Origin: Bilabrum cf. latius
Lineage: Eukaryota
DNA: 64,000 nt
NCBI GenBank assembly: GCA_965178125.1
Contig: OZ237755.1
Coordinates: forward strand, 806,001-870,000
Direction: 5' to 3'
The notes beneath the pieces are model-generated. The model saw nothing but the letters and a program-made list of their open reading frames with translations. It ran no database searches and was not told the origin of the DNA. Shown here piece by piece: positions 1-64,000 of the stretch. Numbering within the stretch: position 1 is the first letter of the stretch; the number at the start of each line of letters is the position of its first letter. Made by a program: the position numbers and the translations under genes.

Positions 1-917
1 TGCCTGTGACGCACCTACCGGTGGGCCGCGCGCATCGACTGCACCCGTACATGCCAACTGGAAGCAAAGCGCAGCCAGCAGCCATCGCCCTTCACACCCA
101 CATCGCAAGCAAGTATCCTTAGGATGCGATGTACACACCGGCGGGCGCAGCTGCTGGGGGCATGCATTCGGGTGCCTCGGCCCACGCAGAGAACAATGCG
201 CCTCTGGGATACGAAACGTGGGAATCAAGGGGTTCTCGCGCCGCCGCAGCTGCCAAAAAGCACGGTGGGGGTGCCGGCCTCGAGGCTGCTTTCATACCCG
301 ACGAGGTGGGGGGAGTGGGTGAGCAGCCAAGCATGGCAAGCAGTGCGGACAGCGGTACACCCACAGCCATGGGAGGGGTCGGGCCCGGCGTGGGTGGGAT
401 CATGGATGGTGCTGCCGCGCTGGAGGGGCGAGGGACGGTGCACGCCGCGAGAGCAGCAGCACGGGCGGCCCAGTCGCAGGGCACTGGCGATGCAGCAGCG
501 GTGGCTGCCGCAGCCGCCACAGCCGCCATCACAAGCGGCCAGCCGGACACGGCTAGGAGGGAAGGCAGCGCGGGCGGGCCAGGCACCGGCCGGGGGCAGG
601 CGTCCATGAGCAGCAGCAGGAGCATGGGCAGGGGCAGGGATGCCGATGCACCGCACTCGTCATACACCCAAGACGACACGACGCTGGGCGGGGTGCAGCA
701 GGGGCAGGAGCAGGACAGGTACGAGAGGCGGGTGGCGGCTGTCGCGCGGCAGAACAGGCCCGTGGCAGTCGCGGCTCTGCGAGAGGAGCTATCGATGCGG
801 GCTCGGCTGGCTGCCGACCGAAGTGGGACGGGCGGGAGCTCCCGGTCGGGCGTGAGGGGCGCTGGTGGAGCGGTCTTGAGCCCACTAGCTGCAAGGTCTG
901 CGGCAGGGCTCGGCTAA
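1..917 (+). CDS. 3' end of a low-complexity Ala/Gly-rich hypothetical protein (runs in from the window edge)
   Basis: Frame 3 is open from the window start through an in-frame TAG at 120-122 to TAA at 915-917. No recognisable domain. Confidence 0.5.
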
Positions 918-999
918 TGGCAGGGTGCATCGCACTGAAATGCGTCGAACCATGGCGTCATCAATATCTTGTTCTCATTCGTTCACCACAGTCTTCGGA

Positions 1000-3900
1000 A
1001 TGTATTTCAATAGTATTTGTTGCTTTGTATGTCTGGTGGCATCGCGGGGTTCGTTTGCCGCTACGTGCAATGCCTCCACTGTGGTCAGACTGCTATCCCA
1101 AGGAAAAGTTCTAAGCTCTGAACTTGTTGAGGCTTCCTCGCAAGCCATGAAAGCTGGGATAAGCACGCAATATGAAAACGCGACCCTTGCGGTCGCGCAG
1201 CAGTTCATGTCGCAGTACATTGAGAGAGATCTGCTGCACGGAAACTCGTCAGGATTCGTAGCTTCTATCCTGGGTTGGGATGTGTACCACGAGAAAGAAA
1301 CGCCCGAAAAGGCATATTCCGATGCGCAGGATCAGCTATGCGTTGAAGCTGCTCAGGTAGTCACGCAGCTGTAGCTTGCCATCGAAGCCATCGAGCAGGT
1401 GGTGAAGCCTGGGGCCCCAAGGCGCCCGGTTGCCCCAAACAGTGCCCCCCTAGCTGTCTCTGCAGGATGGGACGCATCCTCTGGCTTGCTGCGAGCAACT
1501 TCGGCAGCAGATGCGGGCAGAGTTGTGTATCCATCCAGCTACTGCTACGCACTTTGCCCCGTCCCGTTCCCGCCAGCAGATCTGCAAGGGGTGCGATCCA
1601 TCACTGGCGCGCACACAATGTCATACCAGGGCGTGCACTTGAGTGACACCCTGCTTCCTGCAGAGGGGGTGGTCAACACCACCGAAATCGGTGCTCTCGC
1701 AGAGCGAGCGCGGGACGCGCAACAGCGCAACGGGCTGCGCGTCCACATGTTTCTGGACCAAAGAGCCATCCCCAGCTGGGCCGAGGCAGCGTATCCGGGC
1801 ATCACGAACTACACGAACCACGACATTGCGTTTCAGATGGACCATCCTGCAGCTAAGACGCTATGGTAGTCGGTACTGAGCCGCCTGATGCCAGCACTGC
1901 AGCAGGCCCTACGTCCGGGCACGTCGCAGCCCCTAGGTGAAGGTCGAAGCCCAGCTGCTGCTGCTGCCGACGACTACATGCCTCTGAGCTACATGGTGTG
2001 CAACGAGTGCGGGTTTGACGTCGTTGGCGGGCCGTACGGGCTTGCTGCCTTTCGCGACTGGCTGCGTGCGCCCAGCCAGTACAACGGTAGCATCGTTGCC
2101 CTCAACGCGATGTGGGGCACCAATTATGCGTCATTTGAAGACGTTGATGGATTCCCTAGCGATGCGCCTGAGAACACCGACCGAGCAGTCCCGCCCTCGT
2201 CCCCCGAAGCAGCCGGCACGGCCCAAAGCGAGTCGCCCTCTGTATCCCCAAGCATCCGCGTGCCACATCAGGCGGCAGGGTATTACGACTTTGCACGATT
2301 TATGGGTCAGAGACCAGCCGATTTCTTTGGCTGGATGCTGGAGGAGATCCGCAAATACCATCCAGGAGCCAGGGGCCACATCAAGTCGCAGAATCACGGC
2401 AGCTTTGGTGCGGGCGGCGCCAGCGGCGGCATCGATCGCGAGCTTGTGGCGAGGCGCCTTGGCATCGTTGGTGCCGACACCCGCTCGATGCCGGGCAAGT
2501 ACAGCAAGCTGTGGGCACCCTATCAGGAGACGTCTTGGCAGTCCTTCGACTGGCGCGCCCCTGCCCTAGGCTACGCGCTCATGCGGGGCATCGGGCGAAT
2601 CCCCCAGCCTCCGAGCCTTGCTCCTAGTGGAGCAGCAGCAGCTGGGCCGCAAACGTGCGGGCCCCGGTCGTTGCGCTCTCCCGGGGCCGCAAAAGCGAGT
2701 CTGTCAGGGCCCGTTGCGTGGCAGTAGCTGCCCGCTCTCGAGTCAGAGCTGCACGCAGTGAGCATGTCGAATGCTCGGGCTCGCAACATCAGCGCCAAGC
2801 ACATGCGCGCTGTCCTGCTCCTATCTCACGCGGCTGGAATCAGCGGCCACACTGCTTGGTTCTGGGACCGCACGGCGAATGGCACCGTTGCAAAGTCGGG
2901 TTTCCTGGGTGTGTGGTCCGACACCTACAGTGACAAAGATTGGCGGGAGACGAGCGTGCGGGCGAGCGCGGCAGCTGGCTCCATGTCAACTGCGCCTCAG
3001 AACGGTAACTCGGGCTTTGCCTTTTCCAGCGCCATGTTTCCCTCCGTCGTGGACGGTGCCGCGCGGACCATGCTGCAGATCAACGCAGCCAGCGAGGCGA
3101 TTGCAGCGCTGGCTGATGCGTCGGGCAAGGACGCCACCGTAGTCTGCGTGCTCCACTCGATCCCTTCAGGTGTTCTCGGGCAGCACGCATTCGGCCAAGC
3201 TTAGATTACTGCCATGGAAGCTGCGCTGCTGTACGGGGGCAGGTAGGTCAGGATTGTGACGGACAGGCAAATAATAGAAGCGGGAAGCGGTGCGATGGAA
3301 GGATGTGCTGCGCTTGTGCTGCCTGCGGTCGGGTATGCTCAGGACGAGGTCGTGGGTGGAGTTCGATCGTGGGCTATAGCTCAGCGGGCGCGACTCTCTG
3401 GCCATCTGAGCGAGGATGGTATGGGCGAAGCAGGCAGCCTTCCCTTGCTTGTCCTGCGAGCAAACGGGACTGTCGGCAGCCGAGGTGTTGTGCATGCAGA
3501 TGATACTCAGGCCGGAGATGTTCCAGCACGGCAGCTTGCTTTCGGCTGGGACGAGCACGGGCGGCCTCGCTCTGATGGCGATTTGCAGTTCCTGCTGGAC
3601 TCATTCCACATCGAGCCAATGGAGCCAAGAGGACTGCTTCAGCAGTGGATGGAGCCCGCTCTTGTCAAGCTAGGCGCGAGCCGACCGCTCGTGTGGGTGG
3701 ATCCAAACAGCGGGGTCCAGGCGCAGGGCCTCCTCTCTCGATGGGCTCCCATGCCCGGGGAAGGGCAAGGCATTCTGATTCGGATGCCCACCCAGCAGGC
3801 CGATGGCAGCGAGGTTTTCGTCGTCTTTGTCGTAAATGTGAGCGACAAACCAGTGCAGGCTGCTCTATGCGGTGGCATCGCGGCCGCTCCGGTGCTCCCG

Positions 3901-4059
3901 TCCGCGCCCCGGTCCATCGCGCTGCAAGAGAGGTGCGTGCAGAACGCCACCGACGCTGCTACTGCCTAGGAGGTTGAGCTAGGGGGCGCAGATGGCATCG
4001 TGCTGCAACCATCCGACAGCCTCCTACTACTAGTCACATTACCGATTGCCCTCACTTGA
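1000..4059 (+). CDS. Secreted beta-galactosidase-like glycoside hydrolase (GH42-like), ~1020 aa with TAG=Gln
   Basis: Five same-frame ORF pieces joined by TAGs at 1372, 1867, 2725, 3202, 3244 and 3967, ending TGA 4057-4059. Motifs CNECGF, AFRDWLR..YNGSIVALNAMWGTNYASFEDV, YYDFARF and ESELH fit GH42. Hydrophobic N-terminus. The start could instead be 940 or 952. Confidence 0.75.
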
Positions 4060-4386
4060 AAAATGGAATGGGAAAGGGAAAGGAGAGGAACCTAGGCTTA
4101 ATATAATGTAATCCACACAATACTCCTAACGCCGAATGGGGTTCGGTGTTGATGTCAGAGTGGGAGCGCGGGAACGTCTCGGTGGGTTCCGCGAGCGGTC
4201 GCCAGCCCCGTGTTAGCGTGCGAATGAGCGAGCAGTGCCGAGCACACGAAGCAAGGCCAAACCGCACAAGAAGCTCAGTAGGGTCTCGTACTCCTTGCTC
4301 TCAGCACCTGCACTGCCTCTTTAGCATCAATACCAGCAAGCCACAGTGACCTGCCCAGCGCAGCACCACCTTCTCAACAGCCCACC
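3974..4386 (+). repeat. Left copy of a decayed direct duplication (partner 10650-11478)
   Basis: Collinear shared blocks: TTGAGCT(A/C)GGGGGCGCAGATGGCATC (3974/10650), ACCGATTGCC (4041/11064), a long block 4237-4375 vs 11151-11310, and TCAACAGCCCAC (4373/11467). Confidence 0.75.
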
Positions 4387-5463
4387 GCTTGATTCGCACG
4401 CTACCCCCCCCCCACCCCTGCGGCACACTCGCACCACCCGTCCCCATGACTAGCCCTCCTTGCGCACATCTAGCGTGTTCTCCATGCACTCGTCTCACAC
4501 CATCCTCAGTTTTCTCATTCCTCTGCTCACTGCACTTCTCCTTCCCCTTCCCCTTCCTCTGCCTCCCCCCCCTTCTTCTCCTCCCCCTCCCCATCCTGTC
4601 CCGCTTCCGCCTCCCCCTTTCCGCGTGTCTGCACAGCCCTAAAGGCACGCAGGCAGCAACACAGTTCGCCGGGGGCTGCATGGCACATGTATGACGTGAC
4701 CAACGAAGGCAATACCGGCACAATGACGGGACTACCACGAAGGCGAATATCGTGCACACAGTCACATCCAGTATCATCAAGGTCGCTGCATTCAAGCAAT
4801 AGGATTTGATCAGCAAATCTCCATCCTTCCTCCCGCACTCATACCGCAAGGCCTGCCATATCCTTCCCCCATCATCAGGATTATAACGACTCTCAACCAG
4901 ATCCGCGTACAATTTGTCTATTGCTTCTCGCCACACCTCAGTGCACATAGCAAGCACACAGCCTGCAACTAGCATGTGTACTGCATATGTGCACAATCTT
5001 GCGCATCCTGCTGTCCAGCAATGAGCTCGTTCTCTTGCTTCGATGCCGGTCTTGCTGGCCTTGAACCGATACAGCGCAACATCGCGGTCGAACAATTGGG
5101 CGATGCGCGAAGAGCAACACTTGTAACAGCACAGCAACGGAATATAGTCCTCCAGAGTATCCATGCCATGAAGGCACGCGCGTTCGCCTCCCTATACAGC
5201 TTTGAGCTACGTAGTCTTGCTAGCGATGGGGATAGGAGCGACGCAGCTCCCCCGCTAGGAGCGGGAAGCGTCGACGTTTGACGCGCTAGGTTCAGGACTT
5301 TTGCATCTTTTCCGTGGACGCGAGGTGGCGCGACTTGGCATCGGGTGATCAAGCGTTGAGCAGCGGGCGACAAGTCTGGAGGCTGGGTGGTATACGGACG
5401 GGAACGCCGCGTACCGTATTCAAGTTGAGATAATTTCACACAACAAAACCTATCGAAAGTTCT

Positions 5464-5857
5464 TACCACACTATGTACTCACGGGTCATGCAGGACCACT
5501 CAAGGATCCTCGATTTTGTCTCGAAGGGATCGAGGAGGGCTGCAGCGAAGGCCAAACGGGCGCTCGCAAGGGCGGTCCGGGAGGACTTCGCCAGCCTGGC
5601 TGTAGGGGCAGCCGAAAACAACAACCTCGCCGTGGCGATCGCCAACGTCAAGGCAGGGTTGGCTCAGAACGGGCAGCAGGACGGGGTGCCGGCAGCGGGC
5701 GCCGGAGGGAACGTGAACGCTGACGCTCCCCAGGGGGAAATGGGTCCCCAGGGTGGAGCTTAGGTGGTTTAGGCCATTGCAGCTGAAGCGTGAAGTCTGG
5801 TAGGTCCCGGGCCCTCGTTCCAGATGTTTCTTCGTGATAGCGTGCGCTTTTGAGTTG
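5464..5857 (+). repeat. Dispersed repeat carrying the 3' end of an ORF (MYSRVMQDHSRILDFV...AIAAEA, TGA 5791-5793); second copy at ~57325-57700 (-)
   Basis: Near-identical translation in both copies. It lies next to fragments of the non-LTR element at both loci, so it is possibly part of that element or of a sister family. Confidence 0.75.
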
Positions 5858-5889
5858 TGAAAAGTCGTATCGTTACATTCAATCATCAT
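5855..5889. repeat. 35-bp inverted repeat, partner 7318-7352
   Basis: TTGTGAAAAGTCGTATCGTTACATTCAATCATCAT is the exact reverse complement of 7318-7352. Confidence 0.9.
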
Positions 5890-7326
5890 TATGCTGGAGC
5901 ACGAAGCAGGCAAACTGTTGGGCGAGACCCCCCTCGACTACACGCGGCAACAACGGCAACAGGTGCAGGACGTGAGGATCGCAATTCGCTCACGCAGGAG
6001 TGCACACACAGCAGAACCCATCAGGCAATGCCACGGAGGCATCACTGAGGCAGTCTTCCAACAGGAGGTATGCGCCAGGCTGTACGTGCCCTACGTCAAA
6101 GCGCGCCCCATCGCTCAGCTGCGGACCAAGCTGACGACAGAGGGGCAGCAAGACCTCGAGAAGGAGAAGAACCACACGTGCCCGATGCCCAGGTGTGGTA
6201 AGGAGGGATATTTGCACGACCCACTGCATTGGGCACGGTGCGGATCAGGAAAACAGCACACATTCCAGAAGGGCTTCGCCACGCGAGGCAGCGTGACAAT
6301 CGAAGAGATCCTCGGCAACATCATCAACACCGCCGTAGGATTTCGTAGAACGATGAAGCCACGTGGGCTGTTCAAGGAGAGAGGTAGGTACGCGGACGCG
6401 ATCTACACAAGGAAGGATGGCATCAACGTAGTCGTCGACGTGCTTGTGGCACAAGCACACACGGGCAAGTATGCACGCCACATTTTCGACGAAACGAGGG
6501 GACCAGGCAAGCGGTCGGGGGCAGACTGGCAGAACGAGAGCGCACTATACGCAGGGGCGTAGGTGAAGCTGCAGATGTACTACCAACCCAAGGACCAGAC
6601 GAGGCTGATCGCAGGACAGGTGCGGGTGGGAGGCAACGCGCCCAGCGAGAAGGTCTGCAAACACCTGAAGTACCCGGAGAGGTACATTTTCCGAGACTTC
6701 GTCGTTCTACACACCGGGAAACTTGGTACCGGCGCATGGAAGGTCTTAGAGGAACTGGCGAGGATCAGGCGAGAGCGAGTTGGGCCAGAACAGAGCAAGA
6801 GCGTGGACGCACAGGTCAGGACGTGGGCCAGGCGCATCACGATGAGTTTGGCAACGACACGGGCGAAGTACATGAACGACTATTACAAACATGTTCAGCT
6901 GGTTACTACGCGCCGTGCCATTGCCGAGGAGGAGAAGAGGAGGGAGGACGCAGAGAGAGCGGAACAGCAACAGGAAGCAGCAGCAATGGCAGCGGCAGGT
7001 GAGGCGGCAGAGGCCGCAGCACTCGCAGCAGTCGTTGAACAGACCGAAGCTGAAGCCGACCAGCAGCAGGGAGAATTGCCGGTCGCACTCAACCTGCAGG
7101 GCGGAGCCCGGGGAGGAGCAGTCGCAGCTGCTGACCCTGGCGAAGCACCTCCTCAAGGGATCGAGCCCGAGGATCCAGGAGCTCCAGCTGCAGCACAACC
7201 CCACCACGGCGGGGTATAGGTGCTTCTGGATCATCCTGAGTGAACTCGGGAGTCTCGATGAGTGCCACAGAGATTAAGTGTTGGACGAGGGTCCGATACG
7301 AAATCTCGAAGGTGATGATGATGATT
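5890..7326 (+). mobile_element. 5'-truncated 3' part of a non-LTR retrotransposon (CCHC finger + REL endonuclease); left arm of a palindrome
   Basis: Reverse complement of 7352-8788. Encodes CPMPRC..HWARC, RYADAIY..VVVDV and FRDFVVLHTGKLG, stops at TGA 7241-7243, and ends in a (GAT)n tail. Confidence 0.85.
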
Positions 7327-7351
7327 GAATGTAACGATACGACTTTTCACA

Positions 7352-10300
7352 AATCATCATCGTCACCTTCGAGATCTCGCATCGGACCCTCGTCCAACAC
7401 TTAATCTCTGTGGCACTCATCGAGACTCCCGAGTTCACTCAGGATGATCCAGAAGCACCTATACCCCGCCGTGGTGGGGTTGTGCTGCAGCTGGAGCTCC
7501 TGGATCCTCGGGCTCGATCTCTTGAGGAGGTGCTTCGCCAGGGTCAGCAGCTGCGACTGCTCCTCCCCGGATTCCGCCCTGCAGGTTGAGTGCGACCGGC
7601 AATTCTTCCTGCTGCTGGTCGGCTTCAGCTTCGGTCTGTTCAACGACTGCTGCGAGTGCTGCGGCCTCTGCCGCCTCACCTGCCGCTGCCACTGCTGCTG
7701 CTTCCTGTTGCTGTTCCGCTCTCTCTGCGTCCTCCCTCCTCTTCTCCTCCTCGGCAATGGCACGGCGCGTAGTAACCAGCTGAACATGTTTGTAATAATC
7801 GTTCATGTACTTCGCCCGTGTCGTTGCCAAACTCATCGTGATGCGCCTGGCCCACGTCCTGACCTGTGCGTCCACGCTCTTGCTCTGCTCTGGCCCAACT
7901 CGCTCTCGCCTGATCCTCGCCAGCTCCTCTAAGACCTTCCATGCGCCGGTTCCTAGTTTCCCGGTGTGTAGAACGACGAAGTCCCGGAAAATGTACCTCC
8001 CCGGGTATTTCAGGTGTTTGCAGACCTTCTCGCTGGGCGCGTTGCCTCCCACCGGCACCTGTCCCGCGATCAGCCTCGTCTAGTCCTTGGGTTGGTAGTA
8101 CATCTGCAGCTTCACCTACGCCCCTGCGTATAGTGCGCTCTCGTTCTGCCAGTCTGACCCCGACCGCTTGCCTGGTCCCCTCGTTTCGTCGAAAATGTGG
8201 CGTGCATACTTGCCCGTGTGTGCTTGTGCCACAAGCACGTCGACGACTACGTTGGTGCCATCCTTCCTTGTGTAGATCGCGTCCGCGTACCTACCTCTCT
8301 CCTTGAACAGCCCACGTGGTTTCATCGTTCTACGAAATCCTACGGCGGTGTTGATGATGTTGCCGAGGATCCCTTCGATTTCCCCACTGCCTCGCGTGGC
8401 GAAGCCCTTCTGGAATGTGTGCTGTTTTCCTGATCCGCACCGTGCCCAATGCAGTGGGTCGTGCAAATATCCCTCCTTGCCACACCTGGGCATCGGGCAC
8501 GTGTGGTTCTTCTCCTTCTCGAGGTCGTGCTGCCCCTCTGTCGTCAGCTTGGTCCGCAGCTGAGCGATGGGGCGCGCTTTGACGTAGGGCACGTACAGCC
8601 TGGCGCATACCTCCTGTTGGAAGACTGCCTCAGTGATGCCTCCGTGGCACTGCCTGATGGGTTCAGCTGTGTGTGCACTCCTGCGTGAGCGAATTGCGAT
8701 CCTCACGTCCTGCACCTGTTGCCGTTGTTGCCACGTGTAGTCGAGGGGGGTCTCGCCCAACAGTTTGCCTGCTTCGTGCTCCAACATAAAACGTTCGCAC
8801 TAGGCGTACGCTGCTGCAGCCCTGAGCAGGCTCTGATGGTTGCCTCCCATGATGACGCGCTCTGGTCCTGCCTACTACAGCTTCAGATGCACCCAGTCTG
8901 ACAGGTTCTTACTCTCCATGAGCCATGCTGGGGGTTTTGGTATCGCCTTCTTTGCTCGAGCGAGACGATCCGTCCCGGTGGACGGTCCCCGTTCTGCGGG
9001 TGGGGGTGGAGTCGGATCTCCGGGGATCTCGAGTGATTTGCCAGGCGGGGGCATGATCACGTTTGCCAACTTGGGTCCTGTCTGCGGGTCTCGAGCAGCT
9101 GCTTGGAACTTCTGTGAGTTCCATACTGTCTGTAGGAAAGTGGGAAACAAATCGGTGGCGAGAGGCTGGAATGGCTATACGTTCCGCTCGAGCTCGTTGG
9201 GCAGTTCCTTCTTGCCCCAAATCAGCCTCTTCATCTTGTCCAAGGTGTACCTGAGGGCCCAGTCTGCCACCTCCAGCAGGGGGGCACTGTGTAGGCCAAA
9301 GGAGGGAGCCCGCTGCTCAACCTCTCCGTCTCTCGCCGGCTCGACCAGGGAGTCGAGAGAGTTCAGGTATGGTAGGTCATACTTCTTCCCCATGCTGAAC
9401 AGACCCGCCACGACGTCCAGGCACATTCCTGAAAACATCGCGAGTCTGATCAGCAGTGGGGGTACCAGACCTATGTCCAGGCCACCTTGCGCCTGAGACG
9501 AATTTCTTGCCTGCTTGGCAATGGCGATTCTGAGCTAATCGTCCAGTTTCTCGAGCATTGTCGAGTTGAAATTGGAAGCGTAGTCGCCGATCACTTGGGA
9601 CAAACGCTCCAATTTGGCAAACGTGCCGCTGCCCGTGAGGCCCAGCGTGGTGCCCGACCTGTGAAGGTGGTCCCACATGGGTTTCACGCAGTCTCGGAAC
9701 GCTCGGAAAGCCTCGGAGGGTGGCAGCTGCACACAGAACATGCTCAGCTGACAACATCTCTTGACTCTGTCCTTGACGAAGTCCTCCACGAACTGCCGCT
9801 TGTTGGAGATGGGCACCCCAGCCACGACCATCCCGTCGGCTTGGGTGCGTCCCTCCAGCCGGCCCGCGGCAATCGAGGCATTGACCTGAGTCAGCGCATC
9901 TGAGGAGTTCGAATAGAACGCGGTCTTGCTGCCTTGCAGCTCGAGACCATCCACACTGAGTTCATGCTTCAGTGTGGCGAAAGCAGGGACTATGTCATCA
10001 TGCAGGCCTAGCATGAACACGTCGTCCGCGATTGCAAGGAACATCACGTCCTTGCCCGTGTGGCCTTCCTCTTCCCGCACCTTTTTCAGTGCTCGGTCGA
10101 GGGCGAGGCAGAAGATCGGTGCGCTGAGAGGAGAGCCCTAGGGCACCCCCTCACAGTTCATCGTCACCTCTACCTCGCCATCTCCACCAACCACTGAGCC
10201 CAGCCCGGCTGTCCGGAACTGAGCGGCGACGTAGGGGAGCGCCTCGGACTTGAACTTCTTGAGTGCCTCAAGAACTGCTGCCCGTTTGATGGACCCGAAC

Positions 10301-10440
10301 GCATTCTTCGCGTCACAGTGTACCAGGAGAACTTCGTCTCGCAGGCCCATCACGAAACGTGCCGCAAAAGCGATTGCGTCTGTTCCGCATTTTGCCCCTC
10401 CCCCGAACTGCTCTGGGCAGCAGTGCTGAGTTGAGTCCAC
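7352..10440 (-). mobile_element. Non-LTR retrotransposon with restriction-like endonuclease (CRE/R2-type superfamily), 5'-truncated
   Basis: Single ORF with RT then CCHC zinc finger then REL endonuclease, and a (GAT)n 3' tail. An in-frame TGA lies just upstream of 10440. Clade assignment is inferred from motifs. Confidence 0.85.
7435..10440 (-). CDS. Reverse transcriptase-endonuclease polyprotein (~1000 aa, continuous with TAG=Gln)
   Basis: Six same-frame pieces separated only by TAG. Motifs QFGGG..GTD, HCDAKNAFGSI.R, GVP*GSPLS, FLAIADDV, GLELQGSKT, VAGVPI, GGLDI, CCHC, RYAD..D. Stop TGA 7435-7437. Confidence 0.85.
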
Positions 10441-10649
10441 AAAATATCAGATCCCCCAAAGTTCTTCAACTTTCGGCGCCGGTATCCGGGTCGGCTTGAG
10501 CGAGTTGCCCTTGCGCTACTCCCGGATCCGCCGAATTGTCTATATTCCTGGGTGCATCGTTAGCATCCTGTCCCTACTGAAGTCCAGTATGCTGTGTACG
10601 ATGTGTGATTTCTAGCGGACATGCCCTGCCGGCAATACTGCCAAGCAGC

Positions 10650-11478
10650 TTGAGCTCGGGGGCGCAGATGGCATCAAAAATCAGAGCGCCCCACCTCGCT
10701 CTCTTGTCGCCTACGGCTGCAGCACCACGTCCGACTTATCTGTGGTTGCGTATCCTTCCGATGGCGGCATCGGGATAGGGGGATACAATCCCCCCATCCT
10801 AGCCCGGAACTCCTCCGGGTACCCGGCCCCACCACCCCTTCCTACATTCCTGCCCTGTCTGTGCCCCCCGCTTCGTCCACCCCGCCCACCTCGTCCACCT
10901 CGTCCACATTTCCTCCATTCCACCAACCCCCCTTGTACTTATCCTTCACCTCAATCACGCCACACGACTTGTCGACTCGCCCGAGAGCTGCGCGACCTCA
11001 GGCTTAGAGGTGCAAGCCCCTCGCGCACAAGCATCAGACAGCCTGCTTTGCGCGAGTCACCGCACCGATTGCCTTAACTTTTAAAACGAAAAATTGAGTA
11101 GTTGACCTGACCTTCTTGATTTATAATGAGCTAGGGGGGGGGGGGGCACTGCCGAGCACACGAAGCATTCCATTGGTCTACGGATTATATCAGCAAGGCA
11201 AAACCGCACAAGAAGCTCAGTCAGGTCTCGTAATCCTTGCCCTCAGCACCTGCACTGCCTCTTCAGTCTCAACACCGGCAAGCCACAGTGACCTGCCCAG
11301 CGCGGCACACTGGCTCTCATGCTACACGTTCGCGCGCAAATCCGCCTTATCGCGCCCCTGGAAGTGTTCATCGTTTAGCAGCATGCTGCCCAGCCCCTGC
11401 GAGTGGTCGGGGATCCTAGCCAGCATCTCAGCTGCGTCTCTAGGCTGCACGGGGGTCAGGAGCGCCTCAACAGCCCAC
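10650..11478 (+). repeat. Right copy of the decayed direct duplication (partner 3974-4386)
   Basis: Same collinear blocks. This copy carries the intact 3' end of the 11217-16559 gene, while its GH42-like part is decayed. Confidence 0.7.
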
Positions 11479-14400
11479 AGCAAGGGCTGGGTGGCAGGCA
11501 CCCCACCGAGCTGCTCCGTGGTTAGCTCCTACACTCGAATCTTGCGATCTCTGCCCTCTACTGCTGCAAGGACGAAAGCCATGCGTTCCGCAACGTCATC
11601 CACGGTGACACTGCCTGTGAGCGAGTATTTCGCTGCCGAAGAGCTCTCGAACGACTCACGCGCCGCTTGGTGCGAAGCCACAGCACATGCCTGGTACAAA
11701 GCGCATGCTGCACGGTACCACCTGAAGAAGAGCGCACTGATGGGGGCCAACGATGCGAGGAGGGCGAAGAGCCGGGCAGGGGGCATGATGGAGGAAGCGT
11801 TCGGCCTCGTGGCGTCCGGGTGGGGCGACACCTTGAGGTGCGTCAGCTCGATCCGGTTGAGGTCCGTGCAGTGGTCCGCGTGGAGGCTCTCCTGTGACAG
11901 ATCCAGCGGCAGGCATGGCGTGGCGGCGGCGGGCAGCGCCACCGCTAGCCTCGCCGACGAGCCCCCCTCTAGCGGGACGGCAGCCATGCCGTACGCAGCC
12001 TCGATTGGGTCAGCGTCCAGGCGGGCTGGCCACGAAGCAGCCACCACCAATCGGCCACGGATGCCCTCTTCCTTGGCCCGACACTCATCAGCGAGGTCAA
12101 GCTGCGAATCCGCGCTCATTGATAGGATCGTGGGCATCCCCGCAAAGTACCTTCGCCTATCGTTGTCAGCAGCTGCGTCCATCACTGTGTCCGACGACGA
12201 GTCAGCATCGGCACGGCTGCCGCATGCGTCCTCGGCTGGATCCGCGGATGAGGGGCCCCCAGCGAGTTTCTTGGTGCGCGCGTCGGTGCGCAGCACGTCC
12301 ACGATCTCCGCTGCGCTGAGAGGCGCGGGCCGGATGGTGTCGCGGTCATACCCGGCACCTCCTAGCTCCCAGGCTGTAGCTAGGAGCAGAGCTGCGGGGG
12401 TGAACTGGTCGCCCAGCGCAAGCCGATACTGCAGCAGCCTAGCACCTTTGCGTGCAGTCTTTTCCGGGGTAGGAACACTGGATCCGTCCGAGGAAGAGAC
12501 CCGCGAAAAGACAAGGGCTCGGGCACGCCTTGCTCCGAGCGCCGTGTACTGCTGCAGCTTGCGCATGAGCAGAGAGGCCAGGAGCTGCTCCGGGTGGTAC
12601 CGCGAGCTGGCATGGGCAATCGAGCCCTCATTCGCCTTGTGGGTAGTGTCACGCAAGGTGATTGCGCCGCGTGCGCCCGCCCTGCCTCCAGGAGCTGCGG
12701 CCAGCAGCCACGCCGTCTGGCTCAGCCTGAGCACCAGATCGTCCTGATGCTTCCGCAGCGCCGTCGGCGGGACGTCATCATGCGGCACCACGGCGGCGTG
12801 AGCAGCCATGGTGAGTGGATACTTCCTGTCCAGGTGAAGGCGGCGCCCAGTGCGACCTGCCGCGTCGCTGCTCCAGGCATCGGACCACACGGGCCCGCAG
12901 GCCGAGCTCCACAGCGCCTGGGCCAGGTCATCGCTCGCTGCGAAATGGTACTGCTGCAGCGTCCATGCCCCGGGACCCGATGCCCGCGGGCCGGCCAGAG
13001 AGAACCCCGCGAGCCTGCCGCCCATCCGCACCCCGTCCCTGCCACCGAACTCGTCAAGGGCGACAAGGGAGTTGCAGCTCACGGTGGTGACGCCCGGCGG
13101 TGCCGCCGCTGCCGGGGGTGTGCTAGCGAGACTCGCAGTCTTAGCTGCCTGGTGCGCCGACAGGCATCGGACCCACGCGGAATACAGCGCGGTCGTCCCG
13201 GGCCACCCGAGGAGCCTCAGCGTACCGAGAGCCGGGAACGCCTCGCTCCAAGCCGTGTGCAGAGGCCCGGGCACGGCGTAGTCAGGCTCCCACCCGCTGC
13301 GACGAGACCCGGAATACGTCCTAGGAAGGGAATCAGTGTCAGCAGAGTCTGAAGTCTGGAGGCCCATCGCGGCTGATTCCCGGAGCCTGGTGCCACCGGT
13401 GGTGCTGCCGTTGCCTGCAGCCGATGTGGCAGCCGCAGCACCCGATGCACCGCCCCCGCCCTTCCCAAGGTCGTCTCCAGACCTCGCGTGGAGCCCATTG
13501 CTGGCAGCCTCGTTGCTCTGCCCCCCCCTGCGCACGGACGCGTGCCTGAACAGGTGCGCGGTCCAGAGCCGCTTGTCCCCGCTGCGCCTCCACTCCTCCA
13601 TGGAGGCACGCGACAGTGCTGCCGAGTACACCGGCGTGAAGGCGGCGAGAGGGCCCGGCGCTCTGCCGAGGCCAGCCAGCTTCCCGCTTTTAGAGCGCAG
13701 CAGCGGCCCGGGAAGCACGAGGGAATCCGAGGAACGCTCATCTGACAGCTGACCACCCCCTCGCACGGTCCCTTGCAGCGAGATGAAGACGTCTTCGTCG
13801 TCCGCTCCGGGACACCCGCCCTGCGCCGCAAGGAGGGCGAGAGACAGCCACAGGGCAGACAGCGGCGACCCCGAGCTCGACACATCTTGCGCTGCAAATG
13901 CGCGGAATGCGGGCAGGGGCAGGGCCTGCAGCGGAAGCGCAACCCGGAGGGAAGCTTCCGGCCTGGGGGGCAGGCGAGTGGGGGCAAGGAGGGGTGTGGC
14001 TGCCACCATCCTGGTGCGCTCCCCGCCCACGATCATGTACGGGACGCGCGGGTCAAGCGGGCGCCTCTTCGGGTGGCCCGCGGCATCCAGCTCAACGGAT
14101 AGAAGGGAAGCGGCAGGAAGCGCCCATCGAGACGCAGAGCGGCCTGCAGCGGTAGCGCCAGAGGTGATTGCAGCCGACTCCACCATTGCCGGCTTTGGCC
14201 AGGTGAAGCACAGCGAGGGCGGAGGCGCGGCCCTGCTGCCGCTGCCAGGCGAGCCATCGTCGGTGGCCGATGCCACCGGCTCTGGAGCTGCCCAGTCCAT
14301 GACCTGCTGCAGTGGCGCAGTCATGAGGGCGGGCATACCCCATCCACCCAGCCGCAGAGCCGGTGGTGCCAGAGTCGCCGCGGAGGACTCGTGCTCCCTG

Positions 14401-16559
14401 GGCTCGTGCACGCCACGGGGCGACACACCGAGCCGAAACCCGCAGGCAGCCGTCCACGCCACCAGCGGAGCCCCGCCTGCACCCACTGCCGCCTCTCTCG
14501 TGGACTGCCCGACGACAGACTCTGCCTGTTCCCTGTCCACCCACGCGGAAGGGTCGCACCTGAGGCCTTGCACGAGCTGCATGAGCAGAGACGACGCCCG
14601 CGTGAAGCCGTGCCTGGCCGCGGCCCCTCGCCACGCGTCCACCCACTCGAACACGCTCACCAGCCCACCGGCAGAGACTGACGCAACGTCCGGATCCATC
14701 GGGTCGTCGTCGGCCCGTGACCCCGACGTCACCGCCGAGTGATACCCGGAACCTCTGAAGGCCGACGCCCCCACCATGCGGCCCCCGCGCTCCCTGCTAC
14801 CTGCCCGGCGACCGCTCGATGCCGAGGCCCCTGACCCCACGCTCCTCCTTCCCGAGCTGTCGTCCCTGCCCCTGTCACGGCTCTCGCTGGACTGCGCGCG
14901 CCGATGCCGGAGGCGATGCCCCCTCCCGTTGTTCCCTGGGTCGTCTTCCGACTTCGCGAGACCATCCACGTGCTCGTTCAGGTTTCGAAAGTACGCGGCC
15001 TGCCCGTGGCCAGCGACACCCGCGGGGGAGATAAGGTCCCTCGGGCCTCCCCCTGACGTCGTGGGTGCCAGCTGCATGGATTGCGTGCTATTTGGTCCCG
15101 TGGAAGCGTCTTCGGAGGCTGCCCCTCCCGCGCCCGAGGAGGCCGAGCCCTAGGTGCTCCCCTGCGGCTCCGCGTTCCGGACCGTGATTGTGGCTGAGGC
15201 CTCGTCGACGCTGCTGCGCCTGCGGGAGGCGCGGCCGCGTCTGCGCCCTCCTTGTGCTGCACCAGATCTAGCCTGCTGCGCTCTCGCCGGTGATCCCGGC
15301 CCCGGCATCTGGGCTGCTTCGGCGGCGACAGCGCCGATCGGAACGAGGCACTGTCGCAGGGCGCGGCGGATTTTCGCGACTGGTGCTGCGCTCACAGGGT
15401 CTTTAAGGCGACCTATTTGCCGCAGGGCACGCGTCTACGACTGCTCAGCGATGGATGGGCCCACTGGCAGCTGCTGCGCCTTCTGCTCGGCCAAGCCTGC
15501 GGCTGGCTGCTGCTCGAAAGCGTCGCTGGAGGCTCTCTGCGTACCACCCGCATCTGGCTTGGAATGTGTTGCTTCGTTTGCCTCATTTTTTGCAGCCACT
15601 AGCGTGTCAATGCACGTTGCAATCGCCAGGTCGAGGTTTGCAGCAAACCTCGGCAGAGGGAGGATCGCTCTGCCCCGGGACACTTCCAAGAATGATGTAA
15701 TAGCTGCTCTAGCAAACTCAGACGGCTGCGAGAGAGCAATTCAAACCAATTATAACTGATAGCGCGTCCTACTCAGCAAAACAGATGTTTTGATGCACAA
15801 CACGGCCTGAGAGCCAGCACAAGCGCCAATCAACATATCTTACCTTAAAGCTAGCAGCCTGACCTTTCGCATACCAAGGAGCCGCTACAATGTGAGATAC
15901 CCAACCTTTTCCTTCTGGGCTAAGCGAGCCATGGCTTGAGGACAGCCGGGCAAGTCCGGCGAGCTCAGAGGCAGCGCGTGCAACGAGGTCGAGCGCTGGT
16001 TGAAGTCTGTCAACGCTCAAATACAAGTTTGAGACTGGCAGTGCACCTCCATCTGGCGAACGGACTACAGAGGCATGCTGCAAGAGCCGCGGGGCTTCTA
16101 CCATCATGGCTGAGTCGGGTGCGAGGGTCGCAATCCGTGGGAGCTTGGAGCTGTACGACAGCGAGCTGGCGTCTGCACCATCTCTTTGACGATCTCTGGC
16201 TGTCTCCAGCTACTCTAAACCTGCTAGCTAGCACAGCTCATGTTCTAACTGATTTGCCCGAAATCCACTGCTCTCTCTGGCTTCACTGCAAACACAACGG
16301 GCAGTGCAACGACGTGGGCATGCGCGGTCATGCGAACACAACAGACAAAGCTCAGCAGCAATATATCAACATAAGCTTACAGTCTAGTCGATATTAGCTC
16401 CGATAGATCACTCGAGATACCCGTTGCTCTAGTACGAAAAAAATCTCGAACTTCGCGAGCCGATATCTCCCCGTTCCCATCTGTGTCGATGGCTTGGAAC
16501 AGAGACTTCACTAGACTATGAATCTACGCTGCTGCATGCAATTCTTCTCGAGAACCCAT
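11217..16559 (-). CDS. Large (~1700 aa) protein with an N-terminal EF-hand; two predicted introns (~16286-16380, 15726-15843)
   Basis: Same-frame ORFs linked by TAG (e.g. 11529, 15150, 15435), stop TGA 11217-11219. GTAAG...CAG introns keep the frame. Canonical EF loop FQAIDTDGNGEISAREV. The start is uncertain. Confidence 0.65.
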
Positions 16560-16950
16560 CGATGCTGCTTCGGATGTTTGCTGGGGCCCCGAGTTGGTGG
16601 ATTGCTGTTGTCGGTATAGACTATCTGCAAACAGGTTTGAAGTGCACCTTACTCTGCTGTCCAGCACACTATCTACGCAGGTGGCACTGCCACACAAGAG
16701 ACCGCGGGTCAAGCTGATCCTGTCGGCATCGATGCATCGGGCGGCGGGTCAAGTGCTGCTGTAAAGAAGACGAAACGTGACGCCAATGTGGCAGCATCTA
16801 CACCCAAAGCCGATACCGTGGCACCAGTACTACCAGATGGCAACTCCTCGTCCGCATCTTCGTCAACCTGATGCTCATCTTTATCTTCATCCTCCCCACA
16901 AGTCGCCTCCACCGCCACATCCCGCGGCCCCTCCAGCGTCGTGCCCGGAT

Positions 16951-18000
16951 CCACCTCCACCCGCACCGGGTCCAGACTCCCAGGCAGGTGCACCTGGCAC
17001 GTCTTCCACCTCCACCCGCACCGGGTCCGGACTCCCAGGCAGGTGCACCTGGCACGTCTTCCACCTCCACCCGCACCGGGTCCGGACTCCCAGGCAGGTG
17101 CACCTGGCACGTCTTCCACCTCCACCCGCACCGGGTCCAGACTCCCAGGCAGGTGCACCTGGCACGTCTTCCACCTCCACCCGCACCGGGTCCGGACTCC
17201 CAGGCAGGTGCACCTGGCACGTCTTCCAGCTCCACCCGCACCGGGTCCGGACTCCCAGGCAGGTGCACCTGGCACGTCTTCCACCTCCACCCGCACCGGG
17301 TCCAGACTCCCAGGCAGGTGCACCTGGCACGTCTTCCACCTCCACCCGCACCGGGTCCGGACTCCCAGGCAGGTGCACCTGGCACGTCTTCCACCTCCAC
17401 CCGCACCGGGTCCGGACTTCCAGGCAGGTGCACCTGGCACGTCTTCCAGCTCCACCCGCTCCGGGTCCAGACTCCCAGGCAGGTGCACCTGGCACGTCTT
17501 CCACCTCCACCCGCACCGGGTCCAGACTCCCAGGCAGGTGCACCTGGCACGTCTTCCACCTCCACCCGCACCGGGTCCGGACTCCCAGGCAGGTGCACCT
17601 GGCACGTCTTCCACCTCCACCCGCACCGGGTCCAGACTCCCAGGCAGGTGCACCTGGCACGTCTTCCAGCTCCACCCGCACCGGGTCCGGACTCCCAGGC
17701 AGGTGCACCTGGCACGTCTTCCACCTCCACCCGCACCGGGTCCAGACTCCCAGGCAGGTGCACCTGGCACGTCTTCCACCTCCACCCGCACCGGGTCCAG
17801 ACTCCCAGGCAGGTGCACCTGGCACGTCTTCCAGCTCCACCCGCACCGGGTCCAGACTCCCAGGCAGGTGCACCTGGCACGTCTTCCACCTCCACCCGCA
17901 CCGGGTCCAGACTCCCAGGCAGGTGCACCTGGCACGTCTTCCAGCTCCACCCGCACCGGGTCCGGACTCCCCGGCAGCTGCACCTGGCACGTCTTCCAGC
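16951..18000. repeat. 55-bp minisatellite, 19 copies
   Basis: Unit CCA(C/G)CTCCACCCGCACCGGGTCC(A/G)GACTCCCAGGCAGGTGCACCTGGCACGTCTT at an exact 55-nt period (16951, 17281, 17941), with no spacers. Confidence 0.95.
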
Positions 18001-18055
18001 TGGACTCACCGCGCCTTCGCAACCACTAGGGCGGGCACATCGCTGCACACCTATA

Positions 18056-18384
18056 TCAATGGGACAGCCAGAATTTCGCCCGGATGGCAGCGGTGAGACC
18101 CTGCATGCCGGAGGTCGGGTCCATCCTGCCGCCGCTGAGCCTCAGAACGGGTGCAGCGTGTCCTCACGAAATACGCCGTATGCCTCGAGCGTGCGGCCGT
18201 CCTCCAGCTGCTTCCCGGCGAAGATCAGGCGCTGCTGGTCCGGGGAGATGCCCTCCTTGTCCTGGATCTTCTGCTTCACATTCTCGACCGTGTCCGACGA
18301 CTCCACCTCAAGGGTGATGGTCTTGCCGGTCAGAGCCTTCACAAAGATCTGACCAGACAGAGGCTTAAACAGCGGGTCGAGCAT
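18056..18384 (-). pseudogene. Ubiquitin-like domain gene with a 1-bp deletion near its C-terminus
   Basis: [55 protein letters not shown]. At ~18150 the frame shifts, and restoring one base gives H.VLRLSGG plus a short extension. Confidence 0.75.
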
Positions 18385-19435
18385 TTGAAGATCGAGCGTG
18401 CCCCCGGCTGGCCCCGCTTACGCCAGAACAACGCGCCTGCATTTGCCAAACACAAGCTGTTTGGGTCCACTGGCGATCACCGGCCGGCAGATGCTGGCAA
18501 TTTTCCCTGCCAGCGGCCAGAGCTCGCGTAGTCACGAGGATGGGGCGACAAGCACAGTGTGTACGTCCTTGGTGCGACCCCAATCATCCGCCCGGGTCCG
18601 CTCTCCCGTTGCTTCCCTGACCCCAATCATCCGCCCGGATCCGCTCTCCCGTTGCTTCCCCCTTGCTGCGTCTTGGGACAGGCAGCCCCCGCCGCATGCG
18701 ACAGGCCCCGATGCGGCGCTGGTCACCCTCCAAAGGCCTAGATAGACCCGAGGTACGTCCACTCCATACTGCAGCTCCGCTCATTAGCATCATAACCAGC
18801 TTCCACGACGTACCAGTGGCAGATCGGAAGATCGATCAGCCCAGGTCGTGGATCTGCTGGACGATTTGCTCCACCGCCTCCGCAGCGTCCACTCGGTGCT
18901 CGCCACCACTACGGCAATCTCCTAGCCCGGCCAAGAGGTCTCCACTAGGCACCTACGCTTTATAGATTGGTGAAATCGGAGATTTTGACTTGCTGTCCGG
19001 ATTCCGTTGTCCTCAGCGTGGCGACCGTCGACACCAGCTAGTCGAGCCAAGTCACCGGTCTCATGCGCCGCACTGAGTCAAAACCGCGAGATAAACTAGG
19101 GCAGTGAGCTTGTCTTGGATCGTGCTCCTATCGGCGGTACCCCAGCGCACTTTGAAATTCGAACTACAGAACTTGCCTCTCGTCGAACTCGACACACTTT
19201 GCCATACCACTCGTCCCGCCAAAAGCCAGGGTAATAAAAATTTACAGGAGCAACAGTCGTCGTGATATTGTCTTGTCTTGGTTGCCCTTACACCGCTTAG
19301 AGCTCTGGGATCGATGACCGGAAGCACGGGCCACCACCGGATGGACGTGCATATGCCGCAAACAAAACAATCAAGCACAAGAGATTAATAAATGGAACTT
19401 GATTCTTTGGAATCGTGAATCAAATCGATTCAATA

Positions 19436-21145
19436 ATGAACTTTGCGTTGCGACGGGCCCGTGCAAGGTTGCAAGTAGCGGTACCGACGTTGCATGGGTT
19501 GTTCGAGCGTGTTAAGGCTGTAGCGCAGGAGGAAACTCCACTTAGTATTGGTATTGTCCTGAACTCGCCGGACTTAGCAGAGGCGGTGGCATTTGCTCGT
19601 AAACGTGCTCGTGGAGATCATGCGGTGATGCCCAAGTGCAAATGGGAGCTTGGAGCTCTTCGTAGCCAAGCCGAGTCACTGATTGCATTGGGATCAGTGA
19701 TCCAAAGCAGTCAGGTTGTTCTTGCAGCTGACGGTGCTGCAGAAGCGCTCTTGGCTCTCCATGAATGTGGGGACTGGGATGGCATGTTGTCAGACGCGAC
19801 AGCTCAGCTTGCCGACTTGGACCCAAAAGCACCCAGTTTCCCCGCAAAGAGCGCAGAACAGGCACACTCAGGATCGTCAATGTCGTCGCTCTGGCTCCCG
19901 AACGTTGTGATTGGCGATTTCGATTCGCTATCGAGGCGCGCCAGGGAGCGGCTCCTCGGCATGAACGCATCCAGCGAGCAGCTGTTGCGCAAGGAAGCTT
20001 CCAGAGCCGGAGATGCTGCAGCGGAGCCCCGTTTGATTATGTGCCGCTCAGAGAGCCAGGACGAGAACGACTTGTTCAAGTGCATCGCTGTGGCCCTCGC
20101 ATGCGGTGAGCATGCACTGGCTGGTGCACCGTCCACTGCTGTCGACGCCCCCTCAAAGGGCGCACATGCAGCAGGGACAGGGGCCACACCGGGTCAAGGC
20201 TTTCCAAGTCGTGAACCAGTGAAACCAATTCAAGCAAGCGCTGCAGGCAGTGAATCAGACACAGACTCCGCCGTCCCGTCCAGCACGAGCCAGGCGTTTC
20301 CCGTGGACGAGCAGCTGGAGGCGATCCTGCGGAGGTGGGACACAGCCAGGGTGCACAGCAGCAACTGCACTCGAAGCTAGTATGAGCGTCATCAAATGGG
20401 CTGTGAGAGTGCTGCTGGCAAGTCTTCAGATCGTGACAGTCACAGTGAGGGTGCCGGTGCCGGTACTGGTGCTGTTGCTGCACCAGTCACGCATGGTCCT
20501 CTCCCGGTTAGCATCACAATTGCGGGTGGGCTGGCCGGCCGTTTTGATCATTGTATGCAAACAATCAACGCGTTGCATTGCTTTGCAGGCCGGGTGCATC
20601 AAATGATGGTGGTAGACCGATCCAGCTGTCTATCTCTGGTACCAGAGGGGCGCAGCACGGTGTTTCCGGCTGCATGGCACGGGGACGGGGTGGGAATCCT
20701 GCCGATCTTCGGGCACCCAGCCGTGCCTCCTGCCCGGGGAGGTCCAGATGGTTCTCTATCGGAGCAAGCAACCGATGATGCGGCCGCCTCGACGCCATCT
20801 GCCATGGATGCGTGGAGCTTGGCGGATGCCAGTGGAGCAAGGCCTCGTGCTGCCGCGGCTAGCACGTCCACATGCGGAACATCTCCCAAAGACAGCGCAC
20901 CTCGCCGTGGCATCTCGTCGGAAGGTCTCAAATGGGACCTGTCGCCTGAGTTGGACCTCCGGTTTGGCGGGATCGTGAGCTCAAGCAACTGCCTGGGGGA
21001 GCGAGCTCGAACGGACGGTGTGCAGCTTGACGTGCCGGCGGGCGCTGCTCTTGTGTGGAGCGCAGACGTGCTGCCCTTGGCAATGTACCTTGAATCATCG
21101 ACTGTGGCAGTGGATGCGCCTGGAAGTATGCAGAAGGCAATTTGA
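19436..21145 (+). CDS. TPK1: Thiamine pyrophosphokinase with low-complexity insertions
   Basis: Motifs AADGAA, VIGDFDS, QDENDLFKC, GGLAGRFDH, SEGLKWDL, FGGIVSSSN. One in-frame TAG (20378-20380) lies between the conserved halves. Stop is TGA. Confidence 0.9.
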
Positions 21146-21357
21146 CGGATGATGACTTGTGATCGAGTCGACCATGCATCCGGATTGCAATGGGCTGCCG
21201 GGTGGCTGGTGGCATGCATGGCTTGCGTCCAGTACGGTTGTACAGACTCTACAGAGGCCTATTGCTCGTCGATTGAAACAATAGAAAACGAAGTAGATAT
21301 AACTCAGATTGACTGCCAAATCATCCCATGGGGCTTTGCACCGCTTGAACAATCGCA

Positions 21358-24300
21358 TCAATCCAGCTAGTCCTCAAGCTCCAAGAGCGTACTGCATGCC
21401 TCCTGCAAGAACGTCCCGCCGGCCGCACTCGCAGCCAGCGAGACGTGCATCCCCAAGCTGCTGGCACCCCCATCAGTGCTGCCGATGTCACTGCCAGCTG
21501 CGCCAGCGTCGTGAGCCCTGGCCTTGCGGTAGCGGTGCCGTGGCCTGGGTCTACGATCCCTCGCACTTTGCATGCGGGAAGTGTCCGCGGCCCCTCGCGC
21601 ATTCGAAGCAGCTGCGAGCTTCAGGTGAGACGCGTGCGAGCCGCCGTGCCTGGTGTGCGACTTTTTTGTCGACCATCTGCTCTGACTGTCCGAGGGCATT
21701 CCCCTGCGACTAGCGCGATACATGCCCCGCCCACCCTCAAGTACACTATCCGTAGACCCGGGGGCGCCGGACTTGGATGCGCGCTGCATGGCAGTATTCG
21801 ACCGATGTGCCACGCTCTCACACGAGTATCCTGGCCGGGGCGCAGCTAGGCGGTTCCCCTCGCGCTGGCGTACGCTAGACTTCGCCGTGCCACTGCGCCG
21901 TTTGTGCCGGGCAGATCTGTCAGAGCGGGACCCTGCGCCAGCCCTTCGGCTCTATGCCACGGTATCCTGGCTTGCGTGCGGTTGCTACTTGGCGGACTGC
22001 TGCACAGGCACGGGTGTTCCCCTGGCTCGCATGGTGGCGTCGAGCCGCTGTATGGACCATGCCACCCTGTCTATTCGCAGGTGGGTCCGCAAGGCAGGCG
22101 ATTGCCGGCTGGCCGCTGCCCGTGACATCTGGGCGGATTCTTGCTGCAAGCCTTGCCCATTCGGCAGTTCGGTCGAAATATCACCCCCAGCGATGCTGCC
22201 GTGCGTCGTCCTTGAGCTCAGCTTGGGTACCGAGCGCTCAGGTTGCGGAGTACTGCATTGCCTTGCCTAGCTGATGCCAGCCTCCAGGTGTCCGATGGAT
22301 CGTCGCAGCTGGTCGATATGAAGCCCGGAACTATCCACAGCTTGAATGGCCCCAGCATCAAGCATAGCGAGCCTGTGCGACGCTATTTCCGACTGTAGTG
22401 GAGCACGCCGCACGGTGCTCCTGGATTCAATGCCAGAGCGTCCACGCTGGGACCGACGTCGGATGGCGGCACGCCCTTCTGATGCAACTCTCCAGCCGAG
22501 CATCACGCGTCCCAGTAGCTTCCTGCCTTGCAAAGCATGGATCCACCGGTGCCACGCGATGGATTTTCGCCGGATGGATTGAAACCAATCCAGCTGCACC
22601 CCTGCTCCACGTGCCCGCTGCAATCGCCTTGCCGCTGCACTCCATGCATGCAGACAACGAAGCTGGGTGCGCCTTGCGTGCCACTGCTACACAGCACTGA
22701 GCAGGCGGGAAGATGCACTGCTAGCCTCCCGCTGCTGCTTCCAGTGCAGCAGTGCGCGGCGACCCAGCCGGATTGCTGCAGAGTGTGCGACAATACAGGC
22801 TACATGTTGCAGGCCAGCAGTTCGTGCGGTCCTCCGGTGCCACTTGCGAAAGCATCGACGCATCGCGAAACACGTGCTAACTCGGAGCAACGCATCCGAC
22901 CGCGCGACTCTCCTCGAGTGTTCCTTGGCCCATGATCGCCACCTGGAGAGAGCAATCGTCACACGCAGCCTGCGCCGAGCAAGGATGACTTGTTCCCCTT
23001 GTCTGCACCGCCTGACGAACTGCACCCACCTTGTATCCAGATAGTGGCGCAGCAGCACACGGCGCAGCACGGACTGCAGCCGAACCAGACCATCCGCGAG
23101 GCAGCGGCGGCGGAACAGGGCGGAGCGCCAGCCACGCCACGACCTATCTAGCGATCTCTTGCTTGTGACTTTAGAGGCTTGGCGGGCAGACTCAAGCAAC
23201 GCATAGCCTCGGATCCTGCCGAACCTCAGTCGCGCCGCCCTGCGTCTCCACTGCCGCAGAGCTCTCGAAGTTCGGAACACGTTGCTCGCTCGCTGGCACT
23301 GATCGTGGAGCTACCGTACCGTTGCATGAGCCTTGCACGATGCAGCCAGTCCTCGCAGTGCGCGCCTAGCGAGCAGACGCCTCGCGAATGCCGCCGCAAC
23401 AGCGATCTTGCCGCGCTGCTCTCGCATCAACGATACAAAGGGCAGCCAGTGCAATCTCAGAGCCGAGCGCATGCGCAGTCTCGATACATGCACCTGCACT
23501 CGTGACTCAGTTTCTCGGAGCGCCTTCAATGCTCGGAGTCGCTGTCTCCAGTGTCGGATTGCAACAAGTGTTGCAGCTCGCGCGAGGAGCCTGTCGGCCT
23601 GCCTCTCCTTCTGCAGCACTGGACGCGCTTGCTGCTGCCAGCACCGCAGCACCTGCCGCAGCCTGCAGCGCTTAAGCACACGGGCTGCCTGCAAACGGCC
23701 ATTTGCAGCAGACGCGCACCATTGAAATGCGCAGAATCCGGCTTTTAGGCCCATGGATTTCTCGGCGCTCTGGAGGCTTGGCACGATCCGAGCCACGGCA
23801 AGCGCCGCCATCCATGCCCTTAGAGACCGCCGGGCCCTCGCCCTGGCACACGCATACGCCAGCTATCCACCAAGCCTCTGCAGCAGAACAACCCGTTTCC
23901 AAGCTGCAATGGCTGTCTTGCATTCGCGCGACGCCCGGGCCGCAGCCATGGCCTGGCACACACGGCGCACCCGGAGGCGCTCCCTCCACGCGGCGAAGCA
24001 GTGCCTCCTCACTGCAGCATGGCTGCGACTCTGGCACGCTGCCTCTGCCTTGCTTAGATGAACGAGTCTGGTCAGCCTCCTCCATACCTTCCTGGCGAGC
24101 TGTCTCCGCCAGTGCTGCTCGGACAGCAGGAGCCTGGCTCGCCTCCACTGCACCGCACCGGACCCTCCTCGCGAAGCGGCGAGGCGACCCATGACCAGTT
24201 GCCACTAGCGCCATGCTGCGCGTTTCTTCCGATGCATGGATCTGGCTCTCGTTTGAACGGATCGAAGCCGGTCCAGCACAGCCTTCAGCAAGCGGACTCT

Positions 24301-25593
24301 GCGGGTATTCACAGCCAGCGATATTCTCTGTGCCCTGGTCTGGCGAGCTGCCGCCGCGAGTTTATTCCACTCACGAAGTATCATTTGCTAGCATTGATGC
24401 CTCTTTTTCTTCGAATTCCAGCGAGATTCCTTTGCGATGGCCCGGAACCCCCGCCGTACGAGGGCAAGACGCCGACATCGCCGTGCCAGCCGCAGCGGCA
24501 CACATCGCCCCCGCACAAACTTACGAATGCGAATGACAGCTTGCAACCGAGTCGCAGCTCTGATAATGCGCGCCAGTCTCATCCGCCTTATGCATTGCCG
24601 GCCTCGTCGCCGTGCCTGTCTCGCAGCCAGTGCTCTTGCTGCCGCGCGCCGTCTTGCAGACTTCTGCCACCATCTCACGGCCTTGCGAATCCGGGTGGCT
24701 TGCACAAATCTAAGCCACGCCTGCCTAGTCACCATCAACCGACAACCCTTTGACCACAAATATGACGCCTTCCAGTGGCCCAAGGCTGCTGCGGCCCTGC
24801 AGCGGCGCACCCTCGATTTCCAAAGCAACATCCTCGCCCAGTGCAGCAGTGCAGCTCGTTCGGCGCGTTCCTTGCAGGCGCTAGACACTCGAGCGTGGCA
24901 ATGACGAATTCGGACAGTGTACTTCACGCGCACCTGCCAATTTTTGAACGATCGTCTTATCCTATTTCGAAACTCCATCATCTCGGCGGCGCGCATTATA
25001 CCGTGCCGCCTCGCTTCCGCTCGCCATGCCAGCAAGTTCCTCTTCAGTACGGCAGTACTGTCACAAGCAATTGCTTTATGTGGGGTAGAATCGAATGACA
25101 CCGCTTCACTTGTAGCTTCAGAAGCTGAAACCCTTGCCCCAGATCCAGGGATACTTCGGGCGTCTGGCAACTCGTTCAGCATTGCTAGGACTGCGGCCAC
25201 TTCAGTCTCACTTGCTGTAGACTCTACATCACTCTGACTCTGCATGTATCTAATTCGAGGGCTCTTCGCACCCAGCAGTCCCAGCAGTCTTGGTTGAACG
25301 CCGGGTGGCTCCACAGCAGGCATCTTGCCAGCCTGAGGTGCAAGGGTTGCATTGTCGGCGAAAAGTAGAGAGCTAGAGGCTTCTAGCTACGACTTTGCCG
25401 CCAATACGATAGCCTCGACGCTAGGACTCGACTACTTTACTGTCTAGGTTGCTTGCTACGCTGCCTGTACGGTTCCGAACCGTTGGCGAATTCGGGAATC
25501 CAGTTCGACAACACACTATCTGTCATGCAGCAAGGGCGGCGTACTTTCGGGTGATTTCCTTGTAAGTATCGAACCATTCCATTCACGATTCAT
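21358..25593 (-). CDS. Sfi1-like centrin-binding repeat protein (~1400 aa)
   Basis: At least six same-frame ORF pieces linked by TAG, stop TGA 21358-21360. Arg/Ala/Leu-rich with periodic (L/F)xxW(R/K) motifs typical of Sfi1 repeats. The start is uncertain. Confidence 0.7.
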
Positions 25594-26066
25594 TCTGTGG
25601 TGTATTTGAGAAATACGAATCGACGATATGGGTGGCTGTCTCCACGGGCTCAGTAGCCTTGCGCCTTCATGCTGTGCCTAGCAAGGGCTAGCCCTCGCTG
25701 ACCGACATTCATTGTGAGTTGGCCACCTGAACCGGGAGTTTGCAATCGATTTGTGCGTTGGCACAATGTTGCAACTTGCCAGTAGGTGGCTCAAGGCTGT
25801 GATGATCAATTGCGGCACGCCTTGACACTGCACACACTACTCGAATTGTGACCACCAGCAGACTAGCTTGTTGCAACTTGCAGCTGTTAATATTTGGAGC
25901 GGCTACGACATTTGAAGCTGAGACTAGCGCACGACACGAAAGACCAAGCAAAGACAGCAAAAGAGGGCACGAGCTGCCGGACAATCGTTGGCTGCTGCCA
26001 CACAGCTGCGACAGGGGCACGCGGTTCATTGCCCACCAATGCACAATTCGGGTTGGCGGCAGCACC

Positions 26067-27215
26067 TCAGCTGTACTCAGCCTGGGCTACCTCCTCCAGC
26101 CAGCTGAGCTGCCCCACGGTGATCTCGGTGCAGTGCGGGCACAGCTCGTTTAGCTCTTGCTGCAGAATCCTGTAGCCGTTCTCGTCCAATCGATCTAGGA
26201 GCTGTGCCATTACGTATTGGGGCTGCGGCCTGCCATGAGTTGACTTCTCGTCTGGAATTCCTGCTCCCGGCCAAGAGCCTTGGAAGTGAGTCCGGTAATG
26301 GAGCTCGAAGGAGACCTGGTTCGGCGGGCGCTTGCCATTCTCTGCTTCCGTAAGAATGGTTTCGAATAGATTGAATTCGCTGCCTTCGATGTCTGCCTTC
26401 AGCAAGTCTACCTGCTCTACACCGATCAGCTTCAATGCCTCCGTCCATTCGATCGATTCCCCGACCTTGTCCGTTGCGGGCTTGTACCGGTCAGAAATGC
26501 ATATCCTGTGCATCTTCACAAACGAAGGAACCTTGTTGCTTTTCAACAGTCCCTGGGACACAGTGCAATCGAAGGTATGGAACGTTGCTTGCGGGATAGC
26601 CCTCTTCATGCCCTATTCGAACGAAAAGTCGCCATTGCTTCCAAGCGACGCGACCACGAACTTGTCTCGAACTTGCTTCTCATAGTCAAGACCGGTCAGC
26701 CATTTTCCGCCATCTCCTGCGCCACCAATACGCTTCAGCCGGCTTTGCGGCCAGTCAACGGTGGGCTTGATCATATCGAACCTGGCGTGACCAGTCGGCC
26801 CCTCCGCCTCTCTGCTGATGATGTCCGCCCAGATTTTCTTTACGTCGTTTCTCGTCGATTGCGTCACTGCGGAGACTGCTGCAGCTGGTGTAGAGGTCGG
26901 CTATGGCGCATCGCTTGCCAGCGGTGGCTCAGGATCAGCAGGGCTGCCAGCTTCTGATGGCAGTGGGAAGTGAGAAGGCGTCACATGCTGGGCTGCTGGC
27001 GAACCAGTGGATGCATCGTAACTACTGTGAGTATCTCCTCGCAATTCGGCATGTGGGGCTTTCTCCATCGGGCCAGAGCAACCGGACTTGCCGACTAGAT
27101 AGCTGACAGGTACAGCAACCAGCAGTACAGCGCTTAATGCAATGACTGCCCTGTTTTGGGTTGAAGCCATAACGAGTGTGGTGTTATTCCCGGGCTTCCT
27201 ATACCTTGACTCCAT
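26067..27215 (-). CDS. Type II membrane SAM-dependent methyltransferase (METTL24/FkbM-like)
   Basis: Three same-frame ORFs linked by TAG (26901, 26613). N-terminal TM helix. Motifs RIGGAGDGGKW, SLGSNGDFSFE, FHTFDCT, DLLKADIEGSEF, QVSFELH. Stop is TGA. Confidence 0.8.
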
Positions 27216-28589
27216 CCATGGATTCAACCATCGGTTTTAATTTGTTCCAAAGTTTAACACGCTACAAAGCAGCAGAATTGATGGATTCACGGTTATGCAT
27301 TACTGCATATGTTGGGCCGTGAATGGAGGAGAGCAGACGGGATGGGTAGGGCTACTAGGCCTACCGCGCACGAGGATCTGACCTCGCGCCCAAGGGAGTA
27401 GTCCTCCCGGCGGATGGGTACCTGCTTGGCGAAGGATGCCGGCACTGTCCCCACCCCAATGCAAGCAGTGCTTGTACTGAATCCCCTGGATCACCTCGGC
27501 CCCAACCTTCTTGCCGGTGGTGTGACGGAGGGGACGGAACGGTACTCGTGCCTTGGGGAGGGGGGCGGTGTGTCGAGCAATCTCGGAGCCACGCGGGGAC
27601 AGTCCCCGGTGGAGGCGACCTACGGGGATGAGTTCCAGCACAATACGCCTGCTCTATGGGTAGATGGGGTGCTGAACGTGTCAGCGAGGCTGGGAGGTGC
27701 CAAGACGTGGGGGAGCACTGGGAGTGTACCGCAGGAGGTAGAAACCGAAAAGGGTCTGGAAGCTCGGAGGCCGTCGGGACGACATGGGCAGGCAGGGTCA
27801 GCCAAGTGTCGAGTGGCAGCAATGCATGTTGCCCCCGCCATGGTCTGAGTAGAAGGGCGCCTGTAAGGTCTGTCTTTTCAACATGCATAATCGTGATATC
27901 GTGCACCTTTGAGTTGAATTACAAACTATTAGAACCCCCCCATTGATTCACCTGCAGGAGAAAGAGGTGCTACCGACCCAGGCCGACAGGCTCACTTCTC
28001 CCATACTTTTGCTTGCAAGACGACAGGTCGGCGCGCAAGCAGCTGATAAGGGGGTGGATGCCCTGTCCGCCATCGTTGGATCCTCGAGCTCAGCGGCAGC
28101 AGCTTCTCTTTTCTGTGGATGCTGCCCAACGGGGGCCCAGGTGTTTGGATCGATGGGTCTCGACCTGCAAGATCTCAACCCGGGCTGACGTGCAGTTACC
28201 CCAAGGAACATACACCGATTACCATAGCCCCGCGGAATATAGAACCATCAACGAGCAGAGCCTTGGGAGAGGCTGCAGGAGCAGCAGTTGGGCGCAGGGG
28301 CGTTGATGCAGCAAGACGTGCCGAAGCAATGAGACGTGGCCTCCAACGGGCCGACAAGGCGCGGGATGGTTAGGCAGTGCAATGGTCGTATCGAGCTGCA
28401 GGGTAGCGAGCGATTCTGTGACCACAGAGCCGCAATCGGATTGCATGGACTTCGAATCCTTTCAGTCGCCGCACAAATCCTGATCTAGAATCTAGATCCG
28501 GCAAAATAAGAAAAAAGAGAATTTCGACGGATGGTGTCACAATAGTTGATTCAGCGACCTCTGTTTGGTGTCTGCCCCCAGTCTCACCA

Positions 28590-30994
28590 TCACTGCCTCA
28601 CCTCGACCCGCGAGCTGAGCAGCTGCTCCACCACGGACGGATCAGCGAGCGTGGTTGTGTCGCCCAGATCGTCCGCATCCCCAGCGGCCACCTTCCTGAG
28701 GATCCTCCTCATGATCTTCCCTGATCTCGTCTTGGGCAGCACCTGTGTGAAGTGGATGGCATCTGGCTTGGCGATCGGCCCGATCTGCTCCCGCACTAGC
28801 CGAACAAGCTCCGCCTGCAGCTCCTCCGACGGAGTCGAGCCGTTCTTGAGCGTGGTGAAGCAGTAGATGCCCTCCCCCTTGATGGGGTGAGGCACGCCGA
28901 CGACAGCCGCCTCCACCACGTTCTCGTTCAGCACCAGGGCCGACTCGACCTCCGCAGTCCCGAGGCGATGCCCGCTGACGTTGATGACGTCATCGGTCCG
29001 ACCCATGGCCCAGAGGTACCCATCCTTGTCAATGCGAGCCCCGTCTCCCGTGTTGAAGCTGCCGGGCTTGGAGGCAAACGTGCTGAAGTAGACCTCCTTG
29101 AAGCGGTCGTGGTCTCCGTACACAGTCCGCATCATGCCCGGCCACGGCTGCGCGTAGGTCAGGAAGCCAGCCTCGTCCGCCTCTGCCACCTCCCCGTCGG
29201 TGTGGAGGATCTCCGGCTTGACCCCGAAGAATGGCAGGCAGGCCGACCCGGGCTTGGTGGGCGTGCACCCCGGCAGCGGCGCGATCATCACACCCCCGGC
29301 CTCCGACATCCAGAGGGTGTCCACCACGGGGCACTGTTCCCTGCCCACCACCCTGTGGTACCAGAGCCAGGCCTCCGGGTTGATGGGCTCCCCCACAGTG
29401 CCCAGCAGCTTGAGGGAGGAGAGGTCGTGCTTCTTCACGGGCTCGTCTCCGTGGACCATGAGTGCCCTGAGGGCAGTGGGCGCCGTGTAGAAGTGGCTGA
29501 CCTTGTGCTTCTCGCAGATCTCCCACAGACGTCCCGGGTGGGGGTGCGTGGGCACCCCCTCGAACGCGACCTGGTGGGCTCGCTTCAGCATGGGCCCGTA
29601 TGTCAGGTACGTGTGCCCGGTCACCCAGCCGATGTCGGCGGTGCAGAAGTGCACGTCCTCGTCGGGGCGGTAGTCGAACACGTACTTGAACGTCTCCCCC
29701 GCGTACACCATGTAGCCTGCCTGGGTGTGGAGCACCCCTTTCGGCTTCCCCGTGCTTCCAGAGGTGTACAGGATGAACAGGGGGTCTTCGGCGTCCATTT
29801 CCTCGGGGGTGCATTCTGTGGAGGCGGCTTGCATGGCGGCATCCAGGTCCACGTCCCAGTCCTCCTGCCACCCTGGTGTGCCCACTCCAGTCCCCTCGCC
29901 TGCTCTGTGCGTGACGAGGCATTTCCGGACGGTGCCCCCTTGCTCGCGCACGAGATCGATGGCCTTGTCGACCGTGTCCTTGAGGGGAACCGCCTTTCCG
30001 CCGCGGACACCCGCGTCTGCTGTCAGCACAACATCGCTGTCGCAGTTCACGATGCGATCTGCCACTGCGTCCGCGGAGAAACCGGCGAATATCACAGAGT
30101 GCACTGCACCAATCCTGGCGCACGCAAGCAGGGAGAACATGAGCTGCGGGATCATCGGCATCACGATCGTGACTCTGTCGCCCTTGGATACCCCCTGATC
30201 GCGGAGCACGTTGCCCATCCTGGACACCTGCTCGAGGACCTCTGCGTACGAAAACGTCTGGCTGGTCCCATCGTCAAACTCCCAAGTTACAGCAGGTTTT
30301 GACCCGTGTCCTTCGTTAATATGCTTGTCAAGGCAATTCTCTGATACGTTCAGCTTGGCACCCTCAAACCATGACACGTCCGCATTCCCGTCCTCAAAGT
30401 TCCAGTCACAAACCTTGTTCCACTGCGCAAAGAGAGAGTCGGCATAGCAACCCAAAAAAATTCACAGTGACAACTTTGGCCAATACTAGCCTGCCTTATT
30501 TTGTCGGCATATGCTTGCATTTCGCATCATTCGAGTGCGGGCTTGCAAATGAAGGGGCCCAGCAAGCGTGGCAGGGAGATAAAGTTGAACTGAGCTGCAA
30601 AGGTAGCACTTGTAATAAATTACATGCAATATTCGCACATCCAGACTAAATACCAACGGTTTTCATCGAATCAATGGCGGAGCATGCGCGCAAACGTACC
30701 GTAGAACGCCAGCTTGCTCACCTTTCGTCGCCATGTGTAGCCCTATTCTGCAATATCCCCCCAAAACTACTCTGGATTCTCAATTGAATCTCTATACATT
30801 TCTCTGTACTTGGCTAGCGTAGGGATGTGCGACCGATTTGCAAAGGACTTCGGCGGGTTGTATATTTCATCTTCATGCACGAGCGGATGGTGCTCTGCGA
30901 CATCATCTGCTGTGTGTACTGCGCGAAGGCGGGGAGCCCAGGTTATTCTACGAAGCACAGATAACCTCTTCAGCCCTGCAACTCTTCTCAGCAT
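28590..30994 (-). CDS. ACS: Acetyl-CoA synthetase (AMP-forming), likely mitochondrion-targeted; intron 30423-30721
   Basis: Motifs LYTSGSTGKPKG, TADIGWVTGH, VGEPINPEAW, SGHRLGTAEVESAL, LPKTRSGKIMRR. Basic presequence MLRRVAGLKRL. A phase-0 GTGAG..GCAG intron joins YTWRRK to WNKV. Exon 1 has two TAGs. Confidence 0.95.
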
Positions 30995-31155
30995 TGTGTA
31001 CTTGAGGCTCAGCTTGTGATTGAAAGTTGATCCCGATCCAACATTTGGGCTCCGGATCAATTACAGCGAACGTTCACTAGACCTACAAACATGCTCGCCG
31101 ATACACCCCAAGTTCGTTGCCGACCTGGGCACTGATTGTTTGAATTGCGGGGCCA

Positions 31156-31818
31156 ATGACATTATCATTACTCTTCAATTCGACTTCGAGACTTGGACCC
31201 GGTTTCATCACTAGGTTAAGACATGACCCGCGGTTTGAAGATCCCGCATTTGAAGATGCGGCTCTGGCTACCTATCTTGGCGACGCTGTTCTCAAAGCGC
31301 TCCCCTGCGGTAATAACACTCACTATACATTTGATCCGGAGGCTGCACGCAAACAGCAAGTCGCAGCCTGGGTGCTTACGCGATGCAACGATGGTGATGC
31401 ACTTTTCGAGAGGGGTGACCTGGAAGGGGCATGGCAAAAGTACTCATAGGCAATTGACATGGAATCGTAGGACATAAGATCGCGACTGGGTCGTGCAGAA
31501 GTGTCGTTTGCTAGGAGCAGATGCGCCGCTGCAATCGATGACCTGCTAATAGCCCGCTAGATTCTGCTGCCTGGGCACGAGCTACTGCCACGAGTGACTG
31601 CGCTTGAGTCGCAGATCGAGCAACAAACTGGTGTACCAGTGGCATGTACAGCAGGCAGATCAATTAATGGAGGCTAGCGCTCGGATGAACAGCGCGACAA
31701 AGACTCACCCGAACGTGAACCTGGTGAACCTACGGAATCAGAAGGAGCAAGGCAGGCAACTTACGAATCACCATCTCAAGTGCAGCCATCCAAACGATCC
31801 AGATGGGATATTTCTTGA
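31156..31818 (+). CDS. TPR-containing protein ending in KRSRWD
   Basis: GDALFERGDLEGAWQKYS*AIDMES*D..RLGRAEVSFARSRCAAAIDDL fits TPR helices. Four in-frame TAGs, stop TGA 31816-31818. Confidence 0.7.
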
Positions 31819-32285
31819 CCATGCATTTCCGGCAGGCACTGCATGTCATGCCGGCAACGGATCGACTGTGCTCTCGGGTGGCTTGACGCCGTCCACCTGA
31901 GCGAAGTGGACTAAGCTTCCACCGCAATGTACTGAAGTATACATGCCATGGCTGGCATGTGTTCTGTCGCATGAGGCTATGCTCGGCGGCGATCGAGCCG
32001 GTACACTATGCGAGCCACGTTGCAGGGCTGGCTAGTCAATGAATACAAGGCTGCCATCCGCTCAACACCGTGTCAACAGCCCGCAACGGACGTAGCGCAT
32101 TCGGCACCGTTGAAGTGACAGTAGCTGATTCTGGCTGCCCATGCAGGGCGCAACATGGTCGTGAACGGGTTGTGCACGTCGATTCGGAGTCGAATCGAAA
32201 GGTATGATGGTGTGACAAGTGCGAGAGCACTCTGGCGATAATAAACGAGCATTTGTTCTTGTCCCAAAGATTCTCACGTATCTAA

Positions 32286-33818
32286 TCACCGCGCAAAGCG
32301 CGAGTCTGCATCCAGCACAACAGTATCCCATTCTTCAAGTCCCAGCATCCTCATGGTACTCGTCCGGTGCTGCCGCAGCCCCATGATCATCCTCGAAAAG
32401 GAGCTTCCCGTCGTGCCCATGAAGTCAAAGGACATGGCAGCCACGAGGATGTCCCCGATCGCGTGGTCAATCGAGGTGTGCCGCCCGCTGGGCTTGTTCT
32501 TGATATCTTCCAGCACGAAGGCTCTGGCGCCTAATTTGTCGTGGAGGAACTTCTGCGTCTCTTGGTTATCAGTGGCAATGTGCACCTTCAGCTAGCCGTC
32601 TGGGTCCCGCCTCTTGATCCACTTCAAGTACTCATCCTCTTTGGTGTACAGCTTGTTTGGCAGGTCAGTGCGTCGCACGTGGATCGCGAGGAAGCGCTCA
32701 CTTCCATCCTTCTGCATCTGCTGCAGAGTACCACGCACGAAGTCGACAACTCTTGGGACCGGCCGGAGCAACCCGAACGGCTCCGGGAAGAAGTCATATC
32801 CGCGATCGAACACGGTGTAGATTGTCTTGACGTCGATCTTCGCTCCTTTTGGAAGGTCCTTCTTGTCATGCAGGGTGACGTTCCATAGGCTAGGGTCTGG
32901 CTGCTGGAGGAGACCTGGAACGTCCGTGGGGCAGTGTGGAGAGCGTGTCCAGTATACCTCTAGTTGCTTGCCGTGCTCCTTAGCCCACTTCGCAAACGAC
33001 AGGATGGTGCGCAATTGGTTGCACATGCCAGCAGAAGTCTCTAGGCGGAGTGTGCTACCGGAAGCGAGTGCTTTGCGAAGTATTTCAGGATGTCGCTTCA
33101 GCTGTCCCTGGTCCTCACTGCTGCTTAGGTCTTCTACCACACTATTAATCATGGCATTTTCCAGGCTGTTGGCATTTGGGCCGTCCTTTGGGGCAAGCGA
33201 AACAAGAAGCTTGCCTTTGGCGAGCTCAAGCGCCCCGCTGGCCACTCCGTCGCTCTCGTGGTGCTCCACCGAGGCAAACGCAAAGTCGCAACCTAACTCG
33301 GGACTTGGATCGCCGTTTCTAGGTTTGTCGCATCGGAAAGCCAAATGAATCTCTCCGTTGGTGAATCGCTCGTCCGGCTGAACCTGGTTGCCGTACACGC
33401 ACCGTGCCCCAGTACCAGCGAACTAAACATCATCGAGAAATGGTTCGTGTCTGGTATGGAGGTCAGTTGCAGCTATCGGATCAACTGCCCAAAATGAGAA
33501 CGACTTGCTTGCTTGCCGCGTTGCTACGTGAATGTTGTGCTTTGCAATTTTCGCGCGAAGCTCGTCGTCGTTGACTTCGATGGGAACATCAGCCTCCCCC
33601 GTAATGCAGAGGGCAAAACTAACACTAGTGTTCTTGGATGAGACATGCCAAATAGGCACCTGCGCTAGCTGCCCTTCCCGTTGGTTAACAATATGCGTTG
33701 GAGAAGTTTGCCCAAATAAGTTCTTTGCAAGCTGGCGCGCAGACGGTAGCGATGCCAATACTTGCATGGACAATACTACAAACATTAAATACGCAACCGA
33801 TGCCACTTCTTTTCTCAT
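32286..33818 (-). CDS. GDP-fucose-dependent fucosyltransferase-like protein (GT11/GT23/NodZ-type motifs)
   Basis: N-terminal TM. Motifs AGMCNQLR, LAIHVRRTD, HIATDN, FMGTTGSSFS. Three same-frame ORFs linked by TAG (33423, 32592). Stop is TGA. Confidence 0.8.
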
Positions 33819-34138
33819 GGTTCGCCAGCCTGGCCCAGAGTCGACGCCTGCGTCTCGATTCAATCTTCATCTTCACTTCTAGGCAACATCAACTCTGGTG
33901 TTAGAGAACCCCCAGATTTGTCCGGGGGATTCCAAGCTTAAAATCGACAGGTACCGTCGATTTCCCGACCAAAATCGACAAAGTTGGACAAATCTGGGGA
34001 TTTCGGGACGCTAAAATCGACGTTGTATTTTTTTAATCCGAATCGTTTGGGGAGTCGAGCACACCTCCACACTCCTTCCGTGTTTCGTCCAGCACGGCTG
34101 TTCGATCGCCGCATTCTTCGACCTTATCACAATTACCA

Positions 34139-36501
34139 ATGGCAGGTGCATCTGATGACTCTGGGTTTGACGCCACTGGTAAAGCCGTGCTATCAGGCGG
34201 GCTCGGTGAGGAGTTTGCGGCCGCCACTGGTGGCGTCGGTGCCCCCAGTCTGGGCGCATCATCCATTAGTATAAGATCTTCATCTCAGAGTGAGCGATTG
34301 AGGTATTAGTGCTGATGAGGGCAACGAATGGTGCGTTTGATGCTTGTGGCTGTTGAGAAGCGGGATTGCTTTCCTCTCTACAGACACTTTCGCAGAGCCC
34401 GCAGTCGTCCATGTTGAGCTTGCTAGCGTTCGCGAAGTGCTGATGGGCCTTAGATGCCTCAAGGCACCGTAGGGGAACGAAAGGGCGGTAGCCGTTATGG
34501 AGGAGTTGGCAGCCGTGCTCCAAAAGCCGATGAATCGAGACGCATCTGGCTAGCGGGTTCCAGACCTGGGCCGACTGGCGCGCGCCCTTGGACGTGCGCC
34601 AAAAACTGCCAAAATAACTGACTGGGACCATAAGGCGATCGTCCCAATGCCGATCAAGAAGAAGCTGCACAAGACGCACCTTCTTAAGAGAGAGCTCGTC
34701 TAGACGTTTGCTGAGATGTGGGCCGCCGAGCTCCACGCTCTGGTCCAGGTGAGCCCCGGTGATTCGATACGGTGTTGTCTGTGGCTGCCTGCGCACAGCT
34801 TCGTATGTAATCTGCGTACGGTCCTGTTATATAGTCTGATCGCAGGCGTACACTGTCACCAACGACACGAACAAGCCAAACGCGAAGACGAACACGTCCG
34901 GAGCCAGCACCAAGAAGGACGTCAAGGAGGTGTTTGAGACGGAGTTCGCCAGCCGGTTCAAGGGACTCATGAAACAAGTCAACGTGGGAGGGAAGCTCCA
35001 TGTAGTGAAGCTCCCACGGTCGCCTCAAGGCGTGCCGCACGTCACCCGCGCAGCCGCCCAACATTCAAAGGGCTCCTCGTCCTCCAGCTCGTCAGCTGCA
35101 GCGGGTGGACAGGCAGGTGAGGGGGTCGCAGAGCGAGTTAAGGCCTTCCTCGGGATGTGGGGCAGCAGCGGCTGGCTGACGACGAACGACGACGGTGCAA
35201 AGATATTCAGCAACGCCTTGGAAGGCTTTGTTCAGGCTCTGGGAAGCAAGCAGGCCATATCCGCCTTCTATATCTAGACGCGCGTGCAAGTCGACTCTAG
35301 GGTCGCAAGAGCAATGGCCGCGCATTCGCATGAAGGAGGGGGAGAGATTGTCACCCAAGACGTGACCGACATCGCGTCGGGGCGGTTTGCGACGCAGATG
35401 AAGCTTGCGAAGCTTGCCCAGAAAGCTGGAGAGCAGCAGAAGCACGAAGAGGAAGGAAGAGCGTCTGCATTGAGTGCTAGATCAAGCTCCAGCTCCAAGG
35501 CCGCCTCCAGCTCCAAGGCCAGTTGCAGCACCAGCACCAGCACCAGCACCAGCACCAGCACCAGCCCCAGCCCGCGCCCCAGCTTCAAGGCAAAGGCCCG
35601 CTCCCGCCCCAAGGCCGGCCGCCGCTCCAAGGACGGCACCGGCGCATCCGGCTAGAAGTCGAGAGGCAAGGCTGCAGGCCCAGAGCGCCTCGCCGGGAGG
35701 AAGAGGAAGGGGGGCCCGGACAGCAGCCAGACTGCCGACTCTTCAGCCTTAGCTCAGCTGATGAAGGACTCCAACTAGATGCAAGCTGCATCGGTTACTG
35801 TGGCGAAAGGCATCACCCAGGACTTCGTGGCGGCAGTGGCCTTCTTGAAGTCTCAGGGATTAAGTGCCCTGGCGCAGCGGCTGCTACTCAAACAGGGCGC
35901 GGTCCAGGACAAAGTAGACATGGTCGGTGCGGAGCTGTGGAGCGCCAGAGTGTCTGGGCTCGAGGGGTTGTACTCGCCCTCGCAACAATCCAACATCCGT
36001 GAGGCAGGAGGTGAGGCTTTGTGGAGAGTGTACAGAAGCCTCGTTACTGCCAGTGTCATCCCACCGTAGGATTAGGCCAGGGTGACAGAACTTCTGGACA
36101 ACATGGCCAGTTCCCCATAGCCCAGCGCCATCAGTAGCAGCAGCAGCAAGTCATCCTCCTCTGGGACCGCCACCATGGACGACGAAGGCTCGGCTGGGGG
36201 CAGGAGGGGGCTCAGGGTCGCATCATCCTTCAGTACCGGTAGCGGCCTCAGTACCGCGCAACTCGTGCAGCGGCTGCAAGGTAGCCAGGCGGCTGGGATT
36301 GGTCTTACAGGTGTCGGCCAACCAGCTCCAGGAGCTTCACCTGCCGTGGTGATGTCACCTATGGGCTTGCCTGCAGAAGCCATGGGCTTTGATCCCCCCA
36401 CGGATGCGACGAGCATGGGGGTAGTAGCGGCTGCAGAAGAGCAGGGTGCATCCGCTCCTGCCTACTCGGGACCCCCGCCCGACGAGGAGGGCGGGCTGTG
36501 A
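34139..36501 (+). CDS. Harbinger accessory protein (ORF2); introns 34290-34383 and 34749-34845
   Basis: Three exons joined by frame-preserving GTGAG..CAG introns, many in-frame TAGs, stop TGA. NLS-like AGRKRK. Occupies the position of the Myb/SANT partner gene, but no domain was recognised. Confidence 0.65.
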
Positions 36502-36608
36502 TTGTCAGTGCGAGCTGCACCATGGGCTGTACTCAAATGAGTGATGTGAGCATGCTTGGACCACGAGATAAGTACCACACACATGCAGTGTCAATCCACG
36601 TTAAGCAA

Positions 36609-39600
36609 TCACTCTAGCATCGGGGCACCCCCGCCAAGCGCAACGTTCCCGGCGCCATCCCTACCAGAGTCATACAATTCAGCAGATCCCCCCTGCTCCT
36701 GACCTACCCTTGCTCGACCCATCCGTGATCCGGCACTCGGCCCTCCGGCATGGGCTGACGCGGCCCCGCTACTTCCGCCACCGCCGACGTCTGCTGGCAT
36801 CATTGCATTATATGGAATGACAGCAGTGTAGTTGCATGCAGAGCCGCCGTAACGCGAGAACATGTTCCTGCAGTGATCGTAGAAGCGGGCCCGAAGCTCC
36901 AGTGCGAGTTCCTGGGTCAGGTCAGCATCGCCAGGCCTCACTGCTGCTCTCGAAGAAGACGAACTGCTGCTGCTGCTACTGTTGCTTGCACCGGATGATC
37001 CGCTGCCACCGCTGCCCGGAGCCAACTGTGCCTCCCGAAGCAACTCGCGTCGCCATGCATCCTCGCTGGAGGAATGCATCGCTGTTCGCTGCAAGAAAGC
37101 GAGGTTTATGGAGGCCATGTGGAAGCAAGCAGGCAATTGCCTCGGCACAGGTGTGAACGCGTCCACTCCTTCGTCTGCTTTAGAGGAAATCCACGCCCTC
37201 TCTGCCTCACGCTGCAAGCGGCCGACTTCCCGCATAGCTACAGTTGGTACGCCTGCGACGGTCTGCCTGCTGAACTCATCGGTCGCAGCATTTACTGCAG
37301 CATCACTGTCCAGCACCGCTAGCGTAGCCAGGCTCTGTGTCGCTGACCGAAAGCCGTGAACCTGAACTCCGCGATGGTCTGGACCCCGCTGCGGTGCCAC
37401 CGACACATCCTGATCCAAAAGCTGTGCCAAAGCCGTCCTCGCCCTGAGCGCGTCTACTCCCATCCTCCGGCTCGGCGATGTCAACCCCCCCTGTCCGCCC
37501 GCATGCCCACCAGCACCGCCCGCATGCCCACCAGCACCGCCCGCATGCCCACCAGCACCGCCCGCATGCCCACCAGCACCGCCCGCATGCCCACCAGCGA
37601 CGGCAGCCGGACCGCCAGCACCTCCAGCAACACCGAGGGCCGCCCTGTGGCTGTATGCCTCTGGGTACTTGTAACCCTTGGTTAATCCGATGCTTCGCCC
37701 CAGCCTCATCCAGAAGGCCACAGCCTCCGGGAAGTATTCTCTAACCTCCTCCCGACAGCAGGCCGGCTGAGTACCGAAGCGACCATGGCCGTCTAGTTGG
37801 GCGATGAGAAAGAAAGCAGACCCAGCTGACGTCCAATACTCGACCCCCCTCTCATCACACACACACCCGCACTCACTCAAGTGGGGGTAGGGCCGACCCG
37901 TCATCCAACCCAGCTACTCCAGATACTCGTCGCTTCGCACCTGATAGTCCGAATCCGGACGTCGCACGTCGTGCTCTCTTGAGACAAACATCCTCATGAA
38001 GCTAGAGGGGAAGGGGTCCTGGTCGTGGCGCGACTTCCGCTTCCTCACCTTTTCCGACATCTTCACGCCCATCCGTTTCGCCCTCAGGTGCTGCCCAATC
38101 ATGTAATCGTAGGCATCATCACCGCTGAGGTCTGCAGCGTGCGGTAGGTAATGCACGGCATCCTCCACATGTGTATACCTCTGGGGCAGAGTAGACCACG
38201 CCTGTCGATCCTGTCCACGTGGCCCACGAGCTGCCTCGAGCTGACACATTGCATCAAGGAGCGTCGGACAGAGATAGTGAAAGTCTGTCTCAGGGCGATA
38301 GAGGGGCGACACCTTCGGCACCAGCCTCCTCCAATTCGCAAGGAAGATACCAAGCCTTAACAGCCGGGTCTGCTGCTCGGGATTGCGAAGCTTGAGACAC
38401 AGGAACGGCAGCCACATCTTGAATCCGAATGCCATCTCAATAATTGCACGGATCCGGCTCAGGATGTTGTTGAAGACGAGCCTGTCCTCCGCTCCCTCCA
38501 CTAACTCTCGGCGGTACGGCACGACGAGGTTCCACGTGATGCCGTAGCCGCAGTCCCCCACGATCCGCGCGCCAACTGTGTAGATCTTCGGGAGCTGCCC
38601 GTCCGCACCACTACTGTTGATCGCCCGCATTGTTGCAGATGCTGACTGCAAGGCCTAGTCCCCTTCGCGACTGAGCCCCACGATCACGTCAAGGAACTCC
38701 AAGTGCGGGCCGCAGTTCGCTTGCAGAGTCCCACCTGCCCCCTTGAATCCGAAGTACTCCCCCCTATTCGCGTTCGGCACCTTGAAGACAAATGCCATTC
38801 CGTCCATGGCTGCTACCACCCCCTGCAGCACTGCCTCGAATCGATGGACCCTTGGTACAGACGTGCCCGAAGCAGAGCTGCTGGCGGCATCCTGCCCGCT
38901 TCTTTCCACCGTACCTCGCCTCCTGCTCATTCTCGCCTCCCACCGACAGCCCCCAGATTCTCCGCCTGTGCCCACGTCGCAGTCGCTGTTGCTGTCGCAA
39001 TCACTCGCATCGCTGCTCATGCCTCGGGCACCCCCACTACCTCTCCCCTTGCTGCCCTGCCTCCTGGTCCTCCTCGCCTCCCGCCGCCACCCCGCCCCCG
39101 CCCCTGCCCCTGCCCCTGCCCCTGCCCCTGCCCCTGCCCCTGCGCCCGCAGTCCCACCGGATGCATGCCCTGGCAGCCCACCCGTCGCACCACTGCTGAG
39201 GCCCCCCAACATGTCATGCCCCCCCGACGCCCTCCCCCCAAGCATGTCCCCTCCCACCGGCCCCCAGCCCTCCCCCGCCTCATGACCCCCCTGCTCGACC
39301 AAGATATCGCCGTCGCAGTCGCTGTTGCTGTCGCAATCACTCGCATCGCTGCTCATGCCTCGGGCACCCCCACTACCTCTCCCCTTGCTGCCCTGCCTCC
39401 TGGTCCTCCTCGCCTCCCGCCGCCACCCCGCCCCCGCCCCTACCCCTGCCCCTGCCCCTGCCCCTGCCCCTGCCCCTGCCCCTGCCCCTGCCCCTGCCCC
39501 TGCGCCCGCAGTCCCACCGGATGCATGCCCTGGCAGCCCACCCGTCGCACCACTGCTGAGGCCCCCCAACATGTCATGCCCCCCCGACGCCCTCCCCCCA

Positions 39601-41257
39601 AGCATGTCCCCTCCCACCGGCCCCCAGCCCTCCCCCGCCCCATGACCCCCCTGCTCGACCAAGATATCGCCGTCGCAGTCGCTGTTGCTGTCGCAATCAC
39701 TCGCATCGCTGCTCATGCCTCGGGCACCCCCACTACCTCTCCCCTTGCTGCCCTGCCTCCTGGTCCTCCTCGCCTCCCGCCGCCACCCCGCCCCCGCCCC
39801 CACCCCTGCCCCTGCCCCTGCCCCTGCCCCTGCCCCTGCCCCTGCCCCTGCCCCTGCGCCCGCAGTCCCACCGGATGCATGCCCTGGCAGCCCACCCGTC
39901 GCACCACTGCTGAGGCCCCCCAACATGTCATGCCCCCCCGACGCCCTCCCCCCAAGCATGTCCCCTCCCACCGGCCCCCAGCCCTCCCCCGCCTCATGAC
40001 CCCCCTGCTCGACCAAGATATCGCCGTCGCAGTCGCTGTTGCTGTCGGAAGCCAGCCGGCTCCTGCCCGTTTGTCTTGCGGCGTCATCGCGTACCCAGAG
40101 GTCTAGCCCTCTTCTCACTGATTTGCGTTCAGCGGCATCCAACCTTGCATCGTATGGATCCACATTGCTCTTCGTTGATGCTGCAACGCGCTCTCTTTGC
40201 TAAGCCCTGCGCACAAGCCGCTGCCAAGGCGATCCGCGAACCATTCGACGAAACACGAAATCCATCATGGCTCGCCGCTGGTGCTCCCCAACAGGCCACT
40301 TAATGAGCCGTTCGTACAACTTGCTGTCGGTTATAGCCGCGGAGAACTCCATGGCGTACTGCAGCATCGATGTCTCGCTCACGCCGAAGTCGAACCCGGC
40401 CGCGTCGGCAGAGTATCCTGCGTGTGCAAATCAAGAGGAGACAGGAACCGCGGGGCGACATGTGCAGGAACACACACATTGTAGTACAAGCCTACCTCCT
40501 GAAAGTGATTTCTCACCTCGTCTCAGGTACACGAGAACCGAAAGCAGGCGAGCCCATCTGGGCAGGATTGCCATGCTGCCTCTCCCTTGGTTGTTTGCCG
40601 GCTTCCAAGAAGAACAACAAGCCGAGCTAGTCAAACAGTAATCCAGTAGGACGAACTAGTATGGGCTCAACCCTACCTTCTTTTCAAAGGCTTTCTCTGC
40701 TTGCAGCACTGTGCGTTCGCCGCGAACGCGACGGCGGGCGCGCAGGTGCTGCCACGTCCTGGGCTTGAGCGCCTGCCTCAAAAGGCTAAGTAACGGCCAC
40801 ACAAGAGGAAACGCATGAGCGTGCCACCTGTCCCGGCCTGACGTAGCATCCTCGTGGCTAGTTGCAGACGAATCGCTCAAAGCAGCATCCCCTGCTGCCT
40901 GATGCGAGTCGCGCCGGAGCTCATCTTCAGCCACGCAGCGTAAAACATCTTCAATCACCGTTTTTGCGGCTCGATCCCTCTGTCCCTGTGGTAGGGTTCG
41001 TAGGACTCGGACAAACATCTGTTCGATCCTACGCTTGAAATGAATCGGCAGCCTTCGACTCAACGCACGAACGACGGCCGGAACGGATGCCGAAAAGCCA
41101 CTTCTGCAATGAGGTTATGAACATGTAGGCTATAGGAATCGATAAGAAATGTGGCATGAAGCAGCCTAGTTGGCTGAGCAAATTGCGCTGGACAACGGTC
41201 GCCCCTGTAGTTCACCAAGTAGTTCACCAGACACTCAAGAACCTCTCACTGATTCAT
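36609..41257 (-). CDS. Harbinger DDE transposase (DDE_Tnp_4-like) with an internal Gly/Ala repeat insert and a long C-terminal extension; intron 40418-40495
   Basis: HTH-like FDFGVSETS..EFSAAI..LIKWP and catalytic triad AAMDG / IVGDCGY / FNNILSRIRAIIEMAFG. Continuous with TAG=Gln, stop TGA 36609-36611. The first exon (41250-41257) is speculative. Confidence 0.85.
38978..40047. repeat. Three tandem 336-360 bp units, each with a (CCCTGC)n tract, in frame within the transposase
   Basis: Units start near 38978, 39314, 39674 and 40028. Length differences come from hexamer copy number. Confidence 0.9.
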
Positions 41258-41640
41258 CTGTAGTATAATATTGCAATGAATGGTCGGAACAGTCTCTCCA
41301 AGCTTGTCACCAGGCACGATGTGGACGGCTGCCGGATTCTTGCCGATTCGCTCATCCAGCCGTTTGAATTCTGCAAATTCGACCGGGCGGCCTGTCGAAT
41401 TCGTCGATAAACCTGTGATCGGATCGGATCGGATCACCGAATCCGACAGCCCGTCGATTTTGGCACGTCGATTTTGGCAACCCCGGACAAATCTGGGGGT
41501 TCTCTTACAACAGACCTGGAGATTTCTTCAAAAGTGAAGAAAGAGTGAAGAAAAGCCAAAAAATTTCCATAACGTTACTACATAATCTGTATTAATCGTC
41601 ATCTTTTCACAATGCTGGCGCACAACGTGTAGGCCTTAAA

Positions 41641-44600
41641 ATGGAAGCTACGTAGTCTATGCTACCGTCTGCACGTGAAAGTGATGGCGAGAATAGGAGA
41701 AAAGATCAATATCATCCGTTTTTCACCTTGGTTCAGTCTGAATCAAGAGCCAGAATCAAGTCAAAGGGTGGGAGACGCAGACCCCCAGATCTAAAGTCCA
41801 GTCAAGGGCAACCGAAACGCCGTCGAACTTAGACCAGCGTCAGTACAGTGAAGGGGAAAGATCGCGAAAAGTTGATTCGCCAACGTAGGCAAGCGCTGGA
41901 AACCATGAAAAGAAACCTCGTGAAGCATCCACTTGGAAAAACCATGTTCGAGGCGTCCCTACAATCGAGACAGGATGACTTTCTAATGGATTCTAAAGTT
42001 TACTGCATGGGCTGTGGGAAATGTATCACTGCGTTGCGATGGGCAGCTGCAAAGAGTCACCTGGTTAGTACGCACGGTGGAGAACGTGTAGATGCTGGAC
42101 TTGATCCAAGCGTCGTGCACGGTGACATTCTGCTTGCTGAACAGCAGCGTTTTGGTGGGCCACGTGCAATTGCTGAAATAATTGAGGGTACCCGTGTGTC
42201 AGAATCCGCCGCCGGTGCAACGGTGCAGGACAAGCATGAACTACGAAGGACAGGCCGGCTTGCAGTAGCGCTTGCCAAGCAATCTCAGTAGCAAAGAGAA
42301 CCCCAGACAGCGATAGGGCGGTTACTACCCGCCGAACCGTTAGACGCTGAAGCCTTCCGTGCTGTAGGCGCTCGATCCTTGATTTCCATGCTTCGTGGAT
42401 ATGGGATGAGTGTTGACCACATCAAGGTTGTACTCAGTGACAGGTTCAGGTCCATGACCAGGAGATTGAGACCAGCAACAGGATACACTGAGTATCATGT
42501 GAAGCAGGCATGTGATAGCCCCCAAGGCTTAATTGATGCGATTCTGCTTCGCCTGCGAGACATCATTGACATGGAGCGGCAGGCTGGGCGACCAGTTCGC
42601 GCTGGCATTTTGCATGATGAGTCCAAATTCTACGCGGGAAAATTAACATTTGTTATGCTTCGAGGATCATGGTCAATAGACAAAGGTGGGCCATACCTCA
42701 TAGGATACGATGTGACGTCGTAGTCGGTCGATTCGAACTATGTTGCTGACCTGCTCGTGGCTGTGATTTCTCGCTTGTGCAAGATGACTACGCTGTCCCT
42801 CAAGCATATTTGCATGCTTGTATCAGATAATGCTAGTTATGCATAGTTGGGGTCCTCTTTGGTTCAGAAGAAATTCGAAGAGGCATGGGGGCGGCTCGCA
42901 CCAGGTATGCCTCTGGAGTGCAACGGGTTCATGGTTGGACAGTGTCTGTCGCACGGTTTGAACCTCGTTGATTCGGTCATCCTAAAGGCTGAAGTTGGAC
43001 AGACATCGGATGGCAATGCATGCACGCTCAGTGGCCTGGTCAGGGCAATTTCCAATGCGCGATCGAGAAGTACTGATGCAAGTGATGAGCTGGCGGCTGT
43101 TGTGAAGGAGGCCTTCGGCTAGGCTGCGGCAGGAGACGACGAGTTTTCGATTAAGGACGCGAAGGCCATTCTGTACGCCAACGAAACAAGGTGGGAAACC
43201 GGCAGTAGAGCTGTGGTAGCTTTCTGTCATCGTATGATTGGAGCGAAGGTGGTCGCCCTCGCCGAATTGCAGAACTCGAAATCGAACTGGCATGCCCTCG
43301 CACAGCGGATCCTGAGTGAATTACCGGCTGGAGGTGGTAACAGGCTAGATATATCGGTATATTAATGCTGTGTGCAGGACCGTTGCCCCTATTTTGAGAA
43401 TAGTCTCTGCAGCCATCCAGGCATCACAGGCCCAACAGAGCTTCCGATCTCAACACGTGGAAACCATGTTGCACGTTCGGCGCGTGCTATCAACGTTTGT
43501 ACAGAGGAATGGGTATGCCTATGTTGCAAGTAATGGTGTGATGGGCTTTGCAGCTGCTGTTGAGGCCGATGCAGGTGCTGCTGAGGCCGGAGCAGGTGCT
43601 GCTGAGGCCGGGGCAGGTGCTGCTGAGGCCGGGGCAGGTGCTGCTGAGGCCGGGGCAGGTGCTGCTGAGGCCGGGGCAGGTGCTGCCGAGGCCGGGGCAG
43701 GTGCTGCTGAGGCCGGGGCAGGTGCTGCCGAGGCCGAGGCAGGTGCTGCTGAGGCCGGGGCAGGTGCTGCCGAGGCCGGGGCAGGTGCTGCTGAGGCCGG
43801 GGCAGGTGCTGCTGAGGCCGGGGCAGGTGCTGCTGAGGCCGGAGCAGGTGCTGCTGAGGCCGGGGCAGGTGCTGCCGAGGCCGGGGCAGGTGCTGCTGAG
43901 GCCGGGGCAGGTGCTGCTGAGGCCGGGGCAGGTGCTGCTGAGGCCGGGGCAGGTGCTGCTGAGGCCGGGGCAGGTGCTGCTGAGGCTGGTGTCCGCACTG
44001 ATAGCGCTATGGTCGATGACACAGGAACTGCGATAGCGCGTTTAAGTCCAGTGAATACGAGCCTCTGGCATGATGTTGTGGATGCATGCGCTGCAGAGGG
44101 CGGAGGAGCCGGACTGGAACAAGCTCACCGGGAGCTGATATACACCTACCTACATCCTGCTCTCGTGCTTGCGTTTTAGAAGTATGATGAGCGGCTTGGT
44201 AGGATGCACAGCCTATTGGATCTCATCCGGCTGCTTGACCACAGGCAAAGTAAGGCCGTCCGCGAGTCCGTGCTCTCAATGGTCCCGAGGTTGAGCAGGG
44301 TAGTCGGCACGTCGTTTGCTGAGCGGAGATTCGCAGGGTCACTACAGGACTTGGACATGGAATGGATCAAGTTCCTGACGCATGATGTGTCAATAGTTGC
44401 TGCAATTAATGCAGCTTAGGGCATTGACCCGCTTGAATTTTGGATGGGAGCTCCGGGTCACTGCAGACAGATGCAAGCGCTTGCTGCAGAACTTCGAGCC
44501 GCTTGTCTGTCCCAGGCAGGCGTTGAGTCGGTGTTCTCGATTGCAAGCAATTTGTAGAACACTCGTGCTGCATGTGAGCATCCGGACACGTTCGTCTCGA

Positions 44601-44932
44601 GAGTGATTGCTAGCCATGCAAAGTCGTACTTGATGGAGGTGGCGCAGGCATGCACAGTCAAGATGGACGAGATAGACGCCTCTGCGATAGCTGCGTTGGA
44701 TGCCGCTGGCTCTGAAGGCTAGAGCAAGCAAGCACACTCTGGTGCTGGACATAGTGCCGCCGAGTTGCAGTAGAGCAGAGTGGGGCAGTCAAATGTGTTG
44801 CAGCCTGGTTCAAGTGGCAGCGGCAGCAGCAGTGCCAGTAGCGCCGTCAGTAGCAGCGCCAGTATCAGCTCCAGCAGCAGAAGCAGTGCAAGTCTAGGCT
44901 CCCGAAGTTCTGGAGTAGGTCTCTCAACCTAA
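41641..44932 (+). pseudogene. hAT transposase with one apparent frameshift (~43345-43365)
   Basis: BED-like VYCMGC..SHLVSTH, LHDES, VSDNASY, CLSHGLNL, NETRW, and dimerisation motif DPLEFW..SQAGVESVFS. Many in-frame TAGs, terminal TAA 44930-44932. Confidence 0.8.
43570..43987 (+). repeat. 21-bp tandem repeat (~20 copies) encoding (AGAAEAG)n inside the hAT transposase
   Basis: GCAGGTGCTGCTGAGGCCGGG repeated in frame. Confidence 0.95.
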
Positions 44933-45778
44933 AAATGGAGCACAATGGCATCAGCAGTCACGCCGTGCTGCCCATAGCGGGGAACTGAGCTATAGGGGCC
45001 TCCAAGTAAGGTGTAGTTTCGAAAACCAGATTTTGTGTAGAAAGACTGAAAACTGATGTATATATACAAGTGAAAATACGTGATCCGATCCTTCTCTGCA
45101 GTGTAGAAATCTCCAGGTCTGCTGGTGTAGAGCGGTACGACCAAATGTTAACAGGAGAAATCGTTAACGGTTGCAACCTCTTCGACGTTGCAGTTCGATG
45201 CACCAAATCTTTGAATCCATTGTGCACAGCAAGATGCAGCCTGCAGGTGGTGGTGCACGCTTATTGGATAGCTTACCCAAGTCATTACCTGGATTAGAGG
45301 CATATGTACCCAAGTGGGCACAATAGAACTCAGAGGTGTTGGACGTGGTAGTCCTGTTGCTCAATCTGTCGATGTCGTAAACCGACGGTGGTTTACGGCT
45401 TGCTGTTGCTCTCCTGTGCAAGATATCAGATTCGTTCGCACCTGAACTTGGGACACATGTCATCAAATTAACTGATGAGTAATGTCGCGTAGCGTATTCG
45501 ATCAGCCTTGAACGTGGGAAGTAGCTTGCAGGATGGGTGCTGTCCAGGCTCGGTGTTGACAAGCTGAAAATGTCACGCCGAGCCATGGCCAATGTGCTTC
45601 AGATGTTGCGATTGACTTATTATCACCAACCATACTGAAGTAAGCCCGGCTTGAGGTCCCTCCAGGCCTGGTGGGTCGAAAATCGACGTTGCCGCCTTGT
45701 GTTGTGGACAAACTGTTCGATTCGGTAGGAAATTTTGCCGAAGCAGGACATCCGCTCACCATCAAGTAGATCAAAAGT

Positions 45779-46735
45779 ATGGTAAATGCGTTGGTATGTC
45801 GTGCGGCTGAGCTCAACGCGCAGGTGCAGAAGAAGCGAGGCAGGCGGAAGCAGGCGGCAGTGGATGTGATGGTAGTAAAGCTGTCAGATGACTGGGTTCG
45901 CAAGCAGATTGCCTAGCGTGATTAATCTTTACAACGAGCAGGAACGAGCGAGCACGGTGGGGACGTTGTATCTTAGGCGGTTGTGTCCAGATGCTTCGAG
46001 AAGCTGGCAGCGGTCGCTGAGGAGTTCAACATTGTTGGCAAGCACCAGGTGCCGGATGATACCACTGCAGCTGCAGCGAATGCAGAGCACAGTAGTGAGA
46101 GAGCCCTTGCACTGCCAGGACCAGCGACTGAGGCAGCCGTGACATGGGTCGCATCCGGTCGCAAGCGGAAGAGGCGGAGGGGCTAGCGAGGCAAGTCGAA
46201 GATGGTGCCTCTTGCCGAGCAACAAAAGAAGGTTGGCGGGTCATTTACAGCCATCACTTTTGACCAAGCGCAAACACTGTCGATGAAGTAGGTGCAGATC
46301 GACATGATCGACCTAATCGAAGAGAGCGGACTGCTCGAGAGTGCCAGTGGGCAGGGGGCTGACCGGGGCGGGCAGACTCGAGCTTTGAGGCACAGCACTG
46401 CCGCGATGCAAGACCCGGGCGGTTCCATAGCATCTATGGACTATCCAAAGGCAAAACAACTCGGGCGGGCTGAGGCACGAGTAAAATAGCTGGAGGAGCA
46501 GCTCGAGCAAGCGACCACGAAGCGCCGTGTCAAGGCGAAGCTCACCGTACAGCACGTCAACACTGTATCGCGGGCGCAAAACAGCTTGAGCGAACTGCAA
46601 TAGTCGATTACAACAGAGGGTGGGGCCGGTGATCGCAAATTTCAGCAGAAACTGGCTGCATTGTAGGAGCTCCTTGACAAGGCTTGCTCGGCTTGGCAAG
46701 ACCATTTGGAGGTCCTGCGCGAGGTCTCGGGATGA
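45779..46735 (+). pseudogene. Coiled-coil/NLS-containing orphan ORF with one in-frame TAA (45923-45925)
   Basis: Open with TAG=Gln apart from one TAA. Contains RKRKRRRG and a heptad-like C-terminus. Stop is TGA. Confidence 0.4.
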
Positions 46736-47752
46736 CTGAAAGTCCCCACCGAAACATTTGCTTTATTTGGTTATTATCTAGATATTCTGATGATTGCAAG
46801 CTCGAAGCATGACAGCATCCCGATTACTTGGGTAGTTCAATAGTTGCACTTGGGTGCGCCGAGGTCACTCTTTTGGCTTGATCTGAGCTCCAAGCCTGAA
46901 AATCAGCAGGGTATGATGTTGTTAGCTCACACAGTATCATGATTACAAATATACTTTTTGTGTTGAGAGCGTGAACAGCTGAGGAAAGCTGCAATGCATC
47001 GAACCAGAGCTACTGTAAAGCATTTTTCCAAAGGCGTGCTGCCCGAATCGGAGGCAAACAAGGCTGTAAAGCATTCAAGATATCTTGGCTTCTACATTTC
47101 CCCAAAAGAATGTAAAGATACCAATATTTAGAGCTCACGATGCAAAATCTTGTGAGACTGACCGTGATCGGATTAGAGCTTTGCGTGGAAAGTTCTTGAG
47201 ATTCGAAGAAAGGTACAGGATCTGTTCAGAATATGTCCGTTCGCTCTACTGCCAGTGGTGTAGATCTAGAGCCTGTTGCCGAACTTTCTCTCGACTTGAC
47301 AGAACATTCATCCCGGATTCCCTGCCGTTCAGCGAACCAATCGTAGCAGGCGTTGTTTTTGGCTGATTCAGCTCCTCGAGATCTAAATTTTGGTGCTTTT
47401 CTTGCAAACTTTCGATCAGTATATGCTGAGATATGCTAGGTTGAACTTGGGGAGTTTCACTCTTTTTTTTAGCGGCCAGCCGCTTGCAAAACTTTCATAG
47501 GCGCGATACATGCCGACACACAGTGCACCTACAGCCCCAGAAAGTTATGAGGAGAAGCGTGAATATGTTATCTAACTAATCTGTGAAGACGGATGTCCAG
47601 CTTTTTGTAGGCTTTGCTGTAGGTCGGGCAACACAACACATGCATCTGAATTGTCATGCCTCCACCCGACTTTGCAGCTCTAGTGCTGCTGAATCCTAGC
47701 CTAACGCTGTGATCTGAACTATTCAGAGTTTACTTATATACTATAAATATAA

Positions 47753-48214
47753 TCACTGCCCGTCTCCACTCGCGGGACCCGTCGGAACCTTCAATATTGG
47801 CCGCTGGCCGGGCGCTGCGATCTTCGCATCAGTGTCCCTGGGGATATCCAGAACCGCGACTGCCGAGGTTTTAAGCGACCTGGCAGCAGCGTCCTTTAGC
47901 TCGATACACTTCAAAACCCTTTTCTTATTTGATGGGCGCTCTGGGGACTATATTAGCTCCTGCTCGGCGCTGGGGAGGTCCGAGATTGCCTTCTCTTGCG
48001 CACTGCTAGCCTCGGCGAACACCCTGACCTTCTCAAAAGCAGCCCCCTGCACATTTGCAAGAGCCTTGTAGTAATATACTTGCTTGTTCATCACTGCTTC
48101 CTGGATGTAGACGATCCCGGTCTGCATCGAGAGCTCACCGCCGGCCGGATGGCCAGGCCCATGGCGAGCCCGCTTCCGCCCGGCTAGCGCCCCGCTGCTC
48201 CTCTTGCTCTCCAT
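47753..48214 (-). CDS. Hypothetical protein, probably the 3' part of a decayed gene extending to ~49076
   Basis: ORF reads through TAG 47948 to TGA 47753-47755. Upstream coding-like pieces are in shifting frames. Confidence 0.35.
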
Positions 48215-49478
48215 GCCCGCCTAAATCGAATCTAGAACCCTCGATGACATGCAATGGTCCTACTACGTGACGCTCGCAGGCCATGGGGGACAGACATGCT
48301 GCTAGCAGGACTAGGTGAAGAGGACGTCAATGAGGCCCCGGCTCTACCCTGGCTCACCTGGCCAGTCGCAGCCCCGGGCCCGCCGGACTCCACATGTTCC
48401 CTTACCACAGCTGCAGCAGCAGCATCACTTGCATCTGCCTCGTAAACTTAACAGCCAACTTGGCATACCACTCGTAGAGCTGCAGTCCAGTAAGCTTGTC
48501 TCTGCCCTTGTCGAGGGTCCCGGGCCTCTGCATCGTAAACTGATGGGACGCCTCGAACCTGCTCACCCAGGATGGGCGAAGGCATCTCATTTGAGGACGA
48601 TTGCCACGCCCCTATCCTACCCCTTGCCTGCCCCGCCCCCCCTCATTAGCTTAAGAAGTGCCTTTGTTTGTCCTGCAATGCCCTGTATATGTCTAGGGCA
48701 ATGGCATACACCGCACCTGCACATCCTTTGGAGGTGTCCAACTAGCCGCACCTTTGCTCCATCTGGTATCTCTCAAGGTGCACCTGAGCGAGGTGGCGGG
48801 TCAGTGCTTAGGATATACTTTTTTGTAGTATGGATATCCATTTTGAAGTCATGCCCAGCCAGCACAAGGTCAATAGGCTTCGAATCCCAGCCAAAAACGT
48901 TGTGCATCAGGTGGACCAGGAACCTCCCAGTCAGCTGTTTCGGCCGCTACCCTTTGTAGTCTGCCCGCGAACTCGCATAATATAATGGTTCCTCCGCAAT
49001 AAAATACTTTCTTCAACCTTAAAGCGGGAAATCCCCGAAAAATAGGGCCATAAAAGCCATGAACCTTATCGTTCATTCAGATCCGAAGGAGATCACGACC
49101 AATTTCAGGACATGGCTGTATGCCTCAAGCTATCCTGGCAGTCCAGTCTCTTCGAATGAATATTGTTACTTGCTTACACCTTTCAGTACTTTCGCACTTT
49201 CAACTGCTCCGGCCACTGCAGTCGTTTTATGATCGAGCCCATCGATGAAATACAGAAATACAGAAATACATTGTTGGGTAAAGATTCCACAAGCACCCAG
49301 ATGCACCGTTGCCCCCGAAGGAGTTCGAGTGATCACCTGAATCCAGAGGAGTCCTCAAACAAGGACTACAAGACCCCCGACCCTTTCAGGCCAAAGGCCC
49401 CCCAATCTCAGCCTACACCGCCGAGTCCCCTTCATTCGCCATCAATGTGGTCCCCCACAAGCCCTCAGCCTGATGCCT

Positions 49479-50656
49479 TCACAGGGAGAAAGCATACAGG
49501 TGCGGAGCATGTGCCCGGCACAAAGCGCGGTCCAGTCCCACATCAGGGTCCCCTGCCGGGACCCACCATTTCCTCCTCCATGACCGTCTCTGCGTCTCAC
49601 GGTCCTTCAGAGAGGCTAGCATGCACGCGCTCATGCCTTTGGCCCATTGCCTCTCTATGTCCCTTAGCAAGCCGTGGGGCTTAAACATCCGTCGCTGTAG
49701 CCGAGCGTTCGCATTGGTTGCCGCTATCAGCTCTTGCGTGGCCGTGGCGGCAAGAGCAGCCGCCGCATCGCCTCGCATCCACTGCCTGCACGTCAGCTAC
49801 TCCTGCTAGCGCAGCTGGTTCCTGATCACCTGCACCACTCGGTTGGCCAGCTCCTTGACAGCTGTCCGTTCCGATGACCGCGCAATCGTACGCTCTATCC
49901 GAGTGAGTGCGTCTTCGACGATTGGCTTGGCCCTGCTGGTGCGCTCCAGCTTCTCGTCCCAAGGGTCCTGAGCGAGAGCTGTCTTCGCCCATGCTTTCCG
50001 GAGAGAGGCAGGGGACCTCCCTCTATTCTGATCCGCATCATCGGGTTGCCACGGTCTCGTTCCGGCATGATGGTCATGCTCGGCCCGCTCCATCTGCTCT
50101 ACCGCGGTGCCCATCACTTGAAGGTTGGGCGTGCCCTGTTGCGGGTATTGTCCAGCTCGGATGCGCAGAATTCGTCTTCCTTGGTGGCCGTATTCCTGCA
50201 CCACCGCTGCTGTTGGCATGGCTCCTGGTCCGAAGGCATACCGTCCCTTCGTTGCGTACCGGTTAAGCATGACCACTCCGAGCGCGGCGCTCTCCCGGTC
50301 CCAATCCGACAGTGCCGGATCGTGCGAGCATCCCAGGCTCAGGCTTGTGAACGATCGGTCAGCAGCTCCGGATTTGGATTTCCTCCACTTTGTGACTTTT
50401 TTTGCAGTCTCCTGGCATCCCAGCCAGTCCTTCGCGTCATCGATCCGTTGGGTCCACCCTGCCATCTTGATCCTGAATCCCAGTGCCAGCGCGGCCCCGA
50501 GTGGGCCTGTCTGTACTGGTGGTCCCTGCAGGAATCGGCCCTGGTGGATGAACTGGCCGCAACATCAAGGCCCTTCTTCGAGGGACACTCGATCAGGTCC
50601 AGCAGGCCCATAGCAACACGCCCTGCTGCCGATGCCGTCAGCAGCTCAGTGTCCAT
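49479..50656 (-). pseudogene. Hypothetical coding relic, possibly TE-derived
   Basis: 49479-50465 is continuous with TAG=Gln, and an upstream piece is frameshifted. No domain confidently recognised. Confidence 0.35.
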
Positions 50657-50750
50657 CGCAAGGTCGATGAAAGTTAGTAGTTGTTGCGTGTGATTTGGCC
50701 TCAGGAAAGTTATTTTTTAGGAATGTTACGCAACAGGCTCTAGTCTACAC

Positions 50751-51963
50751 CAGACCTGAGAGGGGGGGGGGAGGGGGGACAGGGGGGGGGGACACCTTCC
50801 TGAGACCCCCTGGTCCCCCCCCCCCCCCCCAAGAAAAGGCACTTCCACTCATCAATTATAAAATCTAAGGGCATATTCGTGCTTTTCAGATGATTTTGAG
50901 TAACATGGTGCCATCTTCTACCCTCTTCAGGCCGATGGCGGAGAGTTCGCAAAAACCTAACGTAACCAATAAATCTGTATTACTCGATTTCTTGGGCATC
51001 GGCTACTAGCCGTGAAATGGAAGAAAGATTTGATGGAAAATCATTCAGTTAGTTAAACTTCAGGAACCAGCTGCCCCAGCACAGTCGGTTCACCACCATA
51101 CCGCTCAGAGCTCGCCGTCACCACCACCCTCCCCAGCCGCAGCGCCGTCTGCGTCATCCCCCTCCATCCCGTCCAGCATCTCTTCACCCTCATAGGCTTC
51201 GCCTTGCATTGCCAGGTCGTGGCTTGGCAGGCACTGATCGAGCACGTCAGCAATCTCCGCCACGGTTGCCTCTGGGTCACGTACTCGTCCTTTCCGAAGG
51301 TACTTGCCGAGCAGCCGCAGGCACAGTCGCCGCCCCACGCGGCACTTGGTCTCACACTGGCGCTGTGTCGCGCTCAGGCTCACCCTGCGCACATCCCCCA
51401 CCGCCTTTGCCACGAAGAAGACCCGCTCCACCTCCGCTGACGACAGCCTCGCGACGTGGATGAACTCGGTACCGGCGATGGCAGCCCCCACGGGGCCCCA
51501 CCTGCTTCAGCTGCACCTCGGTGATGACTTGCAGCTCATACTTACCCTACACCTCGACGTGCCTCGTCTGTCTCATCCATAGCAGCAGCACCAGCAGCAA
51601 GAGCCGCAGCAAACGCAGCCTGCTTGTAGTCAGCGATGAGCTGGGACAGCCATCGGAAGACGAGCGGTTGCAATTTGCTAGCCTCACACGGTTTGGCTCT
51701 GTTGGTGCTAGGCTAGCACTGCTAGGCGTCCAAGCGAGCCCAAACAGGGTATAGCAGCATCTACGTGCATGCCATGGGGTCCAAGGAGGGTGCATCAGGG
51801 CCTGTACGTTGCTGAGGCCGCCTGGTCGGCTTGGGCCGGCAAGGGGGGGGGGGGGGGCACCCCTTCTCAAGGGATCCGGAAATCCGCTCCACGTGTCCCC
51901 CCTCCCCTCATCGCCGAAGGGGGGGCAACAGTGTCCCCCCCCCCCCCCCCCTTCTCAGGTCTG
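50751..51963 (-). mobile_element. Non-autonomous hAT deletion derivative
   Basis: Imperfect ~30-bp TIR CAGACCTGAGA(G)n..GAC. Internal remnant LSSAEVERVFF of the hAT dimerisation domain (51105-51491). No clean TSD. Confidence 0.75.
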
Positions 51964-52817
51964 TGGTGTACCGTGACGATGCCTTTCCTGGTTGATAGAG
52001 ACATGGGTCTTGAGTGATAAAGCTAATCACATTTACCATCCAGAGTGAATTGTGAAAATGGGCTACTCCGGGGCCGGTTCCCTGGACATTAGGGATCTGA
52101 GGGCCGTCCCGTCCGAGGCGTAGCCGTCACCGTTTATTAGGGCCTCCGTGTGCACCATCACGGCGTGCCCATACCCACATCCGGGTTAGAGGGACACGCC
52201 TCGGACCTTCGATGAAATCGCAGCACGCACTGCTCTATCCCAAGCTTCACGTGGAATACCAGCGAAATAAAATGGCATGGAGCTGGAAGGCGCCTAGCCA
52301 ACCTGGTGCCGAAAAGCGCTGAGATCAAGCTCCGGGTCCACGGACAGAATGGCGGCAGAGAGTCGAACCGAATGCACTGAAGAAGAGTGTAATTCTACTC
52401 CTTCCTATTCAACTGCCTTCTGCAGGAATAATCACTGAGCCGTCGATCTGAGGCTAGCGATTCTGGGGCCACGAATCTGGGACTGGCTGGGCCCAATGTG
52501 TAACCAATTGTGCATGAATGACTCTCGTAGAACGGAGTCGCACGTGCCGCCCACAAGCCTGGGTCTAGAGGGTGCGAGTCAATGGAGGCAACTGGTTGCA
52601 CGGTGGTCGTGCACTCCAGTTGTCTTTCGCACAAGACAACGGAGTATACGTCTCCGGGTAGAGTGCAATCCTTTCACACGTCCCGTTGAATGACTGGGAG
52701 GAGTTCTGAAGCCAACCTGGTGCCAACATGGAGCACGAAGCTGAGCATAGCATCAACGGTCTACTTCCGTTCCGTGTAGAGGCTAAATCCGATTTTAGGC
52801 TGCCCTCCCAGAAGTGG

Positions 52818-54112
52818 TCAAGAAGCGCTCCCAATATCAGAGACCTCCGGCGTCTGCTGTTGCTTCTCCTGGTCTGCTTCAGGAAGCAGTCCAACCTCAA
52901 TATCTTCCTCCTCCTCTGCTGCCAGACTCTTTGCCTCAGACCCCTTCGTAATCGCTACTGTTACAGCCTACACGGTCGGCTTAACCTTGCTACCAGTGAT
53001 TGGTGCAGAGTCTACTAGTGAGCGCATGCCAGCGGCAGCTTCGGCACCAACAGCTTCGCTGGGCAACTGCTCGGCCTGCTGACCATGCTCACAGAGTTTC
53101 ACAGCTGCAAACGCCCCGCCTCCAAGCAAAGAGACTGCAAGTCCAGCTATCTTGAGCGGTGTGGGCACAAAGTCCCCGAAAGCAATCGCTCCGAATACTG
53201 TCGCAAACACATCTTTCAAGTTCCCGGTAATCGAGGTCAGCAGAGGCGAGTTCATGGTGGCCGACAAGAAGACCACGTAAGTCATAAATGTGCCTAGGGT
53301 GCTAGCGACCACAAATGCAGTCCAAAACAGCGGGTTCTAGATGTGCTCGAAGCTGGCGGCCTTTTCAAAATCGCCAAGAACGATGGCTCCCACCAGCGCA
53401 AGCGGAACTGCAGTGATCGAGTTGTAGTACACAAGCCCAAAGCCTTTCGTATCAGTCATGTCACTAAACCTCCGCGAAACGATCAAATAGAGGGCTGACA
53501 GGACATTATTCATCATCGTAAAAATGTACCCTGTGAACTCCCCACCAAGCTCCTCATACCCAGCAATGACAGTCCCTGCCATAATAACTAGTACTGAAAG
53601 TACAACCATACCAGATTGCTTCGTGCCTAGCAAGAAGAACTCCCCAACCATGGTCAAAATTGTCGTAGTGCGGCGCAAGCACAGAAAAAAAGGCACGTTT
53701 ATCAGTTGCATGCCGTACCAGCCGACAGCAATATTAGAAACAAAGAGTGCGCCAACAGGAATCGATTCAATGTACGTGCTCCACTTAAAGCCTGGTACGT
53801 GCATTCCTGGGATATCCTACATGGTTGCTTGAGCGACAGACGTGAAGATCAAACCAGCCCCAACCTGCCCAAGAAGCAGTATGAACTTGCTATCAAACTC
53901 CCACGAGCTAAGTAATGCCTGCGGCAAATCTTATGATCTCGACTTACGACAACCATTGGTCCCGGGTTCGGTTTATGAGATTCAATGAGTATCTTGCGAG
54001 CAGCTCTCACCTTGTAACAAAGGGAAATAGCAATAGAAGTGATACCATACAAGGCGCATATATAAAAGGTTTGCTTGTTAAGAATGCTTGAAGCGGAGGG
54101 ACCCCTTGACAT
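52818..54112 (-). CDS. Nucleotide-sugar transporter (SLC35D/GONST-like); intron 53919-54010
   Basis: Multi-TM protein with INVPFFLCLRR, FGLVYYNS and NSPLLTSITGNLKD. In-frame TAGs, phase-0 intron, stop TGA 52818-52820. Confidence 0.88.
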
Positions 54113-54344
54113 CAAATTAGTAATGCTGTCTGTACGAACAACACGAGATGGTGAAGTGGCTAGACTACCACAACGCACTGCACTGCCGCATTCTCCTGCG
54201 CTGGTCCAGCGCCAGCGCTGGCGCTGGAGGGTGCAAAGTAGGTGACCAAGGACCTGATGCAGCCCTCACTTGGAGAACTTGCGGCCGAGAGGCAGGCATC
54301 GATTTTCAAGGCCCTGAGGACCGCAAGAAGCCTGGATGCCAGGT

Positions 54345-55075
54345 GGGCACGTATCCAGCGACCAGCCACGTCTGATCCTTTGGCTAATGGTACGTGTGCA
54401 ACGTGACCTGTGCTCCTGCGTGCAACGCGCTCTGGTCATGCTAATCTGCTCCCATCCAAATGCCTGGCCTCTCCTCATCAAAGATCCGGCGTGCATGTTT
54501 AGGTGTGTGTGCCACAAGTTGATGTTGAGTCATTGATGACGTCTTTTCCGTTTCCTCTCATGTAGATTGCGTCCGCGTAACCGTCCTTCTCCTTGGACAG
54601 CCCACCCGGTAGCATGGCTTTCCGGTGTCCTCCGGCGGCTTTGATGATTTTGCCGAGGATCCGTGGCAAAGCGCTTCTGGGACGCACTGCGCTGTTGTCC
54701 TGATCCGCACCGTGCCCAATGCAATGGGTCATGCAGGGGTGCCTCCTTGCCATGGCTGGGCATCGGGCAGGTGTGGTTCTTCTCCTTCTAGAGGTCTTGC
54801 TGCTACTCTCTCGTCAGCTTTGTCCGCAACTGGGCGATAGCCCATGGGCCATGGGTCGCGCTTTGACGTCGGGTGCGTACAGCCTGGCGCATACCTTCTG
54901 TTGGAAGACGGCTTCAGCGATGCCTCCGTGGCACTGCCTGGTGGGTTGTGCCGTGTGTGTACTAGACCTGGTGTGCACTCCTGCGTAAGCGAATGGCGAT
55001 CCTCACGTCCTGCACTTGCTGCCGAGGGGGGACACGCCCAACGGTTGCCCTGCCATGAAGCGTTCGCACTAGCAG
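54345..55075 (-). mobile_element. Degenerate fragment of the same non-LTR element (CCHC/endonuclease region)
   Basis: Homologous to ~8040-8803 (HDPLHWARCGSG, YADAIY), with frameshifts. Confidence 0.8.
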
Positions 55076-55360
55076 GCCCTGATGGTTGCATCCAATGATG
55101 AGTCATTGATGACGTACCGAAACGTAAAATACTAACATCAATATAATCACACACAACGAAACACGATCATAATACCGATTTTAGAGTTGCGTGCACCTAC
55201 ATTGGGATTTTGTAACGAGTATTTAGTAGTTTTGTCGTATTGTTCGTTGTCCTGTCCCAAATTGGACTCCCAATACTTCTGTACATCACCACCAGGTTTT
55301 ATTTGGTCCATCAACTCCATTGTGTTACTTTAACAATTGATTATTACTGGTGGCTTCCAT

Positions 55361-56944
55361 ATGCTGCTCTTTGGCGGTGTCTTGGTCGTATTGCACTCAA
55401 TGCCAGCAGTCCACGCTGTATCATATTGGGACGAGGAAGCGGACCTTAGTTAGAGGTTGCACCCACTGATCAAAGAGGAAACAAGTATGCCAGTTACGGT
55501 GCTCGTTCCTCTTGCGGTGCCGGATCATGACGGCAGCGATGAAGGCTTGCTCAAGTACTCCACCACGTTCGAAGCCGGCACAAAAGCAAAGGAGAATTGG
55601 TGCAAACGCCACGGATATACCCTTCACGCCTAGATCCTTGGCACCAGTCACCCAGAGTGGATGTGGGCGACGCAGCCGCAAGGAAAAGAGTTCCCAGTGA
55701 ACCCATGGAGCCAGAACTTCGTCAGTCGCGTCAAGCGACAGCCAAGCCTTACAGCCGTGCACGGAAGGCATGCCAAGTCTTTAGCAGTGATTGACTTTCT
55801 ACGGGAGAACCCGGACTACTTGGGCTGGATACTCATGGTAGATTCAGACACGTTCATCGGGGACTGCTCGAAGTCGCTGCTTCCTTTCCAGCTCCAAATG
55901 ATCACTGTTGGCAAAGTTGAACGGGTCCTCGAAGACACCAATATTCTCGAGGGGCTTTGGCCTGCTGGATCTGAGTTTTCATACCACGCTGACCGTGATG
56001 AGGACCGGCAGCGTTGGGGGACTGGGGGCATCGGGCGAGGCGCGCTGGAGCCTTGGTCCAAGCTGCTGAACCTGACCACGGCCAAGGATTTGGGACTCGA
56101 ATCAAAGCCTATGCACATCAAGGAAGGCACGCGGTTTCCTAGCATGGACCCGGGGCTGGTGGAGCACCTGCAGGACTGGAAGCAAACTGCAACCCAGCCG
56201 CAGGGTGGCACCCCCTACGTATTGGCCCCCCCCGGGACTCCGTGGTTGGAACAGGCCCTCGTCGCCCTCGCTGAGCACAAGTACAGCAACTCAGGCGTCA
56301 TCATGTTTCGTGCCACGACCCCGCAGCGGAGGCGCAGGGTTGATTTCCTCCTGAGGCGGTGGTGGGAGCTCGCCACTGATGGCCTCTTCTCGCACACGAG
56401 CTTCGACCAAGCCGCCATCCGCTCGATGCTCGTTGCCGACTTTGTGGCTCCAAGTAGAAATGTTACACCGGTGCCATTTCAAGCTTTATCATGCTAGCGG
56501 CTTCCGCACGAGACGAACCCGTTGGGGAAGCACGGCGCGGATATCTGGCACCGGTGCATCGAGCGATGGATCATGGCTATGGGATACACGTTCCAAGCCA
56601 AGCCAGGGGACCCGCTGCCGAAGCCTTACGTGGATGGGACTGCATTCACCCAGGCCGAGCATAGGCAGGTCAAGAAAACACCGCTGGGAAAGCTGCACAG
56701 GCCTGGCGAGAAGATTGTGCACAACCTCGCGTTGATCAACGAGGACGCAGCTCCTATGCTCTACTTCAGGTCCTGGTTTCCGTCTTCTGTCGGTGCTCAT
56801 CACCGCAAGGAGGAGCGTCCGCCTGGCAGCATGGAACTGCACTGCATGGAGCCCTCTGTGAAGGACAAGCAAAGGTGCATCGTCATGCACACGGGTCACA
56901 AAACGTGGAAGAACTGGCTGGGCAAGATGCAATGCTCAGCCTGA
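55361..56944 (+). CDS. GT34-like (GMA12/MNN10 family) glycosyltransferase
   Basis: Signal-like N-terminus. Motifs KENWCKRHGY, WILMVDSD (DxD), SNSGVIMFR, FDQAAI. Three in-frame TAGs, stop TGA. Confidence 0.75.
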
Positions 56945-57324
56945 CGGAAATTGTTCCCACCCCCAGCTTTGCATGACGTTAAGGAGATTCGATTTTATTT
57001 CGCCCGGTCTCAGCAGTACAACTTGTAGATCTGGCAACTGTGTCGACGCCCCGGGTCCTACCTCTTTTTCCGCAGCTTGTTGAGCACCGAAAGAAACTTG
57101 ACATACTTCTCTTCGACCCCATCCAACATGCCAACCACAATCCATTCATCCTCCCATTCTGTGCCCCACTGGACACAGTTTGTCTTCATCCCCGATCTGG
57201 ACGCCGAGCGCTTCAATTTGGACAACGCGCCTGCCGTAGCTGAACAGCCTCGTGACATGCTCAGCCCGCAAATCGCATCCCTCCTGCCAGTCGCTGCCGC
57301 ATGGGGGGATATGATTTTTTGTGA

Positions 57325-57700
57325 AATCAACTCAAAAGCGCACGGCATCGTGAATGCACACCTGGAACGATGGCCCGGGACCTACCGGACTTCATGCTTC
57401 AGCCGCAATGGCCTAAGCCACCTGAGCTCCACCTGAGGATCAGCGTCCACGTTCCCTCCGGCGTCCGCTGCCGGCACCCAATCCTGCTGCCCGTTCTGAG
57501 CCAACCCTGCCTTGACGTTGGCGACCGCCACGGTGAGGTTGCTGTTTTCGGCTGCCCCTACAGCCAGGCTGGCAAAGTCCTCCCGGACCGCCCTTATGAG
57601 CACCCGTTTGGCCTTCGCTGCAGCCCTCCTCGATCCCTCTAAGACAAAATCAAGGATCCTTGAGTGGTCCTGCATGACCCGTGAGTACATAGTGTGGTAC
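57325..57700 (-). repeat. Second copy of the 5464-5857 dispersed repeat
   Basis: Encodes MYSRVMQDHSRILDFV..AVREDFASLAVGAAEN. Homology ends at GCGCTTTTGAGTTG in both copies. Confidence 0.8.
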
Positions 57701-57878
57701 ACACGCTGTTCCCCGCGCACCTGCTGGACTTTCGTCGATTTAAGTCTGTGCAAAACTGAATTAGATTCAACCACACATACCAAATCACTTACCCGCCAAG
57801 ACCTACATCTTGCCAGTAAGAACAAAAAGGGGTGGCCAAAGCGAGTTGCCTCAACGCGATCAGAACGCGATCCCCAAA

Positions 57879-59288
57879 CAGACCCCGCCAAGGGGTTGCC
57901 TACACGATTTTGACCGGGAGGGGTGCCTACCAGGGTGCCTACATTTGGGGGGGGTGCGCTCAGGGGTGTAGGCACCCCCCATTATTTTGAAGATGATGAT
58001 AACAACTGTCGAGCAGCCACAACGATGGCTGGCGTCGTTGCACCAAAGAAGAAGAAAAGCATATCTGTTGCTGATAGGCAGAAACATGCAGATGTCTTGG
58101 AGAAACTGTCTCAAGAGTCAGGGGAGTAGACACTGCGAGAGAATCTGTGCAACGCGGTGCTGGATGCTGCCAGGGTCGGACAAAGATGTGATGAGCCAGT
58201 GTGCGCATATCTTGGCCATCGGACCCGCAGGAGGCAAGAAAGCTGCAATGAGCTGGGCAAAGTACTAGAACTCGCGCAAAGATGTCGTGCGGAAGAAGCT
58301 GCTGTTCTTCGATACTGTAACTCGCCGACCTCATGTGCCAGTTGCAGCGACCACTTGGACCTCGAAGCAGCGGAATCATTCGGCCTCCCGCACGATGTGG
58401 TTGTCAAAGCATGAAGCGGATTCAGCTTCATTCGTGAGCAGTTCTAGGACGACCTCAAGGGCGAGGAATTCAAGGATGATGCGTTCGGGATGTGGATCGA
58501 GGCGGAGAGGCTTCTGCTTGCTGTGAGCAAGGCATCGACAAAGCCAGGTGCTTCGGTCAAGGGTGCAGTACAGGTCGACACGAAGAAGAGATCGGTGATT
58601 AATGATCAAAACCGCAGCGATATGCAGGTTGCCATTTTAAGGTGGCTCGTCTCATGCTGCCGCTGTGTAGCCCTGAGGTGGAACGGCTATTCTCGGCACT
58701 GAAAGCGTGCAGGGACGACAGAAAGACAGGCCTTTCGCATGACTAGCGACTTGTGGAGGGCATGGCTAAATGCGACTGAGAGACACCGATTGCAGTACTC
58801 GAAGCAATGCTGGTAGACATTGGGGCCTACGACCGTGAGAGCCTCAGCAAGCCGCAGGATATGCTAACTGGCTGTGCGAACCTGCCGCGTCAGCCAGATA
58901 GATAAATTGCTGAAGAGGACTCCAACTTGGAGTCCATGTTGGCTGATGAGTCGAGTTCAGGTGATGAAGTTGCAGTTGGAGCAGCCAGCGGAGCGGGGGC
59001 TGACCGCTGGTCTGCAACCGAGCCAGGTAGATCAATACAGATCAGCCACGTGATTATACAATGATACGCTACAATTATTTGAAGATAAAGCGCCGTATTG
59101 ACACATATCTTAAGTAGAAAATAGAAATAAACAAGTTAAAAATATTCACTTTCTGCGTCCACTTCTTTGAGATGTCCTCTGAGCGCAGAGCAAGACAGGG
59201 GGGTGCCTACATATGCACAAATAGTAGTGATTTTCATGTAGGCACCCATGTAGGCACCCATGTAGGCAATCCCCTTTGACGGGGTCTG
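57879..59288. mobile_element. Non-autonomous hAT element, 1410 bp
   Basis: Imperfect TIR CAGACCCCG(C/T)CAA..GGGG..TTGCCTAC. Perfect 8-bp TSD TCCCCAAA (57871-57878 / 59289-59296). Subterminal GTGCCTAC/GTAGGCAC repeats at both ends. Confidence 0.92.
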
Positions 59289-59411
59289 TCCCCAAATCCG
59301 GAATCCGGATATAAGTCTTTGTTGTGTGTGATTATATTTATTCGATATTTAAGGACGGATGAATCACTACCTGAGCCACCAGCAGTGCGAACTTAAATAT
59401 CATCTAAATCG

Positions 59412-60649
59412 ATGTTCTCAAAAGGCTGCACCAAGTCCATAGGCTAGACCCAGATTGCCTGCGGACTCGCTGGTATGTTGATTGGGGCTGCTACCACACT
59501 TACGCTAGTGTTCGCAACGGACCGCCCGATAGCAGCGAATCAAGGTGAGTTGCTTTTACTTTCCTATAAACATGGCTTGCTAGGGCATCATCTTGTGTTG
59601 GTCCACGCGTGTTACTCTCTTCAGCAGATTTGCAACCAACGCACTCCAGCGTTTCTACTCACCCAGGAGAGGCCCTGAGCCAAAAAAGCTTGCATTCTAG
59701 TTCTTTGGGGGCCCAAGATGGGAATTAGCATGTGACCTCGCCTGTAGTCTCACTGCAATCGTGCCCAATTCATCCACCTGTGCCTTCACAGGCACCAGCA
59801 CCGATACCATTCAGACTAGGGGAGTGCGATGCCGCAAACATTACTGCAGCTAGAATTGACAGGGGTCTGCCAAAAGCCCAGCGCACGAAGTTTCAATTCC
59901 AAGGCCACTCCTTCTAGATGGCTGTGCATGCGGGCTCCGATTGGGTGAGCAAATCTGTCAAGGAGACCGGCTATTACGGGGATGTTGGAGTGGTGTCCGC
60001 TGCCGCAAAGAGGATCAAGGACAGCGGCAGAGAGCTAGGGCTGTTTGTGGACGCAGGAACAAACATTGGGGTATTTACTTTCTTTGCTCACCACGTTGGG
60101 TTCAAGCACATCATATCGTTTGAGCCCACGGCGATCAACATGGCTCGCGTGCAGGAGACTGTGGCGATCAACCAGATCCAGTCGATTTCAGCATACAAGG
60201 CAGCGCTCGGAAATGATAATACCTGCGTTGATATGGCAGTGGATTGGTCTACGCAGAAGACCAATTTTGGCATGAACCAGGTCGTTGCGGACAGAAACCG
60301 GGCTACCGCCAAGTCGATCGAGCACGTACGCATGACTCGCATGGACGACATAGTGCCGGCTGATGCAGGCCCAGTACAGCTCCTCAAGATGGATATTGAG
60401 GGGAGTGAGTGCGAGGCACTCAAGGGGGCGCGCGACTTGTTTGCTGCTGGCAGGGTAGAGCAGATATTCATCGAGGTGCATCCGTAGGCGCTCGAGGCTC
60501 TTGGGTGCAGCGCCAATGGGCTGGGTAAGATCCTGGAGGCTCTTTGCATGGACGTCTCCAAGTTCGTGTGGGACCGGTAGGGCGCCGGCGATTTCAACGC
60601 CTACAAGGTACCCGGCTGCACGGTACCACCGCGGTCGGAACTGCCGTGA
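59412..60649 (+). CDS. FkbM-family methyltransferase, type II membrane; intron 59545-59624
   Basis: Motifs FVDAGTNIG, ISFEP, KAALG, RMDDIV, LLKMDIEGSE, IFIEVHP. In-frame TAGs, stop TGA 60647-60649. Confidence 0.85.
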
Positions 60650-60754
60650 ATGGTCGGCATGCAGCATGCTGCATGATTTGAAACGCACACTGTGCTGATG
60701 CCACTCAGCTGCAAGCATCCGATGCCATTCAAGGTACAATTTAGTGTTCTCTTC

Positions 60755-62150
60755 TTATGCCTGCATCCTGGATAACTTGAAGCCAGTATCCCACGTGACT
60801 TGATACTTCCTGCGGGATACATCCGGAATCTGATCCGGATGGTAAGCACTAGGCGCCAGCCTGAGCTGCAAGCCTCCAATCTCTCTCTTGCTGGCAATTG
60901 CGTACGAGACACGTATTTCCCGCCTGGCAGCGAGGCATTGTCCACGCACGTCTGAAAGCCGAACAGGGTCCTCCCAGCTTGCTGCAGCGCGCACTGCCTC
61001 TGCTTGCCGTCATACAGAAACAGCACGCAGCACGAGAAATCCTGCCCCTTCGGCAGCGCAAGGGCATGCCTTGTGTAGAAATTCTAGTCCAGGTAGTCAT
61101 CCGGGTTACAGCACCCCCCGCTGATTCTCACCAACCTCTGTGTGGTGAACAGGTACGTGTCATAGCCCTTGCTCTCTAGAAGCTTGAACTGCTCCCCTGG
61201 GGGCATGTCGGTCTTCTTGGACATATTGTTGAGCTCGAAGAAAATGCTCTTGACCTTACCAGAGCCCAGCAGGTCGTACGGCTTGGTCATTCCCCGGAAC
61301 ACATTCCCGTCAAACCCCTCCGTGTCGACCTTCATGAAGGGCACGTCGGCCTCCATGCCCATGCTGCTGCTGATCGTGCGATTGCTGGCCCATTCACCCA
61401 GCAACACCGTAGTTGCATTTCCGAGTACCTCATCGAATTTCCTGGCGCTTACCTGGTCCCTCACCACCGGAGAGGCGCCCGTCCAGCTGCTGCCCATCTT
61501 GGAGTTGTAAAGGATCGGGACCTGCTTACCGGCTCGTCGCCGACCGCGGCCTTGACGACGGTGAAGAAGCCCCCACCCAGACAAACCATTGCGAATTCCA
61601 GCCCTTGAATGAGCTATGCCATCATCTCGAACAGGTAGTACCTCAGGCTGGAGCCCGGCCAGGCTTTGACGATATTTCTCGAGAACTCGCCCTTACCCGC
61701 ACCAACGTCCAAGAATACCAAGCTCAGACCGGCATTGGCCTGCCATCTCGCACAGTTTCGCGACGCCTCAACTAGTTCCTATTGATGTCCTTCTTGTTGC
61801 CGGCTTCCAACCTCAGGGTCGCTGCATTGGAACCTTGCAAGCACGGCTCCCCGCCCCAGTTTGCCACCGCCGGCGAGCTGGGTTCAAGGCTAGGGCTTAA
61901 CCACGAAACATACAATTGCGGCTTGGTCGCGTGCTCTTTTCGGGCATCCGCCTAAATCTCCGATGTTCGGGTCGTTTGTGCCACTGCGGCCTTGATCTCA
62001 ACTTGGCGCTGTTCTAAATCGTGCAGGTTGACCAACCTGCGTCAAGCGAGCAGCGCCTGCAATAATTTCAAGATTTGGTGACAAAAAAGCGAGCATCAAC
62101 CCGATGACACATCCGCCAACGACCGCTCCAGCTTCGCAGCGGCCCCAGGA
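60755..62150 (-). pseudogene. FkbM-family methyltransferase with frameshift(s)
   Basis: FLDVGAGKGEFS, YLFE and KAAVGDEP lie in one frame. A 1-bp shift at ~61530 leads to FMKVDTEGFD and IFFE. Both ends are approximate. Confidence 0.65.
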
Positions 62151-62423
62151 TGCTCTTGCTTCCGTAGGTCGAGCCGTACTTGGAACGGACTTGTGGCATA
62201 ACTTTTAAAGACTTATCGCACAAATAAAAACTCGTGGAGAGCCTCTAGGCGTAATCTTGCTTGCTGTGGTGATTTGGTGTGTGGTGCAGTCATCATCATC
62301 AAATGCGTGATGCCCGCTCGGCCCGACAGCGCATGTTTGCACCATTCAAGCGCAAGCGCGACGTAGTGTCGAGGACATTTAATTTCAGTTTGCTGTCGCT
62401 TCAGAGAGAGGGGCGTTGCAGCA

Positions 62424-64000
62424 ATGTTGCCGACGAATGAGACCGGTAAAATGAAGAAAGGTGCACTGGCGCAGCTGTTGTCAACTGGTGTGATTGCCGG
62501 CATTTCGCTGGCTTTATGCTGGTTGGTTGGTGCCATCAGCAGTCATGGAACTGGATTTCACCATCGTGTGAAGCCAACCCATAATAATGCAACTCTGCTA
62601 GGCAGCGTGGACCTGGACCAGAGGGACTCTGCTTCAGATTAGGGGTGTTCCCAATAGTAGCTCGGAGAGGCATTGACATAGGAGAGTTTGCTTTAGATTT
62701 TTTGCCAGTACCACACGGCAAGTCACAAGAATGGGCCCAGCTGGTCCGATTGCATCCAGATTGCTCGCCAGCAGCTTGAGTATGCACAATCAGCAGCCCC
62801 CGCATTAGAAAGTACCGACCATAATTCCAAAAGCAGCCTTAGTGATCTACAAGGTATTGCTGGATCTAATCTCAAGAAAACGGGAGTGGGATCTGAACAC
62901 GAACTTGGCATGATTCGCCCTGGTCGATTCAGCGAGCTGCAGGGCGAGCTGCAGAGGATCCTGCTGGAGAATACTATCTTGGAGAGCGCTCGGTTCACCG
63001 ATAGGTCCGTGACACAGTTCTTTGGGAGGATTCACCCGCTTTCGCTGGGTCTTACAGCGGAGCAGCGTGCCAGGCGGCCACTTGATGTGGTGTACCAGAA
63101 GCAGCCATTCCACTGGCAGTGGCACATCGACCAGCACATGCAGAAGGTGCAGCGCCCTATACGCATGATCCTGGACCCCAACTCCCAGCGGTACTAGAAT
63201 AACGCCATTATCGCCGTGAACCACCTCACCTTCAAGCACTCGGATCGGTACTTCACGGAATAGGCCAAGCGAGGCAACACCAACATCGCGGCGCTGCACT
63301 CGGGGGATATCACGATGTCGCAGTCGTACGGGTGGTACAAGAAGACCAAGTTCGTGCTCAGAAATCACTATCCCTCTCGCTCCGTGGCGGTCAAGAAGGG
63401 TATGGCGCTAGACAGGATGTACGTTCTCCCGCTGGGCTCGCTCACCCACGACTCGATGAGCTTCGTGAACAGGGGCGAGTTCGGCAGGATCCAGCTGGCT
63501 AGCAAGCGAAAGCACCTGTGCAATTTCGTGGGTAGTCTCACTCACCACGGCACGAGGATGGCGCTTGGCAAGGCCTTGCATGCGGCCGGCATGGGGCCTG
63601 ACCCATCGAAGGCCAAGTACGAGAAATGGGGGACTGCAGGAGGCGTGAAGTGCTTCACGTACTACTCGGGAGACTGGAAGAATAAGAAGCAGATGCCACC
63701 GTGGGAGTACAGAGCCGTGATCTCGAACAGCGCGTTCACCTTTGTTCCCCGGGGGACGGGCCCCTCGAGCTTCCGCCTAACCGAGGCATTGGAGCTGGGC
63801 TCCATCCCTATAATCAGCGACATCGACAATTTCAACTTGCCGTACGGGGAGCACCCGTTGCCTACCATTAAGGACAGCCAGTGGGGCACGCTGCCACCGG
63901 TACTTGTGAAGATGTATTCGGAGCACCCGGAGGAGCTAGACGCATTGCAAGAGAAGGCCTTCACCTGGTGGCACGCCTGGAAACAGACATACCAGTGGAA
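62424..64000 (+). CDS. Exostosin-family (GT47) glycosyltransferase, runs off the window
   Basis: N-terminal TM. Motifs CNFVGS and SAFTFVPRGTGPSSFRLTEALELGSIPII. At least seven in-frame TAGs. Confidence 0.85.

What the first reader, a model, noticed from the sequence alone, without database searches (positions are those of the whole stretch)
1..64000. Nuclear genetic code with UAG = glutamine while UAA and UGA remain stops
Seen: more than a dozen recognisable genes are cut only by in-frame TAG and end at TGA (most) or TAA (915, 44930). I saw no in-frame TAA in the intact genes. TAG fills Gln positions: the RT motif GVP*GSPLS (10138-10140) and TPR KYS*AI (31447-31449). TAG/CAG swaps occur between paralogues (6596 CAG vs 8080 TAG; 5761 TAG vs 57422 CAG). 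Established: UAA and UAG are usually reassigned together in eukaryotes, and uncoupled nuclear cases are rare (e.g. the fornicate Iotanema, some ciliates, one rhizarian with UAG=Leu). Inference: the GC-rich, intron-poor style with Ala-rich insertions recalls bicosoecid stramenopiles such as Cafeteria. If so, this could be an independent reassignment needing a tRNA-Gln(CUA) and an eRF1 that ignores UAG.
Basis: partly seen in the sequence, partly recalled or inferred. Interest (0 to 1): 0.95.

Follow-up and report, generated by a model that had tools for sequence, protein, structure and literature searches.

The report
Nuclear code reading TAG as glutamine
This stretch of a GC-rich protist chromosome reads the stop codon TAG as an amino acid, almost certainly glutamine, while TGA (and apparently TAA) still end genes, a rare but already known kind of genetic code.

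Summary
In 22 long reading frames (14,070 codons) there are 100 in-frame TAG; 18 frames end at TGA, 3 at TAA and one runs off the window. Per codon, TAG far more often joins two long open stretches than TAA or TGA. Contigs from three runs that carry spliced GT..AG joints hold 26 of 29 in-frame TAG sites unchanged, so the TAGs are neither edited nor spliced out. Where a homologue can be aligned, 7 of 11 nearest residues opposite TAG are Gln. Gln beats the next-best residue (Glu) by 3.3 log10 units. A metagenome relative (L001) and a roughly 90%-identical relative in the protein database show the same pattern. TAA never occurs in frame, against about 44 expected if it were used like TAG, but its role as a terminator rests on few gene ends. 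No tRNA, eRF1 or rRNA could be reached and the organism could not be placed, so the bicosoecid idea is untested. UAG=Gln with UAA and UGA as stops is already described in Iotanema and several ciliates. This is probably a new, GC-rich, TGA-terminating lineage of that known kind.

The parts
3..917 (+). Ala/Gly-rich open frame running in from the window start; 1 in-frame TAG; ends at TAA 915-917
   Evidence: no Pfam family
940..4059 (+). 1039-aa secreted-looking protein (weak GH42-like hit, below cut-off); 6 in-frame TAG; ends at TGA
   Evidence: 170 homologues with E<=0.001. The 89%-identical relative P0012 has Q and S opposite two TAGs. P0020 (96% identical) ends just before a third.
5434..5793 (+). 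Transposon-associated frame with TAG at 5761 and 5770. The paralogue at 57013-57981 (-) has CAG and TAG there. Both end at the same TGA.
5861..7243 (+). Inverted duplicate (97% identical) of the 3' half of the reverse-transcriptase frame; 2 TAG; CAG at 6596 where the other arm has TAG
7435..10446 (-). Retroelement frame of 1003 aa with an RVT_1 domain; 9 in-frame TAG, one at the Q of the G-x-P/K/R-Q-G motif (10138-10140); ends at TGA
11217..15740 (-). 1507-aa frame with no known family; 4 TAG; ends at TGA
19403..21145 (+). Thiamin pyrophosphokinase gene; 1 TAG (20378), present in contigs of X5 and X7
21358..26025 (-). Arg-rich 1555-aa frame; 18 TAG stop-to-stop, 9 of them after residue 214. 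Eight of those 9 are covered by X5 contigs. Relative P0011 (89% identical) ends exactly before one.
26067..27236 (-). Methyltransf_22 gene; 2 TAG (26613, 26901), both in contigs of X7 and X8
28590..30994 (-). Acetyl-CoA synthetase in two exons (30994-30722 and 30422-28590) with a GT..AG intron at 30423-30721. Exon 1 has TAG at 30743 and 30767; exon 2 has none. Ends at TGA.
31144..31818 (+). TPR-repeat gene; 4 TAG, all in contigs of X5 and X8
32286..33866 (-). O-fucosyltransferase-like gene (weak Pfam hit); 2 TAG
34082..36501 (+). Ser-rich gene with introns at 34290-34395 and 34746-34842. The spliced frame is 753 aa stop-to-stop, with 9 TAG after the first Met, all in X5 or X7 contigs. Ends at TGA.
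36609..40430 (-). Transposase-like frame with a DDE_Tnp_4 hit just under cut-off and internal 360-bp repeats; 3 TAG
41596..44932 (+). Transposase-like gene in two overlapping frames (41596-43365 and 43316-44932) with a 21-bp coding repeat; 6+6 TAG. TAA at 43363 is probably within an intron or frameshift. TAA at 44930 is the likely end.
   Evidence: That it resembles hAT elements is my recall only; Pfam gave no family.
52818..53930 (-). Nucleotide-sugar/triose-phosphate transporter family gene; 3 TAG; ends at TGA
55334..56944 (+). 536-aa frame with a weak GT34-like hit; 3 TAG
59570..60649 (+). FkbM-type methyltransferase; 4 TAG in the frame (2 after the first Met); ends at TGA
62202..63998 (+). 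GT47/RXYLT1-type glycosyltransferase, cut by the window end; 8 TAG in the frame

Best explanation
The window is nuclear DNA of a GC-rich (about 58%) eukaryote with spliceosomal introns and transposons. Its cytoplasmic translation reads UAG as glutamine.

UGA is the main terminator. UAA is not used as a sense codon and probably still terminates. UAG supplies about 14% of glutamine codons (100 of 709).

Shown here:
- UAG lies in frame in real genes.
- It is present unchanged in spliced transcripts.
- It sits opposite Gln in relatives.
- At least one environmental relative shares the pattern.

Inferred, not seen: decoding is by a tRNA-Gln with anticodon CUA, which pairs with UAG but not UAA, derived from tRNA-Gln(CUG), together with an eRF1 that no longer recognises UAG efficiently.
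For: Frame structure:
- 22 frames hold 14,070 codons, with TAG 100, CAG 422 and CAA 187. Ends are TGA 18, TAA 3, and one frame is open at the window end.
- The ORF-length and bridging tests single out TAG.
- The base after in-frame TAG (C31, G32, A21, T16 of 100) resembles that after CAG (C141, G147, A82, T52 of 422).

Transcripts:
- Runs X5, X7 and X8 carry contigs that skip 30423-30721, 34290-34395 and 34746-34842 with GT..AG ends. The DNA run X1 does not.
- The listed pieces of these runs, all with 0 other letters, cover 26 of 29 in-frame TAG sites in 19000-36600.

Meaning of TAG:
- GT47 site X258 has Q in 3 of 3 homologues. Site X280 has Q, A, L, with Q in the 91%-identical one.
- TPT site X38 has Q in the two nearest homologues.
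- The TAG in L001's own TPT gene sits in a column that is Q in all 6 other sequences that reach it.
- ORF880 site X596 has Q in the nearest relative P0012 and in P0014 and P0030, with only 4 Q among 20 ungapped residues in that column. Site X769 has Q in P0015, the nearest homologue reaching it, but P in 30 of 69.
- RT site X103 aligns to the Q of LINE-1 ORF2p and R2.
- In total 7 of 11 nearest residues are Q. Gln leads Glu by 3.3 log10 units, or 3.5 with the two ACS columns added.
- TAG/CAG swaps occur in two paralogue pairs.

Relatives:
- L001 (TPT 66-77% identical) has 27 in-frame TAG and no internal TAA in 9 frames (each delimited by TAA or TGA, so by construction). Its bridging counts (at least 80 open codons each side) are TAG 6, TAA 0, TGA 2.
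- Two database fragments, 89% and 96% identical, end exactly where the window has TAG.

TAA:
- None is internal. About 44 would be expected from the CAA/CAG ratio if TAA were used like TAG.
Against: Not every column favours Gln. Four of the 11 nearest residues are G, D, S and L.

The two TAG columns in ACS exon 1 are also not Gln. In 80 bacterial homologues the first is G38/A19/K8 with Q in 1, and the second is R54 with Q in 3.

Many TAGs could not be tested because they lie in genes or segments without alignable homologues.

The frames were delimited by TAA and TGA, so zero internal TAA is partly by construction. The independent support is that the five longest frames do not change when TAA is opened, plus the bridging test.

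TAA termination rests on 3 ends here: one Ala-rich frame, one transposon, and one probably internal. L001 adds 3 more.

The runs called RNA are guesses by the tool (X5 is marked 'probably DNA'). I call them transcripts only because of the spliced joints and the very uneven depth.

No tRNA genes were found: 0 in the window and 0 in L001-L005. There is no eRF1 and no peptide evidence.
Confidence: 0.85

Rival explanations
1. Both UAA and UAG mean glutamine (the common UAR=Gln code), and TAA is simply rare because the genome is GC-rich.
For: UAR=Gln is the commonest nuclar variant according to passages in PMC11687900. TAA is the rarest stop triplet in the window, at 545 against 1020 TAG over both strands.
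Against: CAA is 187 against CAG 422 in the same frames, so A-ending Gln codons are not rare. About 44 TAA would be expected and none is internal. Opening TAA leaves the five longest frames unchanged. Only 1 of 545 TAA bridges two stretches of at least 100 codons. L001 likewise has no internal TAA against 27 TAG.
Confidence: 0.04
2. The code is ambiguous: UAG is glutamine inside genes but also terminates near the 3' end of some mRNAs, as in Condylostoma or karyorelict ciliates.
For: Two frames have a TAG very near their end, 2 codons before the TGA in 21358-26025 and 8 codons before it in the RT frame. No 3'-end data were available.
Against: With about one TAG per 140 codons, such near-end cases are expected by chance in 16-22 genes (my arithmetic). 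In the TPT gene, a shared D-[IV]-E-x-G-L-L motif lies downstream of tail TAGs in both the window and L001, so translation goes on past them. Every frame has a TGA or TAA end.
Confidence: 0.06
3. UAG is a sense codon for another amino acid (Glu, Arg, Lys, Leu, Ser) or for pyrrolysine-like insertion.
For: Non-Gln residues stand opposite 4 of 11 sites. The second ACS column is mostly Arg in bacteria. UAG=Leu, Ser and Glu are all known elsewhere.
Against: Gln leads Glu by 3.3-3.5 and Arg by 3.6-4.3 log10 units. Leu and Ser each appear once among the 11 nearest residues.
Confidence: 0.04
4. The TAGs are damage or artefact: decaying pseudogenes or transposons, assembly error, RNA editing, or in-frame introns.
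For: Several TAG-rich frames are transposon genes. TAG and CAG differ by one transition.
Against: Decay would also give TAA, TGA and frameshifts, and none interrupts the 22 frames. Housekeeping genes (ACS, TPK, a transporter, glycosyltransferases) carry TAG too. DNA and spliced contigs from four runs agree at the sites with no other letters and no joints there. The two inverted-repeat arms differ by 15 synonymous changes (counting TAG=Q) against 17 non-synonymous.
Confidence: 0.01

Closest known systems
Iotanema spirale (Fornicata) nuclear code: UAG=Gln, UAA and UGA stops (PMC5304391; abstract and passages read)
   Same: Same codon table: UAG alone is reassigned to glutamine and UAA is kept as a stop. 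The same predicted mechanism applies, a tRNA-Gln(CUA) derived from tRNA-Gln(CUG).
   Different: In Iotanema UAA is the primary terminator. Here TGA ends 18 of 21 frames. Iotanema is known from transcripts only, whereas this is genomic DNA with introns and transposons at about 58% GC. Whether the organisms are related could not be tested.
Ciliates with UAG=Gln only: Protocruzia tuzeti and two phyllopharyngean lineages (PMC11687900; passages read)
   Same: Same reassignment, with UAA and UGA retained as stops.
   Different: Those ciliates use UAA most and UGA least as a stop, and have 27-54% GC. The window has TGA-dominated ends, 97-299-nt GT..AG introns, several transposon families, and a CCCTAA-type repeat on a DNA contig end. 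None of this is typical of ciliate macronuclei; that last judgement is my own knowledge.
UAR=Gln codes (many ciliates, Hexamita, ulvophycean green algae, Streblomastix, Amoeboaphelidium; listed in PMC11687900)
   Same: A stop codon is read as glutamine, presumably by a mutated tRNA-Gln.
   Different: TAA is not a sense codon here.
Other uncoupled codes: rhizarian exLh UAG=Leu, Scotinosphaera UAG=Ser, ciliate PL0344 UAA=Lys/UAG=Glu
   Same: [quoted passage not shown]
   Different: The amino acid differs. Columns here favour Gln over Leu, Ser and Glu.
Genetic code 15 in crAss-like phages (PMC9523058; abstract in a search listing only)
   Same: TAG=Gln.
   Different: That is a phage using a suppressor tRNA in a standard-code host, not a cellular nuclear code.

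Membership tests
Nuclear code with UAG=Gln and UAA+UGA stops (Iotanema/Protocruzia type) | In-frame UAG in conserved, expressed genes | tested here: met
   100 in-frame TAG in 22 frames. They occur in Pfam-supported genes. 26 of 29 sites are covered by spliced-run contigs with no differences.
Nuclear code with UAG=Gln and UAA+UGA stops (Iotanema/Protocruzia type) | UAG positions correspond to glutamine in homologues | tested here: met
   7 of 11 nearest homologue residues are Q, and Gln is best by 3.3 log10 units. Two ACS columns are not Q in bacterial homologues.
Nuclear code with UAG=Gln and UAA+UGA stops (Iotanema/Protocruzia type) | UAA is not a sense codon | tested here: met
   No internal TAA against about 44 expected. 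Opening TAA does not lengthen the top five frames. 1 of 545 TAA bridges long open stretches. L001 shows the same.
Nuclear code with UAG=Gln and UAA+UGA stops (Iotanema/Protocruzia type) | UAA and UGA act as the real terminators | tested here: inconclusive
   18 frames end at TGA and 3 at TAA. In L001 the counts are 6 and 3. No end was verified by 3'-end mapping or by homologue C-termini.
Nuclear code with UAG=Gln and UAA+UGA stops (Iotanema/Protocruzia type) | tRNA-Gln with anticodon CUA | not testable with these tools
   No tRNA gene in the window or in L001-L005. No genome is held.
Nuclear code with UAG=Gln and UAA+UGA stops (Iotanema/Protocruzia type) | eRF1 with altered stop-codon recognition | not testable with these tools
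   eRF1 is not in the window, and no genome or named eukaryotic library is available.
UAR=Gln code (NCBI table 6 type) | UAA also in frame at Gln positions | tested here: not met
Ambiguous stop/sense codes (Condylostoma/karyorelict type) | The same codon also terminates near mRNA 3' ends | tested here: inconclusive
   Every frame has a TGA or TAA end. A conserved motif lies beyond the tail TAGs in TPT. There are no 3'-end data.
   No Rfam match in the window. Atlas calls were uninformative. The genome-contig scan returned only bacteria.

The most novel reading that the evidence does not exclude
A so far unreported eukaryotic clade has reassigned UAG to glutamine independently, in a GC-rich genome that terminates mainly at UGA. 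The clade comprises the window's organism, a roughly 90%-identical relative in the protein database, and the more distant environmental relative L001. GC pressure should favour rather than remove UAG, so this would be a case against simple codon capture. It would also be a non-ciliate system with genomic DNA in which the tRNA-Gln(CUA) and eRF1 changes can be found directly.
Probability: 0.5. Interest if true: 0.75.

Novelty: new member of a known kind. Interest (0 to 1): 0.6.

Why it matters
Nuclear codes in which UAG and UAA have different meanings are few. The passages read name Iotanema, Protocruzia, two phyllopharyngean lineages, one rhizarian, Scotinosphaera and one further ciliate.

A further lineage outside the AT-rich ciliates would help in two ways. 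It would have UGA as main stop and UAG at 14-19% of Gln codons. It would add an independent data point on how release-factor and tRNA changes can separate the two codons. It would also test whether GC content plays any part.

Practically, standard-code gene callers cut this organism's genes at TAG. The database fragments P0011 and P0020 end at TAG positions. Assemblies of this clade therefore need a TAG=Q table.

Tried and rejected
- The L001 record is not held for the genome search.

Searches that found nothing useful:
- tRNA scan of the window and of L001-L005: none found.
- Rfam at gathering score: 0 matches.
- The RT protein in metagenome contigs and viral contigs: no relatives.
- ACS in genome contigs: 80 loci kept of 594, all bacterial or archaeal records at 54-58% identity. 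They gave nothing on the organism and were used only for the two ACS columns.
- The search for homologous proteins with 'shorter' for ORF 21358-26025: 1 hit only.
- PDB searches for the FkbM and DDE frames: no alignment covers a TAG site.
- Pfam at E<=0.5 for the transposase-like pair, ORF 55334 and ORF 940: only sub-threshold hits.
- Protein atlas: the ACS query returned bacterial and archaeal clusters. The GT47 translation was not accepted by the tool. The database homologue P0008 gave no taxon lead.

Uninformative material:
- L003-L005 (69-75% GC) are open in most frames, and L002 is only 2.1 kb with no bridging codon of any kind. None can be judged for the code.
- The look-up of sequencing runs listed no RNA holder.
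- Introns inside the TAG-bearing stretches were considered as an explanation and rejected. The three joints seen lie elsewhere.

Literature:
- Five full-text searches found no paper describing UAG=Gln in a GC-rich non-ciliate.
- PMC6733595 was checked and concerns plastid codes only.
- Supplementary tables of PMC5304391 and PMC11687900 were not seen. They may hold codon-usage data that bear on the comparison.

Full report
WHAT THE WINDOW IS

The window is 58% GC overall, ranging from 51% to 67% in 4-kb bins. It has no tRNA and no Rfam match.

Read with TAG as a sense codon it holds a dense set of long frames on both strands. Pfam recognises these:
- a reverse transcriptase (7438-10446, minus strand)
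- a DDE_Tnp_4-like transposase, just under cut-off
- thiamin pyrophosphokinase
- acetyl-CoA synthetase (ACS)
- Methyltransf_22 and FkbM methyltransferases
- a TPT-family transporter
- a GT47/RXYLT1 glycosyltransferase
- a TPR protein
- a weak O-fucosyltransferase hit

ORF 940-4059 has 170 database homologues.

Contigs of three public runs skip 30423-30721, 34290-34395 and 34746-34842 with GT..AG ends. A DNA run does not. The window is therefore nuclear DNA of a eukaryote with spliceosomal introns and several transposon families.

In 22 frames (14,070 codons) there are 100 in-frame TAG. Of these frames, 18 end at TGA, 3 at TAA, and one runs off the window.

These frames were delimited by TAA and TGA, so I used two tests that do not depend on that choice.

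First, ORF lengths. Removing TAG from the stop set lifts the five longest frames from 1206, 623, 549, 523, 514 to 1555, 1507, 1273, 1059, 1003 aa. Removing TAA leaves the list essentially unchanged. Removing TGA, the commonest stop triplet, opens many frames but gives a shorter top list (1206, 1010, 770...).

Second, a bridging test. It counts stop triplets that have at least 100 open codons on both sides.

| Triplet | At least 100 codons each side | At least 150 |
|---|---|---|
| TAG | 27 of 1020 | 10 |
| TAA | 1 of 545 | 0 |
| TGA | 13 of 1803 | 1 |

The base after in-frame TAG has the same distribution as after CAG.

ARE THE TAGs IN THE MESSAGE?

No listed run is on record as RNA. The tool's labels for X5, X7 and X8 are guesses.

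I treat them as transcript assemblies for two reasons. They carry the three spliced joints. Their depth is very uneven, about 500 over ACS against about 8 over neighbouring stretches.

Their listed pieces, all with 0 other letters, cover 26 of 29 in-frame TAG sites between 19000 and 36600. The three uncovered sites are 23311, 32592 and 33423. Pieces there may be among the 88 not shown. No difference or joint was reported at any TAG site.

Splicing ACS as the contigs do gives one frame of 701 aa from the first Met. It has two TAG in exon 1, at 30743 and 30767.

The Ser-rich gene at 34082-36501 gives a 753-aa stop-to-stop frame, with nine TAG after the first Met.

Editing, splicing-out and assembly error are therefore excluded for these genes.

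WHAT DOES TAG MEAN?

I translated with X at TAG and looked at what homologues have there.

| Gene and site | Residues opposite TAG |
|---|---|
| GT47 X258 | Q, Q, Q (91%, 60%, 57% identical homologues) |
| GT47 X280 | Q, A, L |
| TPT X38 | Q in the two nearest, then R, P, P, K |
| TPT X198 | G, A, T, T, S, T, Q, T |
| L001's own TPT TAG | Q in all 6 other sequences that reach the column |
| ORF880 X145 | D |
| ORF880 X310 | S (89% relative), E |
| ORF880 X596 | Q in P0012, P0014 and P0030; 4 Q of 20 ungapped residues |
| ORF880 X755 | L; the 96%-identical fragment P0020 stops just before it |
| ORF880 X769 | Q in P0015; most distant homologues have P (30 of 69) |
| RT X103 | the Q of LINE-1 ORF2p 'RQG' and R2 'KQG' |

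The PDB E-values for the RT alignment are weak (0.025-0.05), but the Pfam RVT_1 hit is 8.7e-11.

Taking the nearest alignable homologue at each site, 7 of 11 residues are Q. With BLOSUM62 conditional probabilities, Gln leads Glu by 3.3 log10 units and Arg by 4.3.

Sites dropped before this count:
- the TPT tail site X321, which is unalignable
- the five GT47 N-terminal TAGs that follow the first Met, which no homologue covers (a sixth TAG in that frame lies upstream of the Met)
- ORF880 X1010, which has only four distant hits (L, gap, T, S)
- all TAGs in genes without homologues

Evidence against Gln: the two ACS exon-1 columns, compared with 80 bacterial ACS at 54-58% identity. The first is G38/A19/K8 with Q in 1. 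The second is R54/E5/H4 with Q in 3. Adding their majority residues still leaves Gln ahead by 3.5 log10 units.

Two paralogue pairs show TAG/CAG swaps. One is 6596 against 8080, in arms that otherwise differ by 15 synonymous and 17 non-synonymous codons. The other is 5761 against 57422, next to a TAG that both copies keep.

TAA AND TGA

CAA is 187 against CAG 422 in these frames. A TAA used like TAG should therefore appear about 44 times. It never does.

TGA is clearly the main terminator.

That TAA terminates is less secure. The TAA at 915 ends an Ala/Gly-rich frame with no homologues. The TAA at 43363 lies where a transposase-like gene changes frame, and is probably intronic or a frameshift. 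The TAA at 44930 ends that transposon gene. L001 adds three TAA ends. None was checked against 3' ends.

An ambiguous code, with UAG also terminating near mRNA ends, cannot be excluded. However, the shared D-[IV]-E-x-G-L-L motif lies downstream of tail TAGs in both TPT genes, which shows reading continues past them.

RELATIVES

The metagenome locus L001 (54% GC, TPT 66-77% identical) shows the same signature. Its top frames rise from about 319 to 725, 548 and 451 aa only when TAG is opened. It has 27 in-frame TAG in nine frames. These include an EF-hand gene and a borderline RecX-like frame (just above Pfam's cut-off). Its bridging counts (at least 80 open codons each side) are TAG 6, TAA 0, TGA 2.

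Fragments 87-96% identical to window proteins exist in the protein database (P0007, P0011, P0012, P0017, P0020). Two of them end exactly at window TAG positions, as a standard-code gene caller would produce.

The code is thus a property of a clade, not of one assembly.

L002-L005 could not be judged.

MECHANISM (INFERRED)

A tRNA with anticodon CUA reads UAG but not UAA. Passages of PMC5304391 make the same argument for Iotanema and derive such a tRNA from tRNA-Gln(CUG) by one anticodon change.

Up to 18 TAG occur in one frame, so decoding must be efficient. This in turn implies weakened recognition of UAG by eRF1.

Neither molecule could be examined.

COMPARISON AND NOVELTY

Passages of PMC11687900 list UAG-only=Gln in Iotanema spirale, Protocruzia tuzeti and two phyllopharyngean ciliate lineages. 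They list UAG=Leu in a rhizarian and UAG=Ser in Scotinosphaera. The kind of code is therefore known.

The differences here are these:
- TGA-dominated termination, whereas Iotanema and the ciliates use UAA most
- 58% GC
- ordinary-sized introns
- transposons
- a CCCTAA-type repeat on a DNA contig end

Five literature searches found no description of such an organism. The library covers only open-access papers and bioRxiv.

The organism could not be placed. The bicosoecid suggestion remains a guess.

VERDICT

The code reading is well supported for TAG=sense and for Gln, and moderately supported for TAA=stop. The lineage and the independence of the reassignment remain open.

I rate it a new member of a known kind, with interest 0.6.

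Noticed in passing
window 5889-8789: A 2.9-kb palindrome. The 3' half of the reverse-transcriptase frame is duplicated head-to-head at 97.2% identity, meeting near 7339. Both arms keep an open frame.
   Followed up: partly
window 16950-17998: A 55-bp tandem repeat, 19 copies at 97% match, with long open frames of 372-577 aa in all six reading frames once TAG is read through. The 577-aa frame's one weak Pfam hit (capsid-like, below cut-off) is probably spurious.
   Followed up: no
window 39075-40047 and 43550-43986: Coding tandem repeats inside the two transposase-like frames. One is a 360-bp unit at 2.7 copies, Gly/Ala-rich. The other is a 21-bp unit at 20.8 copies, encoding (AGAAEAG)n.
   Followed up: no
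window 27218-28391: In DNA run X1 the depth rises to about 100 against 37-45 nearby, and several contigs break here. One loose end at 27748 carries CCCTAA repeats. This suggests a dispersed repeat, possibly with an interstitial or terminal telomere-like tract in some copies.
   Followed up: no
window 32634-32814: A cluster of 11 single-base differences in contigs of X1, X5 and X8 but not X7, inside the O-fucosyltransferase-like gene. By my own count 7 of 11 fall on third codon positions. This suggests a second allele or close paralogue under coding constraint.
   Followed up: partly
window 52818-52970 and L001 10950-11083: The C-terminal tails of the two TPT transporters share an acidic D-[IV]-E-x-G-L-L motif downstream of in-frame TAGs. 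It resembles a dileucine sorting signal; that resemblance is my recall.
   Followed up: no
L001 5863-6663: A frame with 5 TAG and a RecX_HTH2 hit just above Pfam's cut-off (E 9.7e-6, 26.2 bits against a cut-off of 26) in the relative's contig. By my recall RecX homologues in eukaryotes are mostly organelle-targeted, so this may hint at the lineage.
   Followed up: no
window 917-1000: Only about 25-85 nt separate the TAA of the first frame from the likely start of the next gene on the same strand, so spacing is very tight. The relative's fragment P0017 begins at the residue aligned to the Met at about 1000.
   Followed up: no
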